UHGV virus genome: UHGV-0212520
Direction: 5' to 3' (one strand)
DNA length: 42,545 bases
Source of the DNA: a virus
The notes beneath the pieces are model-generated. The model did not search any database. It was given only the letters and a program-made list of their open reading frames with translations, and was not told the origin of the DNA. The translations under genes were made by a program, and so were the position numbers. Numbering within the stretch: position 1 is the first letter of the stretch; each line of letters starts with the position of its first letter. Shown here in pieces: positions 1 through 42,545 of this stretch.

Positions 1-12
1 TTGATTCAGATA

Positions 13-639
13 TTAGCGGCGGCGACGTTCACGGCGTGGTGCTTCATCTTCTTCGTCGTCCTCAAGGTCATTGACGCTTGCAGCGACTTTAGAACCCCCA
101 AACGCTTTACCTTCGCTAACGTATTTAATTGCCAGCAGGTTAACGCCGAGGACTTTGTATTTCTGGCTGAACCAAATTTCAACGCTTACGTTAGCGACGC
201 AGCCGCTGTAAACCTGTTCACCTTCAATCTGTTCACCGTCTACATTGAAGTCCTGCTCTACCTGAGTCTCGCCTTTTTTAGATGTTACAATCAGAGGCTG
301 CTTCTGTGCCTTCGCTTTGAAATAGAATCCTTCCGGGAAGTCTTCAAACGGATTGTCGCGCTCGGCGATGTCCTTAATCGCGCATTTATCCATGTGCTTA
401 CCCTCGCCGTAGTTGGACTTCATCCACTTCTCGGCAGCGGCAGCACCTAACGCTTCTTCGACTACAGCGTAAACGGTGTCGTATAGAGCATCGATTTGAG
501 CATGGTCGGACGGCAGGATAATCGTAGCGCTGTACTGCCCTTTAGTGATTGAGCCATCGTCGTTTTCACGGTCTTTTTCGCGTTCGAATACGTTAACCCA
601 TGCAGTGTTTACTTTACGCAGATTCAGTTTAATGCCCAT
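13..639 (-). CDS. Putative ssDNA-binding protein (DUF2815-like), acidic then basic C-terminal tail
   Basis: 208 aa ORF; N-terminal pattern KVNTAWVNVFERE resembles DUF2815 phage SSB-like proteins (from memory, unverified); C-terminus DLEDDEEDEAPRRERRRR; sits at the start of a minus-strand replication operon downstream of promoter 694-722. Confidence 0.45.
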   Translation of the reverse strand: MGIKLNLRKVNTAWVNVFEREKDRENDDGSITKGQYSATIILPSDHAQIDALYDTVYAVVEEALGAAAAEKWMKSNYGEGKHMDKCAIKDIAERDNPFEDFPEGFYFKAKAQKQPLIVTSKKGETQVEQDFNVDGEQIEGEQVYSGCVANVSVEIWFSQKYKVLGVNLLAIKYVSEGKAFGGSKVAASVNDLEDDEEDEAPRRERRRR

Positions 640-693
640 CTTAATTTCTCGCTTTTCAGTTTACTCCGGGAAGCTGCCCGGCCAGTGATTAGA

Positions 694-722
694 ACTATAA
701 TAGCTAACTATTCAGGTGTCAA
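694..722 (-). promoter_or_regulatory. sigma70-like promoter, family A copy 1 (TTGACA-N17-TATAGT on minus strand)
   Basis: Minus strand reads TTGACA (717-722), 17-nt spacer cctgaatagttagctat, TATAGT (694-699); near-identical blocks at 3855-3884 and 39831-39859. Confidence 0.55.
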
Positions 723-955
723 CCCTTCCAGCCAGTTATTTTCTCAACTATAGTTAGGTATATGTTAGGCCACTCTAAATTCCACACCCATTTAATTTCC
801 TTCGTCTGGCCCAGTTGCTCGGGGTCTACCGTTTCATACTTAATCGCAACGTAGACCACGAGTGGAAGAAGGATAATTAGAAGCGGCACTAACATAGCCC
901 AGTAAGCAACAAATGCCACAAACCCACCAAATACCCTGAACGTTTTACGAATCAT
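719..955 (-). CDS. Small membrane protein (one strong TM helix)
   Basis: ATG at 955 overlaps the stop of the upstream exonuclease gene (ATGA), with GAGGAGGA as RBS; hydrophobic stretch FGGFVAFVAYWAMLVPLLIILLPLVVYVAI. Confidence 0.45.
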   Translation of the reverse strand: MIRKTFRVFGGFVAFVAYWAMLVPLLIILLPLVVYVAIKYETVDPEQLGQTKEIKWVWNLEWPNIYLTIVEKITGWKG

Positions 956-2217
956 TCCAAATCCTCCTCTGTTACCTGATTCCACTCAGGACGTTTGTCG
1001 TCTGCCGTTGCCACACATGGCGCACCCGGCTTACGGGTAATAAAGTCTTTCAGTTCTTCTTCCGGCACAACTTTAACAGCTTCGGTCGGCGTCATGAGCA
1101 CTTGCTTCATTAGTGCTATACCATACTTGCCAGCCACTTTCTCCGCGTCTTTCCACGCACGATTACCTGGGCGACCTTCAACCAGTTTGTACCCCGGAAC
1201 TTTCTTACCGGAATGCAGTGCAGATGTCATCGCTTTCTCAACCTTGTCGATGTGCTGGCGCAACAATGGCAACTTCTCATACTCAGTTACGAGTTGCTCC
1301 GGCGTCAGTTCCAGCACAAAGTCGTCTTCAAGTTCTTCCACCAGCACCGCGTTAACCGTCTTTGTACGCGATGCGCACTGTTCAGAGAACCTACACCACT
1401 GACAGCCATCGACCGACGGCTTGAAGTCCGACGCTTTCAGGTTCTTCTTACCGCGGAAATAGGCATCAAGGGCTAACAGTGCTCGTTTCTGCGCAAACTT
1501 AGCGAACAGTTCCAGACCTTCAACTGAGATGTCCCACTCCGACGCACCACCCGCGTAGGGCTGGAAGATAACCAGACGAACTGTTGTTATGTTATAACGT
1601 CTCTTAAGTCTGCGATAAACGCCGAGAGCGTAAAGCATAAGCTGCTTGTTTTCTTTCGCTTCGACACGATGTCGTCCCGTTTTCAGGTCACCGATAATTA
1701 GCATGTGCTCGTCGGTGTTAGCCAGCTCCTGTACGGCAACGAGGTCAGCCGTTCCGAACGTCTGTAGTTCTTCTTGCCGTCCGCCAGGGCTATTGATGTA
1801 CCCCGGATGCAATACCTCAGTAAGATTGACGCGCATCTCGATCTTGGCGTAAGTGGCTACATCGATAATCGCTTTGCAGTAGTCAGTGTACTTGCGAACC
1901 TGCTCAATCATGTCTGCCGTAATCAGTACCGCGCCTTTCATCGGACTTATTAGCGCCTTAATCTGGCCTTTACCCTCATCCAGCACGTAAGCACCGACTT
2001 CGCGCTCTAACGGCAACGCGGTGCCTTTGATGTACTGGTTTAGGTGCATCTCAGCTATTGTGTGCATTGCCGTACCTAATACGGCGGCTTTACCGGACGT
2101 GTTAGGGATATCTTTTTCACAGGCCAGTGATGCGGCGCAACTTAGCCACTTTTTAGCGCCTGACGGCGACAGTAAGGCGTGCACATCATTATTGCCGCCG
2201 CGTTCTTTTAAAATCAT
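952..2217 (-). CDS. PD-(D/E)xK exonuclease, Cas4/RecB-nuclease-like with Fe-S cysteine cluster
   Basis: 421 aa; N-terminal Cys (LSCAASLAC) plus C-terminal C-x2-C-x5-C (CQWCRFSEQC) typical of Cas4/AddB-type nucleases; GDLKTG candidate active-site segment; RBS GGAGAG; ends in TEEDLE. Confidence 0.7.
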   Translation of the reverse strand: MILKERGGNNDVHALLSPSGAKKWLSCAASLACEKDIPNTSGKAAVLGTAMHTIAEMHLNQYIKGTALPLEREVGAYVLDEGKGQIKALISPMKGAVLITADMIEQVRKYTDYCKAIIDVATYAKIEMRVNLTEVLHPGYINSPGGRQEELQTFGTADLVAVQELANTDEHMLIIGDLKTGRHRVEAKENKQLMLYALGVYRRLKRRYNITTVRLVIFQPYAGGASEWDISVEGLELFAKFAQKRALLALDAYFRGKKNLKASDFKPSVDGCQWCRFSEQCASRTKTVNAVLVEELEDDFVLELTPEQLVTEYEKLPLLRQHIDKVEKAMTSALHSGKKVPGYKLVEGRPGNRAWKDAEKVAGKYGIALMKQVLMTPTEAVKVVPEEELKDFITRKPGAPCVATADDKRPEWNQVTEEDLE

Positions 2218-2561
2218 CGTAAACTCTCCAAATACAAGTTTAATGCTTGTAACTGTTCTTCTGTAGGAATGAAAGAATCATCACGATGCAAGTCACTTAA
2301 CTGTTGCAGCATTCCGGCGAACTGACGTCTTGCGTCAACAGATTCCATGTGATGTTTTTCACTTTTATATACTAGTGTTTTCGGGTAATCATCAAGCCTG
2401 CCAGACGATTTATTCACTCTGAGAACCCGAGCTTCGTGTGCAATGTGGATATACTTTCTCCCGTTTTGTAGCACAGTAGCTACGCCACTGTTCTTTCTGC
2501 GGTCGCCGACGGTGTAAACCTTGTCACCGCTGCGCAAATTAAGCCACCATTTATCCGTCAT
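2214..2561 (-). CDS. Hypothetical protein
   Basis: ORF in operon with ATGA overlaps on both sides; start moved to ATG 2561 (RBS GGGAGA) from the track's upstream alternative start. Confidence 0.5.
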   Translation of the reverse strand: MTDKWWLNLRSGDKVYTVGDRRKNSGVATVLQNGRKYIHIAHEARVLRVNKSSGRLDDYPKTLVYKSEKHHMESVDARRQFAGMLQQLSDLHRDDSFIPTEEQLQALNLYLESLR

Positions 2562-2830
2562 ACCCTGTTCTCCCACTGGTCAATTAAATGACGAGTCTTA
2601 TGTTCGCAATGCATAGCCCAGCCATACATCGACTCGAAGACATAAAAGTCAGGTTTGGCGAAAGTCGTGCGCTTAATCTGCGACACATGGCGGCCTATAT
2701 CTTTAGGCCGTGGTACTTTGCCTAAGTACGCCATCTCTTCCATCTGGTGCGAACCGGACGGCGCTCGCAACAGCCATAGAGCCTCTGTGTTATCCCGCCT
2801 GTCTACGGCGCGGTAGAGTTGGTAAATCAT
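2558..2830 (-). CDS. Hypothetical protein
   Basis: 90 aa ORF, ATG with RBS AGGAGA, translationally coupled to neighbours. Confidence 0.5.
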   Translation of the reverse strand: MIYQLYRAVDRRDNTEALWLLRAPSGSHQMEEMAYLGKVPRPKDIGRHVSQIKRTTFAKPDFYVFESMYGWAMHCEHKTRHLIDQWENRV

Positions 2831-3114
2831 TTCTTTGTCTCCTGCATTTTAAGGAAGACAATCATAGCGGCGCGGAGAGGGTTTTCGTGCGTACTTTTGG
2901 TGAACGATGCCGAGTGATACGCCCTATACGTAAACGTATGTCGGTTAACCGTAACGCATTCAATTGATATGTGATTATCAATTATTACAGGCCATGCATC
3001 AGATGGGTTGTTGCAGTAGTCTTTGGCCTTAAACGAATTCAATCCTGAAATTTGCATAACCTCTGCGTGCACACGGCAGTTAATTTCAAAATCGCTCATA
3101 GCTTCGTATTTCAT
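2827..3114 (-). CDS. Hypothetical protein
   Basis: 95 aa ORF in minus-strand operon, overlapping stop/start with downstream gene. Confidence 0.5.
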   Translation of the reverse strand: MKYEAMSDFEINCRVHAEVMQISGLNSFKAKDYCNNPSDAWPVIIDNHISIECVTVNRHTFTYRAYHSASFTKSTHENPLRAAMIVFLKMQETKK

Positions 3115-3129
3115 ATTTCCGACCCTCAG

Positions 3130-3152
3130 TTAAAGCGGCCCGAAGGCCGCGG
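3130..3152 (-). other. GC hairpin (gcggcc-cgaa-ggccgc) between genes; possible attenuator or processing site
   Basis: Perfect 6-bp stem with a 4-nt loop at about 3133-3148; only a weak T-tract downstream on the minus strand. Confidence 0.3.
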
Positions 3153-3157
3153 GATAA

Positions 3158-3658
3158 TTATTCTTCTTCGAAATACTTGTTCTTGATTGCCGTAAGGCGT
3201 TCCAAGTACTCAGCAAGGTCTTCGTCTTTAATCGCGGCAATCTTCATCTTCTTGCCAGTGAACTCTTCCAGCAGTTCGTCAGAATCGTCGCATGCGGCGT
3301 CGCTAGGACCTTCGTTAATCGCGTCGTCGATGGCCTGAATCTGGTCACGAAGAGACTGGTAATCGACTTCTTCTTTCACTTCTTCCGGTTCTGGCGTTGG
3401 TTCCTCTACTTTAGCTTTACGCGGCTTGCGTTTCGGCTTCTCTTCTTCTGTCGGTTTAGTGTCGACGATGTCTTCACCTTCGACTGGGATTTCTTTTGTT
3501 TCTTCTTCTGCACATTTGGCTACCGCTTCTTTGGTATACACTACCGTCTCTATTTCCAGAGGCTCGGCAACCTGAACAACTTGTTTTGCACTATTCGCAG
3601 CAATCAGTTCGTGTGCAACTACGAAACGTTCCAGTAATTTTAAAAATTGTTCTAACAT
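3158..3658 (-). CDS. Highly acidic protein with short basic patch (function unknown)
   Basis: 166 aa, very E/D-rich (net charge strongly negative by eye) with internal KPKRKPRKAK; RBS AGGAGA. Confidence 0.55.
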   Translation of the reverse strand: MLEQFLKLLERFVVAHELIAANSAKQVVQVAEPLEIETVVYTKEAVAKCAEEETKEIPVEGEDIVDTKPTEEEKPKRKPRKAKVEEPTPEPEEVKEEVDYQSLRDQIQAIDDAINEGPSDAACDDSDELLEEFTGKKMKIAAIKDEDLAEYLERLTAIKNKYFEEE

Positions 3659-3673
3659 TTGTTTCTCTCCTGT

Positions 3674-3823
3674 TTATTTATACTTAACGGTTTTAACTAA
3701 CTGGCCTGTTGCTTTGTCGAAGAAGCCAACGCGATTGTTGCTTACTCGATATCGTGCGGTTTCTTTAGTCCCAAATGCGATATCAAGGCCTAACAAAATC
3801 TTTGCTTTGCGATTATTGGACAT
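3674..3823 (-). CDS. Small hypothetical protein (49 aa), first gene after promoter A2
   Basis: ATG at 3823 with strong RBS GAGAGGAGAGAAAC; not in ORF track (<60 aa); translation MSNNRKAKILLGLDIAFGTKETARYRVSNNRVGFFDKATGQLVKTVKYK. Confidence 0.35.
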   Translation of the reverse strand: MSNNRKAKILLGLDIAFGTKETARYRVSNNRVGFFDKATGQLVKTVKYK

Positions 3824-3854
3824 TTGTTTCTCTCCTCTCGTTTGGTATGGGCTA

Positions 3855-3884
3855 ACTATAATAGCTAACTATTCATTGTGTCAA
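3855..3884 (-). promoter_or_regulatory. sigma70-like promoter, family A copy 2 (TTGACA-N18-TATAGT)
   Basis: Plus-strand block aactataatagctaactattcattgtgtcaa is near-identical to the 691-722 block; divergent from the HTH gene at 3949. Confidence 0.5.
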
Positions 3885-3948
3885 TGGGCTTTTCTAAAAT
3901 AATTAATATGGTACTATTCACATATCAACTGACTAAGGAGTAACTGAC

Positions 3949-4164
3949 ATGCAACCATCTGAACTAGGCATCCGTGTAGAACAACGCCGAAAAGAACTCG
4001 GCATCTCCCAGCGCCGTCTGGCTGTCCTGGCCGGTGTTTCCCAGGGCGCGATTAATCAGCTGGCTCTCGGTGTAACTCAGGACGTCCGCCCGGCAACGCT
4101 GTTTAAACTGGCGGAAGTGCTGCAAGTAGACGCCAAGTGGCTGGCGTTTGGTGAAGGGGCTTAA
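3949..4164 (+). CDS. XRE/Cro-like helix-turn-helix transcriptional regulator
   Basis: 71 aa; HTH signature LGISQRRLAVLAGVSQGAINQLALG; RBS AAGGAG 8 nt upstream; lone plus-strand gene embedded in minus-strand early region, convergent with primase-helicase. Confidence 0.7.
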   Translation: MQPSELGIRVEQRRKELGISQRRLAVLAGVSQGAINQLALGVTQDVRPATLFKLAEVLQVDAKWLAFGEGA

Positions 4165-4180
4165 CGCCCCTTTCTTTTTA
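4153..4180 (+). terminator. Intrinsic terminator overlapping the stop codon of the HTH gene
   Basis: ggggc-ttaac-gcccc hairpin followed by tttcttttt. Confidence 0.5.
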
Positions 4181-4181
4181 C

Positions 4182-6449
4182 CTATTCCAAATCCTCCTCT
4201 GTCACCACCAGCATTTCATTCGGTTCGTATATTGTCTTCGGTATTTTGTTGTCCGTTATCCGGGTGTTCAGCCTGTAACGGCCCGGTATTATCTGATTGT
4301 TTTCGTCTGTTCCAGGTACAAGATACCCGGCCTCAACCATTTTCTTAATCTTCCCGCGTTCTATGGCTTCTTTGGAGTTAAACGCCTTCGCGTTGGGGTC
4401 AGACTGTGCCAGCTTATTCGCTGCGGCCACCGTGATACCTTCGTTGCCGTTGTAGGTTCCTTCCGCCAGTTCAAACGCTGCCAGTATCGTGGCTTCTGAA
4501 CTGTTGACGGCGTTCTCTACGGTTTTACGTACATTTTCTTTACCTTCCTTTGTCAGCCCTTCTTCGCGCTCTTTCTCCTCGTCAGTCTTGAACGGCTCGA
4601 AGCCCCACGGCATCAGCACAAGCGCCTTGTGCGGCTCAGGCAGGTCGAGGTTTACTATTGTGCCGTATTCCTCTGTGTTACCCAGGAACTCAACTGCACG
4701 GTACTCTTTCGGTGGCGGCGCTTCACGGAACTGTACCGACTCCAGCACCATGCCAACTGTCTTCTGTTGCGGCCCGTGCTTAAATTTCGAGTGGTATACG
4801 TTTATCTGTCTGTCGGTAGCGCGTTCGATTGTCAGTTCCACGTCGACGCCCGCGTACAGCGCCCCACTACCGCGGGCTTTCTTTCCACCTTTAGGTGTGT
4901 GGTGGACAACGCCTACCGCAGCTTTAGTTGCATCACGCACTTCTTTCAGGATGGCGATAACTTTACCCATGCCGATTGCCGTTGATGAGCTGTTCTCGTC
5001 GAACTTATCAATCGTCAGAGCCAGGGTCTGGTTGAGGGTGTCGAACGCAACCATCCCAATCGGCTCGTCGCCAGCAGTTTCACGCATTATCTTAATCAGG
5101 CTTTTCAGTTTTCCGACTTCACCCATATCGATGACGTGTACATAATCTTTACCCTCAACGCCGTATTTAGCCGCGAGTGCATCGATACGTGTACGTGTGG
5201 CTGCGCCACCCTCGCCGTCGATATAGAAATGGTGGCAACGCTGGGTGTCAGCCCCCGCAAACCGGTATCCGGTGGCGCTGAGGTACATCATCCCCAGCGT
5301 ATAGAACGATTTGTACGTGCCAGATTCCCCGACGATATCCCAGATACAATCCGACGGCATGTACCCTTCTACGACGAAATCAGCCTTTACCGGGTCCGGC
5401 AGCTCGTCCTCCTCTGAGTCATCCTCGTCTTCCAGGTCGTCCAGGCTGCATGAAACAGATTCACGCGCGCCCCAGCCAATAGCCTCCGCGACTTCACTGA
5501 ACGGCAGACCAGTCGCATCGCACGCGTACTTCCACACCTCTTTCGGTGCCATGCCTTCGGTCGCCGTAATGTCGGTGTCGTGAATCATGGTTACGTTCGG
5601 CGCTTCGTAGCCTTCGCGCGGGAAGCACAGCAGGAAGTCGTCCGGGCGCGGTGTCGGGTCGCTGTAGTTCTCTGCATGTTCCGGTGTAGCTGGCATCTTC
5701 AGACCGCGGGGTGTCATGACGCCGCCGTACTCAAACGCCAGTGCCTCGAACGCGTCTGTAAACGCGGTGCGCAGTTCTTCCGGTATCTGGTAATCCGATG
5801 CGCTGCTCACCTCGTAATCCGGGGCGCCTTCCAGTAATTCGTCCGGGTCAATCAGGTCGTTGCGGCGCGACCAGATAACAGTAGAGCCTACCGGCGGCAG
5901 GTACATCGGTTGCGAAAGGGTGAAACCGCTGCGGTCGGCACCCATGCCTTTGAAGAAGTGCTCAAGCAAGCCATGACGAACACGGATGACGTCACCACCT
6001 TCGACTGGGCGGGCCAGCGGCATGACGACACGGAACCGCGGCGACTCATCGTTATGTGATGCCGTGGTGTAGAGGCACATAGCCCGTCGGCTGCGCTTAA
6101 CCAGGCACACCGCTTCCTGATACTCTTCCGGCGTTGCACTGTCGAAGTCAAGATACGCTAGTGACGATTTGCTTACAGACGCGTCACAGCGGTAAAAGAA
6201 GCCTTTACGCGCCCGCTTAAGGTCCCCGGTTTCCGGGTCTTTTACGGTGCTGTGCGTAGAGTCGCACGCAGCGGTGATATACCCCGGCGCGGTCTTAGGG
6301 TTAATCCCGCCACGGACAGCATCAAGCGGCTGGATTAACTCTTTCAGGTCGTCCAGTGTTGCTGTGTGTGTGGTTCTGACGTTTATATCCTTTTTCTCTG
6401 CCCGCGCGTTGCGACGAGACCACGAGTAGGATAAAATTACATCGGACAT
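4182..6449 (-). CDS. Putative replicative primase-helicase (C-terminal RecA-fold/RepA-like ATPase)
   Basis: 755 aa; C-terminal region GESGTYKSF ... VVHHTPKGGKKARGSGALYAGVDVELTIER resembles RepA/DnaB-like ATPase helicases; N-terminal domain unassigned; RBS GAAGGA; ends in TEEDLE. Confidence 0.6.
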   Translation of the reverse strand: MSDVILSYSWSRRNARAEKKDINVRTTHTATLDDLKELIQPLDAVRGGINPKTAPGYITAACDSTHSTVKDPETGDLKRARKGFFYRCDASVSKSSLAYLDFDSATPEEYQEAVCLVKRSRRAMCLYTTASHNDESPRFRVVMPLARPVEGGDVIRVRHGLLEHFFKGMGADRSGFTLSQPMYLPPVGSTVIWSRRNDLIDPDELLEGAPDYEVSSASDYQIPEELRTAFTDAFEALAFEYGGVMTPRGLKMPATPEHAENYSDPTPRPDDFLLCFPREGYEAPNVTMIHDTDITATEGMAPKEVWKYACDATGLPFSEVAEAIGWGARESVSCSLDDLEDEDDSEEDELPDPVKADFVVEGYMPSDCIWDIVGESGTYKSFYTLGMMYLSATGYRFAGADTQRCHHFYIDGEGGAATRTRIDALAAKYGVEGKDYVHVIDMGEVGKLKSLIKIMRETAGDEPIGMVAFDTLNQTLALTIDKFDENSSSTAIGMGKVIAILKEVRDATKAAVGVVHHTPKGGKKARGSGALYAGVDVELTIERATDRQINVYHSKFKHGPQQKTVGMVLESVQFREAPPPKEYRAVEFLGNTEEYGTIVNLDLPEPHKALVLMPWGFEPFKTDEEKEREEGLTKEGKENVRKTVENAVNSSEATILAAFELAEGTYNGNEGITVAAANKLAQSDPNAKAFNSKEAIERGKIKKMVEAGYLVPGTDENNQIIPGRYRLNTRITDNKIPKTIYEPNEMLVVTEEDLE

Positions 6450-6474
6450 GTTGTATTTCCTTCAGCAAGTAATT

Positions 6475-6502
6475 TGGCCCCGGCGCTCTAACGTCGGGGC
6501 TT
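6475..6502. other. GC hairpin gccccg-N-cggggc with T-tract on plus side
   Basis: Inverted repeat at about 6477-6500 followed by tttcttttatt on plus strand; lies between two minus-strand genes. Confidence 0.3.
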
Positions 6503-6506
6503 TCTT

Positions 6507-6740
6507 TTATTCCAGGTCTTCTAAAGTAGCGGTCATTCCGCGAACTTCTGCAACGGCACTATATTTCCCACCAACATTTTTCACGACACCGGACTTAACC
6601 AGCACCTTCAACGACCCTTCAATAATGGCGGAACTATAGTACTTAAAATAACTACGGCGCAAGTCGATAACGCTGCACGACCCTTTTTTACGTGTTAACG
6701 AAACTACTGCCGTGAATACCCGTGACTGGAACTCGGTCAT
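6507..6740 (-). CDS. Hypothetical protein ending in TATLEDLE
   Basis: 77 aa ORF; ATG overlaps the stop of the upstream AlpA-like gene (ATGA); C-terminal LEDLE tail resembles the EEDLE tails of exonuclease and primase-helicase. Confidence 0.5.
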   Translation of the reverse strand: MTEFQSRVFTAVVSLTRKKGSCSVIDLRRSYFKYYSSAIIEGSLKVLVKSGVVKNVGGKYSAVAEVRGMTATLEDLE

Positions 6741-6907
6741 TTTACATTCTCCTTAATCCACGCTTCCACTTTCTCCGGGTCAAACGTACCTGGTTGCCGG
6801 CGGCCCATAATGCGAATACAACAATCCGGGAACTTCCCACTCTTTAACCAGTTATTCAGCGTGCGACGAGTAACCCCGATACGCTCAGCTACCTCATTCT
6901 GTGTCAT
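6737..6907 (-). CDS. AlpA/Xis-like small HTH DNA-binding protein
   Basis: 56 aa; MTQNEVAERIGVTRRTLNNWLKSGKFP matches the AlpA-type HTH pattern; RBS AAGGAG; not in ORF track (<60 aa). Confidence 0.5.
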   Translation of the reverse strand: MTQNEVAERIGVTRRTLNNWLKSGKFPDCCIRIMGRRQPGTFDPEKVEAWIKENVK

Positions 6908-7046
6908 CTTTAATCTCCTTAATTGTTTCCCGCGCGAACGCTGTAGCTGTGCCGTATTTATTGGGGCAGTATCGGCTCTCGTTATGTCCGCTAAACCATG
7001 CTTCTATAAGCAACTCTTTCAACTGTTCTTCTGTCAAAGTAACCAT
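6894..7046 (-). CDS. Small hypothetical protein (50 aa), first gene of the early minus-strand operon
   Basis: ATG at 7046 with RBS GAGGG; located immediately downstream of the promoter at 7079-7107. Confidence 0.35.
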   Translation of the reverse strand: MVTLTEEQLKELLIEAWFSGHNESRYCPNKYGTATAFARETIKEIKDDTE

Positions 7047-7078
7047 TCTCAAACCCTCATTATCAGTTAACGAAACCG

Positions 7079-7107
7079 AGTATACATTGCGAATAATGGG
7101 AAATCAA
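7079..7107 (-). promoter_or_regulatory. sigma70-like early promoter (TTGATT-N17-TATACT on minus strand)
   Basis: Reverse complement of 7079-7107 gives TTGATT, 17-nt spacer, TATACT; faces the operon starting at 7046. Confidence 0.45.
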
Positions 7108-7394
7108 ACATAATCGCACCTATTGACATTATGAAAATCTTCGTTTAAGGTGCTTCTATATCTTAGTTACTTTGATTCCTGTTCACCTTGTAATACCCGC
7201 TTGAAACGCAGCTGCGCCAAAGCGCAAGCGAAGTGTTAAGCGGCAGATTACTGAACATATGAATTATAGTAACTTTCCTTCCTTAGTATCTCCGGTTGCC
7301 CTGGGCAAGCTCTATTCTCATCGGCAGCATATCTCTTAAGTATCTGATTTTCTTAAAGTGCCGTAGATTCGCAACCGTAAAAATGTAACGATTA

Positions 7395-7425
7395 TTGGGC
7401 AGGCCTTAAGGCCTGCCCTTTAGTT
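7395..7425 (+). terminator. Strong hairpin (gggcaggcc-ttaa-ggcctgccc) with downstream T-tract inside the large intergenic region
   Basis: 9-bp perfect stem at 7397-7418 followed by tttagtt; no annotated upstream plus-strand gene. Confidence 0.4.
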
Positions 7426-7490
7426 ACCAAGTAATAAGAATAAAGGCACAACCTTCCCTGAAGAATCACAACGGCAACGTAACTATTCTC

Positions 7491-7519
7491 TTGCACACCC
7501 CAACATAATAGGATACTAT
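7491..7519 (+). promoter_or_regulatory. sigma70-like promoter, family B copy 1 (TTGCAC-N17-TACTAT)
   Basis: TTGCAC 7491-7496, spacer accccaacataatagga, TACTAT 7514-7519; spacer and flank conserved with 8821-8849 and the minus-strand copies at 19594-19622 and 28174-28202. Confidence 0.5.
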
Positions 7520-7553
7520 TCGCTTATCGGAACGAGACAGAGGAGCGAGGGTT

Positions 7554-7742
7554 ATGTTTAAGAAGGGTCAGTTGGTCCGTAGTAAAAAGTCTGGATGTTT
7601 ATACTCCGTATTTTCCACCAACAACAGAGGCAGTGCCGCCATTTGTAAACTTCGCAATGTATTTACTGGCGGTCATGCAACTGTAAGCGCGGAATATTTA
7701 AAACTCATCGGCAACAATTTTAAATTCAAAGGGGAGAAGTGA
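7554..7742 (+). CDS. Hypothetical small basic protein
   Basis: 62 aa ORF, ATG with GAGGAG RBS; first gene after promoter B1. Confidence 0.5.
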   Translation: MFKKGQLVRSKKSGCLYSVFSTNNRGSAAICKLRNVFTGGHATVSAEYLKLIGNNFKFKGEK

Positions 7743-7945
7743 TGGAAGAATTATTCGAAGAGATGAAACATCATAGACTGGAGAAAGTGCATTTCCAGGT
7801 AAACAGATACGAGGTTGTTTTATTAGATGGCCCAACTATTTCTTCCGGGACATGTGAGCTATTGCTGAAAGTTTTACGTGCGCTCCGAACGGCATCGAAT
7901 CATGATGCTCGTGCCGAAGACTCTGAGGGAGGTTGCCGTAAATGA
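7739..7945 (+). CDS. Hypothetical protein
   Basis: 68 aa ORF, overlapping stop/start, RBS GGGGAG. Confidence 0.5.
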   Translation: MMEELFEEMKHHRLEKVHFQVNRYEVVLLDGPTISSGTCELLLKVLRALRTASNHDARAEDSEGGCRK

Positions 7946-8133
7946 GAATTCGTATAACTGACGTTGATTATGTTCCGCCGCCGGATTATGGCGACCCTTC
8001 GTTACGTGACTTCGGTATCTCAGTCGGAGATGAGTTCGAGGTCACATTCAGTAATGTTTATGGTCACCTAGTTGAACACCGTGGCGAGGAACTGTTAATA
8101 CGCGACCGTGAATGTGAAGTTCTGGAGGACTAA
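7942..8133 (+). CDS. Hypothetical protein
   Basis: 63 aa ORF, RBS GGGAGG. Confidence 0.5.
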   Translation: MRIRITDVDYVPPPDYGDPSLRDFGISVGDEFEVTFSNVYGHLVEHRGEELLIRDRECEVLED

Positions 8134-8136
8134 GTT

Positions 8137-8280
8137 ATGAGAGAAGCATTCGAACGGTGGGCCGTCGTTGAGGGTCTGCCGGTTAACAAGGGTTCGAAGA
8201 AAGAGTACCTGAACGTTAAGACGCGTCTCGCGTGGCGGGCGTGGAAAGCTGGTGTGCTATCTGTTGCGAATCCGAGGTGA
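8137..8280 (+). CDS. Small hypothetical protein (47 aa)
   Basis: ATG 8137 preceded by GGAGGA; fills the gap between neighbouring genes; not in track (<60 aa). Confidence 0.4.
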   Translation: MREAFERWAVVEGLPVNKGSKKEYLNVKTRLAWRAWKAGVLSVANPR

Positions 8281-8283
8281 TTT

Positions 8284-8481
8284 ATGGGTGAGTGGATTAG
8301 GTGTAGTGAGCGGATGCCAATGGCGTGCCGTGACGTAATAATAACCGACATGGATATGGTTTCCAGAGTGGCGTGGTTCAACGATAGAAATGATGCCTGG
8401 TATGTTACCGGGGTTGGGTGGTTTTCACGTGATGAGGTGACTCACTGGATGCCGTTGCCCGAGCCGCCATCGCTGGCGTAA
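8284..8481 (+). CDS. Hypothetical protein, possibly DUF551-like
   Basis: 65 aa; C-terminal THWMPLPEPP resembles the DUF551 phage domain (from memory, unverified); RBS GAGGTG. Confidence 0.4.
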   Translation: MGEWIRCSERMPMACRDVIITDMDMVSRVAWFNDRNDAWYVTGVGWFSRDEVTHWMPLPEPPSLA

Positions 8482-8482
8482 C

Positions 8483-8518
8483 AGGTGGTGTAATAGGTGG
8501 TGTAATAGGTGGTGTAAT
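8483..8518. repeat. Three perfect tandem copies of the 12-mer AGGTGGTGTAAT
   Basis: aggtggtgtaat repeated at 8483-8494, 8495-8506, 8507-8518, followed by a partial copy aggccaatagg. Confidence 0.85.
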
Positions 8519-8550
8519 AGGCCAATAGGTTACTATTTGGCTTTGTGTCT

Positions 8551-8585
8551 TACGCTGCTACACAGCAGCGTATCATTTTTCTCAT
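8551..8585 (+). terminator. Hairpin (acgctgc-tacaca-gcagcgt) followed by T-rich tract; possible terminator
   Basis: 7-bp stem at about 8552-8571 then atcatttttctcattttt. Confidence 0.35.
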
Positions 8586-8642
8586 TTTTGTTCTATTTCA
8601 TGAAATGCAACAATCGAAGCTACTATTGCGGGAGATGCAACA

Positions 8643-8813
8643 ATGAAACCGAATGACATCGTAACCTGGACCGGTAGAAACGGAGAAAAGCGATTCGGGC
8701 TTATTGTTGCGTCAGACGGCAACAAGTACCGTGTTATGCGATGGCGTCAGTGGGCGCGACGCCCGAGGTACTGCTGGATTAGCGGCGAACGATTATCGTT
8801 AAAACACCAATAA
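8643..8813 (+). CDS. Small hypothetical protein (56 aa)
   Basis: ATG 8643 with RBS GGGAGA; basic, Trp/Arg-rich. Confidence 0.4.
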   Translation: MKPNDIVTWTGRNGEKRFGLIVASDGNKYRVMRWRQWARRPRYCWISGERLSLKHQ

Positions 8814-8820
8814 AATTTAC

Positions 8821-8849
8821 TTGCACAGTAAGATAGAATAGGCTACTAT
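8821..8849 (+). promoter_or_regulatory. sigma70-like promoter, family B copy 2 (TTGCAC-N17-TACTAT)
   Basis: TTGCAC 8821-8826, spacer agtaagatagaataggc, TACTAT 8844-8849. Confidence 0.5.
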
Positions 8850-8879
8850 TCATTTACACAAACGAGAGGAGAGACAGAG

Positions 8880-9008
8880 ATGAAAGATTATAGCGAAGTA
8901 ACTTTAGGTGAGTTGCAGGACGAGTACGAAGATATGCTCTACCCGTTCGTCTGCGACGGAGACTACAACGGCGTCTATAACGGAGTGAGCGAAGAATATG
9001 AACACTAA
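8880..9008 (+). CDS. Small acidic hypothetical protein (42 aa)
   Basis: ATG 8880 with RBS GAGAGGAGAGA; overlaps the next gene start. Confidence 0.35.
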   Translation: MKDYSEVTLGELQDEYEDMLYPFVCDGDYNGVYNGVSEEYEH

Positions 9009-9387
9009 AAACGAAGTATTCGAGTACCTGATTGACCAACTACGGCAGCAGGTAAATAACAACCAGTGCGAAGACCTGGCGCATGAGGTGCAGTCACTTA
9101 AGAATCAGTTGCGTGATGCGTCGGCGCAGATTAAGGCGTTGCATCTGGCCTTGGCTACAGCTACCGGTGACGGGGAGGCGTACAAACGTATCCGTGAGCA
9201 TGAGCAATCCGGATGCCGTAAAGACGATACTCAGGAATGCCCCCATAACTGGCGATTCGTTAATGGTAAGGCTCCTGCCGTATGTATTAATTGCGGAGTG
9301 ACTAAATCCAGCGAGTGTGAACATGAATGGCAATTTTACGGAGTCGGGTTTCCATGTATGTGCCTTAAATGCGGGTTAAAGAAATGA
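8998..9387 (+). CDS. Coiled-coil protein with C-terminal Cys-rich zinc-ribbon-like domain
   Basis: 129 aa; C-terminal CPHNW...CINCG...CEHEW...CMCLKCG cysteine pairs. Confidence 0.5.
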   Translation: MNTKNEVFEYLIDQLRQQVNNNQCEDLAHEVQSLKNQLRDASAQIKALHLALATATGDGEAYKRIREHEQSGCRKDDTQECPHNWRFVNGKAPAVCINCGVTKSSECEHEWQFYGVGFPCMCLKCGLKK

Positions 9388-9587
9388 TCAGCATCCTCTT
9401 TATCTGGGTACTGTCCGCAGGCCAGATGAAACTCGCGGCATCAGAAACGTTTTATTCGATGGAGGCGTGCCAGTCTGCGGCGCGTGCCGCAGAGAACGCG
9501 CACTTCCTGTTTCAGGGCGACAAGCCCAACGATTCAGAGGTACGCGCTATCTGCTCACCTAAGAGACTTGGTAAACAGGAGAAATAA
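9384..9587 (+). CDS. Small protein with N-terminal hydrophobic signal-like segment
   Basis: Start chosen at ATG 9384 (ATGA overlap with upstream stop); MISILFIWVLSAGQMKLAAS hydrophobic N-terminus. Confidence 0.4.
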   Translation: MISILFIWVLSAGQMKLAASETFYSMEACQSAARAAENAHFLFQGDKPNDSEVRAICSPKRLGKQEK

Positions 9588-9589
9588 TT

Positions 9590-9862
9590 ATGGTACAGAG
9601 ATACGATTTAAAAGAAGACTGTGTTACGGGGCATATTGACTTAGAGAAAGACGCAGACGGTGACTGGGTGCGTTATGGAGACTACAAGGAACTGGACAAC
9701 AGTTTCCAGGACTACATAACAACTACGGACATGGAAATAGAAGGGCTTGTGGCAAGATTGGCAGAAGTAAACGCTGAGTTACAGAAATACAAAGACCAGT
9801 TCCCTGATTACGTCGAGTGCGCGAACTGTGGGTCAATTACACATGTGGAAGGGGTGGAGTGA
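9590..9862 (+). CDS. Hypothetical protein, paralog A (MVQRYDL...)
   Basis: 90 aa; RBS AGGAGA; N-terminus and WVRYGDYKELD segment similar to the next gene. Confidence 0.5.
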   Translation: MVQRYDLKEDCVTGHIDLEKDADGDWVRYGDYKELDNSFQDYITTTDMEIEGLVARLAEVNAELQKYKDQFPDYVECANCGSITHVEGVE

Positions 9863-10056
9863 TGGTGCAGAGATATGAATTAGAGCTTTATCATTGCAAT
9901 GGCGGAGAGATGGAGCCGTGTGATGAAGGTGGTTACGTAGAGTACGAAGATTACGCGGAGCTGGAGCGAAAACTGTGTAACTTCGCCGCCCAGGTACTGT
10001 ACTCACCTTGTTCGAAAGTTACCGAAGAAATGGCCTGCGAGATTCTCGGTATATGA
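9862..10056 (+). CDS. Hypothetical protein, paralog B (MVQRYEL...)
   Basis: 64 aa from ATG 9862; shares MVQRY(D/E)L start and G(D/G)(W/Y)V(R/E)Y(G/E)DY(K/A)EL(D/E) with the previous gene. Confidence 0.45.
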   Translation: MVQRYELELYHCNGGEMEPCDEGGYVEYEDYAELERKLCNFAAQVLYSPCSKVTEEMACEILGI

Positions 10057-10346
10057 GCCTTGCAACTGACATCCTGAAACGAAGCGGCCTTGCGCCGCTG
10101 TCACCGAGAGCGAACACCCAGATATACAAGCGCCGCCGTAACGCGCTGTACCCTGAGATTCAGGCCAGACGCAAAGCGGTCCGCGCCTGTGGATTCCAGA
10201 ACGGGAAGGCCGTGAATCTGGGTGAGTTCAAGACAAAGGAACGGGCTGCTATCGCTAATCGGTTATTTAATTACTGGAAATCGCTGGGATACGAAGATAT
10301 TCCGACGAAACCACAGAGACGACAATACATCTGGAGACATAAATGA
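10053..10346 (+). CDS. Hypothetical basic protein
   Basis: 97 aa from ATG 10053 overlapping upstream stop. Confidence 0.45.
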   Translation: MSLATDILKRSGLAPLSPRANTQIYKRRRNALYPEIQARRKAVRACGFQNGKAVNLGEFKTKERAAIANRLFNYWKSLGYEDIPTKPQRRQYIWRHK

Positions 10347-10783
10347 CTACTATCGCGTTTGACGGAAAGACAATGGCTTGTGACACCCGTGTTGTGTGCG
10401 GGAGTAACTGTTACAACACAGACACAAAGATATACGAGAATGATTTCGCTGTTATTGGGGTGGCTGGCGATGCAGGGGTAGGCACTATGCTTATCGATTG
10501 TCCGGGTATTCTTCGACCACAGCCCTACGACTTCGATTTCGAGGCCCTGGTGTTCGTGAAAGACACAGAAAAGGTGTATAAAGTCGCGTTTTATAAATCA
10601 TGGGATTGTGCACTTAGTTCGGTTATTCCAATTGCGGATAGCTTCGCCGCCGTGGGGTCTGGCTCGCCCTATGCGTTAGCCGCTATGGAATGTGGGTATT
10701 CGGCGCATGGTGGTGTAGCTGTTGCCTCGAAGTTCGACACTAACACCGGCGGCAAGATTATTACCAAACAACTATTAGGATAA
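10343..10783 (+). CDS. HslV/proteasome beta-subunit-like Ntn hydrolase (putative peptidase)
   Basis: 146 aa; MTTI N-terminus with Thr at position 2, VIGVAGDAG and AVGSGSPYALAAM segments align by eye with E. coli HslV (MTTIV..., VIAGFAGGTADA, IGSGGPYAQAAA). Confidence 0.5.
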   Translation: MTTIAFDGKTMACDTRVVCGSNCYNTDTKIYENDFAVIGVAGDAGVGTMLIDCPGILRPQPYDFDFEALVFVKDTEKVYKVAFYKSWDCALSSVIPIADSFAAVGSGSPYALAAMECGYSAHGGVAVASKFDTNTGGKIITKQLLG

Positions 10784-10842
10784 TTCCTACCCGTGGTATC
10801 CTCCAGTTACTGCATACTTAATACGCACCTGGAGGATTCATC

Positions 10843-11151
10843 TTGGATAAATTTACTGAAACAGTGACAGGGTGGCTTCTCGCCGCCGCACTAGCCGGAG
10901 GGGTCATCGGGCTACGACAACATAAGTCCGTTATTTCTGGCCCCATCGACGGGTTCTGCTTTATTGCAACTGGCTTCACCTGCGCCGTATTTGGCGCACC
11001 TCTCGCAGCTCAATGGTTCGGCATTACCGGCGAACGCGAAATAGCTGGCCTCGGATTTATCATCGCTGTTCTCTGGATGCCTATCTATTCCCGCCTCTCC
11101 GGTATCGTCGCCGGGGAATACATCTCACGTCGAGGAGGCCCGGATGAATGA
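10843..11151 (+). CDS. Putative holin (multi-TM small membrane protein)
   Basis: 102 aa with about three hydrophobic segments, immediately upstream of endolysin; start per ORF track (my base count around the start was off by one, so start uncertain). Confidence 0.45.
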   Translation: MDKFTETVTGWLLAAALAGGVIGLRQHKSVISGPIDGFCFIATGFTCAVFGAPLAAQWFGITGEREIAGLGFIIAVLWMPIYSRLSGIVAGEYISRRGGPDE

Positions 11152-11416
11152 GTTATTCTGGTTCGGCGGTATGCTGGCAATCGGGGGCACGTCGCTGTTT
11201 AACGTGTATCATCCCAGCGTGGACGACGGATTATTTGGCCGGGTGCTCTATATCCTCACCGCCATTGTCTGCGCTGCCGGGTGCATCCACCTGTTACAGG
11301 GCAGCATGTCACCTACGCTGCCTGAGACATTAATCACATTAGTTGCGCTGCGTCAGATTCGCCAGGCGTGGCTGTCATACGGAGGTAATAAGCGTGTCTC
11401 GAAACATTTCAGATAA
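11144..11416 (+). CDS. Putative second holin/antiholin-like membrane protein
   Basis: 90 aa with two hydrophobic segments; overlaps both the holin and endolysin genes. Confidence 0.4.
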   Translation: MNELFWFGGMLAIGGTSLFNVYHPSVDDGLFGRVLYILTAIVCAAGCIHLLQGSMSPTLPETLITLVALRQIRQAWLSYGGNKRVSKHFR

Positions 11417-11882
11417 TGGGTTGCATTTTACCGCTGCGTTCGAGGGATTCCGAGGAACTGCGTATCGTGCTACGCCGAATGAGAAGTACCTTACTATTGG
11501 CTACGGAAGCTACGGCCCACATGTTAAGGCAGGACAGACCATCACCCCCGGACAGGGCTTGCTGTTACTGAATCGCGATATGGCTAAGGCTGTAGCCGCG
11601 GTTGATGCAGCGGCACACCATTCATTAACACAGGCTCAGTTCGACGCTGTGTGCGACCTGGTGTATAACGCTGGTGCTGGTGTGATTGCTGCTACCACCG
11701 GCACGGGTAAGGCGCTGCGTTCGGGTGATACCGCGACGCTGCGGGCTAAGCTGGCGCTGTTCATCAACCAGAACGGCAAACCGCTACTTGGCCTGCGTCG
11801 CCGTACCGCGGGCCGCCTGGCACTGTTTGACGGTAAGCCGTGGCAAGAGGCTGAGGCTATCGGGCGCGCGGTGAAAGGTTGA
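11394..11882 (+). CDS. Endolysin, phage lysozyme (GH24-like muramidase)
   Basis: Pattern NGLHFTAAFEGFRGTAY...TIGYG...QFDAVCDLVYNAG...LLGLRRRTAGRLALF resembles P22-type lysozymes; start set to GTG 11394 (RBS GGAGG 8 nt upstream). Confidence 0.75.
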   Translation: MSRNISDNGLHFTAAFEGFRGTAYRATPNEKYLTIGYGSYGPHVKAGQTITPGQGLLLLNRDMAKAVAAVDAAAHHSLTQAQFDAVCDLVYNAGAGVIAATTGTGKALRSGDTATLRAKLALFINQNGKPLLGLRRRTAGRLALFDGKPWQEAEAIGRAVKG

Positions 11883-11946
11883 CACCTGAGACTAATCCGA
11901 CGATACTTAAATCACCTCCTGTTCCATCCCTCTGCTCTCCAGTTTT

Positions 11947-11980
11947 ATCCCGGCCCTGACCCAGCCGGGATTTTTTTTTA
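11947..11980 (+). terminator. Rho-independent terminator after the lysis cassette
   Basis: atcccggc-(9-nt loop)-gccgggat stem followed by nine T residues. Confidence 0.75.
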
Positions 11981-12001
11981 TCTATTTTCTGCAATGACTA
12001 G

Positions 12002-12030
12002 TTGACTATTACCTTAGACCCTATTATATT
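12002..12030 (+). promoter_or_regulatory. sigma70-like promoter (TTGACT-N17-TATATT)
   Basis: TTGACT 12002-12007, 17-nt spacer, TATATT 12025-12030; precedes the gene at 12065. Confidence 0.45.
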
Positions 12031-12064
12031 TACTCCATCGACAACGAGAACGGAGTAGAGAGAA

Positions 12065-12262
12065 ATGAGTAACGTACAAACAATCGCGATAACAGAGGAA
12101 CTTGAAGTCAAATGTATCGCATCTGTTATGGGCGGTGATTCGGTGGAAAAACTACAGATAAGGGGGGCTGCTGGTTACATACGCAGGGCTAATAGTGCGA
12201 TGAATGATTCCTTACGTAAACGTTACCTCATGAAAGCGTTAGAAATTCTGGAGAATAAGTAA
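12065..12262 (+). CDS. Hypothetical protein
   Basis: 65 aa, RBS GGAGTAGAGAGA. Confidence 0.45.
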   Translation: MSNVQTIAITEELEVKCIASVMGGDSVEKLQIRGAAGYIRRANSAMNDSLRKRYLMKALEILENK

Positions 12263-12411
12263 TGAAAATCACAGATATTGAGGCATTCAAAGACGCACAA
12301 CTGATGGCACGTATCGCCGTTAGTAACCTTAGCAACAGCATCCCGGCAGACGCGTTCTGGTTCGCTGCGATGCAGACACTTAAAGCAGCATATGCAGGAG
12401 AGAAGAAATGA
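12262..12411 (+). CDS. Small hypothetical protein (49 aa)
   Basis: ATG overlapping upstream stop (TAATG); fills an otherwise empty 150-nt interval. Confidence 0.35.
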   Translation: MKITDIEAFKDAQLMARIAVSNLSNSIPADAFWFAAMQTLKAAYAGEKK

Positions 12412-12605
12412 AAGTTAAAGCAGCTAAAATTCTCTGGTTACCCGCCCTTGACTATGTGACAGAGGGTAAAGTGTATGACGTATACAACCCGAAAACTACT
12501 GGTTTTGGTTATATAGTTGCCGATGACGGCTGTGATATTTACATAGACTTTGGTAGCGATGAAGGTGATGGTTTCCACGGCGTTAAATGGGAGATTGTCG
12601 AATGA
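12408..12605 (+). CDS. Hypothetical protein
   Basis: 65 aa, RBS GGAGAGAAG. Confidence 0.45.
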   Translation: MKVKAAKILWLPALDYVTEGKVYDVYNPKTTGFGYIVADDGCDIYIDFGSDEGDGFHGVKWEIVE

Positions 12606-12760
12606 GCGAACAAACACCAATCAGCCAACCGTTACGAGTAGGCCGTAAAGTCAGTCACATCCCGTTCCCGACACGTGAAGAACTGATGAAACGTAACAGT
12701 TTCCCGGGGCCGGACAAGAACAAGTATCTCAATCGCATGTGGGGAGAGCGTAAAGAATGA
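12602..12760 (+). CDS. Small hypothetical protein (52 aa)
   Basis: ATG 12602 overlapping upstream stop; verified open frame to 12760. Confidence 0.35.
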   Translation: MSEQTPISQPLRVGRKVSHIPFPTREELMKRNSFPGPDKNKYLNRMWGERKE

Positions 12761-12942
12761 CTGACCGCGAATATGAAAAGATGATGGTTGAGGCCGTTAA
12801 CAGCGGCGTAGACATCGGACACGTGATGCGCGTCCTGAATACTAAAATCGCGGTAGCCGAGCAAATGGTCGAGTCGCTTTACGAGACGCGCCGTGAACTG
12901 ATTAACCGCTTCAACCTGAACAAAGGTGACACCAATGCCTAA
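12757..12942 (+). CDS. Hypothetical protein
   Basis: 61 aa, overlapping start/stop. Confidence 0.45.
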   Translation: MTDREYEKMMVEAVNSGVDIGHVMRVLNTKIAVAEQMVESLYETRRELINRFNLNKGDTNA

Positions 12943-13222
12943 AATCACAATCGCATCTCTCGAGCGCCGTATTCTGGTGCTTGAGTCGGAGAAACAGACG
13001 TTAGGCGGGCAACTGTCGATTAACGGTGAGTTTCAGCTGGAGGCGTTCCGTATACTCCTCGGCGTTATGAAGCAGGAACCCAGCGCATACGCAGGAGTGT
13101 TCCTTGACGAGGAAGGTTCGCAGACACTAAGTTACTACGCTACCGAAGAAGAATTAGCGTTCGACGGCCCCGCGGTATCTATCCCGCTGTTCGATAACTG
13201 GATGGTGTACGACTATGACTAA
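12935..13222 (+). CDS. Hypothetical protein
   Basis: Start placed at ATG 12935 (MPKITIASLE...). Confidence 0.45.
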   Translation: MPKITIASLERRILVLESEKQTLGGQLSINGEFQLEAFRILLGVMKQEPSAYAGVFLDEEGSQTLSYYATEEELAFDGPAVSIPLFDNWMVYDYD

Positions 13223-13400
13223 AGCGCCTGAACCAGTAGTTATCGATGGCGTCCTGTGGAAGCCATACTCGGTTTACCACATCGACGCCGACGGGAAGAA
13301 GTTTAGCTTCTACATTTTTGCAATTAGCCGTGAGCACGCCGCTTGTGTGGTTGACGATATTCGAGAAACGGCGTGGCTTGGTGATGAGATAGCGGGGTGA
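13215..13400 (+). CDS. Hypothetical protein
   Basis: 61 aa ORF. Confidence 0.45.
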   Translation: MTKAPEPVVIDGVLWKPYSVYHIDADGKKFSFYIFAISREHAACVVDDIRETAWLGDEIAG

Positions 13401-13404
13401 GAGT

Positions 13405-13488
13405 ATGAGTCTCGAGGTGGTTATCGGTCTGGTGGGTCTTAGTTACTTCATTGGGCTGTTGGTTGGGTTTCTGTGGGGTAAATACTAA
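13405..13488 (+). CDS. Possible 27-aa single-TM micropeptide
   Basis: ATG 13405; MSLEVVIGLVGLSYFIGLLVGFLWGKY; low confidence because of size. Confidence 0.25.
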   Translation: MSLEVVIGLVGLSYFIGLLVGFLWGKY

Positions 13489-13658
13489 TGTTCAGTGACA
13501 TTAACGCGGCAATCGAAGAAGCAATCTGGCGTCGCTACAACGGCGAGCAACAACGGCATTTCTGCCTGGTGCAACGCGGTAACATGATTGCCGTAGTGCA
13601 GGACCGCGATAACAAATATCCGAATGCGATGTGGACAACGAGGAATTTTTTAGGATGA
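13488..13658 (+). CDS. Small hypothetical protein (56 aa)
   Basis: ATG 13488 (TAATG overlap); frame verified codon by codon to TGA 13656-13658. Confidence 0.35.
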   Translation: MFSDINAAIEEAIWRRYNGEQQRHFCLVQRGNMIAVVQDRDNKYPNAMWTTRNFLG

Positions 13659-13891
13659 TTACCAGCATTCCGAACCTGATTAAAGAATTCGGCACGATGG
13701 CCGAGACATGCCGGCAAACCGGCATCAACGAAATGACGATTGCGAAGTACAGCAAAGACGTTGATTGCGAGCGCCACGTAATTTATAACAATCGTCTGAT
13801 GACACATGTTAAGACAAGCCCGGTGTTATTCACGCGCCGAGGTATCACTAAAACTGAGCAACGCATTGCTAAAGGGGAGAGTGGGGAATGA
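13655..13891 (+). CDS. Hypothetical protein, possible HTH-like segment
   Basis: 78 aa from ATG 13655; AETCRQTGINEMTIAKYSK is HTH-like. Confidence 0.4.
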   Translation: MITSIPNLIKEFGTMAETCRQTGINEMTIAKYSKDVDCERHVIYNNRLMTHVKTSPVLFTRRGITKTEQRIAKGESGE

Positions 13892-14070
13892 TTGAGATTT
13901 TGAGGGCTACGAATGTTGCTGGTGACCTGGTGTTTTGGCTGGCCTTTCTCGGTGTGCTGATAAAACAACCGACTCTGTTTAACAGTCTCCCTCGTTACCT
14001 GTGGTGGCCTATGTTTTTAGGCATGGGTGTATCAGGCGTGGCAGGCATCCTTTTGTGGTTTTTCAAATGA
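13888..14070 (+). CDS. Small membrane protein (two hydrophobic segments)
   Basis: 60 aa; LVFWLAFLGVLI and MFLGMGVSGVAGILLWFF. Confidence 0.45.
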   Translation: MIEILRATNVAGDLVFWLAFLGVLIKQPTLFNSLPRYLWWPMFLGMGVSGVAGILLWFFK

Positions 14071-14169
14071 GACTACTAATCATCCCTAACGCCTGGGCCA
14101 TTCCCGTAGCCAACGACCATTACGGCGGCGACGGTAAAAGAGCGCAACGACACGGCCTATACAACTGAT

Positions 14170-14197
14170 ACAAGCCCTCTACGGAGGGCTTTTCTGT
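14170..14197 (+). terminator. Intrinsic terminator before the packaging module
   Basis: agccctc-tacg-gagggct followed by tttctgt. Confidence 0.55.
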
Positions 14198-14230
14198 ACA
14201 TCCCGCCCAATCCCCTTATATAATCTATTT

Positions 14231-14249
14231 AGACGCGTAGGGCGCGTCT
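14231..14249. promoter_or_regulatory. Palindrome AGACGCG-N5-CGCGTCT upstream of the small terminase gene
   Basis: agacgcgtagggcgcgtct at 14231-14249, with another AGACGC copy at about 14266; just downstream of a TATAAT-like hexamer at about 14219-14224. Confidence 0.4.
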
Positions 14250-14289
14250 GGTGCGCTCTGATGGTCAGACGCATATGCAAGGGGATTCT

Positions 14290-14835
14290 ATGAAGCTGAA
14301 ACTTAAGCAGCCATCGCCAGAGGTGGTGCAAGCTGCACATGAAGAAGCTGTTAGCGCAAACCGTCGCCGTAAACAACCGCGCGGTAAACAGAGCCTTTAT
14401 CAATCATCCCGTAATTCCGCTGCGCTGTGGGACCCGGACTATTGCGACGCGTTAATCGAGTTCTTCGACCGCACGTCGTGGGAACTTGTTCCTACGTCCA
14501 AAGGTGACGAACGCCCGTTGATTCAGGATAAACCGCCGTCGCTGGCCCGCTTCGCATTACACATCGGCGTCACTATTCCGATTATTAAGCTGTGGTTGCG
14601 TGAGATTCCCGCATTTGCAGAAGCCTGGGAGACCGCACAGGCGCTGGAAGAGGCGTACTTCACGGAGACAGGCGCGGCGGGCATCTCCGCTACGTTTGCT
14701 GCCGCGAAGTTGGGCCTCAGCAAAGAGAAACCGGTTGAATCAACCGAAGAAACGGCGCCGACTGAGATTATTTTCAGTGTCGCAGAGCCTGTAGGTAAAA
14801 TCGTAACAACGAATATGGGCGAGGTAGAGGAATGA
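14290..14835 (+). CDS. Putative terminase small subunit
   Basis: 181 aa from ATG 14290 (RBS AAGGGGA); position immediately upstream of and overlapping the large terminase; no diagnostic motif verified. Confidence 0.45.
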   Translation: MKLKLKQPSPEVVQAAHEEAVSANRRRKQPRGKQSLYQSSRNSAALWDPDYCDALIEFFDRTSWELVPTSKGDERPLIQDKPPSLARFALHIGVTIPIIKLWLREIPAFAEAWETAQALEEAYFTETGAAGISATFAAAKLGLSKEKPVESTEETAPTEIIFSVAEPVGKIVTTNMGEVEE

Positions 14836-16082
14836 GTATTCAGCTATCCGCACCACAGGCACTGTTCCTGAATTGCGATAACAAATACAAAGCCTATGTG
14901 GGCGGCTTCGGCAGCGGCAAGACGTTTGTTGGCTGTCTCGACCTGCTTACGTTTATGCTCAAGCACCCCGGTACACGCCTCGGCTACTTCGGCCCAACGT
15001 ACCCTGCTATACGTGACATCTTCTACCCGACATTCGAGGAAGCGGCTAATCTCCTCGGTCTCGATGTGCTGGTCAAATCCGGCGACAAAGAAGTCGTGGT
15101 TACTCGCGGTAAGACGGTGTTAGGAACTGTTATCTGCCGCTCGATGGATAATCCAGGCTCGATAGTCGGCTTCAAAATCGCGGCTGCGGTCGTGGATGAG
15201 CTGGACGTATTAAGCCGTGAGAAAGCTGAGCTGGCGTGGAACAAAATCGTAGCCCGTATGCGTCTGGTTATACCAGGTGTAATTAACCACATCTCCGTCA
15301 CCACGACGCCGGAAGGGTTCAAGTTCGTCTACGCCAAGTTCAAAGAGAATCCGACACCGAGTTACTCAATGGTGCAGGCCTCCACGCACGAGAATGCGCG
15401 ATTCCTGCCGCCGGATTACATTAGCTCACTGACCGAGACTTACCCCGCGCAACTGATTAACGCGTATCTGAACGGGGAGTTCGTTAACCTGACCTCCGGC
15501 AGCGTGTATTACGCCTATGAGCGCCGTAAGCACCGCAGTAAAGAGACAATTCAACCTGGCGACACGCTGTACATCGGGCAGGACTTCAACGTTACGAAGA
15601 ACGCAAGCGCCGTGTATGTGCAACGTAAAGATGGCTGGCACGCTGTAGCAGAACTGAAAGGCCTGTTCGATACACCGGACACCGTGCGTGTGATTACTGA
15701 GAAGTGGAAGTCACAAGGTCACCGCATCGTCGTTTACCCCGACGCCAGCGGCAAGAACCGCAAAACCAACTCGGCGTCAATCTCTGATATTGCGTTACTC
15801 CAGCAGGCCGGGTTCGATGTTCGCGCTAAATCCGTCAACCCCCCGGTTAAAGACCGTGTTTTAGCGGTGAATACCGCGCTGGAAAAAGGTAAGCTGTGGG
15901 TTAACGACCACTTATGCCCCGAGATAGCCAAGACGCTGGAGCAGCAGGCTTACGACGATAACGGGGAGCCATCCAAAGACGGCATCATTGATCATATGGC
16001 GGATGCTCTCGGCTATCCTGTAGTTTATGAGATGCCGGTGGTTAAACCAGTAATCAACATCCCGGTGACTTTCGCACTTTAA
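14832..16082 (+). CDS. terL: Terminase large subunit
   Basis: 416 aa; Walker A-like YVGGFGSGKTFVG near N-terminus; followed by portal. Confidence 0.85.
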   Translation: MSIQLSAPQALFLNCDNKYKAYVGGFGSGKTFVGCLDLLTFMLKHPGTRLGYFGPTYPAIRDIFYPTFEEAANLLGLDVLVKSGDKEVVVTRGKTVLGTVICRSMDNPGSIVGFKIAAAVVDELDVLSREKAELAWNKIVARMRLVIPGVINHISVTTTPEGFKFVYAKFKENPTPSYSMVQASTHENARFLPPDYISSLTETYPAQLINAYLNGEFVNLTSGSVYYAYERRKHRSKETIQPGDTLYIGQDFNVTKNASAVYVQRKDGWHAVAELKGLFDTPDTVRVITEKWKSQGHRIVVYPDASGKNRKTNSASISDIALLQQAGFDVRAKSVNPPVKDRVLAVNTALEKGKLWVNDHLCPEIAKTLEQQAYDDNGEPSKDGIIDHMADALGYPVVYEMPVVKPVINIPVTFAL

Positions 16083-16094
16083 GAGGATTATTCA

Positions 16095-17564
16095 ATGTTA
16101 ACTATGAACGGTCAGAATCAGGGTGTTAAGACAAAACACCGGGAATGGCTGCATCACTTCGATAAATGGCAGAAGGTGCGACACGCGCTGGAAGGCGACC
16201 TTATCCGTTACCTGCGCAACGTCGGTAAGAACGAACCAGACCAAACCCACGCAGCACAGCGGCAGGAAGAATACGAGAACGGCGCTATCTGCTACAACTT
16301 CGCTAAACGTACCCTGGCGGGGATGGTGGGATCGGTGATGCGCAAAGACCCTGAGCAGATTATTCCGCCTGAACTGGAGTACCTGTTACGCAACGCGGAC
16401 GGTTCCGGTGTCGGGCTGTGGCAGCACGCCCAGGATACGCTGATGGAGATTGACTCGGTGGGTCGCGGTGGGTTGCTGGTTGACGCCCCGGAGACAGCCG
16501 CGGCAACGGCAGCAGAACAGAACGCCGGTTTATTAAACCCGGTCATCGCGTTCTACACCGCGGAGAACATCATCAACTGGCGACTGACCCGCATAGGTTC
16601 CGTTAACCGAGTGACAATGGTTGTGTTGCGCGAAGTATGGGAGTACTCGGAACCGGGCGCAGAGTTTGAAACCAAGTTCGGCGAGCAATACCGCGTCCTT
16701 GACCTGATTGACGGCCGTTATCGCCAGCGCATTTACCGCTTCGATGCCGAAGGTGGTGCTCAGGATGAAGTAATCGAAATATTCCCGGAACTCGGTGAAC
16801 AGTTGCGCGGCAAAATCCCGTTCACGTTCATCGGGGCAAGCAACAACGACGCAACCATCGACGACGCACCTTTGCTGCCGTTGGCTGAGCTTAATATCGG
16901 ACATTTCCGTAACAGCGCGGACAATGAGGAGTCCAGTTTCGTTGTGGGCCAGCCCACTCTATTCATCGCCCCAGGTGGGAACATGAGCATGGAACAGTGG
17001 AAAGAGGCCAACCCTCACGGTGTCCGCATGGGTTCACGCTCGGGCCACAACATTGGCGAAGGTGGCAATGCGTTTCTGGTCCAGGCCGGAGAGAACAACC
17101 TCGCCAAACAGAACATGCTGGATAAAGAGAATCAGGCCATCCAGATTGGGGCGCAGCTTATCACCCCGACGCAGCAAATCACTGCGGAATCAGCCCGTCT
17201 GCAACGCGGTGCTGATACGTCAGTTATGGCGACAATCGCGCGTAACGTAAGCATGGCGTATACCGATGCGTTGCGCTGGGTGGCTGCGATGCTAGGGTTA
17301 CGTGAAGGTACAGAGGTTGAGTTCAAACTGAATATGGAGTTCTTCCTGCAACCTATGACCGCTCAGGACCGCGCCCAGTGGATGGCCGATATTAACGCGG
17401 GACTGTTACCTGCTACTGCTTACTATGCTGCGTTGCGCAAGGCGGGTGTAACTGACTGGACCGATGAGGACATACAGAGCGCTATCGAAGACGCACCGTT
17501 GCCGTTAGGTGCTGTAGCGCAGGTATCTGGAGCGATTCCTCAGTCGGCGCAACAACAGGAGTAA
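16095..17564 (+). CDS. Portal protein
   Basis: 489 aa directly downstream of terL and upstream of head morphogenesis gene. Confidence 0.75.
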   Translation: MLTMNGQNQGVKTKHREWLHHFDKWQKVRHALEGDLIRYLRNVGKNEPDQTHAAQRQEEYENGAICYNFAKRTLAGMVGSVMRKDPEQIIPPELEYLLRNADGSGVGLWQHAQDTLMEIDSVGRGGLLVDAPETAAATAAEQNAGLLNPVIAFYTAENIINWRLTRIGSVNRVTMVVLREVWEYSEPGAEFETKFGEQYRVLDLIDGRYRQRIYRFDAEGGAQDEVIEIFPELGEQLRGKIPFTFIGASNNDATIDDAPLLPLAELNIGHFRNSADNEESSFVVGQPTLFIAPGGNMSMEQWKEANPHGVRMGSRSGHNIGEGGNAFLVQAGENNLAKQNMLDKENQAIQIGAQLITPTQQITAESARLQRGADTSVMATIARNVSMAYTDALRWVAAMLGLREGTEVEFKLNMEFFLQPMTAQDRAQWMADINAGLLPATAYYAALRKAGVTDWTDEDIQSAIEDAPLPLGAVAQVSGAIPQSAQQQE

Positions 17565-17596
17565 AGAAAAAGGCCCCGTTAAGGGGCCTTAATTTC
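17565..17596. terminator. Bidirectional intrinsic terminator (AAGGCCCC-N5-GGGGCCTT family)
   Basis: aaaaaggccccgttaaggggccttaattt; A-tract upstream and T-tract downstream. Confidence 0.65.
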
Positions 17597-17804
17597 AATA
17601 CCAGTGTTCTAGCTCTTCCGCTATAGCCTTGTTGTACGTGTCTTGTGACATGCTCGCGATAAGTAACAAATCTATATTGTTATCGAATCCGAATATCTCG
17701 ACGGTGTTACGGTAGTCGTAAGCCGCGTTAAACGCGTCCTTCTCAGTGAAACCATTATAGATAAATGCGTATATTAATTTGCCGACGTCTAACTTCATTT
17801 TCAC
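17595..17804 (-). CDS. Hypothetical protein, single-gene minus-strand insertion between portal and head-morphogenesis genes
   Basis: 69 aa; ATG at 17804 with RBS AGGAG; candidate promoter TTGATT-N16-TAATAT on minus strand at about 17836-17868. Confidence 0.5.
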   Translation of the reverse strand: MKMKLDVGKLIYAFIYNGFTEKDAFNAAYDYRNTVEIFGFDNNIDLLLIASMSQDTYNKAIAEELEHWY

Positions 17805-17884
17805 GCTCCTGTTTGGTTTACATGGCTAGTGTCATATTATTCTGCTAATAGTTCAAATCAACTTCTTAATCGAGACGATAAAAT

Positions 17885-18928
17885 ATGAGCTTACTTACAT
17901 CCCTAATCAGCCACCAGATTTGGCTGCAACGCACCGCATCGGGCGAAGTGAAAGACCTTGCGCCTTTCATTAAGGAGATGCGGGACGAAATCAAACGGCA
18001 GGTGCTGCTGTTCGGTGACGATGGGCGTAGCACCGCGCGACTGAATAAACTGTTACGCGACCTGGAAGAAGCACTGAGCGGACTTACGGGCGACTGGCAA
18101 ACAAAGCTGACGGAAGACCTTAAGGAACTGGCGGAGTATGAAGCAGAGTGGAACGTAAAAACGCTGACGGCTAACGTTAACGCGGAATTTGTTACACCCG
18201 CCGCCGAGCAGGTGTGGTCCGCCGCCGAGTTTCAGCCTCTGTCGCTAAGCGACAAGCCTGTCGATTTCACCAAGCTGATGTCGGACTGGGGTGAAACGGA
18301 GGTTGCGCGCCTGGTAACTGGTGTTAAGATGGGTTTCGTACAAGGGCAAACCACACGGCAGATTGTTAAGAATGTTGTAGGCGCTGGCGGACTGGCCGAC
18401 ATCTCAGAACGTAACGCAGCTACCGTAATCCGCACCGCGCTGTCGCACGTATCCAACGAAGCCCGTAACGAGACGTACCGCCAGAACGACGACATCATCG
18501 AGAAATACGAATGGGTATCAACGCTGGACAGCCGTACCAGTACGATTTGCAGAGCCAGAGACGGAATGACGTGGGAAATCGGTAAAGGGCCGATGCCCCC
18601 CGCCCATCCGAACTGTCGATCGTGCACGGCACCGGTAATCAGTTCAGAGTTCGATTTCCTGGATAAAGGCGCAAAACGCGCGGCTAAGGGCGCGGACGGC
18701 GGGACTCAGGTAAGCGCGGACACCACTTACTACGAGTTCCTTAAACAACAACCGGCGTGGTTTATCGACGAGGCCATCGGCCCTGTTCGCGGTAAGATTT
18801 TCCGCGACAGCGGTATATCGCCAGAGGAGTTTCGCGTAATATCTGTAGATGGTTTCGGGAATCCGCTAACGCTTAAGCAGATGGCGGAACTCGATAAACG
18901 TGTTGCTGATTATCTGAAAGGGGAATAA
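17885..18928 (+). CDS. Head morphogenesis protein (Mu gpF / SPP1 gp7-like)
   Basis: 347 aa; C-terminal WVSTLDSRTSTICRARDGMTWEIGKGPMPPAHPNCRSC matches the conserved minor head protein motif; follows portal. Confidence 0.7.
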   Translation: MSLLTSLISHQIWLQRTASGEVKDLAPFIKEMRDEIKRQVLLFGDDGRSTARLNKLLRDLEEALSGLTGDWQTKLTEDLKELAEYEAEWNVKTLTANVNAEFVTPAAEQVWSAAEFQPLSLSDKPVDFTKLMSDWGETEVARLVTGVKMGFVQGQTTRQIVKNVVGAGGLADISERNAATVIRTALSHVSNEARNETYRQNDDIIEKYEWVSTLDSRTSTICRARDGMTWEIGKGPMPPAHPNCRSCTAPVISSEFDFLDKGAKRAAKGADGGTQVSADTTYYEFLKQQPAWFIDEAIGPVRGKIFRDSGISPEEFRVISVDGFGNPLTLKQMAELDKRVADYLKGE

Positions 18929-19389
18929 TGATGGGCTTTTTCAAAGTAACTGATGCACCGTCGCGCCGCGTAGTCCAGTACGCCCGCGTGTCTGGCTCTG
19001 GCGAGAACGTTGTGTTTATTGAGGATGAAAGTGTACTCGGCACACCTGTGGACGATATGCCTTTTGCAGATAAAACCGGTATTGCACTACCCGCAGCGGG
19101 TATGCTTTACGAGATTCCGTATCTGGCGGACGCAGGCGATGTGTATTTCTCTGTGCAACCGAAAGACGCTGAACTGGCAGACGGCAGCGCAACTATCACT
19201 GTCGAAGTTAAGGCTGGCAAAGCGCCGTATGCTCTTACCTGGTACAAAGACGGTAAGGAAGTGGTCAACGCCCCTGAAGAGGCTTTGTCTCTGACGGTTA
19301 ACGCAGTCGGTGAATACTTCGTTAAAGTTACCGATGCCGGTGGTGTAGAGGCCGTCAGTAAAGTGGCGAAGGTCACTAAGCCTGAATGA
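18928..19389 (+). CDS. Ig-like domain protein (possible capsid or tail decoration)
   Basis: 153 aa; YALTWYKDGKEVV...GEYFVKVTDAGG resembles bacterial Ig-like domains; similar segment in 22336-22677. Confidence 0.5.
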   Translation: MMGFFKVTDAPSRRVVQYARVSGSGENVVFIEDESVLGTPVDDMPFADKTGIALPAAGMLYEIPYLADAGDVYFSVQPKDAELADGSATITVEVKAGKAPYALTWYKDGKEVVNAPEEALSLTVNAVGEYFVKVTDAGGVEAVSKVAKVTKPE

Positions 19390-19390
19390 T

Positions 19391-19418
19391 AAAAGGCCCC
19401 AAATGGGGCCTTAGTTTT
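19391..19418. terminator. Bidirectional intrinsic terminator (AAGGCCCC-N4-GGGGCCTT family)
   Basis: aaaaggccccaaatggggccttagtttt. Confidence 0.65.
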
Positions 19419-19542
19419 ATGTTAAGCTGAGTCTTTCTGCCCACTCAAGCATCACCTTTTTAATGCGTGAGTCGGGGGCGTCTCTCCACGCTTTACGGAT
19501 AACCGCAGCTCGACATTTATTTTTAAGAGGTGCGTAGTTCAT
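19417..19542 (-). CDS. Small hypothetical protein (41 aa) driven by promoter B3
   Basis: ATG 19542 on minus strand, translation MNYAPLKNKCRAAVIRKAWRDAPDSRIKKVMLEWAERLSLT; ends at the terminator; weak RBS. Confidence 0.3.
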   Translation of the reverse strand: MNYAPLKNKCRAAVIRKAWRDAPDSRIKKVMLEWAERLSLT

Positions 19543-19593
19543 TTTAAATATTCCCGATTTGATGGATTAAACATGTTGTGTGTGTTGAAATGA

Positions 19594-19622
19594 ATAGTAC
19601 CCTATTGTATTGGTGTCTGCAA
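19594..19622 (-). promoter_or_regulatory. sigma70-like promoter, family B copy 3 (TTGCAG-N17-TACTAT on minus strand)
   Basis: Reverse complement: TTGCAG acaccaatacaataggg TACTAT tcattt; near-identical to 28174-28202. Confidence 0.5.
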
Positions 19623-19674
19623 ACTATTTATTTACCTATTCCAGTTATTCCACCGAATTGTAAATGTTAGAATA

Positions 19675-19690
19675 AACTATTCGAATAGTT
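19675..19690. promoter_or_regulatory. Perfect 16-bp palindrome AACTATTCGAATAGTT overlapping the -35 of the 19689 promoter
   Basis: aactattcgaatagtt reads identically on both strands; contains the ACTATTC motif found at the family B -10 regions. Confidence 0.5.
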
Positions 19691-19717
19691 GACTTTTCAC
19701 TAAAAATGTGCTAAGCT
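19689..19717 (+). promoter_or_regulatory. sigma70-like promoter with extended -10 (TTGACT-N17-TGcTAAGCT)
   Basis: TTGACT 19689-19694, 17-nt spacer ending in TGc, TAAGCT 19712-19717. Confidence 0.4.
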
Positions 19718-19724
19718 CCACCTG

Positions 19725-19895
19725 AGCTTGTGAAGTATGAACAAGCGACCGCGGCGCGGGCAGGTAACGGAGCGGGACGTAAGTCCTGAGTGTAGTTACG
19801 CTGACGCGTTCGGAAGGGCCATACTCTATTGCTTGTGTAAAAAGTAACAGGTTTACTGAGATTACGCCGTTTCTATGTTTAAATGATAAGGCCTA
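19725..19895 (+). ncRNA. Candidate small RNA or structured leader between promoter 19689 and terminator 19896
   Basis: About 170-200 nt transcribed interval with no ORF that has an RBS (only a 36-codon ATG ORF at 19737-19847 without SD); GC-rich internal inverted repeats (gcttgt/acaagc, ccgcg/cgcgg). Confidence 0.25.
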
Positions 19896-19922
19896 GCGCC
19901 CCGCTTTAAGGCGGGGCTTTAC
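19896..19922 (+). terminator. Intrinsic terminator-like hairpin upstream of the spanin genes
   Basis: gccccgc-tttaag-gcggggc followed by tttactt. Confidence 0.5.
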
Positions 19923-19942
19923 TTATCGAGAAAGGGGGAAAC

Positions 19943-20332
19943 ATGAATCTTAAAGCAACTGTCGTAGCGGGAGCGTGTTTCATCATCCTGGCCCACGCAC
20001 ACGGCGTCTACCAGTACCGCATCGGCTGGAACGAAGGCCGGGCGAATCTCGTTTCGCAGCAACAGCAGAAAGCACAGGCTGAGTTCGCGAAGAAAACACA
20101 ACGGCAGCAGCAGGATGAATCAAAGGCCGCAGCCGCTGACAACGAAGGTAAGACGAAATCAGAGGTGATTACCCGTGAAGTCGTTAAGTACATTAAAACG
20201 CCTGGTCGCAGCGTGTGCACTTTTGACCCTGAGCGCGTGCAGCTCAAGTCCCGCGCCGTCGTCAACGCCAATTCCATCCCCGGATACGATGATGATGCAG
20301 CCGCCGTGCAAACTGGCAGCGCCAAGCAGTGA
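19943..20332 (+). CDS. Rz: i-spanin (Rz-like)
   Basis: 129 aa; N-terminal TM segment, Q/E-rich coiled-coil middle, RBS AGGGGGA; lipoprotein gene in +1 frame within its 3' half. Confidence 0.65.
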   Translation: MNLKATVVAGACFIILAHAHGVYQYRIGWNEGRANLVSQQQQKAQAEFAKKTQRQQQDESKAAAADNEGKTKSEVITREVVKYIKTPGRSVCTFDPERVQLKSRAVVNANSIPGYDDDAAAVQTGSAKQ

Positions 20333-20438
20333 CGCGGACGAGGATTTAGCTATCGACGTTCAGAATGCTGAATGTGTACGGCAACTGCGTCTGAAAGTGT
20401 TCATGTTGCAGGATTACGTGAGGAATATTCTGGAATAG
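20175..20438 (+). CDS. Rz1: o-spanin (Rz1-like outer-membrane lipoprotein)
   Basis: GTG start with RBS GAGGTGA; lipobox LTLSAC then Pro-rich mature region; overlaps Rz in alternate frame and extends beyond it. Confidence 0.6.
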   Translation: MKSLSTLKRLVAACALLTLSACSSSPAPSSTPIPSPDTMMMQPPCKLAAPSSDADEDLAIDVQNAECVRQLRLKVFMLQDYVRNILE

Positions 20439-20520
20439 TTGCCTTGCATGTTGGAATAATTTATTCTTGACATGTAAATCCGGGTGGCCCGGGTTCCAAC
20501 GTCCAGGGGACATACTGACT

Positions 20521-21225
20521 ATGAATCGTTTTTTACGTTATCCGTTCCAGGAAGAAGCTGGGGCAGAAGATAAAGCCGGTGGCGGAGATGCGCCGAAAAT
20601 GTTCACCGCTGAAGAAGTTCAGGCGCTGATTGAGAAAGAAGTCGCTGGGCTTAAGGCCAATCAGGAAGCATTGCTGGCGGAGAAGAAAGAAGCCGCCCGT
20701 AAAGCAAAAGAGGCCGAAGAAGAACGGCAGCGCGCACATCAGGAGGCTCTAAAAGCCGCCGGTAAGATGGACGAGTTTGAAAAAACGATTCGTAGCCAGT
20801 ATGACCCGGTGTTAGCCGAGAAAGATGGCCGCATCTCCAAAATGGCAGAGCGCATCCTCGGCAGCGAACGTAAAGCAGTGTTAGGCTCTTTCGCAGGTGA
20901 CTTTATTACCCCGGAAGCAGTGGACATTCTTGCGCCGTTCGTTAAGACTGAGTTCGAAGGCGATGATGTGGTTACTAAGTTTGTTGGCGCAGACGGCAAC
21001 GTAATCACGACTGACCCGGAACAGTTCCGCAAATACCTGCGTGAACACAAAGCGTTTTCGCATTTGATTAAAGCAAATGCAGCTTCCGGCGGCGGGGCTT
21101 CCGGTAGCAAAGGCGGCGGGGCCGCACCAGCGTTTAAAGACATGAGTGAAGCGGAGCGCATTGCTCTGTATGAATCGAACCCTGCCGAATTTGAACGGCA
21201 ACTTAAAGCCCTGAGGAAAAAATAA
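20521..21225 (+). CDS. Putative scaffolding protein
   Basis: 235 aa from ATG 20521; charged, Ala/Glu/Lys-rich coiled-coil; immediately upstream of major capsid gene. Confidence 0.55.
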   Translation: MNRFLRYPFQEEAGAEDKAGGGDAPKMFTAEEVQALIEKEVAGLKANQEALLAEKKEAARKAKEAEEERQRAHQEALKAAGKMDEFEKTIRSQYDPVLAEKDGRISKMAERILGSERKAVLGSFAGDFITPEAVDILAPFVKTEFEGDDVVTKFVGADGNVITTDPEQFRKYLREHKAFSHLIKANAASGGGASGSKGGGAAPAFKDMSEAERIALYESNPAEFERQLKALRKK

Positions 21226-22274
21226 TGGCAATTACTACTATCGGCGACATCGTAACTGGTAAAGAATCGGTCATTCTGTCTTACATGACAGAAGACCCGG
21301 TGGAGAAAACTGCGTTCTTCCAGTCTGGTATTCTTACCCCGACCCCGTACGCCGCTGCTATCGCTAACGGCCCGTCCAACAAAGCTGTTCTGCCGTACTG
21401 GAAAGCGATTGATACTTCTATCGAGCCGAACTACTCGAACGATGTGTATCAGGACATCGCAACCCCTCGTAACGTGCAGACCGGTGAGATGGACGTTCGC
21501 GTAGCTTACCTGAACGAAGGTTTCGGTCAGGCGGATTTGACTGTCGAACTGACCAGCCAGCAGCCGCTGCGATCCGTAGCGTCCCGTCTGGATAACTTCT
21601 GGCAGCGCCAGGCACAACGCCGTCTGATTGCTACCGCGCTTGGTCTGTACAATGACAACGTAGCCACTACCGACGCGTACCACGAGCAGAACGACATGGT
21701 AATCGACGTGTCCTCTACCCTGGGCTTCGACTCCGGCGCGTTCATCGATGCTACCCAGACTATGGGTGATGCGCTGATTGGTAACGGCGGTGAAGTGCTG
21801 GGCGCTATTGCAATGCACAGCTTCGTTTATGCGCAGGCGCGTAAGCAACAGCTTATCGACTACATCCGTAACGCAGACAACGACACCATGTTCGCCGCCT
21901 ACCAGGGCTACCGCGTGATTGTTGATGACAGCATGACCGTAGTCGGTACTGGCGGCAGCCGTAAGTTCATCTCCATTATCTTCGGTAACGGCGCTATCGG
22001 TTACGGTGAAGGTTCTCCGTCCAACCCGCTGGAATACGAGCGCGAAGCGTCTCGCGGTAACGGTGGTGGTGTTGAAACCCTGTGGACCCGTAAGACCTGG
22101 TTGCTGCACCCGTTCGGCTACAGCTTCACCAGTGCAGTAATCACCGGCAACGGCACCGAGACTACCCCGCGCTCCGCTTCCTGGCAGGACCTGGCTAACG
22201 CCTCCAACTGGAACCGTGTTGTTGAACGTAAGCACGTACCGATTGCCTTCCTGGTAACTGGTGTCGGGTCTTAA
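21225..22274 (+). CDS. Major capsid protein
   Basis: 349 aa, downstream of scaffold; followed by a strong terminator; call is by synteny and size. Confidence 0.7.
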   Translation: MAITTIGDIVTGKESVILSYMTEDPVEKTAFFQSGILTPTPYAAAIANGPSNKAVLPYWKAIDTSIEPNYSNDVYQDIATPRNVQTGEMDVRVAYLNEGFGQADLTVELTSQQPLRSVASRLDNFWQRQAQRRLIATALGLYNDNVATTDAYHEQNDMVIDVSSTLGFDSGAFIDATQTMGDALIGNGGEVLGAIAMHSFVYAQARKQQLIDYIRNADNDTMFAAYQGYRVIVDDSMTVVGTGGSRKFISIIFGNGAIGYGEGSPSNPLEYEREASRGNGGGVETLWTRKTWLLHPFGYSFTSAVITGNGTETTPRSASWQDLANASNWNRVVERKHVPIAFLVTGVGS

Positions 22275-22287
22275 GGTTAAGCTATAA

Positions 22288-22318
22288 TCGAGAGGGACTT
22301 CGGTCCCTCTTTTCATTT
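22288..22318 (+). terminator. Intrinsic terminator after capsid gene
   Basis: gagggac-ttcg-gtccctc followed by ttttcattt. Confidence 0.7.
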
Positions 22319-22335
22319 ACTAAGAGGATTCCTAA

Positions 22336-22677
22336 ATGGCAGACGTATTGAAACGACGCATCACCGGCGTCTCCGCTGACGCCCCGGGCGCTAAGATCGA
22401 TATGGAGACTATTTCTCCTGCGTCTTTTTCTACCCCACTTAACGCTACTACCGCAGTGACCACAGGTGAAACTATGACGCTGACCGTAACGGTAGCCGGC
22501 GGTCTGGAGCCATATTCCTACCAGTGGTATAAGAATAACAACGCCATCGCTGGGGCCAACGCGGCTACCTATGCTAAAGCATCGACCACTACCTCCGACT
22601 CCGGTACGTATAAAGTGGTTGTTCACGATGTGTATGGTAATATTATCTCCAGCAGCACTGTGGCAACTGTGTCTTAA
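22336..22677 (+). CDS. Ig-like domain protein (possible head decoration)
   Basis: 113 aa; YSYQWYKNNNAIAGA...GTYKVVVHDVYG resembles Ig-like fold repeats; short monocistronic unit between two hairpins. Confidence 0.5.
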   Translation: MADVLKRRITGVSADAPGAKIDMETISPASFSTPLNATTAVTTGETMTLTVTVAGGLEPYSYQWYKNNNAIAGANAATYAKASTTTSDSGTYKVVVHDVYGNIISSSTVATVS

Positions 22678-22692
22678 TACAACGGCCCTTCG
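22672..22692 (+). other. UUCG-tetraloop hairpin without T-tract
   Basis: cggccc-ttcg-gggccg at 22674-22689; no downstream T-run, so likely a stability or attenuation element rather than a full terminator. Confidence 0.4.
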
Positions 22693-22713
22693 GGGCCGTA
22701 ATAAGGAAAGGTC

Positions 22714-22893
22714 ATGGCAGATAATTATGTAATCCGCGAAAAGTACACCCACGTTGACGTTGTTGACGGTCAGGTGATGCCTGTTCGCGGTGTTGTAGAA
22801 GCGGATGAACTGGTTGCGACTCAACCGGACAACGAAGAAGCGCACAACAACGGCGGTGGCACTAAGCGTCGTCGCCGTAAGTCAGAGGAATAA
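22714..22893 (+). CDS. Small hypothetical protein (59 aa)
   Basis: ATG 22714 with RBS AGGAAAGG; basic C-terminus GGTKRRRRKSEE; not in track (<60 aa). Confidence 0.35.
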   Translation: MADNYVIREKYTHVDVVDGQVMPVRGVVEADELVATQPDNEEAHNNGGGTKRRRRKSEE

Positions 22894-22896
22894 TTT

Positions 22897-23409
22897 ATGC
22901 CGCTAATCGTGGAAACGGGTGAAATCGTCCCTAATGCTGACAGTTACATTAGTCTGTCTGACGCCCGCGCGTTAGCGGCTAATTATGGCCTTGAGCTACC
23001 GGAAGACGACACAGCGGCGGAAGTAGCCTTGCGCAACGGCGCTACTTATGTTGGGCTTGCAGAATCGCAGATGTGCGGTCGCCGTGTATCCGCCGAACAG
23101 TCTCTTGCATACCCTCGCACGGGGGTAACGTTGAATGGCTTCCCTGTAGCTAACAATGCCATTCCGAAGCAGGTGATTCTTGCGCAAGTAATCGCCGCGG
23201 TTACGTATGGTGCGGGTACTGAGGTGCGGGCTAACTCTGATGGGCGCTCCGTACAGACTGAGCGTGTAGAGGGCGCAGTGACAGTGACCTACTTCAACAA
23301 CGGCAACAGTGGGGCTACAACCTCGATCACCGCTGCGGACGATGCCTTACGCCCGTTACTGTGTGGCGGTCTTAACAATGGTTTCTCGTTTAATGTGTAC
23401 CGGGGTTAA
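22897..23409 (+). CDS. Putative head-tail connector/adaptor protein
   Basis: 170 aa; position after capsid/decoration genes; assignment by synteny. Confidence 0.45.
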   Translation: MPLIVETGEIVPNADSYISLSDARALAANYGLELPEDDTAAEVALRNGATYVGLAESQMCGRRVSAEQSLAYPRTGVTLNGFPVANNAIPKQVILAQVIAAVTYGAGTEVRANSDGRSVQTERVEGAVTVTYFNNGNSGATTSITAADDALRPLLCGGLNNGFSFNVYRG

Positions 23410-23411
23410 AA

Positions 23412-24026
23412 ATGGCGAAGACTAAAACAGAGATGTTTACCCTTATCGGCGCGAATCTCCCTGATAACACCACCGGGCTTATCACCCCCGCCGCATTGCG
23501 TGAGGTAATGACGCAGATGGCAGACTCACCTATCTACGCCACTCCGGGTGTTAAAGAGGTTGAAGTTCTCCGCGCCGCGTCGACAGTAACACAAGCGCCT
23601 ACCGCAGTAGATACGGCGTTGCAGTTAACTTTCGGCTCCGCTCAGGGAAGTGCATCCGACCCGGTAATGATTAATGCAGCGGGTCTGGTTACGTTCAACA
23701 CTGCGGGTAACTACGCCGTCCGCATCAAGTTACAGGCGGGGCGTACGGGGGCAAGCGGTACATCCATCCTGTTGTCCCGCATTCTCCTTAACGGCGCTCA
23801 GTATGGCTCGCCCGCCGCCACGAAACTGGTAAGCGCGGACATCACAATCCCGATTGAATCCCGTGTCGTTATTAACCCCACCGCAGGCCAGACGTTTGCC
23901 GTTCAGATTATGCGAGATAGTGCCGGAAGCAACTTCGGAGGCGTGTACCCACAAGCCGCTACCGTGACCGCATGGGGCACAGCGCCATCTGCGCTACTGG
24001 TTATTTCGAGACTGGAGGCCGCCTGA
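23412..24026 (+). CDS. Structural protein of unknown function
   Basis: 204 aa in head-tail joining region. Confidence 0.45.
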   Translation: MAKTKTEMFTLIGANLPDNTTGLITPAALREVMTQMADSPIYATPGVKEVEVLRAASTVTQAPTAVDTALQLTFGSAQGSASDPVMINAAGLVTFNTAGNYAVRIKLQAGRTGASGTSILLSRILLNGAQYGSPAATKLVSADITIPIESRVVINPTAGQTFAVQIMRDSAGSNFGGVYPQAATVTAWGTAPSALLVISRLEAA

Positions 24027-24385
24027 TGAGCACCGCTTTCAGTAAACGTATGCAAGGCGTGGGTACACGCTTGCTAACCAAATTCGGTAGCACGGTATCT
24101 CTGGTTCGCGCTGGCTCGAAAGTGTGGGATGAAGTTCTCGGGGAGTACGTCTGGTCCGCTGATGAAGTGTTGCCGTTGAATGCTGTACCGGTTCCGGTAA
24201 ACGCGGAACGGGTAAACGGTACGACGATTCAGGCTGGTGACATGATTGTTAAAGCGGATTGCAGTGTCGTTCCGAAGATGGAAGACAAGGTACAATTCGG
24301 CGGCGAACAATGGTCTGTCGTAGCCATTGAGAAGAAGATGGTTAACGATGATGTCGTGGCATACTTTATCCAGGTGAGAAAATGA
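24026..24385 (+). CDS. Putative head-tail joining protein
   Basis: 119 aa from ATG 24026 (ATGA overlap); synteny only. Confidence 0.4.
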   Translation: MSTAFSKRMQGVGTRLLTKFGSTVSLVRAGSKVWDEVLGEYVWSADEVLPLNAVPVPVNAERVNGTTIQAGDMIVKADCSVVPKMEDKVQFGGEQWSVVAIEKKMVNDDVVAYFIQVRK

Positions 24386-24777
24386 GTTTCGCGCTTGATG
24401 TCTCTAAGTTCGTGGAAAAGGCGAAGAAGAACCCCGAGAAGGTGATGCGTCAGGTGTCTATCAAGCTGTTTTCCGCTATTATAAAGGCGACGCCAGTTGA
24501 CACCGGTCGTGCGAGAAATAACTGGTTTGCGTCTGGCAGTACCCCGTCGCAGGAAACTACCACCTACGGCGCACCGCAAGGAACAGCTACTATCCAGCGC
24601 GCTACCGCGGTTATAAACACCGCTACAGACTGGCACGAGTTCACACTGACAAATAACCTGCCGTATATACAGCGGCTGGAGTATGGCTGGTCGCAACAGG
24701 CTCCGGCCGGGATGGTCAGGACTAACGTGTCTCGCTTCCAGCAACTCATTAACGAAGAAGCCAACAAGGTGAAATGA
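24382..24777 (+). CDS. HK97 gp10-like neck/tail-component protein
   Basis: 131 aa; PVDTGRARNNW and LTNNLPYIQRLEYG resemble HK97 gp10 family motifs. Confidence 0.55.
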   Translation: MSFALDVSKFVEKAKKNPEKVMRQVSIKLFSAIIKATPVDTGRARNNWFASGSTPSQETTTYGAPQGTATIQRATAVINTATDWHEFTLTNNLPYIQRLEYGWSQQAPAGMVRTNVSRFQQLINEEANKVK

Positions 24778-25190
24778 TGGGCTACTTTGAGGACTTAACC
24801 AAAGCGTTCGATGTGCCGCTGGTAGCCTTCGGAACCACCAACGGCATCAAGGTCGCGCTTGAAAACATCGACGCGCCGACATCAACAGATACGCCGTATC
24901 TGGCTAGTTACATGCTACTTGCGGATACTGAGCAAGCAGATTTGTTCTTCACGGAACAACGTTCGGGCATTTATCAGGTAGACATTAACTACGCATCGGT
25001 GAAAGGTAGCGCGCCAATCAATAAAATGGCAGACTTACTTAACACGGCGTTTAAAGCAGGCAAGTCATTTTCGCGTAACGACATCTGCGCCGAGGTTCAA
25101 TCGGTTAGCCTGGGGCCGCTGATTGTAGAAAATGGATGGGCCAAACGGCCATTGTCAATTAACTTTATTGCATTCACCAAGAGGCTGTGA
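24774..25190 (+). CDS. Putative tail terminator/completion protein
   Basis: 138 aa immediately upstream of major tail protein; synteny only. Confidence 0.4.
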   Translation: MMGYFEDLTKAFDVPLVAFGTTNGIKVALENIDAPTSTDTPYLASYMLLADTEQADLFFTEQRSGIYQVDINYASVKGSAPINKMADLLNTAFKAGKSFSRNDICAEVQSVSLGPLIVENGWAKRPLSINFIAFTKRL

Positions 25191-26362
25191 ATATGGCTAC
25201 AACTCCTTTTAAGGGCGCGAATACCGCGCAATTCTATGTGGCGGAAGTGACCCCGGGCGTAACACCGGCAAACCCGGTATGGTCGCCGTTGCGTAACACT
25301 GGCGGCGTTCCCGCGGTAACCCGAGATGCGCTGACTTCCAACGAACTGGACGGCAGCCGAGAAACTACATCCATCCGCACTGGTAACAAACAGGTCAGCG
25401 GCGAGTATGCCATTGAGCTTAGCTCCCGTAGCCAGGATGATTTCCTTGCGGGTGCTATGACTTCTACGTGGCAGGATGGGGTAACCTTATCCGCTGTCGG
25501 AATTACGGTAGACCCGGTAGCAAAAACTTTCACCCGCGACACTGGCAGTTTCATTACTGACGGAGTAGAGGTCGGGGACCTTCTGTATTTTGACGCTTTA
25601 ACCGGCGATAACTCTAAGCCGTTTATCGTTACCGCAGTAACTGCTACTGTGGTTACGGGTGCAGGTATTCAACACACCCTGACCGCCGAAGGTCCTATCG
25701 AGACCGACGGTAAAACGGGTGACAAGCTGGAAACCGGTAACGCATGTAAGACTTTCTCCATCCTGACATGGTTCAAAGGTCAGTGTGGGAACCCAGACGC
25801 GTACATGTTGACCAAAGGCGTGGAAATCTCCGGTTTCACCATTGAACAGGCCGTAAACGCGATGGCGACGGGCAGCTTCCCGTTCATCGGCCTGAGTCAG
25901 GAGATTCTTACCGCGCCGCCAGCAGGTTCCGACTTCTCTCAGGTCACATTCACTGACGAGCCGTTCTCTTCTGTAGATGTGTCTGTGTTCGACGGTTCTA
26001 CGCCGTTGCGTTGCGATACTCTGACCATCACCAACGACAACGGTGCTTCCGCGCAGTTCGAACTCGGCAACAGTAGCGTTGCGTTCGTGGAACGTGGTCG
26101 CGCAGCTAATACCTTCTCCATCTCCGGTAAGCTGTACGACATGGCGATGATCCAGAAGTTTATCAACGAGCAGCAGGTAGAGATTAACTCTATTCTGGCG
26201 GGGGTAAACGGAGCTATGTCTTTCAGTTTGAAACGTGCCGAACTTACGGCGGTTACACCAGAGATTGGGGGGCCAGAGTCAATCACTCAGTCCGTTGAAG
26301 GGCAGGCCACCGGCAACCAGTACCAGTCGTCTATTGTTATCCAGCGTATCACCTACGCATAA
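25187..26362 (+). CDS. Major tail (tube) protein
   Basis: 391 aa (probable ATG at 25193, RBS AAGAGG); last gene before terminator and upstream of chaperone/tape-measure genes. Confidence 0.55.
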   Translation: MNMATTPFKGANTAQFYVAEVTPGVTPANPVWSPLRNTGGVPAVTRDALTSNELDGSRETTSIRTGNKQVSGEYAIELSSRSQDDFLAGAMTSTWQDGVTLSAVGITVDPVAKTFTRDTGSFITDGVEVGDLLYFDALTGDNSKPFIVTAVTATVVTGAGIQHTLTAEGPIETDGKTGDKLETGNACKTFSILTWFKGQCGNPDAYMLTKGVEISGFTIEQAVNAMATGSFPFIGLSQEILTAPPAGSDFSQVTFTDEPFSSVDVSVFDGSTPLRCDTLTITNDNGASAQFELGNSSVAFVERGRAANTFSISGKLYDMAMIQKFINEQQVEINSILAGVNGAMSFSLKRAELTAVTPEIGGPESITQSVEGQATGNQYQSSIVIQRITYA

Positions 26363-26363
26363 A

Positions 26364-26392
26364 ACTAAGGCCCCTTTCGGGGCCTTTTTCTT
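26364..26392. terminator. Bidirectional intrinsic terminator (AAGGCCCC-N4-GGGGCCTT family)
   Basis: ctaaggcccctttcggggcctttttc; T-tracts on both strands. Confidence 0.7.
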
Positions 26393-26549
26393 ATTCCTTC
26401 AATTGCATAGGGTAGAAGTTAACGACTTCTCCTTTATCCCGAAGCCGTGAATATTCATCTAACGCATCTTCCTGGCTACTTACGGCATAGATATCATTCC
26501 ACTCGTCCCACTCTTTGTCGTATACGCGGATTACATATATTGTTTTCAT
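26391..26549 (-). CDS. Small hypothetical protein, last gene of minus-strand moron operon
   Basis: Probable start at ATG 26549 (MKTIYVIRVYDKEWDEW...), 52 aa; the track ORF extends to 26606 but would overlap the upstream gene. Confidence 0.35.
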   Translation of the reverse strand: MKTIYVIRVYDKEWDEWNDIYAVSSQEDALDEYSRLRDKGEVVNFYPMQLKE

Positions 26550-26556
26550 TACGGTC

Positions 26557-26787
26557 TCACTCATCAATGTTACTTCGATACTCCCGTAACTTCTCCAGAC
26601 TTTCAATCGCTTCCGCTAAGTCTGTTCCGGTGTCCTTGTGTCCGCGCAAGCCCATGCACAATAACTTCTTCAATGCGTGCTGTAACGCCGGGTCGCGGAT
26701 GTCGAAGGCGCGGAGCACATCATAAACGTCTACTGTCATAGTGCTGCCGTGGATGTTCGTCATTGTGCGGTTGTATTTTGAAGTCAT
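26557..26787 (-). CDS. Hypothetical protein in moron operon
   Basis: 76 aa; ATG overlaps stop of upstream phosphoesterase gene (ATGA). Confidence 0.5.
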   Translation of the reverse strand: MTSKYNRTMTNIHGSTMTVDVYDVLRAFDIRDPALQHALKKLLCMGLRGHKDTGTDLAEAIESLEKLREYRSNIDE

Positions 26788-27914
26788 CCCAGCATCTCCG
26801 GTGAAATAGTTAAACGTGCGACTTCGCCATATTCGGCGCTATAAGTAATTACATTTGCGCTACGGCCAGACATCCACCCACCGCGGGAAGCATATGCATC
26901 TTTCGCCGCGAGAGTGCGATGTTGTTCCACTACCATATTCCTACTTTCTACAATCTTTTGATGGTGGAGATGCCCGACATGTGCGTAACTGTACTCGCTT
27001 TCGCCAAATGCTTTTCTGAACTTAGCTATCATAATGGGTTCGACCACCTCAAACCGGCATTTATGCCCGTGCGTAAAGAACAGCGTCGTTTTGCCGTGCT
27101 GGACCATCTTGTAAACATCCGGCGACGTATCGACGAACACACGCGGCTCATTGTCATACAGCGTACTGAACATCTCAGCCAACCAAATCATGCCACTCTC
27201 GTCGTGATTTCCTTGCACGATAAGCAAGCGAACATTTTTGTGTTTAACCAGCGCCATATCAACAACACGGCGGACCATACGAATCATGTAGCGGACCAGT
27301 TTCTGATAGCGTGTGTCTGCGTCCAACACATGGCGCGACTCAGGGGTAACGGCATCCAGACTATCGAAGTGCGCGAAGTCACCTAACAGGTTAATAACTC
27401 CTGTCCCTGCATCCGGTGCTTTCTGAAACGCTGCATCGAACCAGCGAGAGAACAGGTCTTCCGCGATTTTCATATCCCAGTCGTCGCCGCTCTCGTCGGC
27501 CCAGGCCAGCATGCCAAGATGAAAATCAGATACCGTGTAAAGATTGAGTAGTTTATCATCGCGTTTAGCGCGGGCAGCTTTAACAGGCGCAACTGGCGTA
27601 ATCTCCGACTTCATGCCCTCGATTACGGCTTTCATCAACTCGACCTGACGTTCGGCGTCGGTGTCAGTCTTAACCCATTGCAGTTTAGTATTGCCAAACT
27701 CGTCCACCAGCGACGATGTACCTTTAATCTTGTAGCCGTCTGGTACAAGGTGGCTGACGTCACGTCCGTGGCCTACGCCTTTCTTAGCCAGCTTCGCTTT
27801 ACGGATGCGAATAACGCGGTCTGAGATGCCGTATTTACGGGCGATGTCGATATTCTTCACACCGGCGTTCAATTCTTCCTGCAACTGTTCGTCGGTTATT
27901 TTCTTCCGGGCCAT
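26784..27914 (-). CDS. N-terminal HTH domain fused to calcineurin-like metallophosphoesterase (SbcD/Mre11-like motif set)
   Basis: 376 aa; N-terminal ITDEQLQEELNAGVKNIDIARKYGISDRVIRIRKAKL (HTH); then SDFHLG (DxH), LLGDFAHFD (GDxxD-like), VQGNHDE (GNHD/E), FTHGHK, HVGHLHH (GHxH); RBS GAGGAA. Confidence 0.6.
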   Translation of the reverse strand: MARKKITDEQLQEELNAGVKNIDIARKYGISDRVIRIRKAKLAKKGVGHGRDVSHLVPDGYKIKGTSSLVDEFGNTKLQWVKTDTDAERQVELMKAVIEGMKSEITPVAPVKAARAKRDDKLLNLYTVSDFHLGMLAWADESGDDWDMKIAEDLFSRWFDAAFQKAPDAGTGVINLLGDFAHFDSLDAVTPESRHVLDADTRYQKLVRYMIRMVRRVVDMALVKHKNVRLLIVQGNHDESGMIWLAEMFSTLYDNEPRVFVDTSPDVYKMVQHGKTTLFFTHGHKCRFEVVEPIMIAKFRKAFGESEYSYAHVGHLHHQKIVESRNMVVEQHRTLAAKDAYASRGGWMSGRSANVITYSAEYGEVARLTISPEMLG

Positions 27915-27951
27915 GCTTATTCCTCGTGCTTAGGATTTGTCCTATACTAGC

Positions 27952-28143
27952 TCACTTCTCTTTAACATTCGAGTTGCAAGCCCAGATTAAAATAAATAAC
28001 CACGGCAACAGAACCCAGCCAAGAAACAGATTAGCCATGAATATCGCTAATTTCGCTTTATGGTTGCGGAAGTACGCAACCAGGAAAGGTGTGAAATAGG
28101 CGAGAAGTGCAAACAGAATTAAGGAAACCGGTAAACTGGACAT
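27952..28143 (-). CDS. Superinfection immunity protein (T4 Imm-like small membrane protein)
   Basis: YFTPFLVAYFRNHKAKLAIFMANLFLGWVLLPWLFILIWA matches the Imm_superinfect pattern (YFLPSI..F.R.H.N..AIF.LNL.LGWT..GW..ALIWA) from memory; start set to ATG 28143 (RBS AAGGGG); first gene after promoter B4. Confidence 0.6.
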   Translation of the reverse strand: MSSLPVSLILFALLAYFTPFLVAYFRNHKAKLAIFMANLFLGWVLLPWLFILIWACNSNVKEK

Positions 28144-28173
28144 TTTAAACCCCTTCATTGTTGGTGTAAGTGA

Positions 28174-28202
28174 ATAGTACCCTATTATATTGGGGTGCGC
28201 AA
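28174..28202 (-). promoter_or_regulatory. sigma70-like promoter, family B copy 4 (TTGCGC-N17-TACTAT on minus strand)
   Basis: Reverse complement: TTGCGC accccaatataataggg TACTAT tcactt; drives the imm/phosphoesterase operon. Confidence 0.55.
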
Positions 28203-28309
28203 GTAATGTGATAGAATAATTTTGCGCCTAGTGTCGCACACGAAAAGCGGGTGGTTCCCGTCTGGCGCATTAACCTTAACCAGTAACCTCTTAACCAAAG
28301 GATTAAAGA

Positions 28310-28726
28310 ATGAAACTTTCTGATTTTTATTTCGAAGAGAAAGCACTGGTGGGCAAGAAGATGCCGATTCTCCTGCCGAATGGCGAAGACTCCGGGGAAT
28401 GGCTTAACGTTGTAAGTCCTGATGCGGATGTCGCTGTTAAAGCGGGGCGTGCTTTCATTATCGCGTATCGTCGCGGGCTGGCACGTTTCGAAGAACTGGA
28501 AAAAGCCGCCAAAGAATCCGGCGACTATACTGAATATAACCTGGCGGTTAACGAACTGGCAGAAGACCTCAACCGGCAACTCGCGGCAGAAGTCGTAAAC
28601 GGCTGGAGCTTTGATGAGCCTTTCTCTAAAGAAGCATTTAGCAAATTGCTGGACCAGTTCAAGGCATTGGGCACACAGGTAGCAGCGTTCCATAACGCTG
28701 AGCGCAAAGCATTACAGGAAAAGTAG
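28310..28726 (+). CDS. Tail assembly chaperone (lambda gpG-like)
   Basis: 138 aa acidic protein immediately upstream of tape measure; -1 frame ORF continues past its stop. Confidence 0.55.
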   Translation: MKLSDFYFEEKALVGKKMPILLPNGEDSGEWLNVVSPDADVAVKAGRAFIIAYRRGLARFEELEKAAKESGDYTEYNLAVNELAEDLNRQLAAEVVNGWSFDEPFSKEAFSKLLDQFKALGTQVAAFHNAERKALQEK

Positions 28727-29091
28727 ACGCGCTGTACAGGTTCGCCACCTACGAGTTTGTGGATAAGCATAAAATCAGAGAGTTTGATTCTATAGCTGAC
28801 GGCCACGAACAGGCGCTTATCGCGATGGGTGTAATCGATAAGAAAAAACGTGCAGCGCGACGGGGTGGGCCAGAATGCCCGCCCCTTTTTATATCCACCT
28901 TTGAGACGTACTGTGACATTAAGTTTACGCGACACGTGCGCGAGGACGCTGTAGTATTGTTTGCAAGAGAATCCGTTACGTGGCAAGACCTGAAAGCCTA
29001 TCTCGATGTTACGCAAAAACAGCTTAGCCTGTTCGAGATAGACATTATCATGGGCTTAGAAGCAATCTTTGAAGGTAGAAATCATGGCTGA
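28310..29091 (+). CDS. Predicted tail assembly chaperone frameshift fusion (gpGT-like, -1 PRF near 28718-28726)
   Basis: -1 frame is open from the G stop to 29091, ending inside the tape-measure start; candidate slip at G_GAA_AAG immediately before the TAG stop; the track's independent ORF 28759-29091 has only a GTG start and no RBS. Confidence 0.4.
28718..28726 (+). promoter_or_regulatory. Candidate -1 programmed ribosomal frameshift site (GAA AAG TAG)
   Basis: Lys codon AAG can re-pair as AAA in -1 frame; placed at last sense codon before the stop; lambda G/GT uses GGGAAAG at the equivalent position. Confidence 0.35.
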
Positions 29092-31357
29092 TACCGCTAG
29101 TTTGATAGTACGAGTATCATCGACCGGCGTCGATAAAACCACATCACAACTGAACGGGCTTACTAAGGCGGCGGGGGCCGCTGCCGCTGCCGTTGTCAGT
29201 CTGGAAACTGCTAAGCAGGTATTCAGCGCGCTGGTGGACTCCCAGCGCAACTTCGACAAGCTGAACTCTGGCCTCATCACAATGACCGGGAGCGCTGAGA
29301 ACGCGGCTAAGGCTTTCAGCGTCCTGCAACAGTTCGCAAAAGAAACCCCGTATGGCCTCAATCAGGCGGTAGAGGGGTTTACCAAGCTTGTTGCACTGGG
29401 CCTGAACCCCAGCAAAGAGGCATTAATCTCCTACGGCAACACCGCGGCTGCTATGGGTAAAGACCTTAATCAGATGATTGAGGCGGTTGCCGACGCCAGT
29501 ACCTTTGAGTTTGAGCGACTAAAAGAGTTCGGCATCAAGTCGTCGCAACAGGCGGATACAGTTTCGCTCACGTTCCGCGGCGTAACGACCACGGTTAAAA
29601 AGAACTCCGAAGAGATTCAGAAATACCTGTTAAACATCGGTAACACTGATTTTGCGGGGGCGATGGAAACGCGCTCGAAGACCTTAGATGGTCAATTATC
29701 AAGCCTCGCCGACTCTTTCGACGGCCTTGTTCTTGCGGTAGCGCAATCCGGTTTTGGCGACGCCGTAGGCGAGCAAGCTGCGACAGCGGAAGATGCTATC
29801 ACCGCGCTCACCGACGCCATCGCATCTAATGAGATAGCGGCGACGCTCCAGGATTGGGTGACACTGTTCAATGAATCGTTCAAGTTTATTTCTGATGCCC
29901 TGAATGGCCTGGCATACGACACCGAGGACAAATCCGCGGATATGTCAGACTCGCTGGGAACTATCCCTGACGCCATCCGAGAGTGGTTGCCCGACATCCA
30001 GCAGACATTCCATGAGGTTATTGCGTGGTTCCAGCGCATCGACGATTATGCTGTAGCGCTTGGCCAGACCCTTGCCGACGTGTTTGACCCGAGCAAAACG
30101 GCAGCGCTCACATTTAAAAACCTGACCGCAGAGGCCGACGCCGCATACGACGCCAGCATAAAACGCGCAGAGGCAGAATCCCAGGCTATTACCAACAGGT
30201 CTAAGCAGCGTAAGAAAGAAATTGAGGAACAGCGCAAGCAGTATAATGAGCGCAAGCAGCAAGAAATTGACCTGGCCAGCCTTGTTAACGGAAAGGGTGG
30301 AACTGGTGGGGCAGGAAACACCAACGACAAAGACGCGAAAGCCGCCGCTAAGAAAGCGGAGCAATTGCGTAATCAGGCCCAGGATTATCTGGACACTTTG
30401 GCCCGCCAGAACAATGATGAGTTAAAGGCTATCGACGCGCAGGAGCAGCAGAAACTGGCTAAAGCGAAAGAGTTCTACAGCCAGGGCGCGCTGTCACTGA
30501 AAGAATACGAGCAAGCAAAAACGGCTATTGTCCTGGAAGCAGGGCAAAAACGACAAGATGAACTGGATAAACGCCAGAAAGAAGCCCAGGAAAAGCAGCA
30601 GAAAGGCGATGACTTCATGGCCCAGATTATGGGGCAGAACGCTGCCGAGCTTGATCTCCTCGACATCCAGGAACAGCAGAAACTGGCCGTCACCGATAAG
30701 TATCGAGAACAGGGACTTATTAACGAGGGACAGTATCAAGCTGCACTTAACGCTATAAATGAGCAGTATGCCACGAAGCGCGCCGACGCAACGGCAACGG
30801 CCTTCGGTAACATGGCTTCAAACATTGGTTCGGCTTTGGGCGAGGCTTCTGGTGCGTACAAGGCATTCGCCATCGTGCAGGCCACCATAGCCACGTATAC
30901 CGCAGCTATTGAAGCGTACAAGTCAACGGCAGCTATCCCTGTAGTTGGCCCGTTCCTGGCCCCCGTAGCCGCTGCCGCTGCCGTTGGAGCAGGTATGGCG
31001 CAGGTTTCCGCTATCAGGTCCGCGCGTGAGCAGGGCGGTCAGTTATCCGCGGGGCAGGCTTCCACCATCGCCGAACGCGGTAAACCAGAAGTTATCATGC
31101 CCGCTGGCGCGTCGCGTGTGCGCACCGCACAGCAGATGAAAGAAATTATGGGACAAAACGGGTCTTCTTCCGGTCCGTCTAATGTTACCATCGTAAATAA
31201 CACATCGAGTAAGATTGGCAACGTATCCACCGAACAAGATGATGAAGGCCGTTTACGTATCATCATCGAAGAACAAGTGGCTGCGTCTTTGCAGAACAGC
31301 AACAGTAAGATTAGCAAGGCCCGCAAGGCCACAAGAAATGCGCCGGGGTTCAAGTAA
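29084..31357 (+). CDS. Tail tape measure protein
   Basis: 757 aa from ATG 29084 (RBS GAAGG); long Ala/Gln/Glu-rich coiled-coil; downstream of chaperone pair. Confidence 0.8.
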   Translation: MADTASLIVRVSSTGVDKTTSQLNGLTKAAGAAAAAVVSLETAKQVFSALVDSQRNFDKLNSGLITMTGSAENAAKAFSVLQQFAKETPYGLNQAVEGFTKLVALGLNPSKEALISYGNTAAAMGKDLNQMIEAVADASTFEFERLKEFGIKSSQQADTVSLTFRGVTTTVKKNSEEIQKYLLNIGNTDFAGAMETRSKTLDGQLSSLADSFDGLVLAVAQSGFGDAVGEQAATAEDAITALTDAIASNEIAATLQDWVTLFNESFKFISDALNGLAYDTEDKSADMSDSLGTIPDAIREWLPDIQQTFHEVIAWFQRIDDYAVALGQTLADVFDPSKTAALTFKNLTAEADAAYDASIKRAEAESQAITNRSKQRKKEIEEQRKQYNERKQQEIDLASLVNGKGGTGGAGNTNDKDAKAAAKKAEQLRNQAQDYLDTLARQNNDELKAIDAQEQQKLAKAKEFYSQGALSLKEYEQAKTAIVLEAGQKRQDELDKRQKEAQEKQQKGDDFMAQIMGQNAAELDLLDIQEQQKLAVTDKYREQGLINEGQYQAALNAINEQYATKRADATATAFGNMASNIGSALGEASGAYKAFAIVQATIATYTAAIEAYKSTAAIPVVGPFLAPVAAAAAVGAGMAQVSAIRSAREQGGQLSAGQASTIAERGKPEVIMPAGASRVRTAQQMKEIMGQNGSSSGPSNVTIVNNTSSKIGNVSTEQDDEGRLRIIIEEQVAASLQNSNSKISKARKATRNAPGFK

Positions 31358-31857
31358 TGAGCGACTTATACTTTCCACGTAGCCTCCGCCCTATAGTGTC
31401 GAAAGGCTACTCAATGACCAGACGCAACAACGTTTGGAGTGTCGATTTAGCCGGTGGCGGAGTACGTCAGGGCCGTGACACGTATTACGACGTGTTCCCG
31501 ATAAGCGTAACTCTGGTTACATCGGCGTTAGGGCGGCAGGCGTTTCTGTCGTTCCTTGAGAAAGTAGACGGCGGTGCGTCAAGTTTCTGGATGGCGCACG
31601 ACTTCGGCATGGGTATTGAGGATTATCAGGTAACCATTACGTCCACCATCGCGGAATCCACCGAAGACGGCATTAACTGGACGATTACTTTCACGGCAAC
31701 CGCCGAGAAATCTCCGTTCCAGGACCTTGAGAACCAGTGCCTGATTAACAATCTGCCAGATTTGTATGGTTGTTATGGCGACGGGCTGGGGTGTTTCCTT
31801 AAAGCCTACGGAACCGCACAATCAACGTTTCCACGAATTTGGGACCCGATGCAATGA
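31357..31857 (+). CDS. Minor/distal tail protein
   Basis: 166 aa immediately after tape measure; synteny only. Confidence 0.45.
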   Translation: MSDLYFPRSLRPIVSKGYSMTRRNNVWSVDLAGGGVRQGRDTYYDVFPISVTLVTSALGRQAFLSFLEKVDGGASSFWMAHDFGMGIEDYQVTITSTIAESTEDGINWTITFTATAEKSPFQDLENQCLINNLPDLYGCYGDGLGCFLKAYGTAQSTFPRIWDPMQ

Positions 31858-32369
31858 GCCAGGAATCAGTAGAAGCCGCCTATCGCCGTAAGCTGGCCTC
31901 AAATCCCGACGGCGAGATGGACTACATCACGTTGCAAATCAGCCATCCGTTGTTGTCGAAGACGTACTATCTTGTGCGCGGGTTACAGGAACTCACGGCA
32001 ACACTGGAGACGGGCGAAACAATCACCTTCGAACCCACCCCGATGGAAGCGTCGGGGGCTGCTAATAATAGTGATATGGACCAGACGACAACATTTACTT
32101 TACCGGATATTCTCAATAAACTGGACGATGAGATGGATAAAATTCCGATGAGCAATACAGAGTTGCCGAAGTTTATATTCCGCCGTTATGTCAGCACCGA
32201 CCTGTCTTATCCGGCCGACGGTCCCGTCGTATACGAGTTACAGGCCATCAACCAGGAGAAGGGCGAGTTCTCCGCGGATGTCGGTACACCTATGCTGAAC
32301 CAACGGAGCACTGGTATACTGATGACACCTAAAGAGATACCGTTATTGCGCGGCCTGTTGACCACATGA
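31839..32369 (+). CDS. Minor tail protein (gpL-like position)
   Basis: 176 aa in tail-tip gene cluster; synteny only. Confidence 0.45.
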   Translation: MGPDAMSQESVEAAYRRKLASNPDGEMDYITLQISHPLLSKTYYLVRGLQELTATLETGETITFEPTPMEASGAANNSDMDQTTTFTLPDILNKLDDEMDKIPMSNTELPKFIFRRYVSTDLSYPADGPVVYELQAINQEKGEFSADVGTPMLNQRSTGILMTPKEIPLLRGLLTT

Positions 32370-32731
32370 ATATTAACGACTACACGGGAATACCTTACGA
32401 CTTTCGCAAACGTAATTGCTGGCACCATGTGCGCATTGTCCGCGCAGATGCCGGGTTAGAAACCCCGGCGTTCGACGTCACAAGCCCAACGGCAATTAAC
32501 GAAGCGTTTGACGAAGGACGTCGCAACACAAAGGGGCTTACGAAGATTGATAAGCCTGAAAACTTCTGTGCGGTGCTTATGGGGTATCGCCGTGGTGGTC
32601 GTATCGTGTGGCATGCAGGGGTCTACTTCGACGGGATGGTGAGTCATTGTGAGCTTGCATCACGTCAGGTACGGCTTGACAGGCTGGCGGACCTCAGAGA
32701 CACGTACACGGAGATTGAATTTTGGCGATAA
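32366..32731 (+). CDS. Tail assembly protein with NlpC/P60-like Cys/His (gpK-like)
   Basis: 121 aa; RNCWHHVR (Cys) and VWHAGVY (His) in expected order; position before the gpJ-like gene. Confidence 0.45.
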   Translation: MNINDYTGIPYDFRKRNCWHHVRIVRADAGLETPAFDVTSPTAINEAFDEGRRNTKGLTKIDKPENFCAVLMGYRRGGRIVWHAGVYFDGMVSHCELASRQVRLDRLADLRDTYTEIEFWR

Positions 32732-35277
32732 TCCTGCACTACACGCGAAACGCCGACGGTGCTTTTGACCGTACAAAACACGTCGGGATGCCGATGGAGT
32801 TTGTCGTTAACCGTATCCCGGACGGCGTGCCTGTGCGCGTCTACCTCGGCGAGATTGGTGATGATACAGACGTAACGGACGACTTCGACGCGCTTAAAGA
32901 TGAAGACGCTGTGTACCACATTATTGAGGGTGCCGGTAGCGGGGCGCTCGGTGCAGTTAGTAAGGTGTTTGGCTTTATCCTTAAGCCGATTGCTAAGTTG
33001 TTCGGGCTGAACACGGCGGCCAACGCCAACTACACCGCGACCAACAATCAGACAACGTCACCGAATAACAGCCTAACAGACCGCTCAAACAAACCGCGCC
33101 CTTACGAGCGCTCCTATGACATCTGCGGTACTGTGCAGACAATCCCTAATGACCTGATGCAGACGTACAAGGCGTTCAACTCCACTGGTGCTTTGCTGGA
33201 GTATTCGTATTATGACGCGGGGCGCGGGCATCTGCATATCGAGGCTGATGGCGTCACAGAAGGCGACACCCTGATAAGCGACATCACAGGGTCCTCTGTT
33301 GCCGTGTATGCGCCGTATACGTCACCGAATAACACCACATCGCCTCAACTACAAATAGGGGACGTCATTGACCAGAAACTCTATGTGACATACTCCAACG
33401 ACGACGTTGACGGTATTGTACTAAAAGCGCCAAACGACATCGGGGCTAACCCAAGCGCCGACGGCACAGCTAAACGTATTTCAACCACCGGCTACATCTA
33501 TGACCCGTCAGGTGACTCTGCTTTTTCTGAGTTTCTTAGCGTCGGTGATGTCGCGGTGCTGAGCAACTTTGATGTTGCTGACATCACTAACCTGAACGGC
33601 TCGTTTGAGGTTTTATACGTTGACGACTTTGAGGTTCGGTTGTATGTCGGGGATATAGGTAACTGGGGTAACCTTAATAACGGAGAGACTTACGCACTTA
33701 CAGAGCGTTCTGATACGTTTATCGGCCCTAGCAACACCTATGACGTGTCCCTGACCGACTGGTATTACATGGTGCGCGGGGAAGTTGACCGGGTGCTTGC
33801 TAACGTTGCCGGGCAGAACGGCCTCTACAAATACGACGGCGGCTATAACCGCACCAGCGTAACGGTGGAACTCCAGTACCAGATGATTGATTCTCAGCGC
33901 AACCCGTTGAGCGATATTTACACGGTACAGGCCACAATTACAGGTAACAATACTGACTACGTCGGCACGTCTATCTACGGGCAATTGCCTACTGCATCGC
34001 GTTTCCGCGCCCGTATGCGTCGTATAACGAATTTCGATACGGACTACGACGGAACGGTAAGTGACGAGATAACCTTCATCAACCTTTATGGGCAGTCTCG
34101 GGACACAACACCGCATTACGGCAACAGGACAACGGTGCATTGCGCCCGTAAACAGACGCCGCGCGCCGCCAGTATCGACAACCCGGAACTGCGCATGATT
34201 GCAACCGAGATGTGTTACAAATATCTAGGCAATGGGGTGTTCGATACGGTAATGACTCCCAATACGCGGGCTGTTCAGTCACTAATCAGACTGGCGCGCG
34301 ACCCGGCGGTGGGTAATCTGGAACTGACAACGGCAAACATGGACAAGTTACTCGCCGTGCAGGAAGAGATTGAGTCCTATTTTGGCAGCGAATTAGTGGG
34401 GCAGTTCTGCTACACGTTCGACGACTACGACACCACTATGCAGGACATCGTTCAGACCATAGCGGAAGCCGTGTTCTGTACTGCGTACCGTAAAGGTGCG
34501 GATATTATGTTGCGCTTCGACCGTCCGGTTGCAGGGCCTGAAATGGTGTTCACGCACCGAAGCAAAACGACAGGTACGGAGAAATGGACCCGCACGTTCA
34601 ACGATTCGACAACCTACGATAGCCTGTCATTCTCGTACATTGACCCAGATACAAACGTACAGGAGACGATTTATATCCCGGAAGAACTCGGCGCAAACAC
34701 CGAGGAATACGAATCGAAGGGCGTTCGTAACTATCAGCAGGCGTACTGGCTGGCGTGGCGTCGCTACCAACGCAATGCGTTAAGTAAAGTTGTTGTAGAG
34801 TTCGAAGCTACGGAAGAAGGCGCTCTTGCCACCCCCGGAGGGGTAATCAGCGTGGTTAAAGGTTCACGTATTGCACCACAGGATGGTTATGTTGTTGCCG
34901 TTAATGGTCTTACACTTACGCTATCCCGGCCTGTTACGTTTACTCCAGGCGATGACCACTCCATCATTCTTAAGAAGCGCGATGGCTCGGTGCAGAGTAT
35001 CTCCGTTATCAAAGGAAGCCACGACCGCGAAGTGGTTATGCTCTCTGCGCCGGAGGAGGCAATCTACACGGGGAATAGTGCGCTAAAAACTGAGTTTTCA
35101 TTCGGCAACGAAGCAAGGCATAATGCTCAGAAGATAGTTGTTTCTTCAATCGACCCGGGCGACGACCGCACGGTCAAGATCACTGGTTACAACTATGACG
35201 ACGGATTCTATAAATACGACGGCGTCGCGCCATACGGCAGCGGTTTCTCCGACGGATTCGGCAATGGTTTTAATTAA
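32722..35277 (+). CDS. Tail tip/central fibre protein (gpJ-like host-specificity protein)
   Basis: 851 aa large ORF after the gpK-like gene; start codon uncertain (the track uses TTG 32722). Confidence 0.55.
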   Translation: MAIILHYTRNADGAFDRTKHVGMPMEFVVNRIPDGVPVRVYLGEIGDDTDVTDDFDALKDEDAVYHIIEGAGSGALGAVSKVFGFILKPIAKLFGLNTAANANYTATNNQTTSPNNSLTDRSNKPRPYERSYDICGTVQTIPNDLMQTYKAFNSTGALLEYSYYDAGRGHLHIEADGVTEGDTLISDITGSSVAVYAPYTSPNNTTSPQLQIGDVIDQKLYVTYSNDDVDGIVLKAPNDIGANPSADGTAKRISTTGYIYDPSGDSAFSEFLSVGDVAVLSNFDVADITNLNGSFEVLYVDDFEVRLYVGDIGNWGNLNNGETYALTERSDTFIGPSNTYDVSLTDWYYMVRGEVDRVLANVAGQNGLYKYDGGYNRTSVTVELQYQMIDSQRNPLSDIYTVQATITGNNTDYVGTSIYGQLPTASRFRARMRRITNFDTDYDGTVSDEITFINLYGQSRDTTPHYGNRTTVHCARKQTPRAASIDNPELRMIATEMCYKYLGNGVFDTVMTPNTRAVQSLIRLARDPAVGNLELTTANMDKLLAVQEEIESYFGSELVGQFCYTFDDYDTTMQDIVQTIAEAVFCTAYRKGADIMLRFDRPVAGPEMVFTHRSKTTGTEKWTRTFNDSTTYDSLSFSYIDPDTNVQETIYIPEELGANTEEYESKGVRNYQQAYWLAWRRYQRNALSKVVVEFEATEEGALATPGGVISVVKGSRIAPQDGYVVAVNGLTLTLSRPVTFTPGDDHSIILKKRDGSVQSISVIKGSHDREVVMLSAPEEAIYTGNSALKTEFSFGNEARHNAQKIVVSSIDPGDDRTVKITGYNYDDGFYKYDGVAPYGSGFSDGFGNGFN

Positions 35278-35289
35278 AGAGGACTCTAT

Positions 35290-37527
35290 ATGTCAAGCGG
35301 ATGCGGTGACGTTTTAAGCCTGGCGGATTTACAAACCGCCAAGAAACACCAGATTTTTGAAGCTGAGGTTATTACAGGGCGCCAGGGTGGGGTGGCTAGT
35401 GGTGATTTCATTGACTATGCCACTAATCAGGTTACTGGTCAGACGCAGAAGACGTTACCCGCAATACTGCGAGATGCGGGTTTTAGACCTGCCAATTTTA
35501 CATTTCAAACTGGCGGAACGTTAGCCGTTAATGACGCAGATAAAGTTGTTTTGTGGCCGGAGTCTGGCGGTGGCGACGGGATGTATTATATTTGGCGCGG
35601 CACTCTTCCTAAGGTTATACCGGCGGGGTCATCACCCGAATCAACAGGTGGCGTCTCTTCGTCTGCGTGGGAGCCTTTTGCTAAAGAGGCCGATAATATT
35701 CCGGCTCAGGTAGGATATAACAACGGCCTGGTATATCCTACGACTTATGCGGACTCTATCGACATAGGGGATACCATACCGACAGGGACACGATTCATCC
35801 GGGTCAACGGCAACATGTTTATGACCGCAACGGCGCTAACAGCGCCTATTGTGGTGTCGTCATTTGACTCTACGGTTATTAATGGGTCGACCGAACTTTT
35901 TCCTTTGGCGTTCTATAATGAGGTTAATTCTGGGTGGAAAGTTGCACAGAACGATGCTCAGCTCAGTAGATTATTACCGTTAGCGGGTAATATCGCTATC
36001 TCCTACAGTCCTGTACAAGTTGAGGGTATATTCACCATTCAGGGAGATATTCACCTTAAACCATTATTACCAAAAGTGACAGTAGATTCTCGCCAGTTCT
36101 GGCTGCGTTCACCGAGAACATGGAACGAAACAAATCAGGAATATGACTATACGCCGTATGACTATACGCCGTATGACATCCGCATTGTCGGCAACTTCCT
36201 GTTCGATTTCTACCGACAGGATGCGTCATTTGACCCTGGGGTTGGGCTAGCTATGCAATCAGCTGGCACTCTTGAGCTTTCAGGGTGTGAATTGCAGGGG
36301 GCATGGAATAGCAACGTAACGATGGATTATGGAAGATGGGTTCTTGCCGATAATCTGTACTCACATGATTGTGGTCGTGGGAAAATTCAAGATCCAGATG
36401 GCAGCAACCGCACTGGCATGGCTATCATTGTTAATGACCCTACAGAGGCGCACGTCCATCATATCCGTTGCAGAAACACTTGGGCCTCATCTTTGTTCTT
36501 CTCATCACACCGGCCAAACCGTACTCTTAATCTTATGATTCACGATGTGAGCATTAATACCTCTGGCGGTAACGGTTTGCGTGTTCAATCAGACGACCTT
36601 GTGAACGGAAGCGGGGAAGGGACAGCTATTACAAGAGTTAACATAAACGCCGCCACAATCAAAAACTGTGAAAGCCACGGGCTTCGTGGGAATTTCCGTA
36701 ATGGAGTAGTTACTGGACTATATGTAGAAAGTTCGAATGCAGGTGTCGCAATTGAAGGAGCTAGTGACGTATCCTACGATAACGTTGTTATTCGTAACTG
36801 CTCGCAGGGTTTGTTATGCCGCTTCTATCCGGTAGAAAACACAAGGATGCGTTTTTCTAACTTCTTGATATCAGGTTGCTCTGCTGAAGCTGTTTATTTT
36901 TTGAGAAACTCAGCCAATACCACGACTAATCTTGCCGACATCGAGTTTGACGGCATTACGATACACGCACTTGCAAATGGTGCAAAAGGGTTTGTTTTCA
37001 ACGGTGGGCCTGCTGCGGTGCCAACCACAGATTTAACATTAAAAAATGTTCGCATAGTAGGCGCTTACCCTAACACAGAAAATGGGCATTATATCGTCAT
37101 CATTAACTGCCGCCACATAGAGGTTGATAATGTGAACTTGAGGGGGTGCAATGGAAGCGCAGAATCTTATTTACAAGCACTAGCCACACAGAGTGTTATT
37201 GTTAACAGGCTGGTAGCTGTGCAACCATTCGGGACAGTTAACAGGCCAATATATACAAATGGTAGTGGTTCTGACGCTATAGTGAACATTACGAACTGTG
37301 TGGCCCCTGACACAACCACAGGTAGTATTGGGTACAACCCTGTACCAACAAAACGTTATGAGGCTAACAACCAGTTTGCCAATAGCGAAAACCCGCAACA
37401 GTTTCCGTTCACTAACGCGGCAACACGTCGCGGGGGAGATGTAAACACGCTAACAACCGCACAACTAGCAAACATAGTTGCAACTTTGATAAATGATATT
37501 AGTCTAGGGAAGTTTGTAGTCAGATAG
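35290..37527 (+). CDS. Tailspike/tail fibre with predicted right-handed beta-helix (likely polysaccharide depolymerase)
   Basis: 745 aa; repeated short motifs NCSQG, NCESHG, GCSAE, INCRH, RGCNGS and many N/G/T/V-rich repeats; last structural gene. Confidence 0.6.
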   Translation: MSSGCGDVLSLADLQTAKKHQIFEAEVITGRQGGVASGDFIDYATNQVTGQTQKTLPAILRDAGFRPANFTFQTGGTLAVNDADKVVLWPESGGGDGMYYIWRGTLPKVIPAGSSPESTGGVSSSAWEPFAKEADNIPAQVGYNNGLVYPTTYADSIDIGDTIPTGTRFIRVNGNMFMTATALTAPIVVSSFDSTVINGSTELFPLAFYNEVNSGWKVAQNDAQLSRLLPLAGNIAISYSPVQVEGIFTIQGDIHLKPLLPKVTVDSRQFWLRSPRTWNETNQEYDYTPYDYTPYDIRIVGNFLFDFYRQDASFDPGVGLAMQSAGTLELSGCELQGAWNSNVTMDYGRWVLADNLYSHDCGRGKIQDPDGSNRTGMAIIVNDPTEAHVHHIRCRNTWASSLFFSSHRPNRTLNLMIHDVSINTSGGNGLRVQSDDLVNGSGEGTAITRVNINAATIKNCESHGLRGNFRNGVVTGLYVESSNAGVAIEGASDVSYDNVVIRNCSQGLLCRFYPVENTRMRFSNFLISGCSAEAVYFLRNSANTTTNLADIEFDGITIHALANGAKGFVFNGGPAAVPTTDLTLKNVRIVGAYPNTENGHYIVIINCRHIEVDNVNLRGCNGSAESYLQALATQSVIVNRLVAVQPFGTVNRPIYTNGSGSDAIVNITNCVAPDTTTGSIGYNPVPTKRYEANNQFANSENPQQFPFTNAATRRGGDVNTLTTAQLANIVATLINDISLGKFVVR
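36142..36177 (+). repeat. In-frame 15-bp tandem duplication (2.4 copies) inside the tailspike gene
   Basis: tatgactatacgccg at 36142-36156 and 36157-36171, then tatgac; encodes YDYTPYDYTPYD. Confidence 0.85.
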
Positions 37528-37529
37528 CC

Positions 37530-37560
37530 AACAAGGCCCCAAAACGGGGCCTTTTCTCTA
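37530..37560. terminator. Bidirectional intrinsic terminator (AAGGCCCC-N5-GGGGCCTT family)
   Basis: caaggccccaaaacggggccttttctc. Confidence 0.65.
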
Positions 37561-37695
37561 CTCTTCGGATAACTTCTCCAGTACAAACGCCAGTTGCGCA
37601 TTAGCGGCATCTCTCTGTTGTCGTAGTCGTAGAACCTCTTCCTCGAGTTCCTTGATACGTTTTTGCAATGCTGGGATCGGGGCTATGATGTTCAT
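37558..37695 (-). CDS. Small coiled-coil protein (45 aa)
   Basis: ATG 37695 overlapping helicase stop; MNIIAPIPALQKRIKELEEEVLRLRQQRDAANAQLAFVLEKLSEE; not in track (<60 aa). Confidence 0.35.
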   Translation of the reverse strand: MNIIAPIPALQKRIKELEEEVLRLRQQRDAANAQLAFVLEKLSEE

Positions 37696-39116
37696 TTCTT
37701 ACCTCGTCTCTTCATGTAATTAAGCAACTCTTCCTGTACCGATTTCTTCTCGTCAGTGCGCGCGGCAACAACCTCGTCCAGCGTGTCTTTAGCGACGATG
37801 TGATAGAGGAACACCGGGCGCTCGTGCCCTGCCTGTTTCTGGCGGACCGGGCCTATACGCTCAACGACCTGCAAATAGTGCTCAAGGTTCCACCCTTGCG
37901 AAATAAACGCCAGATGGTGCCCGCCGTCCTGTAAATTCAAACCATGCCCGGCTGACGCAGGGTGCACGCACAAGATTTCGATTTCACCTCGGTTCCACGC
38001 TTCCATCTGCTTATTACCCTTCGCACCTTTTGCAAACGCCTGTGCTTGTGGGAATCGCTTAAGGATGCGCTCAAGTTCGTGCTTAAACTGGTAGGCCACT
38101 AACAGTGGCGCGCCCTGCAACTCCTCGACAATGGACTCCAGCGCATCCAGTTTCGTGTCGTGTACTTTCTCCCAGTCTTTCGTTGCTTCTCCGTCCGGCC
38201 CTGATACATACACGGCACCAGATGCGATCTGCAAGCACTTAGATGTTTTCGCCGCAGCGTTAGCTGCTTCAACTTCTCCGCTCTCCAGTTCCGCGAATAA
38301 CTTCTCCTCCATATCGATGTACGCCTGGCGCGCTTTCTTCGGCAGGTCTATTTCAACCGGTACGATAGTCGGCGCTTCACAACCGAACCACTCGGCAGCG
38401 TCAATTGTGAGACTGATGTCCTTCATCCTCTGATGAATCTCATTATCCGCGCCTGGGCGCACCCGATACCTTCGCGCCATCGCCGATTTGCCCTCCTGTA
38501 CCGAGTTAAACCAGCGGTCGGTGAATGCTGTGTATGAAGAACCCAGGCGCTCGCCAGCGTCGATAAACCAGTTCTGACCCCACAAGTCTTTGAGTCCGTT
38601 TGGTGACGGCGTACCAGTCAGGTTAATGAACCGCTTAACCTTACCGAACGCCACTTTACTAAGCGCCTTTGCTCGCTTGCTGCCTCCAGAACGGCTGCGG
38701 AATGATTTTAGTTTCGTGCTTTCATCGGCAACGATAACGGTAAAAGGCCAGTCGTCTTTGCCGTAGTAGTCAATCAGCCACTCGATAACTTCGTAGTTAG
38801 TGCACACCACGTTAGCATCAGACTCCAGGGCCGCGATGCGGCGCTTCTCTGAACCGGTTGCGTCTACGACACGCAGACAAGGAAATTGCCATTTCTCTTG
38901 TTCTGCGGGCCATGTACCTGATGCAACGCGCAACGGGGCGAGAATTAACACGCGGTCGTCGTCCGTAAGTTGGCCGTTGCGGAACAGCCGGTTTAATGCC
39001 CACATTGTCGACGAGGTCTTGCCGCCGCCCATACCGCACCAGATATTGCAACGTGGGTGCTGTAGCATAAACGACGTCATTATTTTCTGATATTCCCTGC
39101 GCCTAAACTTACTCAT
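37692..39116 (-). CDS. SNF2/DEAD-like superfamily 2 DNA helicase
   Basis: 474 aa; motif I CGMGGGKTSST, motif II VIVADESTKLK, C-terminal helicase region HPASAGHGLNLQ...QVVERIGPVRQ. Confidence 0.65.
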   Translation of the reverse strand: MSKFRRREYQKIMTSFMLQHPRCNIWCGMGGGKTSSTMWALNRLFRNGQLTDDDRVLILAPLRVASGTWPAEQEKWQFPCLRVVDATGSEKRRIAALESDANVVCTNYEVIEWLIDYYGKDDWPFTVIVADESTKLKSFRSRSGGSKRAKALSKVAFGKVKRFINLTGTPSPNGLKDLWGQNWFIDAGERLGSSYTAFTDRWFNSVQEGKSAMARRYRVRPGADNEIHQRMKDISLTIDAAEWFGCEAPTIVPVEIDLPKKARQAYIDMEEKLFAELESGEVEAANAAAKTSKCLQIASGAVYVSGPDGEATKDWEKVHDTKLDALESIVEELQGAPLLVAYQFKHELERILKRFPQAQAFAKGAKGNKQMEAWNRGEIEILCVHPASAGHGLNLQDGGHHLAFISQGWNLEHYLQVVERIGPVRQKQAGHERPVFLYHIVAKDTLDEVVAARTDEKKSVQEELLNYMKRRGKK

Positions 39117-39610
39117 GCCTTGAACTCCCCGAAGTATATTTCTGCGGCTCTTTGGTATACGCGCGACGCTTCTTCTATAGTGTCAAAATAGCCAAGGTGG
39201 ATGTATATGTTATTGACGCCTATTCTGGCGCGCCACCTGCCCGATGGTATTTGGTAAACCCCTATCGCGCCGCTGGTGTTATGCGAGGTGCAGTCGCGGT
39301 TCTGAATCTGCTGGCTCCTTGTTGCGGGCCTTATATTATTTATGGCGTTATTGGCCCTGTTACGGTCTTTATGGTCAAGCTCACCATTGTGATATTCCCC
39401 GTAGACGAAAGCCCATGCCAGATGGTGGGCTTTTATTCTTACACCGGAGACTGTAATAACTATGTATCCTTTGTCGTTTGGCCCTCCGGCTACCTCCCCA
39501 GCATTTCTCCCTTTTATGCTTACTTTTCGTGTAAATATACCTGTTTCGGGGTCATAGTTAAGAAGACGTTTCGCCTCCTCAATATCGGGTCTTCTATTGA
39601 ATTTACTCAT
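39113..39610 (-). CDS. HNH homing endonuclease with AP2 DNA-binding domain
   Basis: 165 aa; HHLAWAFVYGEYHNGELDHKDRNRANNAINNIRPATRSQQ (HNH_3-like) followed by IGVYQIPSGRWRARIG...GYFDTIEEASRVYQRAAEIYFGEF (AP2-like). Confidence 0.7.
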   Translation of the reverse strand: MSKFNRRPDIEEAKRLLNYDPETGIFTRKVSIKGRNAGEVAGGPNDKGYIVITVSGVRIKAHHLAWAFVYGEYHNGELDHKDRNRANNAINNIRPATRSQQIQNRDCTSHNTSGAIGVYQIPSGRWRARIGVNNIYIHLGYFDTIEEASRVYQRAAEIYFGEFKA

Positions 39611-39798
39611 TTCAGCACCAGAACTAACTCTTTACGCCCGAACGCCGTAACGTTGCCTGTTACATCTTCAATAACTAGCTTACCGTTCGACTCGACGAAC
39701 ACCGTATCAACGGCAACAGGTCGGCGTGTCTTAACGTTGAAAATAATGTCGCCAGGTACGATGTCACGTGCTGGTTTGCGGTCATATTCGTATTTCAT
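39607..39798 (-). CDS. Hypothetical protein
   Basis: 63 aa; RBS AAGGAA; first gene after promoter A3. Confidence 0.45.
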   Translation of the reverse strand: MKYEYDRKPARDIVPGDIIFNVKTRRPVAVDTVFVESNGKLVIEDVTGNVTAFGRKELVLVLK

Positions 39799-39809
39799 TT
39801 CTCAATTCC

Positions 39810-40181
39810 TTATATTGTTGGTGTATGGCTACTATAATAGTTCGCTATTAGGCCGTCAACCTGTTTAAACGACCCAACGACAAAAACATTCGCGCCGCGT
39901 TTACGCATCCGCTCGTGCTCACGTAACTGGTGCGTGTCTGGCTTCGTGTTTTCGTCTTTCTTAACCTCAACGAACCAGACGATGCCGCCTGGGAGAAGTA
40001 CCAGCAGGTCGGGAGCGCCGGAACGCCCCTCGTACGACAATTTGCGTACGAGGCCCCCCAGGGCCTCGAATCGCTCTTTTGCGTATTTCTGAATCTTGCC
40101 CTCAGGCGTACTCATCCACACACCCCTCACGTTTCGTATGCGCAATCCCGCAGCGCGGACAGATTCGGCAGTCTTCTCCAT
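39810..40181 (-). CDS. VRR-NUC domain nuclease (PD-(D/E)xK fold)
   Basis: 123 aa; GAPDLLVLLPGGIVWFVEVKK matches the D...E-x-K core of VRR-NUC proteins. Confidence 0.55.
   Translation of the reverse strand: MEKTAESVRAAGLRIRNVRGVWMSTPEGKIQKYAKERFEALGGLVRKLSYEGRSGAPDLLVLLPGGIVWFVEVKKDENTKPDTHQLREHERMRKRGANVFVVGSFKQVDGLIANYYSSHTPTI
39831..39859 (-). promoter_or_regulatory. sigma70-like promoter, family A copy 3 (TTGACG-N17-TATAGT on minus strand)
   Basis: Reverse complement: TTGACG gcctaatagcgaactat TATAGT; embedded in the 3' end of the VRR-NUC gene. Confidence 0.5.
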
Positions 40182-40317
40182 AGAACCAGTAAATTTTCAT
40201 TCCAGCACCCACAGATAAATTGCGATGAACATACCCAATACAGCGACAATCATTCCGTATTGGCCCTCGTGACAGTAGACACCAGCAGCAAATCCCGCCA
40301 GTACCGCGATAATCAGT

Positions 40318-42498
40318 TTACTTAGCGTAGCGCTTCATCTCCGCACCTTCCGCTACAAGAGGGAATCCCTCGGCCCATTCCGGTAATTCGCACATCAATC
40401 GCTCTAGCTCTGCAACATTGTATTCCGGTAAATCTGGTGTCTCGCAGATAATCTCATCGTGAACATGAAGTACAATCGGGTAGCCGTTTGCTTCGACGTT
40501 CAGTAGGGCATTAGCCAGCAAATCACGGCACAACGCCTGGGTGCAGTTTTCCACCAGTTTACCGGAGTAGGTGTACTGGAAGCCCCACTGACGGGTTAAC
40601 TGGTTTTCTCCCTGGTACTTGATGCGCACGTTAGTAGACACCTTTCCATCTTCGTCTGTCTCTTTCGACACGCTTAATCCGACGCCCGGGTAAGACATAA
40701 CTCGGCCTGACGGCAACGTCATACGCAACCACCAACCTGCGACTTTGTTGCCGTTGTTGTCTGTTTCTACGTTACGCGAAAACTTAACCCCCCGCGGCCC
40801 TGCGGTGAACTCTTTACCCGGGTTGCGGATAGCCGCCATAGCCGCGTCTTCAATATCCCGCCAGAAAGCTACTGTTTCCGGGTGAGACTCGCGCCACATG
40901 CGCTTGATAGCGTCACATGTACGCCACACTTTCTTATCAAGAATATACGATGGTCGGTCATCCTTTTCACCGGGACGCGGGGGTCGCTTTGCTTCCTGAA
41001 TACGCGCCCACTCATAGCCTCGCGCGGTAGCGGCCCAGATGTGGTCGGGGAAAGTACCGTCCATCGTTTTAGCCATATCAACAAGGTCAAGGCCGAGGTT
41101 CTTGGCGAACTGTACGAATGCGCCGACACCGCCCGCGTAACCTAGGCCCAGTTCGCAGGCTTTACCAATCTGGCGTAAGTCTTTACGTTCTTTCTTGATG
41201 TAATCCGGCTCCATGCCAAACATCTTACCTGCGGTTACGCAGTAAATATCCAGCCCGGCGCGGAACGTATCGAGCGCGGTTTCTTCTCCCGCCAGCCATG
41301 CCAAACCGCGGCCTTCAACGTTAGAGTAATCGGCAACGACAAACTTATGTCCGACTTCGGGTATGATGCAGCTACGAACCGTCGATGCCGTTAGCTTGGC
41401 TACATCGAAACGCCGATGCGCGCGGCCCTTAAGTAACGCAGAAATGCCCTTATCCAGTTCATCATCGTGATAGTACCCGCGCGCCAGGTTCTGCGGCTGG
41501 AAGCCTTTACCCGCAAACCGTAACGTACGCTTGGCCCCACCGTACTGTATGCAACCGCGACGGCGGTCGTCTGACGAGCGGCCCAACAGCAGCGGGTTAT
41601 ATTTCGTTGACGCGGTGGACGCGGCCCCGAGGCGCATTTCGATAATCGTGCGGGCGTCGTCAGGTAAGTCGTCATCCGCCAGCAGGTCATTCAGCGTCGA
41701 CTTCTGAGCGTTGTGGATGCGGTGCGCGGGGGCGAGTTCACGCAAAATAGGAAGGAAATCATTTCCGGTAAGCGAGCCGCCGTATTTGCGTCGGGCTTCT
41801 TCCTGTAACTGCGCTTTGTGTTTTTCCACGGCTTCAATCGCAGCTTCCGCCAGCGCCACATCAACCTTAAACCCTCGGTCATTAATTAACTGATCCAGTT
41901 CCAGTACACGGTCCTCGAACTCTGAGTTACCCCAACGCGGCAGCTTATGGAAGACTTCACGCATCGCAGTGATGTCGCTCACGGCGTACTTGATGAACAG
42001 CGCCCACTCGTCCGGGTGCGTTTCCGCGGTGTAGCGTCTGATTTTGTAGTTCTTCGGTGTCGGTTTAGAAAAACGCTGAATCAGTGCCTTGCCGCGTTTG
42101 TCTTTCGCATTGTCCGCGGACACGCCCAGCACTTCGCACAGCGCATCAAGAGACCCCGGCAGCGCGTGACGAAACGCCCAAATCATTGTATCAATGGTGT
42201 TGCTTACGGGGATATCGAAGCCCCAGCAGTGTTTCATTATGAGCCTATCGAAAAGTCCACCGTTGTGCCATACCATCTTGATGCGGCTGTTGGGCTTAAC
42301 CAGGCGACGTAGTGCGCGATGCAAATCCCCCGGCATGTCGCTGCCGTCGGTGCAATCCCATACCTGTACAGGCTCGTCACCAAAAGCATAGGTACAGATT
42401 AGCACTTCGGTAGTTGGGTGTTCGGCGTAAGCATAGGAACCGACTTTCTTCAAATCGGCTTCGGAGAATGTTTCAAAGTCTAAGAACAGGTAACTCAT
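40318..42498 (-). CDS. Family A DNA polymerase with N-terminal 3'-5' exonuclease domain
   Basis: 726 aa; exo motif LFLDFETFS; pol motif A ADYSNVEGRGLAWLAGEE, motif B RKDLRQIGKACELGLGYAGG, motif C VLHVHDEIICE. Confidence 0.85.
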   Translation of the reverse strand: MSYLFLDFETFSEADLKKVGSYAYAEHPTTEVLICTYAFGDEPVQVWDCTDGSDMPGDLHRALRRLVKPNSRIKMVWHNGGLFDRLIMKHCWGFDIPVSNTIDTMIWAFRHALPGSLDALCEVLGVSADNAKDKRGKALIQRFSKPTPKNYKIRRYTAETHPDEWALFIKYAVSDITAMREVFHKLPRWGNSEFEDRVLELDQLINDRGFKVDVALAEAAIEAVEKHKAQLQEEARRKYGGSLTGNDFLPILRELAPAHRIHNAQKSTLNDLLADDDLPDDARTIIEMRLGAASTASTKYNPLLLGRSSDDRRRGCIQYGGAKRTLRFAGKGFQPQNLARGYYHDDELDKGISALLKGRAHRRFDVAKLTASTVRSCIIPEVGHKFVVADYSNVEGRGLAWLAGEETALDTFRAGLDIYCVTAGKMFGMEPDYIKKERKDLRQIGKACELGLGYAGGVGAFVQFAKNLGLDLVDMAKTMDGTFPDHIWAATARGYEWARIQEAKRPPRPGEKDDRPSYILDKKVWRTCDAIKRMWRESHPETVAFWRDIEDAAMAAIRNPGKEFTAGPRGVKFSRNVETDNNGNKVAGWWLRMTLPSGRVMSYPGVGLSVSKETDEDGKVSTNVRIKYQGENQLTRQWGFQYTYSGKLVENCTQALCRDLLANALLNVEANGYPIVLHVHDEIICETPDLPEYNVAELERLMCELPEWAEGFPLVAEGAEMKRYAK

Positions 42499-42514
42499 TA
42501 TTTTCGACCCTTAG

Positions 42515-42542
42515 TAAAAAGGCCCAATGAAGGGCCTTAGTT
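42515..42542. terminator. GC hairpin of the AAGGCCC-N-GGGCCTT family at the window end
   Basis: aaaaggcccaatgaagggccttagtt; lies upstream of the pol start on the minus strand, so its role (terminator of an upstream operon or processing site) depends on sequence beyond the window. Confidence 0.4.
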
Positions 42543-42545
42543 AAA

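Follow-up and report, generated by a model that had tools for sequence, protein, structure and literature searches.

Nearly all sigma-70-type promoters of this genome share a 14-bp palindrome, AATAG-N4-CTATT, whose copies are candidate operators of the Cro kind through which early promoters and those of the replication genes are probably shut off. The most likely reader of this dyad is predicted to be a 71-aa protein resembling 434 Cro, encoded beside two of the copies. The window, meaning the whole stretch of 42,545 nt that was analysed, is a complete Kagunavirus-type (Guernseyvirinae) genome of a virulent coliphage, and the dyad is present at almost every promoter that can be recognised in it.

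Three consensus-like promoters and a recurrent dyad

The original prediction held that three near-identical, consensus-like promoters (P1 to P3, Table 1) drive the minus-strand replication operons and that two of them are embedded in the 3′ ends of upstream genes. The predicted promoters themselves stand out clearly. TTGACR-N15-19-TATAGT has three matches in the window against 0.02 expected, a number reached in 0 of 100 shuffles, and TTGACR-N17/18-TATAGT occurs exactly three times, always on the minus strand. A generic sigma-70 scan of the window gave P1, P2 and P3 top scores of 11, 11 and 10 out of 12, with two further sites also scoring 10. Each has a -35 near TTGACA, a -10 near TATAAT, with A at position 2 and T at position 6, and a spacer within 17 ± 1 bp, and start codons follow on the same strand 26–55 nt downstream of the -10, as is expected of sigma-70 promoters. 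P3 has the same base as P1 at 22 of 29 positions, the differences lying outside the hexamers and both 5-bp arms of the palindrome, save for the end of the -35 (TTGACG vs TTGACA). A promoter on the opposite strand, using the TATAAT in ACTATAATAG, was considered and rejected, as no -35 lies at a usable distance; at P1 and P3 its transcription would run antisense. Rfam gave no match at gathering thresholds.

All three promoters are oriented toward minus-strand replication and recombination genes. Downstream of P1 are the SSB gene (13-639, Enc34-type) and then, across the window ends, DNA polymerase I and VRR-NUC; P2 is followed by genes from a 49-aa ORF through a PD-(D/E)XK exonuclease, and P3 by a 63-aa ORF, an HNH/AP2 endonuclease and an SNF2 helicase. 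Three of the four replication units are thus fronted by these predicted promoters, but the helicase-primase operon (6907->4182) has a different one without the dyad, TTGATT-N17-TATACT at 7107-7079. The embedding holds for P3, which occupies codons ~108–117 of the 123-aa VRR-NUC gene (family homology extends to residue 118–120), but the overlap of P1 is limited to the stop codon of an ORF of 88 aa that starts with GTG and has no family match.

The spacer conservation noted beyond the hexamers is real, though what is conserved is the palindrome, and it extends beyond these three promoters. There are eight exact copies in the window against 0.02 expected and three more with one mismatch, the latter all at promoters, and AATAG-N4-CTATT is the commonest 5-N4-5 word pair of the genome. 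The copies fall into three registers. In class 1 (P1 to P3) the dyad lies between the -35 and the -10, centred near -18.5; in a second register it lies over the -10 of five promoters, centred at -12.5, namely the four of class 2 and, as a weakened copy, that of the HTH gene; and in class 3 it lies over the -35 of two promoters as imperfect sites, centred at about -33. Since the dyad occurs in three registers, it is not a promoter part read by sigma-70. The last two bases of the class-2 centre are fixed as TA because they start the -10 TACTAT, whereas the class-1 centre is free to vary. The extended motif is slightly asymmetric, with a TG flank on one side and AT on the other, and this polarity is reversed in class 2 relative to class 1. 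Two divergent promoters, 7107- and 7123+, are without a dyad. The 12-bp tandem repeats that precede the one orphan copy were considered as extra operators, but they probably are not, because their AATAGG half-site is AACAGG in relatives.

Table 1. Promoters, dyads and candidate regulator genes in the window.
Feature	Position	Strand	Elements	Context
P1 (class 1)	722-694	-	TTGACA-CCTGAATAGTTAGCTAT-TATAGT, 17-nt spacer; -35 TTGACA 722-717; dyad AATAGTTAGCTATT 712-699; -10 TATAGT 699-694	
P2 (class 1)	3884-3855	-	TTGACA-CAATGAATAGTTAGCTAT-TATAGT, 18-nt spacer; -35 TTGACA 3884-3879; dyad 3873-3860; -10 TATAGT 3860-3855	
P3 (class 1)	39859-39831	-	TTGACG-GCCTAATAGCGAACTAT-TATAGT, 17-nt spacer; -35 TTGACG 39859-39854; dyad AATAGCGAACTATT 39849-39836; -10 TATAGT 39836-39831	
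HTH-gene promoter	3889..3918	+	weak -35 CTTTTC; -10 TACTAT 3912-3917; dyad AATATGGTACTATT 3905-3918, one mismatch, overlaps -10	
Class-2 promoter	7491..7520	+	TTGCAC-N17-TACTAT; dyad AATAGGATACTATT 7507-7520 over -10	upstream of small early-type ORFs, first start 7554
Class-2 promoter	8821..8850	+	TTGCAC-N17-TACTAT; dyad 8837-8850 over -10	ORF start 8881 downstream
Class-2 promoter	19593..19622	-	TTGCAG-N17-TACTAT; dyad 19606-19593	upstream of small minus-strand ORF within late region
Class-2 promoter	28173..28202	-	TTGCGC-N17-TACTAT; dyad 28186-28173	upstream of 68-aa superinfection-immunity-family gene and 376-aa metallophosphoesterase
Orphan exact dyad	8524..8537	+	AATAGGTTACTATT; without recognisable -35	after three 12-bp repeats, each with AATAGG half-site; before terminator hairpin 8551-8572
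Class-3 promoter	11997..12030	+	TTGACT-N17-TATATT; -35 inside one-mismatch dyad ACTAGTTGACTATT 11997-12010	
Class-3 promoter	19684..19717	+	TTGACT-N17-TAAGCT; -35 inside one-mismatch dyad AATAGTTGACTTTT 19684-19697	
71-aa HTH_3 protein gene	3949..4164	+		monocistronic; terminator 4153-4173
56-aa HTH_17 protein gene	6740..6907	-		predicted early promoter 7107-7079, without dyad

The motif is already known from genome papers. The PHIRE "phage-specific promoters" described for fBC-Eco01 (PMC9825357) and VB_EcoS-Golestan (PMC7203180) are the same motif, and PP1–PP7 with their published consensus match the class-2 dyads plus the one at the HTH-gene promoter, which is PP5 in the fBC-Eco01 supplement (PMC9825357). 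These papers credit the motif to a phage-encoded RNA polymerase (PMC9825357, PMC7203180), while its dyad symmetry, its sigma-70 placement in several registers and the adjacent Cro-like gene went unremarked there. The annotations of four related genomes, one of them PHROG- and structure-based, list no RNA polymerase or sigma factor, and 26 ORFs of the window gave none when scanned with Pfam and PHROG. On these annotations and scans, the dyad promoters do not belong among phage RNA polymerase promoters.

The annotations do imply that the dyad marks a phage-specific promoter class, on which a bound factor activates or re-specifies transcription. The class-2 hexamers are poor (TTGCRC, TACTAT) and might need such help, the extended motif is polar, and the motif is in print as a "phage promoter", tgAATAGTa-ccTATTat-T, with seven sites in fBC-Eco01. 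We nevertheless consider activation quite unlikely. Besides the lack of an annotated polymerase or sigma factor, the sigma-70 hexamers of P1 to P3 are almost perfect and optimally spaced and leave no need for an activator, and with its centre at -18.5, -12.5 or about -33 a bound protein would fill space that RNA polymerase requires. The motif polarity is also opposite in class 1 and class 2, though the promoters of both classes face their own genes correctly. At MerR-type promoters a dyad likewise lies between the -35 and the -10, but the spacers are 19–20 bp and depend on an activator that untwists the DNA; the spacers of P1 to P3 are 17, 18 and 17 bp between consensus hexamers, so they are not over-long.

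Conservation of the arms and their change between lineages

The dyad, which recurs at nearly all promoters of the genome, is also conserved in relatives. Promoter frames in relatives were defined by TTGNNN and ATAKT only, so the test of arm conservation is unbiased for the arms. Among ~35 relatives the entropy of the arms is 0.00–0.05 bit per position, equal to that of the hexamers, against 0.44–0.56 bit per position in the dyad centre, and the proximal spacer varies as well. P1 is conserved in 35 of 35 Kagunavirus loci, 33 of them with perfect arms; the arms of P2 are perfect in 39/39 loci and those of P3 in 25 of the 27 loci that have the frame within 140 nt of the 63-aa gene. The HTH-gene promoter is conserved across 38 unique relatives, and the mismatch in the dyad at 11997 is likewise conserved in relatives.

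Between genera the picture changes. Jerseyvirus S100, which has a Salmonella host, retains (T)AATAG-N4-CTATT(A) at orthologous promoters, and its site orthologous to 19593..19622 precedes a gene for a methyltransferase. In Cornellvirus PhiSTP1 and vB_STM-ZS, both from Salmonella, and in Hafnia phage TS33 the -35 and TATAGT are retained, with arms of the form ATTAG/AATAC/ATTAC...GTATT/CTAAT and a core of AWTA-N6-TAWT; the symmetry of the Cornell arms is imperfect. The arms are alike in Kagunavirus on E. coli and Jerseyvirus on Salmonella and altered in Cornellvirus, also on Salmonella, so the motif follows the phage lineage and not the host. This makes it highly improbable that a DNA-binding protein of the host reads the dyad; a host site would suit an AT-rich sequence within promoters, with nothing that points to a host protein specifically, and we know of no E. 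coli regulator consensus that matches the dyad.

It is also very unlikely that no trans factor is involved, with one promoter cassette copied by recombination and kept for equal strength, and a palindrome that is incidental (two -10-like halves, for example). P1 has the same base as P2 at 26 of 29 positions, the leaders 3′ of several promoters are also alike, and in one relative (L031) P1 and P3 share an A->C arm change that resembles gene conversion. However, the dyad recurs in three registers at promoters whose -35 and -10 differ, the arms hold while the centre and proximal spacer drift, and in the Cornell-type phages, which rely on the host RNA polymerase that Jerseyvirus also uses, the arms have changed together at the different promoters. 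The original prediction had offered two explanations for the conserved spacer, extra recognition by a phage factor or selection for identical strength. The eight exact and three one-mismatch positions in three registers argue against the second, and the comparative evidence favours the first. The full class-1 cassette was searched for in 185,579 bacterial species genomes, where the single match was a mis-binned Kagunavirus contig and no prophage copies were found.

A Cro-like protein as candidate reader

The 71-aa protein belongs to Pfam HTH_3 (1.2e-12), and its best PDB sequence match is 434 Cro over the full length (E 4.9e-7); an AF2 model with a pLDDT of 84 has 2cro/3cro as its top fold matches. 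Two dyads lie upstream of its gene (3860-3873 and 3905-3918), which is divergent from the dyad-bearing P2 and has the weaker dyad on its own promoter, a classic arrangement. Its type of HTH is the sole regulator found in all three genera (Kagunavirus, Jerseyvirus and Cornellvirus).

434 Cro binds 14-bp ACAA-N6-TTGT operators. The present system resembles the Cro-cI systems of 434 and P22 in having a small HTH_3 protein that matches in length and fold, a dyad of ~14 bp whose outer bases are conserved while its centre varies, dyads that overlap core promoter elements as the operators do at PR/PRM, and an HTH_3 gene beside a candidate operator, divergent from a dyad promoter and with a weaker dyad on its own. 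It differs in that the phage is without cI, the OR1–OR3 triplet or an integrase/lysogeny module, and its group counts as virulent; no parts of a lysis-lysogeny switch (cI, integrase, operator triplet) were found in the window or in annotated relatives. In addition, the dyads are single and dispersed over about 11 promoters, unlike the 434 operators clustered at one switch, and the arm is AATA(G) as opposed to ACAA. One regulator with many scattered sites, often over replication or early promoters, is also a feature of the P1 C1 operators and of the "stoperators" of mycobacteriophage L5 gp71. Those sites are asymmetric, are read by monomers and maintain lysogeny, whereas here the sites are dyads in a phage without lysogeny genes and without chromosomal prophage copies in the search described above.

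A cro that is 45% identical, from a lambdoid Klebsiella phage, adjoins cI and ACAA-N6-TTGT dyads. The Gln that reads base 1 (A) in 434 is invariant in the proteins examined here, and every lineage has A at base 1; after this Gln, 434-type proteins have a second Gln and all Guernseyvirinae a small residue (G/S/A). This invariant Gln followed by a small residue, as opposed to Gln-Gln, is the sole regularity of the helix across Kagunavirus, Jerseyvirus, Cornellvirus and TS33, among which there is no clean correlation between recognition helix and dyad. The Kagunavirus and Jerseyvirus proteins are 52% identical with helices SQGAINQ and SQSLITH, yet their dyads are identical, and the helices of Jerseyvirus and Cornellvirus are more alike, yet their dyads differ. 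The most distant locus of the HTH search (L039, 40% identity) was set aside; it comes from an unrelated phage, where the HTH is part of a 123-aa protein with other surroundings, and is of no use for covariation.

Another phage protein could read the operator instead, above all the 56-aa HTH_17 (excisionase-like) protein. It is 87.5% identical between Kagunavirus and Jerseyvirus, which have the exact dyad in common, is confined to these two genera (443 records), and could not be detected in Cornellvirus or ZS, which have a different dyad; in K1B4 RNA-seq an HTH gene is one of the four early genes. We think this unlikely all the same, since the Cornell-type phages and TS33 are without HTH_17 yet have a related dyad at the same promoter positions. 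The family (PHROG 66 excisionase/TerS-like) is not a typical dimeric reader of 14-bp palindromes, the protein has no solved relative, and its gene adjoins no dyad. The K1B4 data are otherwise too coarse, because they are bulk time points from 5 to 120 min in which 42 of 57 genes were assigned as "middle", and our search of the literature found no TSS map, footprint or regulator study for Guernseyvirinae phages.

A predicted circuit for the lytic programme

The sequences show the promoter-like elements, the dyad with its copy number, positions, conservation and change between lineages, and the fold and family of the 71-aa protein. We infer that the promoters fire, that it is this protein, not some other one of the phage, that occupies the dyad, and that it does so as a repressor. 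P1 to P3 would act as host sigma-70 promoters in series along one leftward replication/recombination gene array of ~10 kb. As the 71-aa protein accumulates, a dimer would bind the dyad and occlude RNA polymerase, turning down early and replication transcription, and at a higher concentration the protein would turn down its own gene as well. The promoters leading towards late genes have imperfect operators and may be shut last. Were one repressor to close almost every promoter of a virulent phage, transcription of the late genes would call for an explanation of its own.

It is possible, though somewhat doubtful, that the strictly virulent siphoviruses of Kagunavirus, Jerseyvirus and Cornellvirus retained just the Cro part of an immunity region like that of 434, without the other half, and that its operator spread over almost every sigma-70 promoter. 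One repressor would then be the clock of the lytic programme, with 7107- and 7123+ as the sole unregulated entries; perfect operators would mark the early and replication promoters, and imperfect ones the regulator's own promoter and those into late genes.

The motif itself has been published, and a circuit of this ordinary repressor-operator kind opens no new question. Its interest lies in the phages, as Kagunavirus and Jerseyvirus are widely isolated for therapy and biocontrol and have been proposed as small synthetic-biology chassis, while genome papers assign the motif to a phage RNA polymerase for which the annotations and scans above show no gene. If the dyads are operators for a Cro-like protein, the regulatory map of these phages would come down to about 11 promoters, one candidate regulator and two dyad-free promoters, and they would also provide a set of strong, repressible and compact promoter-operator cassettes.

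Promoters of the minus-strand array and their shared palindrome

The three consensus-like minus-strand promoters of the original prediction (P1, P2 and P3) are borne out at their positions in the window. TTGACR-N15-19-TATAGT has three matches in the window against 0.02 expected, and the promoters score 11, 11 and 10 of 12 in a generic sigma-70 scan, the window's best. P1 and P2 agree at 26 of 29 positions; P3 departs from P1 at seven, none of them in the hexamers or in two 5-bp blocks. Two promoters were also said to be embedded in gene 3′ ends; this holds for P3, which lies within codons ~108–117 of the VRR-NUC gene (123 aa; family homology reaches residue 118–120), but not for P1, whose overlap with an 88-aa ORF (GTG start, no family match) is confined to the stop codon.

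Megablast places the window in Kagunavirus (Guernseyvirinae), small virulent siphoviruses, at ~88–90% identity to Escherichia phages BUCT825, CR01 and HSE2 and Shigella phage phiSD1. The gap across the window ends between the SSB ORF (13–639) and the DNA polymerase I ORF (40318–42498) is 59 nt and equals the SSB-PolA gap of phiSD1, so the window is an entire genome whose opening point falls between SSB and the polymerase. A single long array holds the minus-strand genes, all co-directional, and judging from the sequence a hairpin likely marks its end. As the window scan found no convincing minus-strand terminator between the three array units, P1 and P3 would be internal, additive promoters. 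The predicted promoter of a fourth minus-strand replication unit is different (TTGATT-N17-TATACT, 7107–7079). An 84-aa minus-strand ORF (37356–37610) that crosses the bidirectional terminator hairpin and runs into the tailspike gene at its 3′ end found no family match and is probably not a gene.

The conserved spacer of P1–P3 is a palindrome, AATAG-N4-CTATT (the dyad, with two 5-bp arms and a 4-bp centre), which is the genome's commonest 5-N4-5 word pair and has eight exact copies in the window against 0.02 expected. In context the copies fall into three registers, and all dyad sites point correctly at a gene start; the only good promoter matches without a dyad are the divergent pair 7107(−) and 7123(+). 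The class-2 promoter at 28202 precedes a superinfection-immunity-family gene and a metallophosphoesterase gene on the opposite strand within the late region, a gene set consistent with an early or middle regulon. The exact copy at 8524–8537 lacks a −35; it is directly preceded by three tandem 12-bp repeats (GGTGGTGTAATA), each with an AATAGG half-site (AACAGG in relatives), and followed by a terminator hairpin at 8551–8572 (region 8482–8572).

Predicted promoters, dyads and associated genes in the window
Feature	Position (strand)	Description
Array unit 1	P2, 3855–3884 (−)	P2, then 49-aa ORF, 166-aa, 95-aa (NinX), 90-aa, 120-aa (ProQ-C-like), PD-(D/E)XK exonuclease, 88-aa ORF
Array unit 2	P1, 694–722 (−)	P1, then Enc34-type SSB, DNA polymerase I, VRR-NUC
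Array unit 3	P3, 39831–39859 (−)	P3, then 63-aa ORF, HNH/AP2 endonuclease, SNF2 helicase
Hairpin	~37535–37556	T-runs on both sides; read from the sequence
Fourth replication unit	7052 to 4182 (−)	52-aa ORF, HTH_17, 77-aa ORF, helicase-primase
Dyad duplex		AATAGTTAGCTATT
Exact dyads	699, 3860, 7507, 8524, 8837, 19593, 28173, 39836	
One-mismatch dyads	3905, 11997, 19684	
Class 1	P1–P3	TTGACR + 4–5 nt + dyad; dyad's final T is first T of TATAGT; centre near −18.5
Class 2	7491+, 8821+, 19622−, 28202−	TTGCRC-N17-TACTAT, dyad over −10; centre near −12.5
Class 2, HTH-gene promoter	3905–3918	One-mismatch dyad, poor −35
Class 3	12002, 19689 (+)	One-mismatch dyads around −35 TTGACT
Superinfection immunity family protein	27952–28158 (−)	T4-Imm-like (PF14373, 2e-12); against late structural genes
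Metallophosphoesterase	26784–27914 (−)	Against late structural genes
71-aa HTH_3 protein	3949–4164 (+)	Candidate Cro-like repressor
56-aa HTH_17 protein	6740–6907 (−)	Rival candidate reader

The dyad as a probable protein-binding site

The dyad is probably a protein-binding site rather than a promoter element, on four grounds: its registers, its centre, its conservation and its spread among lineages. Sigma-70 does not read a palindrome placed at three different hexamer offsets. In class 2 the centre always ends in TA, the start of the −10, whereas class-1 centres are unconstrained (TTAG, TTCG, CGAA, TTCA, TTGG and others). Arm conservation was tested in 38 IMG/VR loci retrieved via the 71-aa HTH protein, with promoters located by anchoring on downstream genes and their frames set by TTGNNN and ATAKT alone, and therefore with no bias towards the arms. 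Entropy per position was 0.00–0.05 bit in the arms, the same as in the hexamers, and 0.44–0.56 bit in the centre, while the 4–5 nt adjoining the −35 varied freely among these loci.

Orthologous promoters of Jerseyvirus S100 (Salmonella) read (T)AATAG-N4-CTATT(A). The −35 and TATAGT persist in Cornellvirus PhiSTP1 and vB_STM-ZS (both Salmonella) and in Hafnia phage TS33, where the arms are ATTAG-N4-GTATT, AATAC-N4-CTAAT, ATTAC-N4-CTAAT and similar, and the core across the family is AWTA-N6-TAWT. Read from these alignments, the motif tracks phage lineage and not host. Because the arms have shifted together at several promoters per phage with the host polymerase unchanged, a phage-encoded reader of the dyad is suggested. 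At one related locus, L031 (IMGVR_UViG_3300010278_000001), the P1 and P3 equivalents share the arm change AATAG to ACTAG, with AATAG retained at P2 and 99% identity in the HTH protein, a pattern suggestive of promoter-to-promoter gene conversion or of two operators weakened in parallel.

The motif itself is already known from PHIRE annotations and is not new. Seven "phage RNAP promoters" with the consensus tgAATAGTa-ccTATTat-T were reported for fBC-Eco01 (PMC9825357), and the Golestan paper also lists PHIRE promoters (n = 7; PMC7203180); the published sites are mainly class-2 dyads together with the HTH-promoter dyad. No RNA polymerase is annotated in four related genomes and none was found among the 26 window ORFs scanned, and attribution of the motif to a phage RNA polymerase therefore cannot be right.

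Candidate readers and a proposed circuit

The best candidate for reading the dyad is the 71-aa protein, an HTH_3 member (Pfam, 1.2e-12). Among proteins of solved structure, phage 434 Cro is closest to it in sequence (E 4.9e-7, end-to-end alignment) and equal to it in length. A single-sequence AF2 model of the 71-aa protein (pLDDT 84, five helices) has the 434 Cro structures 2cro and 3cro among its top fold matches (TM 0.72–0.79, 38–41% identity). 434 Cro binds as a dimer to 14-bp operators, ACAA-N6-TTGT, equal in length and layout to the dyad, and the cro of a lambdoid Klebsiella phage, 45% identical to the 71-aa protein, adjoins cI and ACAA-N6-TTGT dyads. In 434 Cro, Gln28 recognises the first operator base, A; the aligned Gln is invariant, and dyad position 1 is A in every lineage. 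Directly after this Gln, 434-type proteins have a second Gln and all Guernseyvirinae proteins examined have a small residue (G, S or A). The gene is monocistronic (terminator 4153–4173) and divergent from P2, and its own weak promoter bears a weakened dyad, a predicted layout that is the usual autoregulatory arrangement. The 71-aa protein is also the sole regulator common to Kagunavirus, Jerseyvirus and Cornellvirus.

Across genera, helix and dyad do not correlate cleanly. Kagunavirus and Jerseyvirus HTH_3 proteins are only 52% identical and their recognition helices differ, yet their dyads are identical; Jersey and Cornell resemble each other more closely in the helix but have different dyads. 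The extended motif is also slightly polar: one of its sides is flanked by TG, and class 1 and class 2 carry it in opposite directions. Both observations weaken the assignment, and reading of the dyad by the 56-aa HTH_17 protein would be a real rival: the two genera that have the same exact dyad share this protein at 87.5% identity, and it is missing from Cornell-type phages. However, a related dyad stands at the same places in Cornell-type phages despite that absence, the HTH_17 family is excisionase/TerS-like, and the HTH_17 gene adjoins no dyad. The original prediction had offered recognition by a phage factor, or selection for identical strength and timing, as reasons for the conserved spacer; this is supported in part, and we extend it in that the dyads would be operators embedded in the promoters of a phage regulon, with a Cro-like repressor as their most likely reader.

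On entry, host RNA polymerase would fire the strong class-1 and weaker class-2 promoters. The Cro-like protein would then build up, filling perfect dyads first and imperfect ones after, turn off the early and replication promoters by sterically excluding the polymerase, and lastly restrict its own synthesis; the last sites closed would be the one-mismatch dyads at promoters heading to packaging and head genes.

Adjacent leaders and relation to known systems

At 7123–7424 (+), beside the helicase-primase operon, a near-consensus promoter without a dyad (TTGACA-N17-TAAGGT) is followed by ~270 nt without an ORF, ending in a strong terminator (7397–7418). The predicted fold of its RNA is much more stable than those of shuffled sequences (z = −5.67). 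Across 13 related sequences, eight predicted pairs, most of them at the apex of a long hairpin, keep pairing despite two-sided changes, and the region is kept in Jerseyvirus S100; no Rfam match was found for this candidate, which may be a structured non-coding RNA or else an origin or primer transcript. At 19689–19922 (+), a promoter with a one-mismatch dyad over its −35 (TTGACT-N17-TAAGCT) precedes ~200 nt without a convincing ORF, until a terminator at 19898–19917. Jerseyvirus S100 has a near-identical initial part, and folding gives a z-score of only −2.44. Either another small RNA or an extended leader for the gene at 19943 may lie here.

Downstream of P1, the SSB leader (~660–676, minus strand) has a conserved 5-bp GC hairpin, CCGGG-N6-CCCGG, retained in Jersey, ZS and TS33 and found as CCTGG...CCAGG in Cornellvirus PhiSTP1, where one G-C pair is replaced by U-A in a compensatory exchange. 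On the precedent of T4 gp32, the hairpin may serve SSB as a translational operator. The 5′ leaders of several dyad-bearing promoters are alike (downstream of 3855, 7519, 8849, 28174 and 39831), with CAAACGAGAGGAGAGA-type extended Shine–Dalgarno regions common to the P2, 7491+ and 8821+ leaders and ACACCAACAAT common to those of P3 and 28202−. The phage also encodes a ProQ-C-terminal-like protein (2214–2576).

The circuit proposed here works like the 434/P22 Cro-operator system but is not a lysis-lysogeny switch, as there is no cI, operator triplet or integrase. The dispersed layout of the dyads resembles that of phage P1 C1 operators and L5 stoperators, which are asymmetric, read by monomers and function in lysogeny. 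The promoter-dyad cassette is absent from 185,579 bacterial species genomes but for one 4.3-kb contig in a "Bacillota bacterium" MAG (JAEWLW010000055.1); this contig is 73–90% identical to window 37981–41880, spanning the polymerase, VRR-NUC, P3 and the SNF2 helicase, and is a mis-binned Kagunavirus-like phage fragment. The proposed dyad circuit is ordinary in kind; it is mainly of value for correcting a published mis-annotation and for giving a widely used group of phages a regulatory map that can be tested.

Follow-up and report, generated by a model that had tools for sequence, protein, structure and literature searches.

The C-terminal tip of the E. coli SSB (DDDIPF) is an acidic-hydrophobic peptide on a disordered linker that organises genome-maintenance proteins. 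It has one carrier and many pocketed partners, and requires the carboxylate of its terminal Phe. Clamp-binding and PIP-type motifs, with the consensus QL[SD]LF (or QLxLxL) for the beta clamp, bring several enzymes to one receptor through one motif, with hand-off and competition. In phage T7, the acidic tails of gp2.5 and gp4 bind a basic patch of gp5, and the DTDF peptide of gp4 is visible on gp5 in PDB 6P7E (PMC12339929). Stimulation of the T7 gp6 exonuclease depends on the gp2.5 tail (PMC4124056). In crystals, the SSB tails of Enc34 ORF6, of two other DUF2815 proteins and of T7 gp2.5 are accommodated in the groove of an adjacent SSB molecule (PMC5686142). Lastly, a RecE-like exonuclease has been reported to be paired with a Gp2.5-like recombinase (Lopes et al. 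2010, PMC2896510).

The T7 gp4/gp2.5 docking tail is most likely the known kind to which the motif described here belongs, the novelty being a different motif and more proteins that carry it. The window, that is, the whole 42,545-nucleotide stretch analysed (UHGV-0212520), is the genome of a Kagunavirus (Guernseyvirinae), an E. coli phage that encodes a polymerase, an SSB, a primase-helicase and an SNF2 helicase of its own. An acidic “Asp-Leu” tail of a few residues is common to three of its replication proteins and most likely serves to tether all of them to a single partner. The features concerned are the following:

955..975, minus strand: C-terminal tail VTEEDLE of the exonuclease (DUF2800 / PD-(D/E)XK; gene 952-2217, ending ...NQVTEEDLE-stop)
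4185..4205, minus strand: C-terminal tail VTEEDLE of the primase-helicase (gene 4182-6449, ending ...LVVTEEDLE-stop)
6510..6530, minus strand: C-terminal tail ATLEDLE of the 77-aa winged-helix protein (gene 6507-6740, phrog_5169, ending ...TATLEDLE-stop)
58..78, minus strand: internal copy SVNDLED in the SSB (gp2.5-like / DUF2815; gene 13-639), directly after the OB fold
5415..5447, minus strand: internal copy SLDDLEDEDDS in the primase-helicase, in the acidic linker between its primase and helicase halves
40318..42498, minus strand: family A DNA polymerase (PolA), devoid of the tail, a conserved module member and putative receptor
719..955, minus strand: 78-aa predicted membrane protein, whose ATG overlaps the exonuclease stop (GAATGA)

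As in T7, the SSB and the primase-helicase share an acidic-plus-hydrophobic motif on disordered segments, the polymerase has no tail, and the presumed role is the tethering of replisome parts. The T7 tails, however, have an essential C-terminal aromatic residue (Phe), whereas the motif here has a Leu followed by 0-3 residues and some of its copies are internal. The carriers are also more numerous than in T7, with the Cas4-like exonuclease, the winged-helix protein and the second copy in the primase linker, and the SSB ends in a basic run (PRRERRRR) instead of the shared motif. Compared with the E. coli SSB tip, which differs in sequence from the DL tail, the arrangement is reversed, with many carriers in place of one. 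The logic of the clamp-binding motifs is the same, but VTEEDLE and ATLEDLE are unrelated to QL[SD]LF or QLxLxL; no sliding clamp is encoded in the window, and the annotation of the close relative Bas73 lists none.

A sequence-only reading of this DNA had listed three C-termini in EEDLE or LEDLE, and their coordinates and sequences agree with those found here. The list was nevertheless incomplete, as it missed the internal copies in the SSB and in the primase-helicase linker. In a scan of 1,461 six-frame ORFs, only these three among those of at least 30 aa have an [ED]-L-[ED] C-terminus. With ~72 genes, 1.4e-5 triples with identical last four residues would be expected, and no such triple arose in 20,000 composition-matched simulations. 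A peptide such as PEWNQVTEEDLE exemplifies the tail. An internal motif match in ORF 20175-20438 falls in an o-spanin lipoprotein and was treated as a chance occurrence.

The exonuclease matches PF10926 (DUF2800, E = 3e-66) and PF12705 (PDDEXK_1, E = 2.8e-9), and alignment of 64 homologs reveals the invariant residues D158, D177, K179, C272, C275 and C281. Domain matches, conserved Cys and catalytic residues being all present, it is of the DUF2800 / PD-(D/E)XK (Cas4-like) type. The Pfam DUF2800 profile ends at aa 410 of 421, before the tail. A Rosetta-stone search among exonuclease fusions (P0134 and others) returned no informative additional Pfam domain. In the primase-helicase, the AAA_25 helicase core covers residues 356-522. 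The 77-aa protein is predicted by AF2 to adopt a winged-helix fold (pLDDT >90 up to residue 60), with a pLDDT of 60-68 in its tail, and Foldseek matches it to generic winged-helix domains. Database searches with this protein return relatives >87% identical only; its Jerseyvirus orthologs, taken from their loci, have the C-terminus ATPEDLE. The SSB matches PF10991 (Enc34_ssDNA-bd, E = 2.8e-16), PHROG 112 (Gp2.5-like) and PDB 4jg2 and 5odj, and its OB fold, modelled by AF2 with pLDDT >90, is that of gp2.5 and the T7-type proteins. It thus belongs to the same family as Enc34 ORF6 (5odj), the B. cereus protein (4jg2) and T7 gp2.5. Its tail (SVNDLEDDEEDE) continues after SVNDLED with an acidic run and a basic end, APRRERRRR. 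The SSB linker and tail have pLDDT values below 50, and the full-length model contains a short helix (residues 189-192) at VNDL between two such segments, which is a weak proxy for docking.

The 19 identical nucleotides ACAGAGGAGGATTTGGAAT reported for the exonuclease and primase-helicase genes are present in both, and the identity amounts to 22 of 23 nt when V-T-E-E-D-L-E and the first base of the stop codon are considered. The 77-aa ORF, as also reported, uses other codons (ACT TTA GAA GAC CTG GAA). With the codon usage of the window, the chance of identical TEEDLE codons is ~0.0016, an improbability that speaks for an origin at the nucleotide level. Indeed, GAGGAGGA in the exonuclease tail lies 7-8 nt upstream of the ATG of the 78-aa ORF and can serve as a Shine-Dalgarno sequence; the shared tail could then be a by-product of this ribosome-binding site, copied to the primase gene by gene conversion and encoding a functionless peptide. 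The minor codons GAT-TTR, common to the exonuclease and primase tails across two genera, do suggest that the two segments coding for the tails have a common ancestor or underwent conversion. However, no gene follows the stops of the primase and 77-aa genes, the primase stop preceding a hairpin and a convergent gene. In 16 related loci, the exonuclease tail is written AGT GAA GAA GAT TTR GAA, without GAGGAGG or a Shine-Dalgarno sequence. The peptide is kept in Jerseyvirus, Cornellvirus and Dhillonvirus while codons and downstream contexts differ, and in Jerseyvirus it is kept although no gene overlaps the stop. Lastly, the motif persists in four protein families down to 26-40% identity. The sequence-only reading had conceded that it would fall if the DNA identity were due solely to ribosome-binding site conservation. 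The codons and contexts of the relatives contradict this sole explanation, and a functionless peptide is hardly credible.

The check suggested by that reading, conservation of the tail in homologs from related phages, reveals that the D-L core is kept in relatives down to 26-45% identity despite many synonymous codon changes, as expected from selection at the protein level. Direct searches with the exonuclease gave only sequences >90% identical, and its divergence was judged on representatives clustered at 50% identity and on fetched loci, the latter being located by means of two narrower exonuclease alignments (A2 and A3). Residues D419 and L420 of the exonuclease are invariant in 11 homologs of 40-57% identity, and 79 homologs from related loci bear the tail. 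Among 150 representatives of the DUF2800 exonucleases, most possess a conserved ..D-K-R-P-A.. domain end followed by a short linker and [DE][DE]-Phi-[DE][DE], which is D-L in the nearest clade and D-F in distant ones. The primase-helicase has 77 homologs ending in [DE]-D-L-x(0-2), some of them only 26% identical (..DEDLNS, ..ADEDLE, ..DDDLSD). Its linker copy reads CSLDDLED or CTLEDLEE in Kagunavirus, CDEEDL[ADG]DEE in Jerseyvirus and CTDEDLDDD in the L064 lineage. In the SSB, D191 and L192 are invariant at 40-77% identity, and of 104 database homologs 103 retain the motif. A search for the tail pattern in 10,177 ORFs of at least 50 aa, from 92 related sequences, yielded 199 matches, 181 of which are homologs of the exonuclease, the primase-helicase or the 77-aa protein. 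As judged from these alignments, selection acts on the peptide.

The residues that follow D-L vary among homologs (E, EA, SNE, KD, NS or nothing), which bears on whether the tail could be a C-terminal degron through which a host AAA+ protease or a phage HslV-like peptidase would degrade early replication proteins at a set time. The motif does sit at the extreme C-terminus of three early proteins, and an HslV-family peptidase gene is annotated in Bas73. Known C-terminal degrons such as ssrA (...LAA) are non-polar, though, and the tail terminus here is acidic and not strictly terminal, since 0 to 3 variable residues come after D-L and the SSB and the primase linker have conserved internal copies. 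An ssrA-like degron was rejected on these grounds. Homologous tails are moreover general in T7-type SSBs, in which they are interaction modules, making proteolytic tagging very improbable.

The tail is also modular, as it has been acquired by non-homologous proteins. In other lineages, it terminates a 62-aa protein encoded between the SSB and PolA (TATDEDLE), a 70-aa ORF (KKEDLE) and a 91-aa winged-helix variant (SRDLE), and Kagunavirus primases with swapped N-terminal halves still keep it. A common partner would not be needed if each tail were an acidic DNA mimic acting in cis, folding onto the DNA-binding surface of its own protein for autoinhibition or gating, as has precedent in the tails of gp2.5, gp32 and the E. 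coli SSB. Similar physical requirements would then account for the shared sequence. All carriers bind or process DNA, their tails are strongly acidic, and the SSB tails of the DUF2815 family do occupy DNA-binding grooves. Generic mimicry, however, does not need an invariant D-L with a preferred S/T three residues upstream, nor does it explain the exact local motif on non-homologous small proteins or tails that agree among unrelated folds within a genome and differ between lineages. We therefore consider mimicry in cis unlikely.

This agreement within genomes is seen in about 170 loci with the DUF2800 exonuclease / DUF2815 SSB / PolA module, where the exonuclease tail copies that of its own SSB. 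The motif depends on the lineage, being DL here, DDF..DLV in others and WDDEV in Chi-like phages. A Staphylococcus phage has SAEDDFDKL on its exonuclease and SAAEDDFDEL on its SSB, and a Paenibacillus phage has LEQEFAN and LEDEFAD, respectively. In a large environmental clade, the exonuclease (..DDFEDVT..EDLV) resembles the SSB (..DEFDDI..DDLV), and the end residues of the two proteins agree (DLV, DLA, DMI, DIL, DLI). Chi-like phages carry W-D-D-E-V-type tails on the exonuclease, the SSB, the primase, the SNF2 helicase, a 130-aa protein and TerS. The local score of exonuclease and SSB tails is 25.8 for cognate and 21.8 for non-cognate pairs, and that of exonuclease and primase tails within the DL clade is 10.5 against 8.1; none of 20,000 permutations reaches the cognate value in either case, but these tests ignore shared ancestry, so the co-variation is partly a lineage signal. 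In the environmental clade, the primase is usually devoid of the tail, hence the set of tail-bearing proteins is lineage-specific. PolA has no tail in any of the loci examined and ends in ...[RK]Y[AR]K(D).

Cognate matching fits the exonuclease-annealase pairs such as lambda Exo-Red beta and RecE-RecT, which need cognate contacts; here too, the DUF2800 exonuclease adjoins a gp2.5-like SSB/annealase. In lambda, the exonuclease is contacted via the folded C-terminal domain of the annealase, whereas the exonuclease here seems to imitate the tail of the SSB itself.

Recruitment of host replication factors via short motifs is common among phage proteins, and the known hosts of the DL clade are all enterobacteria. 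The tail might accordingly dock onto a host protein, such as the host SSB, Pol III, the beta clamp or DnaK. Within a single host genus, though, Salmonella Chivirus SPN19 has WDDEV and Salmonella Jerseyvirus has DL, and from Staphylococcus to Bacteroides the motif follows the phage's own SSB tail. The tails do not fit the clamp-binding consensus, and the phage has its own replication set, from polymerase to SNF2 helicase. A host receptor thus seems quite improbable; since phages of the same host possess different motifs, the receptor is probably phage-encoded.

Sequence comparison, in sum, establishes a modular motif that is under protein-level selection and varies in step with the tail of the cognate SSB; its binding to a partner, and the identity of that partner, we infer. 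T7-like docking is the best explanation of the shared tail by analogy. This interpretation, already advanced in the sequence-only reading and partly supported here, gains from the co-variation and from the presence of the motif in the SSB itself. The DL tail is thus rather probably a lineage-specific variant of the T7-type docking tail, tethering its carriers to a common phage-encoded hub. The core of this short linear motif is [S/T]-x-[D/E]-D-L, after which acidic or polar residues come; at least four replication/recombination proteins (exonuclease, primase-helicase, winged-helix protein and SSB) would display it for docking, on their flexible segments. It would represent the Guernseyvirinae/Dhillonvirus version of the acidic-plus-hydrophobic tail of T7-type SSBs. 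Through the same motif as the SSB, the other carriers would occupy the site(s) recognising the SSB tail, and would be tethered to, or compete at, a hub present both at the fork and at processed DNA ends.

By analogy, the likely partners are PolA, the groove of the SSB in which tails bind, or both. PolA is the one core component never tailed, which makes it a candidate receptor, comparable to T7 gp5; while gp5 is known to bind the T7 tails and suppressor selection with gp2.5-deltaF led to gene 5, docking onto the polymerase is here a putative contact. Sequence searches of the PDB with PolA do not detect T7 gp5, and only ~100 residues of PolA align to Pol I enzymes. This divergence prevents the gp5 basic patch from being mapped onto PolA. 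The second candidate lies in the SSB, whose concave β-sheet groove holds SSB tails in trans in the crystals. The SSB tail in the window begins with the same kind of motif. In the DUF2815 crystals the groove contacts are from SSB to SSB, whereas the motif is here found also on other proteins, so that the groove would be a general docking site. As the motif has no C-terminal aromatic residue, its mode of recognition may differ from that of the T7 and bacterial SSB tips.

A broader reading, possible but more doubtful, is that of a general code of SSB-tail mimicry across the DUF2800 exonuclease / DUF2815 SSB / PolA module. In phages as diverse as those of Staphylococcus and Bacteroides, the Chi-like phages and the Guernseyvirinae, each lineage would copy its own tail motif onto any protein working at the fork or at DNA ends: the exonuclease, the primase, the SNF2 helicase, small winged-helix proteins and, in Chi-like phages, TerS. 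In the DL clade, the SSB would have additionally evolved a repeated acidic/basic (polyampholyte) tail, which could be the receptor or form a condensate-like hub for DL-tagged proteins. If true, such a code would amount to an addressing system of phage replisomes, programmable and private to each lineage, that would either bar mosaic gene exchange or give admission to it.

In the open-access literature, no description was found of shared tails in the exonuclease/SSB/PolA module, nor of an exonuclease mimicking the SSB's own tail. The module, which comprises the Cas4-like exonuclease, the gp2.5-like SSB, PolA and the primase-helicase, is present in >1,500 sequenced phages as judged by tblastn. 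The tail provides a concrete and testable handle on the assembly of this common but unstudied replication module. It extends the T7 paradigm in that the motif need neither end in an aromatic residue nor be strictly C-terminal, and in that an exonuclease can carry a copy of the SSB tail. A peptide of 6-7 residues would predict replisome members, even those whose function is unknown, like the 77-aa winged-helix protein, and the lineage-specific matching of tails suggests a rule for the exchange of replication genes between mosaic phages.

The window, at 42.5 kb, is an essentially complete Kagunavirus (Guernseyvirinae) genome, with ~90% nucleotide identity to the E. coli phages BEU35, M01, and GertrudWoker_Bas73. 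The tail-bearing genes sit in its leftward early/replication region.

Replication region of the window
13-639, minus: Gp2.5-like SSB (Pfam PF10991, PHROG 112)
719-955, minus: 78-aa membrane ORF
952-2217, minus: DUF2800 / PD-(D/E)XK exonuclease
same region, minus: several small ORFs
3158-3658, minus: acidic 166-aa protein (phrog_3127)
3949-4164, plus: convergent cI-like HTH gene
4182-6449, minus: primase-helicase with an AAA_25 core
6507-6740, minus: 77-aa protein (p77)
6737-6907, minus: HTH/excisionase-like gene

A 24-nt repeat, CTAACTATAATAGCTAACTATTCA, occurs at 691-714 and 3852-3875 (0 and 2 mismatches, against a chance expectation of none), upstream of the SSB gene and of the operon ending with the exonuclease, respectively. 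Its copies coincide with the two minus-strand promoters of best sigma-70-like quality (TTGACA-N17/18-TATAGT).

The sequence-only reading placed acidic Asp-Leu C-termini on three proteins, and its coordinates and termini hold: the exonuclease ends in NQVTEEDLE, the primase-helicase in LVVTEEDLE, and p77 in TATLEDLE. The tails of the first two have the nucleotides ACAGAGGAGGATTTGGAAT in common, and that of p77 is written in different codons (ACT TTA GAA GAC CTG GAA). Six-frame calling gave 1,461 ORFs, and among those with 30 aa or more only these three display an [ED]-L-[ED] C-terminus; the expected number of protein triples with four common terminal residues is 1.4e-5 (0/20,000 simulations). 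Two internal copies, absent from the first list, are also present: SVNDLED (nt 58-78), directly after the SSB OB fold, and SLDDLEDEDDS (nt 5415-5447), in the acidic linker joining the primase and helicase halves. An internal SDADEDLA in the o-spanin lipoprotein (20175-20438, plus) was treated as chance. This ORF encodes a signal peptide with the lipobox LSAC and, read in a different frame, shares part of its length with the 3' end of the i-spanin gene (19943-20332, plus).

Could the similarity reside in the DNA alone? The exonuclease stop overlaps the next gene's ATG (GAATGA), for which GAGGAGGA at the exonuclease end can serve as a Shine-Dalgarno sequence, and the 19-nt identity with the primase tail has a probability of ~0.0016 given codon usage. 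However, the primase-helicase and p77 stops are directly followed by G+C-rich hairpins (4153-4173 and 6476-6501) rather than by downstream genes; in 16 related loci the exonuclease tail is spelled AGT GAA GAA GAT TTR GAA (SEEDLE), devoid of GAGGAGG; Jerseyvirus wast retains an exonuclease ending in VTEDDLEA without any overlapping gene; and codons shift across relatives (ACA/ACC/ACT/ACG, GAG/GAA, TTG/TTA/CTG/CTC/CTT) while the peptide is kept. A Shine-Dalgarno role therefore cannot explain the motif, ribosome-binding-site conservation alone fails in relatives, and the selection at the protein level proposed from the sequence is borne out; a purely nucleotide-level origin, contradicted by these relatives, is extremely improbable. 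As a secondary point, Asp-Leu is encoded by the minor codons GAT-TTR in the tails of the exonuclease and the primase (in Kagunavirus and Jerseyvirus) and by GAC-CTK in that of p77 (6510-6530), which suggests that the first two coding segments (955-975 and 4185-4205) are related by common descent or conversion. Both hairpins carry T-runs on the plus strand; that at 4153-4173 also terminates the convergent cI-like gene, and no plus-strand gene reads into the other.

The tail is conserved in exonucleases and primase-helicases of related phages, as the sequence-only reading asked to be checked.

C-terminal tails in related genera
Jerseyvirus: primase TTEGDLE, p77 ATPEDLE, exonuclease VTEDDLEA
Cornellvirus: primase SEEDDLEN, exonuclease ATDSDLDD
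Dhillonvirus: primase SATDDDLKD, exonuclease EATDEDLSNE

Its D and L are invariant columns in 11 exonucleases of 40-57% identity, and in 80 IMG/VR loci of the DL clade (Guernseyvirinae/Dhillonvirus-type lineages) primase-helicases at only 26% identity still terminate in ASDEDLNS, AADEDLE or QEDDDLSD. The SSB copy keeps D191 and L192 invariant at 40-77% identity and is found in 103 of 104 database homologs; the primase-linker copy is kept in Kagunavirus, Jerseyvirus, and one metagenomic lineage. The tail pattern matches 199 of 10,177 ORFs (92 sequences), 181 being homologs of the exonuclease, primase-helicase or p77, including a 91-aa winged-helix variant ending in SRDLE that the search counted with p77. 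The other 18 include several unrelated small proteins, e.g., a 70-aa ORF ending in KKEDLE and a 62-aa protein. The latter, of 62-67 aa across loci L064-L071 (about 12393-12581 in L065), lies between SSB and the family A polymerase PolA, ends in TATDEDLE without detectable similarity to p77, and has apparently acquired its tail independently; its stop overlaps the PolA start. Kagunavirus primase-helicases are mosaic: in some genomes (L018, L027, L030, L041-L043) the top BLASTP hit of the window protein reaches no more than 26-33% identity, and the alignment with Bas72 (PQ850621.1) spans only aa 354-755; all still keep NEML[TV]VTEEDLE.

The p77 model is a three-helix winged-helix domain (pLDDT >90 to residue 60, 60-68 in the tail), for which Foldseek reports only generic winged-helix domains (MotA and LexA N-terminal domains, RPA32C; E around 1e-2). 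The exonuclease tail lies outside its domain, since the Pfam DUF2800 profile stops at residue 410 of 421; no solved structure was detectable by sequence. For the SSB, the model shows an OB fold with high confidence up to about residue 180; beyond it, two segments of pLDDT <50 (183-188 and 198-202) flank a short helix formed by VNDL (189-192). SSBs of the DL clade have a polyampholyte tail (window 13-105, minus) made up of the DL motif, an acidic run, and P-R-R-x-R-R-R, a unit repeated 1-4 times in relatives, e.g., DEDDEEEERPRRKRRSYEDDEE (L003, L004, L064-L091); tails of other DUF2815 SSBs end purely acidic-hydrophobic. The 166-aa protein, which bears the label "13.88 kDa late protein" in its relatives and has no Pfam match, possesses its own conserved C-terminus, K-Y-[FY]-[ED]-x-[EQ]-[ED] (NKYFEEE in the window; GKYYEVEE, EEFYDAE, and KYYELED in relatives of 31-93% identity; ETYFELED in a 240-aa Dhillonvirus protein), possibly a docking tail of a second, aromatic type.

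Most of 150 DUF2800 representatives (clustered at 50% identity) exhibit the conserved DKRPA, a short linker, and an acidic-hydrophobic terminal motif: x-D-L-x in the nearest clade, and in distant ones DDFEDL, frequently with DL[VIA] at the very end. Within single genomes, the exonuclease tail resembles that of the neighbouring SSB.

Tail matching within genomes
Staphylococcus phi2958PVL: exonuclease SAEDDFDKL, SSB SAAEDDFDEL..DEDFL, primase LEDLI
Paenibacillus: exonuclease LEQEFAN.., SSB LEDEFAD..
Bacteroides: SSB YYDDLA, primase YEDDLM
Vibrio, Rhodobacter, and Liberibacter phages: match of like kind

In an environmental clade (80 loci), each of the two tails consists of two parts (DDF[DE]D[VIL] plus a terminal DL[VAI]), and their terminal residues agree per genome. 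Over 57 non-redundant loci, cognate exonuclease-SSB pairs score 25.8 versus 21.8 for non-cognate ones (0/20,000 permutations reach the cognate value), or 3.9 versus 1.3 for the last four residues (1/20,000), and exonuclease-primase pairs within the DL clade 10.5 versus 8.1 (0/20,000), values that show lineage-wise co-variation of sequences rather than independent events, because the permutations keep shared ancestry in the scores. The Chi-like phages Seifer (Klebsiella) and SPN19 (Salmonella) carry W/D-D-E-V-type tails on the exonuclease, SSB, primase, SNF2 helicase, and a 130-135-aa protein; the SPN19 small terminase (L172 10354-10923) also ends in GDEVDDDEV, which hints that packaging may be linked to the replication hub.

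The best-supported reading is that the tail is a short linear docking motif. The T7-like docking put forward from the sequence gains support from tail co-variation and from the copy on the SSB itself. T7 has a terminal Phe, whereas the window motif has Leu, with 0-3 residues after it, and internal copies; a C-terminal carboxylate is thus not necessarily part of its recognition. In T7, gp2.5 and gp4 each bind, through their acidic tails, basic patches on gp5, a DTDF peptide of gp4 being visible on gp5 in PDB 6P7E (PMC12339929), and gp2.5 stimulates the gp6 exonuclease only with its tail present (PMC4124056). Crystals of Enc34 ORF6, of two further DUF2815 proteins, and of T7 gp2.5 show the tail placed in the groove of a neighbouring SSB (PMC5686142), and RecE-like exonucleases pair with Gp2.5-like recombinases (PMC2896510). 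The DL tail would thus be a local variant of the acidic/hydrophobic T7-type SSB tail, and several proteins endowed with it could use a common receptor site or sites. By analogy and exclusion, we infer PolA as the first candidate receptor, since it is always present and without the tail; the SSB groove would be the second. Neither PolA nor the VRR-NUC nuclease bears the tail in any lineage examined. A host receptor is improbable: two Salmonella phages, a Chivirus and a Jerseyvirus, differ in their motif, so a phage-encoded receptor is more likely. Cis-acting DNA mimicry by acidic tails, requiring no common partner, is somewhat less improbable, yet it leaves both the specific invariant D-L and the within-genome matching unexplained, while a role as degron, at odds with the motif's acidity and with its occurrence at internal positions, is very unlikely.

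The docking-tail principle is already known from T7. The searchable open-access literature returned no earlier description of the present carriers, Leu motif or lineage matching. New carriers appear to be a Cas4-like exonuclease that mimics the tail of its own SSB, a winged-helix protein, and the linker copy in the primase-helicase; apparently new as well are a Leu-based motif that is not strictly terminal and a lineage-private matching of tails across a very widespread module of DUF2800 exonuclease, DUF2815 SSB, and PolA.

Follow-up and report, generated by a model that had tools for sequence, protein, structure and literature searches.

The largest non-coding gap in the genome of a Kagunavirus-like (Guernseyvirinae) lytic siphophage of E. 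coli is most likely not empty spacer and probably encodes a structured non-coding RNA about 270 nt long. The gap was studied within the window, by which we mean the whole analysed stretch of 42,545 nt (UHGV virus genome UHGV-0212520). We consider it likely that a functional structured RNA is encoded here on the plus strand, and our best guess is that this RNA is a protein-recognised regulator that gates rightward early transcription. The best explanation overall, a structured RNA gene combined with termination gated by the neighbouring 77-aa protein p77, is given a probability of roughly 55%, and the specific gating mechanism is put forward tentatively. We infer the existence of the RNA and both of its ends from the sequence, the ends being placed by motifs.

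The gap runs from the start of a minus-strand operon (ATG 7046 or TTG 7052) to the first plus-strand gene (ATG 7554). A preliminary description had presented it as a divergent promoter hub of about 500 bp without credible open reading frames, and both statements hold: the gap is flanked by leftward and rightward promoters, and 7053-7553 contains no conserved ORF. The ORFs inside it are only 26-34 aa long, and all six frames carry 2-10 stops in every one of 12 homologs. The comparative search for a conserved small ORF that had been suggested finds no reading frame kept in those 12 homologs. Substitutions within the gap lack codon periodicity (16-26 at each position modulo 3), and the flanking HTH gene, used as a positive control, has the expected third-position excess (for example 5/6/19). 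That this is the largest non-coding region is supported indirectly through Bas73, a fully annotated relative in which the equivalent gap measures 503 bp and the next largest about 180 bp, discounting Bas73_0055. The latter, a 106-aa minus-strand CDS annotated in this gap, is rejected as a real gene, its ORF being interrupted in the window as well as in most relatives. A scan for tRNA and tmRNA genes returned none.

It is very improbable that the gap holds a packaging (pac or cos) signal or a missed small protein gene. Such readings draw on the absence of annotated genes and on the annotation of Bas73_0055 in one relative, but that ORF is broken and no frame is conserved. The terminase genes, moreover, lie 7 kb away, and the gap contains no repeat or terminal signature. 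Three functions were originally offered for this region, namely replication origin, packaging signal and non-coding RNA locus, and our analysis supports the last of them alone. The features on which the following argument draws are listed here.

6507-6740, minus strand: p77 (phrog_5169), a basic 77-aa protein modelled as a winged helix (pLDDT 89)
6737-6907, minus strand: HTH56, a 56-aa HTH_17 or Xis-like DNA-binding protein (Pfam HTH_17 E 2e-7, phrog_66)
7079-7107, minus strand: leftward early promoter (-35 TTGATT at 7107-7102, 17-nt spacer, -10 TATACT at 7084-7079)
7123-7151, plus strand: candidate rightward promoter P1, serving the RNA unit (-35 TTGACA at 7123-7128, 17-nt spacer, -10 TAAGGT at 7146-7151)
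7158-7425, plus strand: predicted non-coding RNA of about 268 nt
7165-7274, plus strand: domain 1, a 110-nt rod found by independent folds and by a covariance model
7165-7171 with 7268-7274, plus strand: rod helix P1, AGUUACU paired with AGUAACU
next in the rod, plus strand: rod helix P2, UGAUUC paired with GAAUUA
7180-7185 with 7252-7257, plus strand: rod helix P3, UGUUCA paired with UGAACA, then a 4-nt bulge
7190-7194 with 7247-7251, plus strand: rod helix P4, GUAAU paired with AUUAC
7275-7295, plus strand: pyrimidine-rich linker UUCCUUCCUUAGUAUCUCC, nearly invariant in the alignments and predicted to be single-stranded
7296-7308, plus strand: small hairpin UUGCC-CUG-GGCAA, from RNAalifold and pair counts
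7322-7363, plus strand: domain 2 hairpin, CGGCA at 7322-7326 paired with UGCCG at 7359-7363
7336-7340 with 7352-7356, plus strand: inner helix of domain 2, UUAAG paired with CUUAA, with the conserved loop UAAGUAUCUGA
7348-7430, plus strand: constant 3' module 'A', which includes the terminator and is common to phages with unrelated 5' domains
7397-7425, plus strand: intrinsic-terminator-like hairpin, GGGCAGGCC-UUAA-GGCCUGCCC followed by UUUAGUU
7491-7519, plus strand: second rightward promoter P2 (TTGCAC-17-TACTAT), for the genes from 7554

Independent folding of every homolog yields the same rod despite differing apical helices, which are hypervariable in sequence and keep their complementarity. 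When the full region was aligned with MAFFT and folded with RNAalifold, the variable apex was misaligned and only two covarying pairs were recovered; for domain 1 this alignment was replaced by that of a covariance model (R1) seeded on Jerseyviruses. Within the window R1 has a sole match, at 7163-7313 (51.9 bits, E 1e-11). In the covariance-model alignment 95.3% of cells are paired and 21 of the 44 pairs have double compensatory changes (120 cells), counts that are biased upward because the model fitted the alignment to the structure, with which the independent folds nevertheless agree. The covariation score is 0.308 versus 0.108 in shuffles, none of 500 shuffles being as good, and slid controls are 25-50% paired. 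R1 has no match in distant helicase relatives (Dhillonvirus SSL-2009a, PNS1). We further note that the preliminary description called the downstream hairpin an orphan, while the 110-nt rod at 7165-7274, the main feature of the gap, went unnoticed.

The rod has 66 G·U wobble cells and 2 A·C cells, which identifies the plus strand as the folded strand. The predicted RNA as a whole has a minimum free energy of -92.5 kcal/mol, with a fold z-score of -5.6 on the plus strand versus -3.6 on the minus strand. The earlier suggestion of a plus transcript with no gene, marking a non-coding RNA locus, is thus supported by a conserved plus-strand fold with strong covariation.

These patterns bear directly on whether the region could act at the DNA level only, its conservation being due to upstream elements of the promoters and to operators bound by HTH56 and p77, and its inverted repeats being protein-binding palindromes. 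Two DNA-binding-type proteins are indeed encoded alongside, GTAAC/GTTAC and AGTATC motifs recur locally, and conservation extends beyond the hairpin into the region upstream of promoter P2. Palindromes, however, leave unexplained the apical helices that are hypervariable yet always complementary, and the 66:2 ratio of G·U over A·C demands folding of one specific strand. As a phage-wide motif AGTATC (7285, 7339 and inverted at 7512) is rejected, since it is not enriched genome-wide (18 sites versus 15.2 expected), and its complement at the 7512 site matches a single copy of the P2 promoter family. We regard control through DNA alone as quite improbable.

The rod is preceded by a conserved candidate promoter and followed by a conserved terminator hairpin, the motifs of a transcription unit. 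At 7123-7128 the preliminary description had noted a TTGACA with a weak -10, and this is what we find: the -35 of promoter P1 matches the consensus at 6/6 positions and its -10, TAAGGT, at 3/6, and the promoter is absent from our scan list because this -10 falls below threshold. The motifs of P1 lie immediately (about 7 nt) upstream of the rod. Its -35 is invariant, and its spacing and its -10 are conserved. No variation is seen in CCTATTGACA; Jerseyviruses carry TGTAAGTT, with an extended -10 (TG). Transcription is predicted to start near 7158. Each of three alternative 5' alleles likewise has a rightward sigma-70-like promoter at the place of P1.

The minus-strand promoter proposed at 7079-7107 is recovered as a consensus-scan match (TTGATT-17-TATACT). 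Both of its hexamers are invariant in 16 phages (Kagunavirus and Jerseyvirus homologs), and it is predicted to drive a 52-aa ORF, HTH56, p77 and the helicase-primase. The plus-strand promoter proposed at 7491-7519 is under the scan threshold, yet it has three near-identical counterparts elsewhere in the genome, at 8821-8849 (plus strand), 28202-28174 (minus strand) and 19622-19594 (minus strand), and so belongs to a four-copy family. Raw consensus scans are weak evidence alone, with 4 promoter-like sites versus 2.7 expected by chance and 4 terminator-like sites versus 1.3, and the promoter and terminator sites described here exceed chance because they are conserved.

Beyond the linker, the small hairpin shows a change from U-A to U·G in Jerseyviruses, which is tolerated on the plus strand only. 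Domain 2 is 97-100% pairable and almost invariant, its changes being one-sided wobbles (A-U to G·U) only, so that its predicted fold is compatible with the observed changes rather than proven by them. Together with the change in the small hairpin, these one-sided changes again point to the plus strand. The 9-bp-stem hairpin with a T-tract, first placed at 7395-7425, is confirmed at 7397-7425: positions 7397-7418 form a perfect 22-nt palindrome with a 9-bp stem (8 of 9 pairs G-C) and a 4-nt loop, followed by TTTAGTT. It thus has the GC-rich stem-loop and directly adjoining U-tract of an intrinsic terminator, the tract being short and interrupted. The hairpin is conserved in relatives with one compensatory change (C-G to U-A), and its stem can be extended by GUAAC at 7386-7390 pairing with GUUAC at 7422-7426. 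Module A is 89-93% identical to that of Jerseyviruses and 96-99% identical within Kagunaviruses, including those with alternative alleles, and is shared by ST20, fEg-Eco19 and Bas72, which have a completely different 5' domain. The terminator is absent altogether from six B-only Jerseyvirus-type loci, three of them in named phages and three in viral contigs, and the RNA there would therefore be a leader and not a separate transcript.

This last observation also suits a different reading, in which the whole element is a purely cis-acting leader of the rightward operon (a stabiliser, an RNase III processing site or an attenuator) with no separate RNA and no protein partner. P1 transcripts of the B-only Jerseyviruses, having no U-tract terminator, must continue into the genes. 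The long irregular rod would suit RNase III, for which such rods are typical substrates, and sequence inspection indicates that the UUGCCC arm of the small hairpin could pair with the GGGCAG 5' arm of the terminator. That antiterminator pairing is just 6 bp, however, and is not found in the alternative alleles. A full P2-family promoter between the element and the first gene means that the genes do not need P1, and the terminator module is strongly conserved and common to the alleles. We consider a leader of this kind unlikely.

Returning to the RNA gene, its conservation exceeds that of the adjacent coding sequence. Compared with Jerseyviruses, the gap is 75-79% identical over about 430 nt, and the neighbouring helicase-primase gene is less conserved, at 68% nucleotide and 58% amino acid identity. 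More than 440 genomes in the collection, from related Salmonella and E. coli phages, carry the region. No Rfam 15 model (4227 models) matches the window at gathering thresholds; at permissive E-values the only hits are sbrA (24.3 bits against a gathering threshold of 45, on the terminator hairpin alone) and ctRNA_p42d (16 bits), and six related loci give nothing real at either setting. The 3' module is unmatched in 5,426 complete E. coli genomes. Across 185,579 bacterial and archaeal species (one genome each) the sole real match is a contaminating Jerseyvirus contig, and a match in Kuenenia is dismissed as a chance 19-mer within a coding region.

The literature that we searched describes no non-coding RNA or origin for Guernseyvirinae. 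The early gene set reported for a Kagunavirus includes an HTH-domain gene, with RNA-seq given at the gene level only (PMC12645636). An old Rfam call (PMC5217580) and the GC-rich stems prompt the idea of a CRISPR-repeat mimic, that is, an RNA anti-CRISPR. It finds no support, as the Jerseyvirus and K1ind2 loci have no match to CRISPR-DR models at E up to 5 and the only resemblance is one 6-bp GC stem. A trans-acting antisense sRNA directed at phage mRNAs is rejected: in a scan of the phage genome minus the RNA locus itself, the best duplexes of three conserved single-stranded segments equal those of shuffled controls.

The 5' part of the RNA occurs as at least four unrelated alleles, and the 3' terminator module is common to different alleles. 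In about 36 loci the 5' allele corresponds 1:1 to the protein allele at the p77 position, and this pairing is independent of both the helicase N-terminus and the 3' module. For example, K1ind2 and ST20 have a helicase-primase N-terminus that is 93-94% identical and a different 5' allele; in Jerseyviruses this N-terminus is 57% identical and the 5' allele is the same. Counts in the collection agree, with domain 1 in 46 Kagunavirus-type records and p77 in 47 records (one a Jerseyvirus). The pairing could reflect plain physical linkage within one mosaic block. The HTH56 gene sits between p77 and the promoters. p77 belongs to no Pfam family, is represented by only 3 clusters (50% identity) in a set of 1.84 billion representatives, and has generic winged-helix fold matches only, none of them significant (best E 0.013). 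The protein that goes with the fEg-type allele is acidic, 96 aa long and unlike a nucleic-acid binder, which weakens a general model of cognate binders.

Allele pairing would fit a transcription-activated replication origin, as initiator and origin alleles classically co-vary. Here transcription from P1 would open the duplex in the style of the T7 primary origin or ColE1, the rod, in RNA or in displaced plus (non-template) DNA, would serve as a signal for loading or priming, and origin recognition would fall to the p77-position protein. The region adjoins replication genes of a T7-like replisome (Pol A, a gp2.5-like SSB and the helicase-primase), and the plus-strand wobble asymmetry fits a hairpin in the displaced non-template DNA strand equally well. 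The cumulative GC-skew minimum at 7-8 kb also agrees, but it coincides with the switch in gene orientation; GC skew is uninformative because it follows gene orientation, another minus-strand gene block flipping it as well, and the proposed inflection check yields no independent signal for an origin. Further, the region has no iterons and no multi-copy direct or tandem repeats, DnaA-box-like sites are not enriched (50 versus 66 expected genome-wide), and no marked AT-rich unwinding element is present, the lowest GC (30%) lying over the promoters only. Neither the N-terminus of the helicase-primase nor its primase domain varies together with the 5' allele, and an intrinsically terminated transcript is released and not kept as a primer. 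An origin is thus rather unlikely. The sequence that we take to be the phage P4 alpha iteron, TGTTCACC, occurs once, at 7180-7187 within helix P3, and this is set aside as chance because it is a single copy and Jerseyviruses have TGTTTCAC.

We therefore return to the structured RNA gene with p77-gated termination. Host RNA polymerase would start at P1, back-to-back with the leftward early promoter, and would transcribe in order the rod, the pyrimidine-rich linker and the two smaller hairpins before stopping at 7397-7425, the rightward genes being served by their own promoter at 7491-7519. The 5' rod would act as an allele-specific recognition element for the p77-position protein of the same early cassette. 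p77 would bind the nascent or free RNA, and its binding may set how much of the P1 transcription stops at the terminator and how much reads through into the rightward operon. The logic would be that of lambda N/nut, with different parts.

Comparison with the established lambda, HK022, P4 and T7/ColE1 systems places these features in context. As in lambda N/nut, the rightward early transcript would fold close to its promoter and ahead of a terminator, and the divergent leftward early operon encodes a small basic protein. In both cases protein and RNA element come as co-varying specificity alleles that related phages swap as mosaic modules. In lambda, P22 and phage 21, boxB RNA hairpins go with allele-specific N proteins, and in the roughly 36 loci studied here each 5' RNA allele likewise has its own small early protein. 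However, boxB measures 15 nt and the rod 110 nt, N is an arginine-rich peptide and p77 is modelled as a folded winged helix, and the present phages are strictly lytic; binding and antitermination here are suggested by analogy. N/nut modules have nut sites in both early operons; inspection of the leftward 5' UTR here (about 26 nt) reveals no structure of this kind, and the leftward transcript has no nut-like counterpart.

HK022 put RNAs are cis-acting, factor-independent antiterminators. Like the present element, put is a structured RNA that closely follows an early promoter and precedes terminators, and it works as an RNA and not via a protein product, but it is about 70 nt long, has two stem-loops and requires no phage protein, in contrast to the long rod and further hairpins described here. 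The protein-linked allelic variation is also unlike put, because an RNA in contact with the conserved host polymerase would not be expected to vary in this way. The P4 immunity leader and its CI RNA share with this locus an untranslated, structured, promoter-proximal leader of about 300 nt that ends in terminators, and allele-specific control of early transcription in a genome with a primase-helicase. CI RNA, however, pairs with complementary seqA/seqC repeats of its own leader, and neither inspection nor a repeat scan found convincing internal complementary repeats in the present RNA. P4 is also temperate, with a leader that is placed upstream of its replication genes and not divergent from them. 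The T7 primary origin and ColE1 RNA II resemble the locus in having a strong promoter by a T7-like replisome module and a structured downstream transcript; the locus differs in its lack of an AT-rich unwinding tract, its intrinsic terminator and a variable part that does not co-vary with the primase. Finally, lambda OOP, P22 sar and T4 RNAs C and D are short autonomous non-coding early units, as the present RNA would be, transcribed by host polymerase from a promoter of their own to an intrinsic terminator, but OOP and sar are cis-antisense to neighbouring genes, and nothing is encoded opposite the present RNA, which resembles no Rfam family in sequence or structure.

A wider and unlikely reading is that the rod and the p77-position protein form an allele-specific RNA-protein "identity module" that distinguishes self from non-self in strictly lytic phages. 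Were this true, a phage lineage would activate or protect rightward early transcription in no genome but its own, or, alternatively, co-infecting relatives with another allele would be excluded. Specificity in antitermination or immunity is known mainly from temperate lambdoid and P4-type phages; here it would be carried by a protein together with a long RNA. The RNA would found a new family, and phrog_5169 would become a new family of RNA-binding winged-helix proteins.

Jerseyviruses and Kagunaviruses rank among the Salmonella and E. coli phages that are isolated most often, and they serve in biocontrol, in therapy and as chassis for synthetic biology. Annotations of their largest "empty" stretch disagree, recording nothing or spurious ORFs such as Bas73_0055. 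A conserved structured RNA here would give annotators a real feature, with a covariance model for it, and would warn genome engineers that the gap is not a neutral insertion site. The locus also offers a compact, testable system for early transcription in lytic siphophages, consisting of one RNA, one 77-aa protein, two promoters and one terminator, in which four interchangeable 5' alleles, each with its own protein allele, amount to swap experiments carried out by evolution.

The gap between the divergent operons belongs to a lytic Kagunavirus-type siphophage (Guernseyvirinae) whose genome is near-complete in the window, and 355 phage records match the 1.2 kb around the gap, the best being the E. 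coli phages ZCEC5, EF2-1, Bas73 and K1ind1 (92-95% identity). No tRNA or tmRNA is present in the window. The interval from the leftward start (ATG 7046 or TTG 7052) to 7554, where the rightward genes open with an ATG, contains only ORFs of 26-34 aa. Across 12 homologs no reading frame is conserved, stops number 2-10 in each of the six frames, and the position of the longest open stretch varies between genomes. Substitutions are even across positions modulo 3, while in the adjoining HTH gene they favour third positions, as expected. These observations bear out the preliminary description of about 500 bp without credible ORFs, and its claim that this is the largest non-coding region agrees with the fully annotated relative Bas73, where the equivalent gap is by far the largest (503 bp versus about 180 bp for the next, with the Bas73_0055 CDS discounted). 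Bas73_0055, a 106-aa hypothetical protein called on the minus strand over the RNA locus (1861-2181 of the Bas73 locus L002, approximately window 7199-7523), is broken in frame in the window, ZCEC5 and Jerseyviruses and is probably a spurious call. Other small ORFs annotated at the locus differ by record (K53_047 in Kenya-K53; Bas72_0055 and Bas72_0056). A hidden protein gene and the packaging signal suggested earlier, the latter without support, are together extremely unlikely. Identity across the gap is 92-94% in close Kagunaviruses; for Jerseyviruses of Salmonella it is 75-79% across about 430 nt, versus only about 58% (protein) and 68% (DNA) for the adjoining helicase-primase in the same comparison.

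Features in and around the gap (plus-strand coordinates)
1-6907, minus strand: leftward genes, including a T7-like replication set
4182-6449, leftward: helicase-primase, 755 aa
7107-7079, minus strand: leftward promoter TTGATT-17-TATACT, from the consensus scan, both hexamers invariant
7123-7151, plus strand: putative promoter P1, TTGACA (7123-7128), 17-nt spacer, TAAGGT; weak -10 (3/6), whole arrangement conserved
7165-7171 with 7268-7274: rod helix P1, AGUUACU/AGUAACU
Within the rod: helix P2, UGAUUC/GAAUUA
7180-7185 with 7252-7257: rod helix P3, UGUUCA/UGAACA, followed by a 4-nt bulge
Within the rod: helix P4, GUAAN/NUUAC
7296-7308: small hairpin of the 3' half
7322-7363: domain 2 of the 3' half
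7397-7418: terminator-like hairpin, a perfect 22-nt palindrome, then TTTAGTT
From 7554, plus strand: rightward genes

The leftward promoter, the TTGACA element with its weak -10 and the hairpin with its T-tract, all proposed earlier, are recovered here. Consensus scans alone barely exceed chance (four promoter-like sites against 2.7 expected, four terminator-like against 1.3), and the sites are credible because they are conserved; in Jerseyviruses, promoter P1 additionally has a TG extension. Promoter P1 and its leftward counterpart are probably both of the ordinary sigma-70 kind, unlike the downstream promoter at 7491-7519 (+), one of four near-identical promoter-like sites (TTGCRCA-N10-AATAGGNTACTATTC; the others at 8821-8849 (+), 28202-28174 (-) and 19622-19594 (-)) that make up a phage promoter family and may be a co-regulated, perhaps middle, class. 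Read on the minus strand, 7397-7426 is an extended palindrome (GUAAC...GUUAC) followed by AUUUUUAC; on inspection of the sequence, this hairpin could also stop leftward transcription and so insulate the RNA unit from the rightward operon in both directions. Further downstream, a second conserved non-coding stretch (8523-8660) is found in about 445 Guernseyvirinae genomes. Its hairpin ACGCTGCT-ACAC-AGCAGCGT (8552-8571), which has a T-rich tail, is probably the first rightward operon's terminator, and a TACTAT-type -10 follows at 8621. The linear record of fEg-Eco19 ends at the equivalent of window 8597. Just upstream, four copies of the 12-mer TGGTGTAATAGG are repeated in tandem (8474-8521; 94% matches), starting with the stop codon of ORF 8284-8481. 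This repeat resembles iterons more than any sequence within the gap does; it is not conserved, being missing from most relatives, whose similarity starts at 8523.

Compensatory changes were already suggested by a plain alignment, and each homolog, folded singly, gives the same 110-nt rod (7165-7274, domain 1). In the apical helices of these single-sequence folds, lineages wholly unlike in sequence keep complementarity (CCGCUUGA/UUAAGCGG, UGUUUAACCC/GGGUUAAACA, CCGCC/GGCGG, CUUAGCG/CGUUAAG). Since the apex could not be aligned with MAFFT and RNAalifold, a covariance model was built on 16 Jerseyvirus sequences only and searched against all loci. This model recovers the Kagunavirus copies, with 7163-7313 as its sole match in the window (51.9 bits, E 1e-11). 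In the resulting alignment 95.3% of cells are paired, versus 25-50% with partners slid, and double compensatory changes occur in 21 of the 44 pairs (120 cells). These counts are inflated by fitting the alignment to the model, though the independent single folds give the same picture. The covariation score is 0.308 versus 0.108 when shuffled (0 of 500 shuffles as good). We consider the structural evidence for the rod solid.

The pairs include 66 G·U wobbles but only 2 A·C mismatches, one-sided changes in other helices likewise run from A-U to G·U, and the fold z is -5.6 for the plus strand versus -3.6 for the minus. Together these identify the plus strand as the folded strand and exclude a symmetric double-stranded protein-binding palindrome. 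The wobble asymmetry and the hypervariable yet complementary apices also argue against the gap holding DNA operators only, which we regard as very unlikely. The 3' half (small hairpin, domain 2 and terminator) is 96% pairable and almost invariant, so that covariation speaks neither for nor against its fold. Promoter P1 lies about 7 nt upstream of the rod, which is followed by a linker, the hairpins and the terminator, a layout that predicts a non-coding RNA gene of about 270 nt. Between promoter and terminator motifs, the gap holds a strongly constrained non-coding element that folds on the plus strand, and the 5' module of this element varies in step with a protein allele. With covariation and no conserved frame, the earlier suggestion of a non-coding RNA locus is supported, and we put the probability that the gap encodes a functional structured plus-strand RNA at about three in four.

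The covariance model has no match in the Kagunaviruses K1ind2, ST20, fEg-Eco19 and Bas72. At the same place these carry a rightward sigma-70-like promoter and then a non-coding, hairpin-rich stretch of another sequence (225-295 nt), after which ST20, fEg-Eco19 and Bas72 rejoin the identical 3' module, including the GGGCAGGCC hairpin. Jerseyviruses have a second, paralogous 3' module (B) after or instead of the constant module A (7348-7430), and the six Jerseyvirus-type loci with B only, half of them named phages and half viral contigs, are without the U-tract. In the Jerseyvirus loci L005, L009 and L012 the gaps are 600-1000 bp (downstream of the equivalent of window 7490), with modules A and then B in tandem, both with TGCCGnAGATTC; A-B recombination would yield the B-only phages phi135, ER15 and BPS11Q3. 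A third 3' variant occurs in two IMG/VR contigs (L030 and L135), where domain 1 is present (96% identical) but in place of 7349-7460 there are about 105 nt that belong to neither module. A pure cis leader or attenuator would suit the B-only loci; with a full promoter separating the element from the genes, however, this explanation is unlikely.

The 5' allele is independent of the helicase-primase N-terminus: in K1ind2 and ST20, whose RNA alleles differ, that region is 93-94% identical, whereas Jerseyviruses have the same allele with a region that is 57% identical. In Bas72 and fEg-Eco19 the N-terminal 350 or so residues are unrelated to those of the window and the C-terminal helicase part is 79% identical, which the comparison identifies as a domain swap within the replication protein. 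The 5' allele tracks the small leftward gene at the p77 position (6507-6740) one-to-one across about 36 loci: domain 1 occurs with p77, the K1ind2 allele with a diverged 91-aa member of the same family (phrog_5169), the ST20 allele with a 149-aa protein and the fEg allele with an unrelated 96-aa protein. Collection counts concur, with 46 Kagunavirus-type records having domain 1 and 47 (one a Jerseyvirus) having p77 among about 117 carrying the region. In fEg-type phages both flanks have been replaced around the HTH gene, which lies between the RNA and the p77 position and is itself kept at about 85% identity. The basic p77 is confined to this phage group, with only three clusters at 50% identity among 1.84 billion representatives. 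It is modelled as a winged helix (pLDDT 89) whose nearest folds are generic (best E 0.013) and include DNA binders (LexA, IclR, the T4 MotA N-terminal domain) and RNA binders (SelB-SECIS, Z-alpha). Such an allelic link of a non-coding RNA to a small winged-helix protein is unusual. We further note a 137-bp insertion (6908-7043) with a 50/52-aa ORF (phrog_20928), found only in the window, ZCEC5 and EF2-1; it lies exactly at the HTH start codon, so that the inserted ORF now uses the ribosome-binding site of the HTH gene. Near module boundaries there is also a 16-nt repeat, CAAAGTAACCATTCTC at 7035 and CAACGTAACTATTCTC at 7475.

We infer the function of the RNA element as follows. Host polymerase would transcribe the RNA from promoter P1 immediately upon infection, the rod would be an allele-specific binding site for the cassette's small protein, and binding would tune termination at 7397-7425, the level of which would set the share of strong early transcription passing into the rightward genes. 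This scheme, similar in logic to lambda N/nut with different components, is a tentative possibility. Against it, the -10 of promoter P1 is weak, the U-tract is short, and the terminator is missing in B-only phages. The RNA-protein pairing is possibly plain linkage in a mosaic block, the fEg-type partner protein is acidic and seems unlike a binder, and the leftward transcript is without a nut-like site. A transcription-activated replication origin, T7- or ColE1-like, would suit the T7-like replisome, and the wobble asymmetry would also follow if the displaced non-template strand formed a hairpin. Iterons, DnaA boxes and an AT-rich tract were not found, however, the 5' allele shows no co-variation with the primase domain, and GC skew, checked for an inflection, merely mirrors gene orientation; the origin proposed earlier is unsupported and in our view doubtful.

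By analogy, the RNA element most resembles promoter-proximal RNA elements of early phage operons and seems a member of none. Lambda nut, HK022 put and the P4 CI leader likewise place a promoter-proximal RNA in an early operon, but size and architecture differ, and neither inspection nor a general repeat scan showed convincing complementary repeats inside the RNA such as P4 has. A CRISPR-repeat mimic was rejected after CRISPR-repeat models found nothing in Jerseyvirus and K1ind2 loci, a copy of host sequence was rejected after the 3' module found no counterpart in 5,426 complete E. coli genomes, and a phage-wide duplex scan for antisense pairing to phage mRNAs outside the RNA locus gave nothing above shuffled controls. 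No family in Rfam 15 matches, and the literature searched describes no RNA or origin in this gap. The element represents a new RNA family within an already known class, the structured non-coding RNAs of phage early regions; it is very widespread, and the system is easily testable.

Follow-up and report, generated by a model that had tools for sequence, protein, structure and literature searches.

A 14-bp inverted repeat, AATAG-N4-CTATT, recurs in the predicted promoters of the 42,545-nt stretch of DNA analysed here (the window), which comprises essentially the whole genome of a Kagunavirus (Guernseyvirinae). The explanation that we favour, with moderate confidence, is that these are host sigma-70 promoters with a shared operator, which would be bound by a phage helix-turn-helix (HTH) dimer, with a 71-aa protein as the best candidate, shutting the units off. 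The sequence layout, its statistics, its conservation between genera and the lack of any gene for a phage RNA polymerase are documented below, while the transcription starts, protein binding, identity of the binder and direction of regulation are predicted from sequence.

Four promoters and the repeat they share

Four sites of the form TTGCRS-N17-TACTAT (sites 1–4, Table 1) were present at the coordinates and on the strands given in the initial annotation, exactly as described there, and the pattern was enriched, with four matches at 0 mismatches compared to an average of 0.00, and never more than 0, in 100 dinucleotide-preserving shuffles. The sequence AATAGGNTACTATTC occurred exactly at the same four sites, and allowing up to 2 mismatches yielded 8 matches (0.24 expected). 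With a 37-nt weight matrix derived from IMG/VR relatives, sites 1–4 scored 43–62 bits, compared to 8.6 bits for the best of 10 shuffles and 2.8 bits for the next match in the window, a gap that indicates exactly four full members in the window. All four sites have spacing within 16–18 bp, a -10 with A as its second and T as its sixth base, and a Shine-Dalgarno sequence and ATG 20–35 nt 3' of the -10 on the same strand (a GAGG/AGGGG-type ribosome-binding sequence at sites 1, 2, and 4, weaker at site 3). These features support sigma-70-type promoters in the orientation originally proposed (TTGCNC, 17-nt spacer, TACTAT), with sites 1 and 2 at the head of plus-strand small-gene operons and sites 3 and 4 heading minus-strand accessory units in the structural module. 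A possible plus-strand promoter (TTGGTG-N16-TATTAT or TGATAGAAT at 28209–28217) overlaps site 4, which could be bidirectional, a point that we count against the favoured explanation.

Table 1 Predicted promoters, repeats, and associated features of the window
Feature	Position	Strand	Details
Promoter	694–722	-	TTGACA-N17-TATAGT; exact repeat 699–712 in spacer
Targets	639–13	-	then DNA polymerase operon across arbitrary window end
Promoter	3855–3884	-	TTGACA-N18-TATAGT; exact repeat 3860–3873 in spacer
Targets	3823 to 952	-	recombination/exonuclease operon
Degenerate repeat	3905–3918	+	AATATGGTACTATT, one arm mismatch; overlaps promoter of Cro-like gene
71-aa HTH_3 protein	3949–4164	+	434 Cro-like; Pfam HTH_3 1.2e-12
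Terminator	4153–4173		after Cro-like gene
56-aa HTH_17 protein	6737–6907	-	excisionase/MerR-like, alternative candidate binder; Pfam HTH_17
Site 1 promoter	7491–7519	+	-35 TTGCAC 7491–7496, 17-nt spacer, -10 TACTAT 7514–7519; 55.5 bits
Site 1 exact repeat	7507–7520		AATAGGATACTATT
Site 1 unit	7554–7742	+	and four more small ORFs, end 8481
Tandem repeat	8474–8521		12 bp, TGGTGTAATAGG x4; 5' of orphan repeat
Orphan exact repeat	8524–8537	+	no usable -35
Terminator	8551–8572		3' of orphan repeat
Site 2 promoter	8821–8849	+	-35 TTGCAC 8821–8826, -10 TACTAT 8844–8849; 43.0 bits
Site 2 exact repeat	8837–8850		
Site 2 unit	8880–9008	+	42-aa ORF, then 8998–9387 and later genes
Site 3 promoter	19594–19622	-	-35 TTGCAG 19622–19617, -10 TACTAT 19599–19594; 51.1 bits
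Site 3 exact repeat	19593–19606		
Site 3 unit	19542–19417	-	41-aa ORF only, then terminator 19412–19393
GGAATAAACTATTC	19669–19682		overlaps palindrome
Palindrome AACTATTCGAATAGTT	19675–19690		16 bp
Near-repeat AATAGTTGACTTTT	19684–19697		overlaps palindrome
Promoter with -35 under near-repeat	19689–19717	+	-35 TTGACT 19689–19694, -10 TAAGCT 19712–19717
Site 4 promoter	28174–28202	-	-35 TTGCGC 28202–28197, -10 TACTAT 28179–28174; 61.7 bits
Site 4 exact repeat	28173–28186		
Site 4 unit	28158/28143–27952	-	superinfection-immunity gene; then metallophosphatase 27914–26784, 76-aa ORF, terminator 26386–26367
Promoter	39831–39859	-	TTGACG-N17-TATAGT; exact repeat 39836–39849 in spacer
Targets	39798 to about 37558	-	includes SNF2 helicase

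The conserved core of sites 1–4, AATAGGnTACTATTC, consists of the -10 hexamer overlapping the inverted repeat AATAG-N4-CTATT; the inverted-repeat nature of the core had gone unremarked in the initial annotation. Eight exact copies occur in the window compared to 0.02 expected; no other 5+5 inverted repeat of this genome comes close in over-representation (runner-up, 3 copies). One-mismatch copies lie at 3905, 11997, and 19684. Seven of the eight exact copies are situated between -35-like and -10-like hexamers that face a gene, or overlap such hexamers, and all three one-mismatch copies overlap a spacer, a -10, or a -35. Sites 1–4 had been described as a second promoter family, but they do not form an independent set, as their core is the same repeat found in the TTGACA-N17/18-TATAGT promoters. 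Co-regulation of sites 1–4 is plausible, and because the repeat is common to both promoter classes the co-regulated set would be larger, at least 8–9 promoters. Measured downstream from the -35, the repeat lies at 10 nt in sites 1–4 and at 4–5 nt in the promoters with copies at 699, 3860, and 39836. In the SETP3 counterpart of site 4, which has TATTAT as its -10, the distance is 7 nt; such variation fits an operator. The CTATT arm is always part of a -10-like hexamer (TACTAT, TATTAT, or CTAT|TATAGT), so its conservation may derive in part from promoter function alone.

The placement of the repeat also bears on whether it would act to silence or to switch on these promoters. An activator or polymerase-redirecting site, as in a middle-promoter model, could benefit sites 1–4, for which TTGCNC and TACTAT match the consensus only moderately (3/6 and 4/6), yet the same repeat occurs in near-consensus promoters (10–11 of 12) with no need for an activator, and the spacers are already at the optimal 17 bp, such that MerR-style remodelling would be unneeded. 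Further, the repeat lies between or over the hexamers, where repressors are usually located, while activators are normally located upstream of or beside the -35, and we consider an activating role very unlikely.

Conservation of the repeat and of the accessory cassettes

Conservation was assessed in 20-kb loci around the HTH_17 gene, a sample not chosen by motif, in which 26 Kagunavirus and 10 Jerseyvirus loci (20 kb each) contained 2–7 exact repeats per locus. The arms did not vary in any of the 57 distinct Kagunavirus and 18 distinct Jerseyvirus contexts, with a free centre (TTAG, TTCG, CGAA, TATC, GCTA, and others at the central 4 nt), and alignments of orthologous sites likewise had fixed arms and a variable centre. 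Two annotated promoters in the SETP3 record (15243–15271 and 32242–32267) each coincide with a repeat, and the TTGCNC/17 bp/TACTAT layout holds in 59 distinct related IMG/VR sites. No copy of the repeat occurs in Cornellvirus FSL SP-031, in Serratia phage Eta, or in a lambdoid Klebsiella phage. By our reading of its sequence, Cornellvirus possesses a TTGCAC-N18-TATAGT counterpart of the divergent promoter beside the Cro-like gene, without the repeat.

Amongst relatives, the 37-nt promoter cassette has a sharp end, is followed by unrelated cargo, and occurs at several genome positions. The slot at site 3 holds a sliding-clamp gene, a RusA-like gene, or others, with the site itself absent from K1G and BUCT825, while site 4 has an identical promoter after which variable genes start; terminators of the form AAGGCCCC-N4/5-GGGGCCTT are recurrent. 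The site 3 unit has its own promoter and terminator, a minus-strand position inside the structural module, and a variable presence, and the label ‘moron’ given to the units at sites 3 and 4 is apt, as the cassette precedes different cargo in relatives. Such a sharp-ended cassette before unrelated genes would also be expected if these were plain constitutive sigma-70 promoters without a regulator, copied or recombined as a cassette, with the dyad a by-product of AT-rich -10-like sequence, and each arm does overlap a -10-like hexamer (TAnAAT left, TACTAT right). This alternative appears unlikely, because the same 5+5 arms are found at differing -35 offsets in otherwise dissimilar TTGACA and TTGCNC promoters, the arms stay constant although the central 4 nt differ, as does the linker to the -35, an exact copy at 8524 lies beside a terminator without a usable -35, the AATAG arm occupies -19 to -15 with a sequence not required by sigma-70, and the Cornellvirus counterpart of the divergent promoter lacks the repeat.

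The 16-bp palindrome AACTATTCGAATAGTT is present as reported, but the connection drawn between it and the promoter core is probably coincidental. AACTATTCGAATAGTT is confined to Kagunavirus, and a different motif is conserved at this position. Across three genera, the conserved motif in the region is GGAATA-N3-TATTC plus GGAATA/TATTCC repeats, and the palindrome is probably part of this different element. Both GGAATAAACTATTC and the near-repeat AATAGTTGACTTTT overlap the palindrome, and the predicted plus-strand promoter whose -35 is covered by the near-repeat has a match in the ‘host promoter’ HP1 listed for fBC-Eco01 (PMC9825357).

Candidate regulators

The best PDB match of the 71-aa protein was 434 Cro (71 aa; E 4.9e-07, residues 6–68 of 71 aligned), with Gln28 of the recognition helix retained. 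Its gene adjoins the densest pair of repeats (3860 and 3905) between divergent promoters, and its own promoter has a TGG-TACTAT extended -10 (3912–3917) overlapped by the degenerate repeat AATATGGTACTATT. 434 Cro binds as a dimer to 14-bp operators, and the elements of a Cro/CI-type pair occur together here, namely a dyad with fixed arms, an operator over the core promoter, and an HTH_3 gene beside copies of the repeat. Across Kagunavirus, the recognition helix (VSQGAINQLALG) does not vary, even where overall identity drops to 77%. Three recognition-helix types track three operator states, with an arm-flanking base of G or T in Kagunavirus, always TAATAG in Jerseyvirus, and no repeat in Cornellvirus, a covariation seen in just three lineages, with phylogeny as a confounder. 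The 71-aa protein is the most likely candidate for binding the repeat, though the Kagunavirus and Jerseyvirus proteins are only 51% identical and have four recognition-helix differences, yet share the same arms, and Cornellvirus has a Cro-like protein (41% identical) but no repeat.

It is also conceivable, if rather improbable, that the operator model is right and the binder is the 56-aa HTH_17 protein or another clade-specific protein. All occurrences of the HTH_17 protein, in 443 phage records and 41 IMG/VR loci on contigs with the genome size of these phages, belong to Kagunavirus and Jerseyvirus, exactly the genomes that carry the repeat, and Cornellvirus and Eta, which lack the repeat, also lack the protein. 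Its conservation (86–88% identity of the window phage's copy to those of Jersey-type phages, and 71% to that of K1G) fits identical arms better than the 51% of the Cro-like protein. However, no repeat occurs within about 400 bp of the HTH_17 operon promoter (TTGATT-N17-TATACT, 7107–7079), the protein belongs by Pfam to an excisionase-type family and has no informative solved relative, and the flanking-base difference between Kagunavirus and Jerseyvirus would be left unexplained. Small excisionase-type HTH_17 proteins are usually monomers on direct or irregular repeats, not 14-bp dyads.

In the favoured explanation, host sigma-70 RNA polymerase would read sites 1–4, starting ~7 nt past the -10 within TCAyTTA, and would thereby transcribe a pair of early small-gene operons and a pair of accessory (moron) units. 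The repeat would serve as an operator in at least 8–9 promoters, including the near-consensus ones in front of the operons for replication and recombination. A dimeric phage HTH protein, most likely the Cro-like protein, would bind the repeat and, as bound protein accumulates, block RNA polymerase because the repeat covers the spacer and/or the -10, resulting in the joint shut-off of these units, while the weakened copy at the regulator's own promoter would allow a milder self-repression.

Earlier listings, known systems, and significance

PHIRE ‘phage promoters’ with the same motif at corresponding positions have been listed for the Kagunaviruses VB_EcoS-Golestan (PMC7203180, Table S4) and fBC-Eco01 (PMC9825357, Table S2), seven per genome (for example, TAATAGGGTACTATTCATTA and TGAATAGTACCCTATTATAT; PMC7203180, PMC9825357), and the degenerate element at the promoter of the Cro-like gene is also in the Golestan table (PMC7203180). 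Both lists consist of 20-mers only, without -35/-10 assignment, a dyad or operator reading, or a cross-genus comparison. The seven of fBC-Eco01 are labelled ‘Phage RNAP promoters’ (consensus tgAATAGTa-ccTATTat-T, the reverse complement of the motif; PMC9825357), but that a phage-encoded RNA polymerase reads this motif is extremely improbable, as each site has sigma-70-type hexamers at canonical spacing. At the level of gene content the assignment is refuted: the fBC-Eco01 genome encodes no RNA polymerase, no RNA polymerase-like ORF was found in the window, and none is annotated in relatives. A Pfam scan of nine large ORFs in the window identified a tailspike, tape measure, family A DNA polymerase, helicase-primase, SNF2 helicase, portal, DUF2800 nuclease, and phosphatase, and no RNA polymerase; an 851-aa tail protein had no Pfam match. 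The literature searched contained no transcript 5'-end, transcription, or binding data for Guernseyvirinae phages.

The predicted arrangement resembles Cro of 434, P22, and lambda in having a 71-aa HTH_3 protein of 434 Cro length with a near full-length alignment, a 14-bp dyad, conserved in its outer arms but free at its centre, over early promoter -10/-35 elements, and a regulator gene between divergent promoters with a weaker site at its own. Unlike those phages, this phage is regarded as virulent, with no CI repressor or integrase seen and no three-operator OR/OL arrangement, and predicted single operators lie over at least 8 promoters genome-wide, including accessory promoters in the structural module. 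The arms also differ (AATAG-N4-CTATT compared to ACAA-N6-TTGT for the 434 operator). In phage P1, the C1 repressor acts at many single operators at promoters scattered over the genome, which the dispersed single operators here recall, but P1 is temperate, its operators are asymmetric 17-mers, and the C1 sequence is unrelated. Lambdoid morons and T4-like promoter-early stem-loop (PeSL) cassettes are accessory genes with their own promoter and terminator in late operons, and the conserved promoter-terminator bracket and variable cargo observed here are alike. In contrast to those cassettes, the accessory promoters carry the phage's own predicted operator, such that acquired genes would join the phage programme rather than be expressed independently.

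The proposed circuit is of an ordinary phage repressor-operator kind with a motif already listed for close relatives, and the advance is local, not general. For Kagunavirus and Jerseyvirus, whose phages are commonly isolated for use in therapy and food safety, the results offer a testable map of the promoters present, the set that shares the operator, and the small gene probably in control, correct a published mislabelling as ‘phage RNA polymerase promoter’, and supply well-defined promoters and operators with which these phages could be engineered. They would also account for the presence, in a genome that seems virulent, of a Cro/CI-like gene, which is sometimes taken to indicate lysogeny. 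A more tentative and rather doubtful possibility is that these supposedly strictly virulent phages combine a 434-Cro-like repressor over at least 10 single operators, spread genome-wide and at differing positions in their promoters, with a portable socket for accessory genes made up of the operator-bearing promoter cassette and a conserved terminator. If that is true, newly acquired genes would be automatically wired into the timing programme of the phage.

Four predicted sigma-70-type promoters

In a megablast comparison of window 7000–20000 against phage records, the best matches were ~88–91% identical (e.g., BUCT825, EF2-1) and were Guernseyvirinae siphophages of Escherichia, Shigella, and Salmonella, with the BUCT825 record classed as Kagunavirus. 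The 42.5-kb size and a gene order as in K1G and SETP3 (a Jerseyvirus) indicate that the window is essentially a whole genome, arbitrarily opened.

The initial annotation had placed four promoters on the two strands (sites 1–4), and TTGCRS-N17-TACTAT was recovered at all four positions with zero mismatches (four matches in the window compared to none in 100 dinucleotide-preserving shuffles). With ≤2 mismatches allowed, AATAGGNTACTATTC had eight matches (0.24 expected). On a 37-nt weight matrix derived from related sites in IMG/VR, sites 1–4 scored 43–62 bits, compared to 2.8 bits for the next-best window position and a shuffled maximum of 8.6 bits, and the gap to the next-best position indicates that the window holds exactly four full members. 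The sigma-70-type hexamers and a same-strand start codon 20–35 nt downstream of each site, mostly with a clear Shine-Dalgarno sequence, support their prediction as promoters. TACTAT is preceded at a distance of 7 nt by a TAnAAT hexamer (TATAAT at site 4), which was rejected as an alternative −10 because it has no consistent −35 at sites 1–3; TTGCNC-N17-TACTAT, in contrast, is found at each of the four sites and in Jerseyvirus. The opposite orientation, as listed for fBC-Eco01, was rejected for sites 1–3, where neither a gene nor a usable −35 occurs on that side.

Gene blocks, promoters, inverted repeats (dyad, AATAG-N4-CTATT), and terminators of the window
Feature	Position (nt)	Strand	Details
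Replication and recombination genes	13–6907, 37558–42498	minus	
Early small genes, lysis genes, nin-like genes, structural genes		plus	
Two short units		minus	inside structural module
Site 1	7491–7519	plus	start codon 7554
Site 2	8821–8849	plus	start codon 8880
Site 3	19594–19622	minus	start codon 19542
Site 4	28174–28202	minus	start codon 28143 or 28158
TTGACA-N17-TATAGT	722–694	minus	dyad in spacer
TTGACA-N18-TATAGT	3884–3855	minus	dyad in spacer
TTGACG-N17-TATAGT	39859–39831	minus	dyad in spacer
12-bp tandem repeat TGGTGTAATAGG x4	8474–8537 stretch		runs directly into exact dyad 8524, then terminator 8551–8572
One-mismatch dyad	3905		overlaps TGG-TACTAT extended −10 of gene 3949–4164 promoter
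One-mismatch dyad	11997		overlaps −35 TTGACT
One-mismatch dyad	19684		overlaps another −35 TTGACT
TTGACT-N17-TAAGCT	19689–19717	plus	TTGACT 19689–19694, covered by near-dyad AATAGTTGACTTTT; TGC-TAAGCT 19709–19717; ~200 nt to strong terminator 19898–19917, directly before gene 19943
TTGACA-N17-TAAGGT	7123–7151		~265 nt to terminator 7397–7418, just upstream of site 1
GGAATA/TATTCC repeats and GGAATA-N3-TATTC, two blocks	19627–19643, 19669–19682, 20422–20438, 20453–20466		
Terminators AAGGCCCC-N4/5-GGGGCCTT	17570–17590, 19393–19412, 26367–26386		near-identical, bidirectional

An inverted repeat common to two promoter sets

The conserved core of the four sites, AATAGGnTACTATT, contains a 14-bp dyad, AATAG and CTATT around four free bases (carried in the form AATAGGGTACTATT). 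There are eight exact copies in the window (0.02 expected), and no other 5+5 inverted repeat in the genome comes close in over-representation (runner-up, three copies). Half of the copies are sites 1–4. Another three occupy spacers of the window's strongest consensus promoters (TTGACA-N17/18-TATAGT type), all on the minus strand and heading replication or recombination operons, and the last copy, at 8524, lacks a usable −35. Because the core combines a −10 hexamer with an overlapping element that this other promoter class also possesses, the “second family” of the initial annotation stands as a four-member promoter set and not as a separate regulatory class, and its interpretation was to that extent incomplete; the proposed co-regulation of the four sites is plausible. 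The tandem repeat that leads into the dyad at 8524 reiterates its AATAGG half-site and could be a decoy, an array for cooperative binding, or a cluster of origin-like iterons; the counterpart of 8474–8537 in K1G and BUCT825 lacks the exact dyad. An extra half-site, AACTATTC (7481–7488), is located directly upstream of the site 1 −35 and is kept in most Kagunavirus relatives (ACTAATC in a few).

Two publications already list the motif as PHIRE output, among seven “conserved promoter sequences” of VB_EcoS-Golestan that include TAATAGGGTACTATTCATTA (PMC7203180, Table S4) and as seven “Phage RNAP promoters” of fBC-Eco01 (PMC9825357, Table S2), for which the consensus, tgAATAGTa-ccTATTat-T, is the reverse complement of the motif. 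Neither publication has a −35/−10 assignment, a dyad, or a link to a regulator. As no phage RNA polymerase gene was found among nine large window ORFs scanned against Pfam or in annotated relatives, the designation “phage RNAP promoter” must be mistaken. A literature search, in part poorly targeted, found no experimental transcription data for the Guernseyvirinae (including MB78, Jerseyvirus).

Exact dyads were present in K1G (n = 6), BUCT825 (n = 6, in 35 kb), SETP3 (n = 5), and a Jersey-like Proteus phage (n = 4), always at promoters, and there were none in Cornellvirus FSL SP-031, Serratia phage Eta, or a lambdoid Klebsiella phage. With Kagunavirus intergenic regions >90% conserved, footprinting within the genus is weakly informative, and the decisive comparison is across genera rather than within Kagunavirus; conserved genes of Kagunavirus and Jerseyvirus are only ~72% identical. 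Counterpart promoters of these two genera agree in the arms but differ in the −35, the linker, the dyad center, and even the −10. Most informative is the SETP3 counterpart of site 4 (TTGCAT-N7-dyad, −10 TATTAT), which coincides with a promoter annotated in the SETP3 record and in which the dyad is displaced by 3 bp with respect to the hexamers. The distance from the −35 to the start of the dyad is 4/5, 7, or 10 nt over the whole set of promoters, except where the dyad overlaps the −35 itself. A motif-unselected sample of 36 classified IMG/VR loci (≤20 kb, around the gene for a small HTH_17 protein) possessed 2–7 exact dyads at every locus, with constant arms and many values for the central four bases. 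Constant arms, a free center, and flexible position point to the operator of a dimeric DNA-binding protein and are unlike RNA polymerase contacts, so that the dyad looks like a separately selected, operator-like element; promoter selection contributes to conservation of the CTATT arm, which is always part of a −10-like hexamer. Site 4 may be bidirectional and feed the tail operon, given a possible overlapping plus-strand promoter and the symmetric layout of SETP3 there (TTGACG-N7-dyad-N7-ATGCAA). RNA explanations of the repeat were rejected (no Rfam matches, no tRNAs, repeat upstream of the predicted start), as were host transcription-factor sites (ArgR, OxyR, CRP, FNR, MarA, sigma-54, sigma-S), none of which matches the 5-N4-5 geometry.

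Accessory units and late-region elements

Comparison with relatives supports the proposal that sites 3 and 4 drive morons, as both head units of variable cargo. The site 3 promoter and the terminator at 19393–19412 bracket sliding-clamp, RusA-like resolvase, or hypothetical genes in relatives; the 41-aa ORF of the window is common to one record only, and the promoter is absent from K1G and BUCT825. The site 4 promoter and its upstream context precede at least four different gene starts in IMG/VR contigs, with a fifth insertion context as well, and here the promoter heads a gene for a superinfection-immunity protein (Pfam, 2.1e-12), one for a metallophosphatase, and a small ORF. The three AAGGCCCC-N4/5-GGGGCCTT terminators end structural sub-operons and minus-strand accessory units and, with the promoter cassette, could be recombination sockets that swap accessory genes. 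Serratia phage Eta has the structural module of the window but lacks AATAG-N4-CTATT, and its replication/regulatory module is a different one. Another 17-bp repeat, AAACAAATAAGTTGCAA, is annotated in its record beside promoters of the counterpart minus-strand accessory unit (Eta positions bearing on this, 33328–33391, 10010–10026, and 11145–11161), which suggests that the operator found in the accessory slot comes with the regulatory module of the phage.

The perfect 16-mer palindrome (19675–19690) that had been tied to the four sites through a common heptamer does exist but does not belong to this family; the link is probably coincidental, and a different element is conserved at the locus. 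Alignments across three genera identified this element as GGAATA-N3-TATTC (19669–19682; second copy, 20453–20466) with nearby GGAATA/TATTCC repeats; Jerseyvirus and Cornellvirus have TATTCAAAAAGT in place of the Kagunavirus 16-mer, which occurs in this phage because the element abuts the near-dyad AATAGTTGACTTTT. The two GGAATA/TATTCC blocks, one upstream of an Rz-like gene and the other upstream of the scaffold gene, are invariant in Kagunavirus, Jerseyvirus, and Cornellvirus (the last without the dyad) and absent from Serratia phage Eta. They constitute a second, distinct regulatory motif and may be an array bound by a regulator of late genes. The sole small DNA-binding candidate 61–69% identical in all three genera is a NinH-like protein (13631–13891); a Cro-like protein also occurs in all three, but is only 41–51% identical. 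A GC hairpin, CCGGGTGGCCCGG (20480–20492), is invariant across the three genera between a GGAATAATTTATTC-TTGACA element and the scaffold start (20522); with no −10-like hexamer after its TTGACA, this element is not a standard promoter. The TTG from which the K1G scaffold gene is annotated is really the TTGACA adjoining the conserved palindrome.

In two units (19689–19925 and 7123–7425), a promoter is followed by an untranslated leader and then a terminator; neither unit has an Rfam match. The first is similar in layout to lambda PR'/6S RNA/tR', which may point to antitermination as a control on late genes.

Candidate binders and a regulatory scheme

Two small helix-turn-helix proteins are candidates to bind the dyad, the 71-aa Cro-like protein (3949–4164, plus strand; Pfam HTH_3, 1.2e-12) and the 56-aa HTH_17 protein (6737–6907, minus strand). 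The nearest solved relative of the Cro-like protein is 434 Cro, also 71 aa (near end-to-end alignment, E = 4.9e-07), with recognition-helix Gln28 retained; 434 Cro is a dimer on 14-bp operators. The Cro-like gene, the sole plus-strand gene of the replication block, adjoins a terminator and is located between divergent promoters bearing the dyad copies at 3860 and 3905. Its recognition helix is constant in Kagunavirus, even among homologues only 77% identical overall, and helix type varies in step with the dyad flanks over the three lineages compared (G or T in Kagunavirus, always TAATAG...CTATTA in Jerseyvirus, no dyad in Cornellvirus). Nothing clear was found as a Cornellvirus-specific operator beside the Cornellvirus Cro-like gene. 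The HTH_17 protein is confined to Kagunavirus and Jerseyvirus, the exact range of the dyad, and the window version is 86–88% identical to those of Jersey-type phages and 71% identical to that of K1G. It belongs to an excisionase-type Pfam family, small members of which rarely use 14-bp dyads, and the window has no dyad near its own promoter. A homologue search with the Cro-like protein recovered only relatives ≥77% identical, all with one recognition helix, and with HTH_17 restricted to the two dyad-bearing genera, no natural experiment separates the candidates. On balance the Cro-like protein is favored as a somewhat probable binder; the HTH_17 protein is an unlikely one, and the remaining likelihood falls to another protein, or none. 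The Cro-like gene of K1G (33428–33643, 98.6% identity) is unannotated in its RefSeq record. An unlisted ORF of ~50 aa (6894–7046, minus strand), which has a good ribosome-binding site and overlaps the HTH_17 gene by ATGA, would come first in the helicase-primase operon, downstream of the dyad-free promoter TTGATT-N17-TATACT (7107–7079).

With the Cro-like protein as the binder, host sigma-70 polymerase would initiate at the dyad-bearing promoters early in infection, and the Cro-like protein, expressed from its own extended −10 promoter, would build up and occupy the dyads over spacer and −10. Occupation would jointly turn down the early small-gene, replication, and recombination operons together with the accessory units, with the weaker, mismatched dyads (the Cro-like promoter itself and the two −35-overlapping sites) predicted to respond later or to a lesser degree. 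Judging from the sequence, the system appears to be a conventional one that pairs sigma-70 promoters with a Cro-type operator.

Follow-up and report, generated by a model that had tools for sequence, protein, structure and literature searches.

The window analysed here, which is the entire 42,545-nt stretch UHGV-0212520, shares about 91% nucleotide identity with the Escherichia phages EcoPhCCP1, M01 and SZH-1, and is assigned to the Kagunavirus-like lytic siphophages (Guernseyvirinae). Its head module carries two small open reading frames on the minus strand, against the direction of the structural genes. ORF-A is located between the genes for a DUF4055 portal protein and a Phage_Mu_F head-morphogenesis protein, and ORF-B follows the gene for an Ig-like/Hoc-like protein. 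Both are present where a first-pass annotation had placed them, with a likely correction of the start of ORF-A. The positions of these genes, and of the hairpins and promoter-like elements discussed below, are collected in Table 1. Scans of the region with Rfam and for tRNAs gave no hits.

Table 1 Features of the two slots in the head module and related elements elsewhere in the window
Feature	Position	Strand	Remarks
GC hairpin AAGGCCCCGTTAAGGGGCCTT	17570..17590	.	Between portal stop and ORF-A stop
ORF-A CDS	17595..17798	-	67 aa from ATG 17798 (most likely start); phrog_35937 member
ORF-A Shine-Dalgarno AGGAG	17806..17810	-	7 nt 5' of ATG 17798; read off the sequence
ORF-A promoter-like region	17828..17861	-	Two overlapping readings, 7-8/12
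GC hairpin AAGGCCCCAAATGGGGCCTT	19393..19412	.	Between Ig-like stop and ORF-B stop; terminator-like on both strands
ORF-B CDS	19417..19542	-	41 aa, ATG start
Slot promoter block	19590..19635	-	TTTGCA (19623-19618), 18 nt, TACTAT (19599-19594)
Promoter block copy	7500..7521	+	Heads small-ORF run from 7554 onward (presumed early region)
Promoter block copy	28172..28193	-	Ahead of cluster; first gene Imm_superinfect protein (27952..28158)
Hairpin copy 3	26367..26386	.	Ends four-gene minus-strand cluster (28158 to 26391), tail module
Hairpin copy 4	37533..37553	.	Convergent junction ending structural genes

ORF-A had been described as a 69-aa frame starting at GTG 17804. This start would leave just 1 nt between AGGAG and the GTG, and it disagrees with the lengths of the homologues. 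These begin at the methionine of ATG 17798 (12 are 67-68 aa long, and a shorter subfamily has 54-55 aa), which is most likely the true start and gives a protein of 67 aa. The product (7.8 kDa, pI 4.3, GRAVY -0.17) is acidic and is predicted to be a four-helix protein (pLDDT 71). A homologue with 80-82% identity, the phrog_35937 hypothetical protein ABY59_0200020, is encoded at the same portal/head-morphogenesis position and in the same orientation by Enterobacter phage phiEap-2, which belongs to another genus of the Guernseyvirinae. Between these two genes synonymous change is extensive and replacement rare (pS 0.93, pN 0.11), which indicates purifying selection. The family is small: searching 1.84 billion protein representatives exhaustively with its HMM gave six clusters at 50% identity, all of small uncharacterised proteins, and a word-indexed search with the family alignment added the 55-aa subfamily alone. 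One homologue, in the Skatevirus SeSz-2, lies in reverse orientation, with the tape-measure gene on one side and tail genes on the other, and has its own TTGAAG-17-GATACT, GAGGG and terminator hairpin. The ORF-A proteins of SeSz-2 and of the Kagunavirus SZH-1 differ at 7 of 55 residues as counted in the alignment (about 87% identity), which indicates horizontal transfer.

The product of ORF-B (4.8 kDa, pI 10.3, net charge +6, GRAVY -0.53) is basic and is predicted to form a two-helix hairpin (pLDDT 90). Its Shine-Dalgarno site is weak, with GGGA about 12 nt upstream of the start codon. The EcoPhCCP1 annotation omits ORF-B. Homologues are the hypothetical proteins gp36 of Salmonella phage 9NA and Bas81_0019 of an Escherichia phage, with 65-68% identity over the full alignment and 71-74% over the local match. 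Like ORF-B, they are oriented opposite to the adjacent head genes, but they head opposite-strand clusters of 3-6 genes, whereas ORF-B is a solo gene. A sigma-70 promoter precedes them at a distance of about 50 nt. The homologues in 9NA, Bas81-like phages, FENT2 and two more backbones are each preceded by a sigma-70 promoter matching at 9-11 of 12 positions, the -10 of which ends 47-51 nt 5' of the ATG, and at least three homologues in other phages have a hairpin 3' of the gene. A core, VIRKAW-DAP, is invariant among the homologues, and comparisons with them (pS 0.63-0.89, pN 0.21-0.39) again indicate purifying selection. In both families the residues that are kept are scattered along the whole length of the protein. 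Judged from these patterns, ORF-A and ORF-B are real protein genes that are unrelated to each other. The first-pass annotation had named a lack of conservation in relatives as grounds for abandoning its proposal; conservation under selection was found for both genes.

It had also called for a comparison of presence and absence, and this proved informative, since each ORF occurs in some relatives and is missing in others that have the same flanking genes. Relatives whose flanks are about 91% identical have the slots empty or occupied by genes unrelated to ORF-A and ORF-B. The portal slot is empty, with conserved flanks, in K1H, Bas75, EM1 and L019, and is occupied by genes unrelated to ORF-A in EcoPhCCP1 (a 217-aa 'amidase'/KilA-N-like gene) and in SHAK7693 and fBC-Eco01 (a 173-aa gene). 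The slot after the Ig-like gene is likewise empty between conserved flanks in K1G, FSL SP-101, ER11 and L015; over the 16 loci compared it holds at least nine distinct cargos, one of them a Dam methylase and another a lipoprotein-like gene. If a slot is scored as filled when the promoter block is present, about 115 of 179 deposited relatives have a filled second slot, and in just a single one of them ORF-B is the cargo. At both slots an extra gene is thus found at a place where the neighbours adjoin in relatives, and across relatives the presence of ORF-A is independent of that of ORF-B.

The bidirectional GC hairpins said to flank each ORF were recovered, with a different arrangement. Both have 8-bp GC-rich stems (-15.5 to -20.7 kcal/mol, with none of 200 shuffled sequences folding as well), and each occurs only 3' of its ORF, at a convergent junction. 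Minus-strand T-runs follow both, which at the sequence level provides each gene with a terminator of its own. By scan, the hairpin next to ORF-A is terminator-like for the minus strand only (tail TTTTCTTTACT), the plus-strand T-tract being weaker. The window contains four copies of the hairpin where none is expected, and all four convergent junctions examined here have one, so the element appears to be a generic terminator and is not specific to ORF-A or ORF-B. Hairpins of the type AAGGCCCC-N4-5-GGGGCCTT, small variants included, were present at every filled slot compared: in the slot after the Ig-like gene they occur in 12 of 12 filled loci, with one or two variants in the flanking bases, and the portal gene is followed by the same type wherever its slot is filled, with a variant stem AAGGCCTC..GAGGCCTT in two relatives. 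Three of four empty post-Ig-like slots have GCCCCGAAAGGGGC instead. Since empty slots retain a hairpin without any ORF, the DNA of the ORF is not needed for termination.

The minus-strand promoters that had been proposed are less easily recognised. A consensus scan at 9/12 found nothing upstream of either ORF on the minus strand, and the best matches (8/12) have a score that is reached by 61-77% of shuffled sequences, which is not above chance. Support comes from comparison, as the distance between the promoter match and the start codon is constant in every homologous cassette. For ORF-A two overlapping readings can be made, TTGAAC (17856-17851) and GACACT (17833-17828) with a 17-nt spacer, and TTGATT (17861-17856) and TAATAT (17839-17834) with a 16-nt spacer; the region includes a conserved GATTTGAA element. 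The pattern TTGAA(C/G)-17-GAnAnT is found 29-32 nt 5' of the start codon in all five ORF-A-type cassettes, that of SeSz-2 included, and the ORF-A promoter-like site thus seems to travel with its gene.

The block upstream of ORF-B is of another kind. It is common to 12 of 12 filled slots compared, irrespective of cargo, and is reused in the portal slot ahead of the 173-aa cargo; since its sequence does not change from one unrelated cargo to another or between the two slots, it is by all appearances a property of the slot and not of the gene. The window has three strict copies, and a relaxed form of the motif gives 13 occurrences where 0.64 would be expected, most strong copies having a small ORF within 13-75 nt downstream. 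A TATAAT-based reading of the block was rejected since it misses a conserved -35 at 17 nt. A palindrome, AATAGGGTACTATT, overlaps the -10, and the block could therefore be under control of a phage factor, with middle rather than early timing. The same motif was listed among the PHIRE 'phage promoters' of fBC-Eco01 (PMC9825357).

Searches for function gave little. Scans of both proteins against Pfam, NCBIfam, PADLOC and PHROGs returned only phrog_35937 for ORF-A and a sub-threshold match of ORF-B to HTH_NDX (E 0.049, 14 bits, cutoff 27), which falls short of identifying a helix-turn-helix regulator, and PADLOC-DB gave no match for either protein at E values up to 10. PDB profile searches were negative for both, as were fold searches of the PDB; solved anti-defence proteins are included in this database. 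Foldseek found nothing below E 0.03 (both models against PDB, that of ORF-A also against BFVD); the sole BFVD match of the ORF-A model is a member of its own family. No conserved partner gene was found for either ORF, and neither family was found in GTDB scans of 185,579 species-representative bacterial and archaeal genomes, while IMG/VR scans yielded few further loci. Literature searches on Kagunavirus, Jerseyvirus and 9NA gp36 did not find functional or transcriptomic data. The suggestion that the genes encode toxins finds no support in these searches. Both proteins are charged, soluble and helical without any hydrophobic or transmembrane segment, and a membrane toxin or holin-like peptide was rejected for this reason.

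In the concept of Juhala and Hendrix, developed for lambdoid and other tailed phages, a moron is an extra gene with its own promoter and terminator that is present in some relatives only. ORF-A and ORF-B resemble this in being solo opposite-strand genes of patchy occurrence between conserved neighbours, with a promoter-like site, a terminator and a lower G+C content (0.40 at the cassettes, 0.51 window-wide). They differ from it in that the carrier is lytic, that homologues in bacterial genomes were not found, and that the promoter of ORF-B, a repeated element, resides in the slot and did not come with the gene. The description as moron cargo is thus apt for the structure, and is inapplicable in the prophage or lysogenic sense because the backbone is that of a lytic Kagunavirus and the families were not found in the GTDB genomes; a lysogenic-conversion gene was likewise rejected.

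T4-type phages offer a further likeness, the PeSL (promoter-early stem-loop) cassettes of their hyperplastic regions (Arbiol et al. 2010, PMC2839356; Comeau et al. 2014, PMC4122927). As in those cassettes, the window has small non-essential ORFans between repeated motifs, a promoter and a stem-loop terminator, and differences between close relatives map to the motifs, which suggests that recombination between them shuffles the cargo. However, the window phage is a small siphovirus of the Guernseyvirinae and not a T4-type myovirus, the motif sequences are unrelated, and the units are isolated and inverted inside a structural operon instead of forming long tandem arrays. Moreover, PeSL is one contiguous promoter/stem-loop element (PMC2839356), whereas the motifs are here on opposite sides of the cargo. 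Demonstrated promoter and terminator activity and mini-circles as recombination products also belong to the PeSL type; the likeness drawn here is one of sequence. They are therefore best described as moron-like in structure, PeSL-like, and ordinary in kind.

The explanation that we consider likely is that ORF-A and ORF-B are self-contained inverted units, each consisting of promoter, Shine-Dalgarno site, ORF and terminator, in polymorphic cargo slots that a lytic Kagunavirus has in its head module. Host RNA polymerase would initiate at the cassette promoter soon after infection, at ORF-B from a copy of the block that also heads the presumed-early small ORFs and the superinfection-immunity cluster, and at ORF-A from a promoter that would move with the gene. 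The hairpin would halt the minus-strand transcript before it enters the portal or Ig-like gene as antisense, and would end the plus-strand transcript as well. Sequence patterns suggest that cargo is swapped by recombination in short conserved flanks, the hairpin on one side and the promoter block on the other. Both genes are probably expressed early, a timing derived entirely from two observations, that the promoter block is shared and that the genes behind its copy at 7500 are small ORFs. The probable targets of their products are the host or competitors; tentatively, they may be early accessory factors that the phage can do without and that bind a macromolecule of the host or of a competitor, in host takeover, counter-defence or exclusion.

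That the frames arose by chance in AT-rich regulatory spacers, of which the late-operon terminator hairpins and promoters would be the functional parts, is hardly credible. Both ORFs are indeed short and lie in intergenic DNA of low G+C, ORF-B was left unannotated in EcoPhCCP1, and a plus-strand promoter-like sequence, GTGAAA-18-TATATT (9/12), is present within ORF-A. Yet the proteins are conserved despite saturated synonymous change, on several unrelated phage backbones, start codon and Shine-Dalgarno site are conserved too, and empty slots retain the hairpin without any ORF. It is also very improbable that the genes are classical morons, expressed from a prophage to alter the host, or small toxic effectors. 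The layout of promoter, gene and terminator, the atypical composition and the patchy distribution would suit such genes, but the Kagunavirus backbone is lytic, integrase and lysogeny genes were reported absent from a close relative (PMC9825357), and the failure to find either family in the 185,579 bacterial and archaeal genomes, the lack of hydrophobic or transmembrane character and the absence of PADLOC and toxin-family matches argue against it.

More serious, though still unlikely, is a role of one or both proteins in regulating the phage's own expression, for example by ORF-B binding DNA, RNA or RNA polymerase in the early-to-late switch. The strongly basic character of ORF-B and its weak HTH_NDX match are in line with this, as is its location, about 70 bp from and divergent to a highly conserved plus-strand promoter at 19690 with an upstream palindrome; in other phages, moreover, a homologue often stands directly downstream of a strong promoter, within early or replication regions. 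However, ORF-B is missing from nearly all Kagunaviruses that keep this promoter region and can therefore not be required for its regulation, with 41 aa and two helices the protein is small for a canonical helix-turn-helix, and membership of a DNA-binding family was not found. We regard as slightly less likely again a function confined to competition between phages, i.e. superinfection exclusion, as may apply to other slot cargos, rather than host defence or metabolism. The Imm_superinfect protein is driven by the same promoter block, and the cargos of the second slot include a protein with a lipoprotein signal that is accompanied by a small membrane peptide, as well as a 70-aa protein whose N-terminal helix is hydrophobic. 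The cargos with a lipoprotein signal or hydrophobic helix resemble known exclusion proteins such as Imm and Sp of T4 and Llp of T5. Such factors are membrane or periplasmic proteins, whereas ORF-A and ORF-B have the character of soluble, cytoplasmic proteins.

Regarding the significance of the preferred reading, that of exchangeable inverted cassettes, current understanding is unchanged, as phage genomes are already known to contain ORFan cassettes of patchy occurrence, each with a promoter and terminator of its own. It is conceivable, if somewhat doubtful, that the slots belong to a plug-in expression system of the Guernseyvirinae, in which a few fixed sites in structural operons, equipped with an operator-bearing promoter block and a bidirectional terminator, capture ORFans and exchange them among the unrelated genera Kagunavirus, Jerseyvirus, Skatevirus and Nonanavirus. 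ORF-A and ORF-B would then represent two families, uncharacterised so far, that act early in counter-defence or host takeover and have new folds or targets. In any case, the two are well-delimited and naturally dispensable small genes in a compact group of lytic coliphages that is used in engineering and therapy. Since the slots mark sites that tolerate and apparently express foreign genes, they may be useful for phage engineering, and their variable cargo provides a short list of candidate counter-defence, exclusion and host-takeover factors, for the testing of which the Kagunavirus isolates of the BASEL collection are suited.

The two small minus-strand ORFs of the head module, ORF-A between the portal and head-morphogenesis genes (the portal slot) and ORF-B after the Ig-like gene (the second slot), lie where the first-pass annotation had placed them, and judged from their codon alignments they are real genes. 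In both, synonymous sites are at or near saturation (pS 0.63–0.93), with pN of 0.11–0.39, and close pairs give dN/dS values of 0.11–0.13, one ORF-A pair standing at 0.61 on the basis of 11 changes. Lack of conservation in relatives, which would have counted against them, was checked for, and both ORFs are conserved. The G+C content of their cassettes is about 0.40, as compared to 0.51 genome-wide. ORF-A had been read as 69 aa from a GTG; the ORF stands but its length does not, since AGGAG lies 7 nt upstream of the ATG at 17798 and just 1 nt from the GTG, and homologues begin at the Met of this ATG (12 of 67–68 aa, with a shorter subfamily of 54–55 aa), which makes it the most likely start, of a 67-aa protein.

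ORF-A belongs to phrog_35937 (E 5e-37), and its family is very small, comprising 6 clusters at the 50% identity level in a set of 1.84 billion proteins. Homologues that are 80–99% identical occur in phiEap-2 and more than 20 metagenomic Kagunavirus contigs, and the 55-aa subfamily (43–54% identity) in Kagunavirus SZH-1 and ST20, Shigella phage phiSD1 and Skatevirus-like Salmonella phages. In the Skatevirus SeSz-2 the gene is inverted, sits between the tape-measure gene and tail genes and has a hairpin of its own behind it, and its product differs from that of SZH-1 at 7 of 55 residues (~87% identical) across genera. At the nucleotide level, the ORF-A cassette of the window was found in no deposited phage. 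ORF-B has a 100% copy, without annotation, in EcoPhCCP1 and homologues of 47–76% identity in 9NA (gp36), Bas81, gmqsjt-1, the Vequintavirinae phage FENT2 and several metagenomic phages.

Some 100 genomes of Escherichia Kagunaviruses (Guernseyvirinae) match the 5.3-kb stretch around the cassettes with ~91% identity across 80% or more of its length; Salmonella Jerseyviruses match it more distantly. The comparison of presence and absence that had been proposed revealed both positions to be polymorphic, either empty or filled with unrelated genes. The portal slot is empty (36–70 bp intergenic) in K1H, Bas75, EM1 and the related locus L019, and also in 13 of the 16 rows with both flanks in a spread survey; it holds a 55-aa ORF-A relative in SZH-1, a 173-aa gene in SHAK7693 and fBC-Eco01, and a 217-aa minus-strand gene annotated as amidase in EcoPhCCP1. 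Database names of portal-slot cargos (L001, L009, L010) are inconsistent and unsupported: the 173-aa product is called 'RusA-like resolvase', 'DNA polymerase III sliding clamp' or 'beta clamp domain protein' and has only a sub-threshold DNA_pol3_beta_2 match (E 0.006), and the 'amidase' only a sub-threshold KilA-N match (E 3e-4). The second slot is empty in 4 of 16 loci compared and otherwise carries at least nine different minus-strand cargos: ORF-B, orphans of 63, 67, 70 and 93 aa, a 92+62-aa pair, a lipoprotein-like 114-aa protein with a 33-aa peptide, a D12 Dam methylase and a 179-aa protein. The two genes occur independently, as ORF-A contigs have four second-slot states and ORF-B contigs an empty portal slot. 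Some relatives have an intein in the Phage_Mu_F gene (619 vs 347 aa) and others an HNH homing endonuclease in the second slot (L018, 1055–2914; H21 and H73 annotations), so that selfish elements also target the head-module region.

Every filled slot compared is closed by a AAGGCCCC-N4-5-GGGGCCTT hairpin or a slight variant of it (AAGGCCTC..GAGGCCTT, or ..GGGGCTTT), whereas GCCCCGAAAGGGGC is found in all portal-slot empties compared and in three of four second-slot empties, the empty slot of L015 having a filled-type variant. Four exact copies of the pattern lie in the window (17570, 19393, 26367, 37533; 0 expected), always where plus- and minus-strand genes converge. The hairpins at 17570–17590 and 19393–19412 have energies of −15.5 to −20.7 kcal/mol, and none of 200 shuffles folds equally well. 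They had been described as bidirectional; on the minus strand both are terminator-like, but by the T-run rule only 19393–19412 is so on the plus strand.

The minus-strand promoters proposed for both ORFs fare less well: a consensus scan gave none, and the best matches (8/12) are reached by 61–77% of shuffles. The ORF-A site does keep its position, with TTGAA(C/G)-17-GAnAnT 29–32 nt before the ATG in five of five contexts, SeSz-2 included. Homologues of ORF-B in five other phage backbones have near-consensus sigma-70 promoters (9–11/12) whose −10 ends 47–51 nt before the ATG, and a hairpin lies 3' of the gene in at least three (9NA, Bas81, L025). Inside ORF-A and antisense to its 5' end is a plus-strand promoter-like site, GTGAAA-18-TATATT (9/12; 17746–17775), from which transcription of the head-morphogenesis gene might resume past the hairpin.

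Common to all filled second slots, on the side opposite the hairpin, is a block of ~45 nt with GAATAGTACCCTATT, reading on the minus strand TT(T)GCA, 17–18 nt, TACTAT, with a palindrome, AATAGGnnACTATT, over the −10. It marks a filled slot, and is present in 115 of 179 deposited records having the conserved right-hand region, among which EcoPhCCP1 is the only ORF-B carrier. The block also precedes the 173-aa portal-slot cargo in other phages and is not used by ORF-A. We assume that, in this phage group, it is read by the host polymerase. In relaxed form the motif is found 13 times in the window (0.64 expected), most strong copies having a small ORF within 13–75 nt downstream, and the set suggests that a single phage-encoded regulator may control all TTGCAC-17-TACTAT sites. 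In fBC-Eco01 the same motif was reported as seven PHIRE 'phage promoters' and ascribed to a phage RNA polymerase (PMC9825357).

Coordinates of features around the cassettes and of the promoter family
Feature	Position	Strand	Remark
DUF4055 portal	16095-17564	+	flanks portal slot
ORF-A	17595-17798	-	portal slot
Phage_Mu_F head-morphogenesis protein	17885-18928	+	
Ig-like/Hoc-like decoration protein	18928-19389	+	
ORF-B	19417-19542	-	second slot
Perfect palindrome ACTATTCGAATAGT	19676-19689		same half-sites as AATAGGnnACTATT, order inverted
Promoter-like TTGACT-17-TGcTAAGCT	from 19690	+	
Structured leader, ~190 nt	within 19640-19945	+	
Terminator	19898-19917	+	just before spanin, scaffold, capsid genes
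i-spanin	19943-20332	+	
Promoter block copy	7500-7521	+	heads run of small ORFs
Promoter block copy	28172-28193	-	heads four-gene cluster, first product Imm_superinfect protein
TTGCAC-17-TACTAT family sites	699, 3860, 3905, 7507, 8837	+	
TTGCAC-17-TACTAT family sites	19592, 28172, 39835	-	
Third minus-strand cassette	26367-28193	-	between major tail protein and tail chaperone genes
Imm_superinfect protein, 68 aa	27952-28158	-	first gene after promoter block 28172
Calcineurin-like phosphoesterase-like protein, 376 aa	26784-27914	-	sub-threshold Metallophos matches; N-terminal HTH-like region
76-aa and 71-aa orphan genes	third cassette, before hairpin 26367	-	

The plus-strand stretch 19640–19945, which separates the ORF-B cassette from the i-spanin gene, is 96–98% identical in Kagunaviruses and ~94% in Jerseyviruses, with flanks at 80–91%. 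It could encode a small protein or a non-coding RNA, or be a leader-plus-terminator control element of the kind formed by the late promoter of lambda and its 6S transcript. Changes in the annotated 36-aa ORF (19737–19847) are mostly non-synonymous, and a 1-nt deletion in three phages disrupts the ATG frame, which an upstream GTG start restores; the fold has one compensatory base pair only and a z-score of −2.0.

Regarding function, both families already have database entries, as hypothetical proteins, and family, solved-structure and fold searches with the two proteins gave no match. The ORF-A protein, with a pI of 4.3, is acidic and predicted to form four helices (model pLDDT 71), and ORF-B is basic (pI 10.3) and modelled as a two-helix hairpin (pLDDT 90). 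A scan of 185,579 species genomes of bacteria and archaea yielded no member of either family, which argues against prophage or toxin–antitoxin roles. Our best guess, a tentative one that may well be wrong, is that they are small early modulators binding a host or competitor macromolecule; regulation of the phage's own promoters, or exclusion, is less likely. The proposal of moron cargo holds in the structural sense, in which both cassettes resemble morons, and not in the sense of expression from a prophage. Kagunaviruses are small, lytic, glycan-dependent siphoviruses (PMC11990801).

The sequence data are consistent with self-contained transcription units in gaps between operons that are bounded by terminators. 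Transcription of each cassette would head away from the late gene that follows, and the shared hairpin would halt its transcript before an antisense run into the preceding gene. Early expression by host polymerase under a common operator is suggested by the block being shared with the small-ORF region and the superinfection-immunity gene. Cargo may be swapped by recombination in short conserved flanks, as suggested by unrelated cargo between conserved flanks, the block at two slots and the SZH-1/SeSz-2 similarity across genera. Such exchange was likewise proposed for the PeSLs (promoter/stem-loop cassettes) of T4-type phages (PMC2839356, PMC4122927), which bound ORFans alike, although the present cassettes are neither composite elements nor of T4 type. 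As far as our searches show, the literature holds no explicit description of this slot architecture in Guernseyvirinae; it amounts to a variant of a known arrangement, and ORF-A and ORF-B form real, clearly bounded accessory cassettes of an ordinary type.
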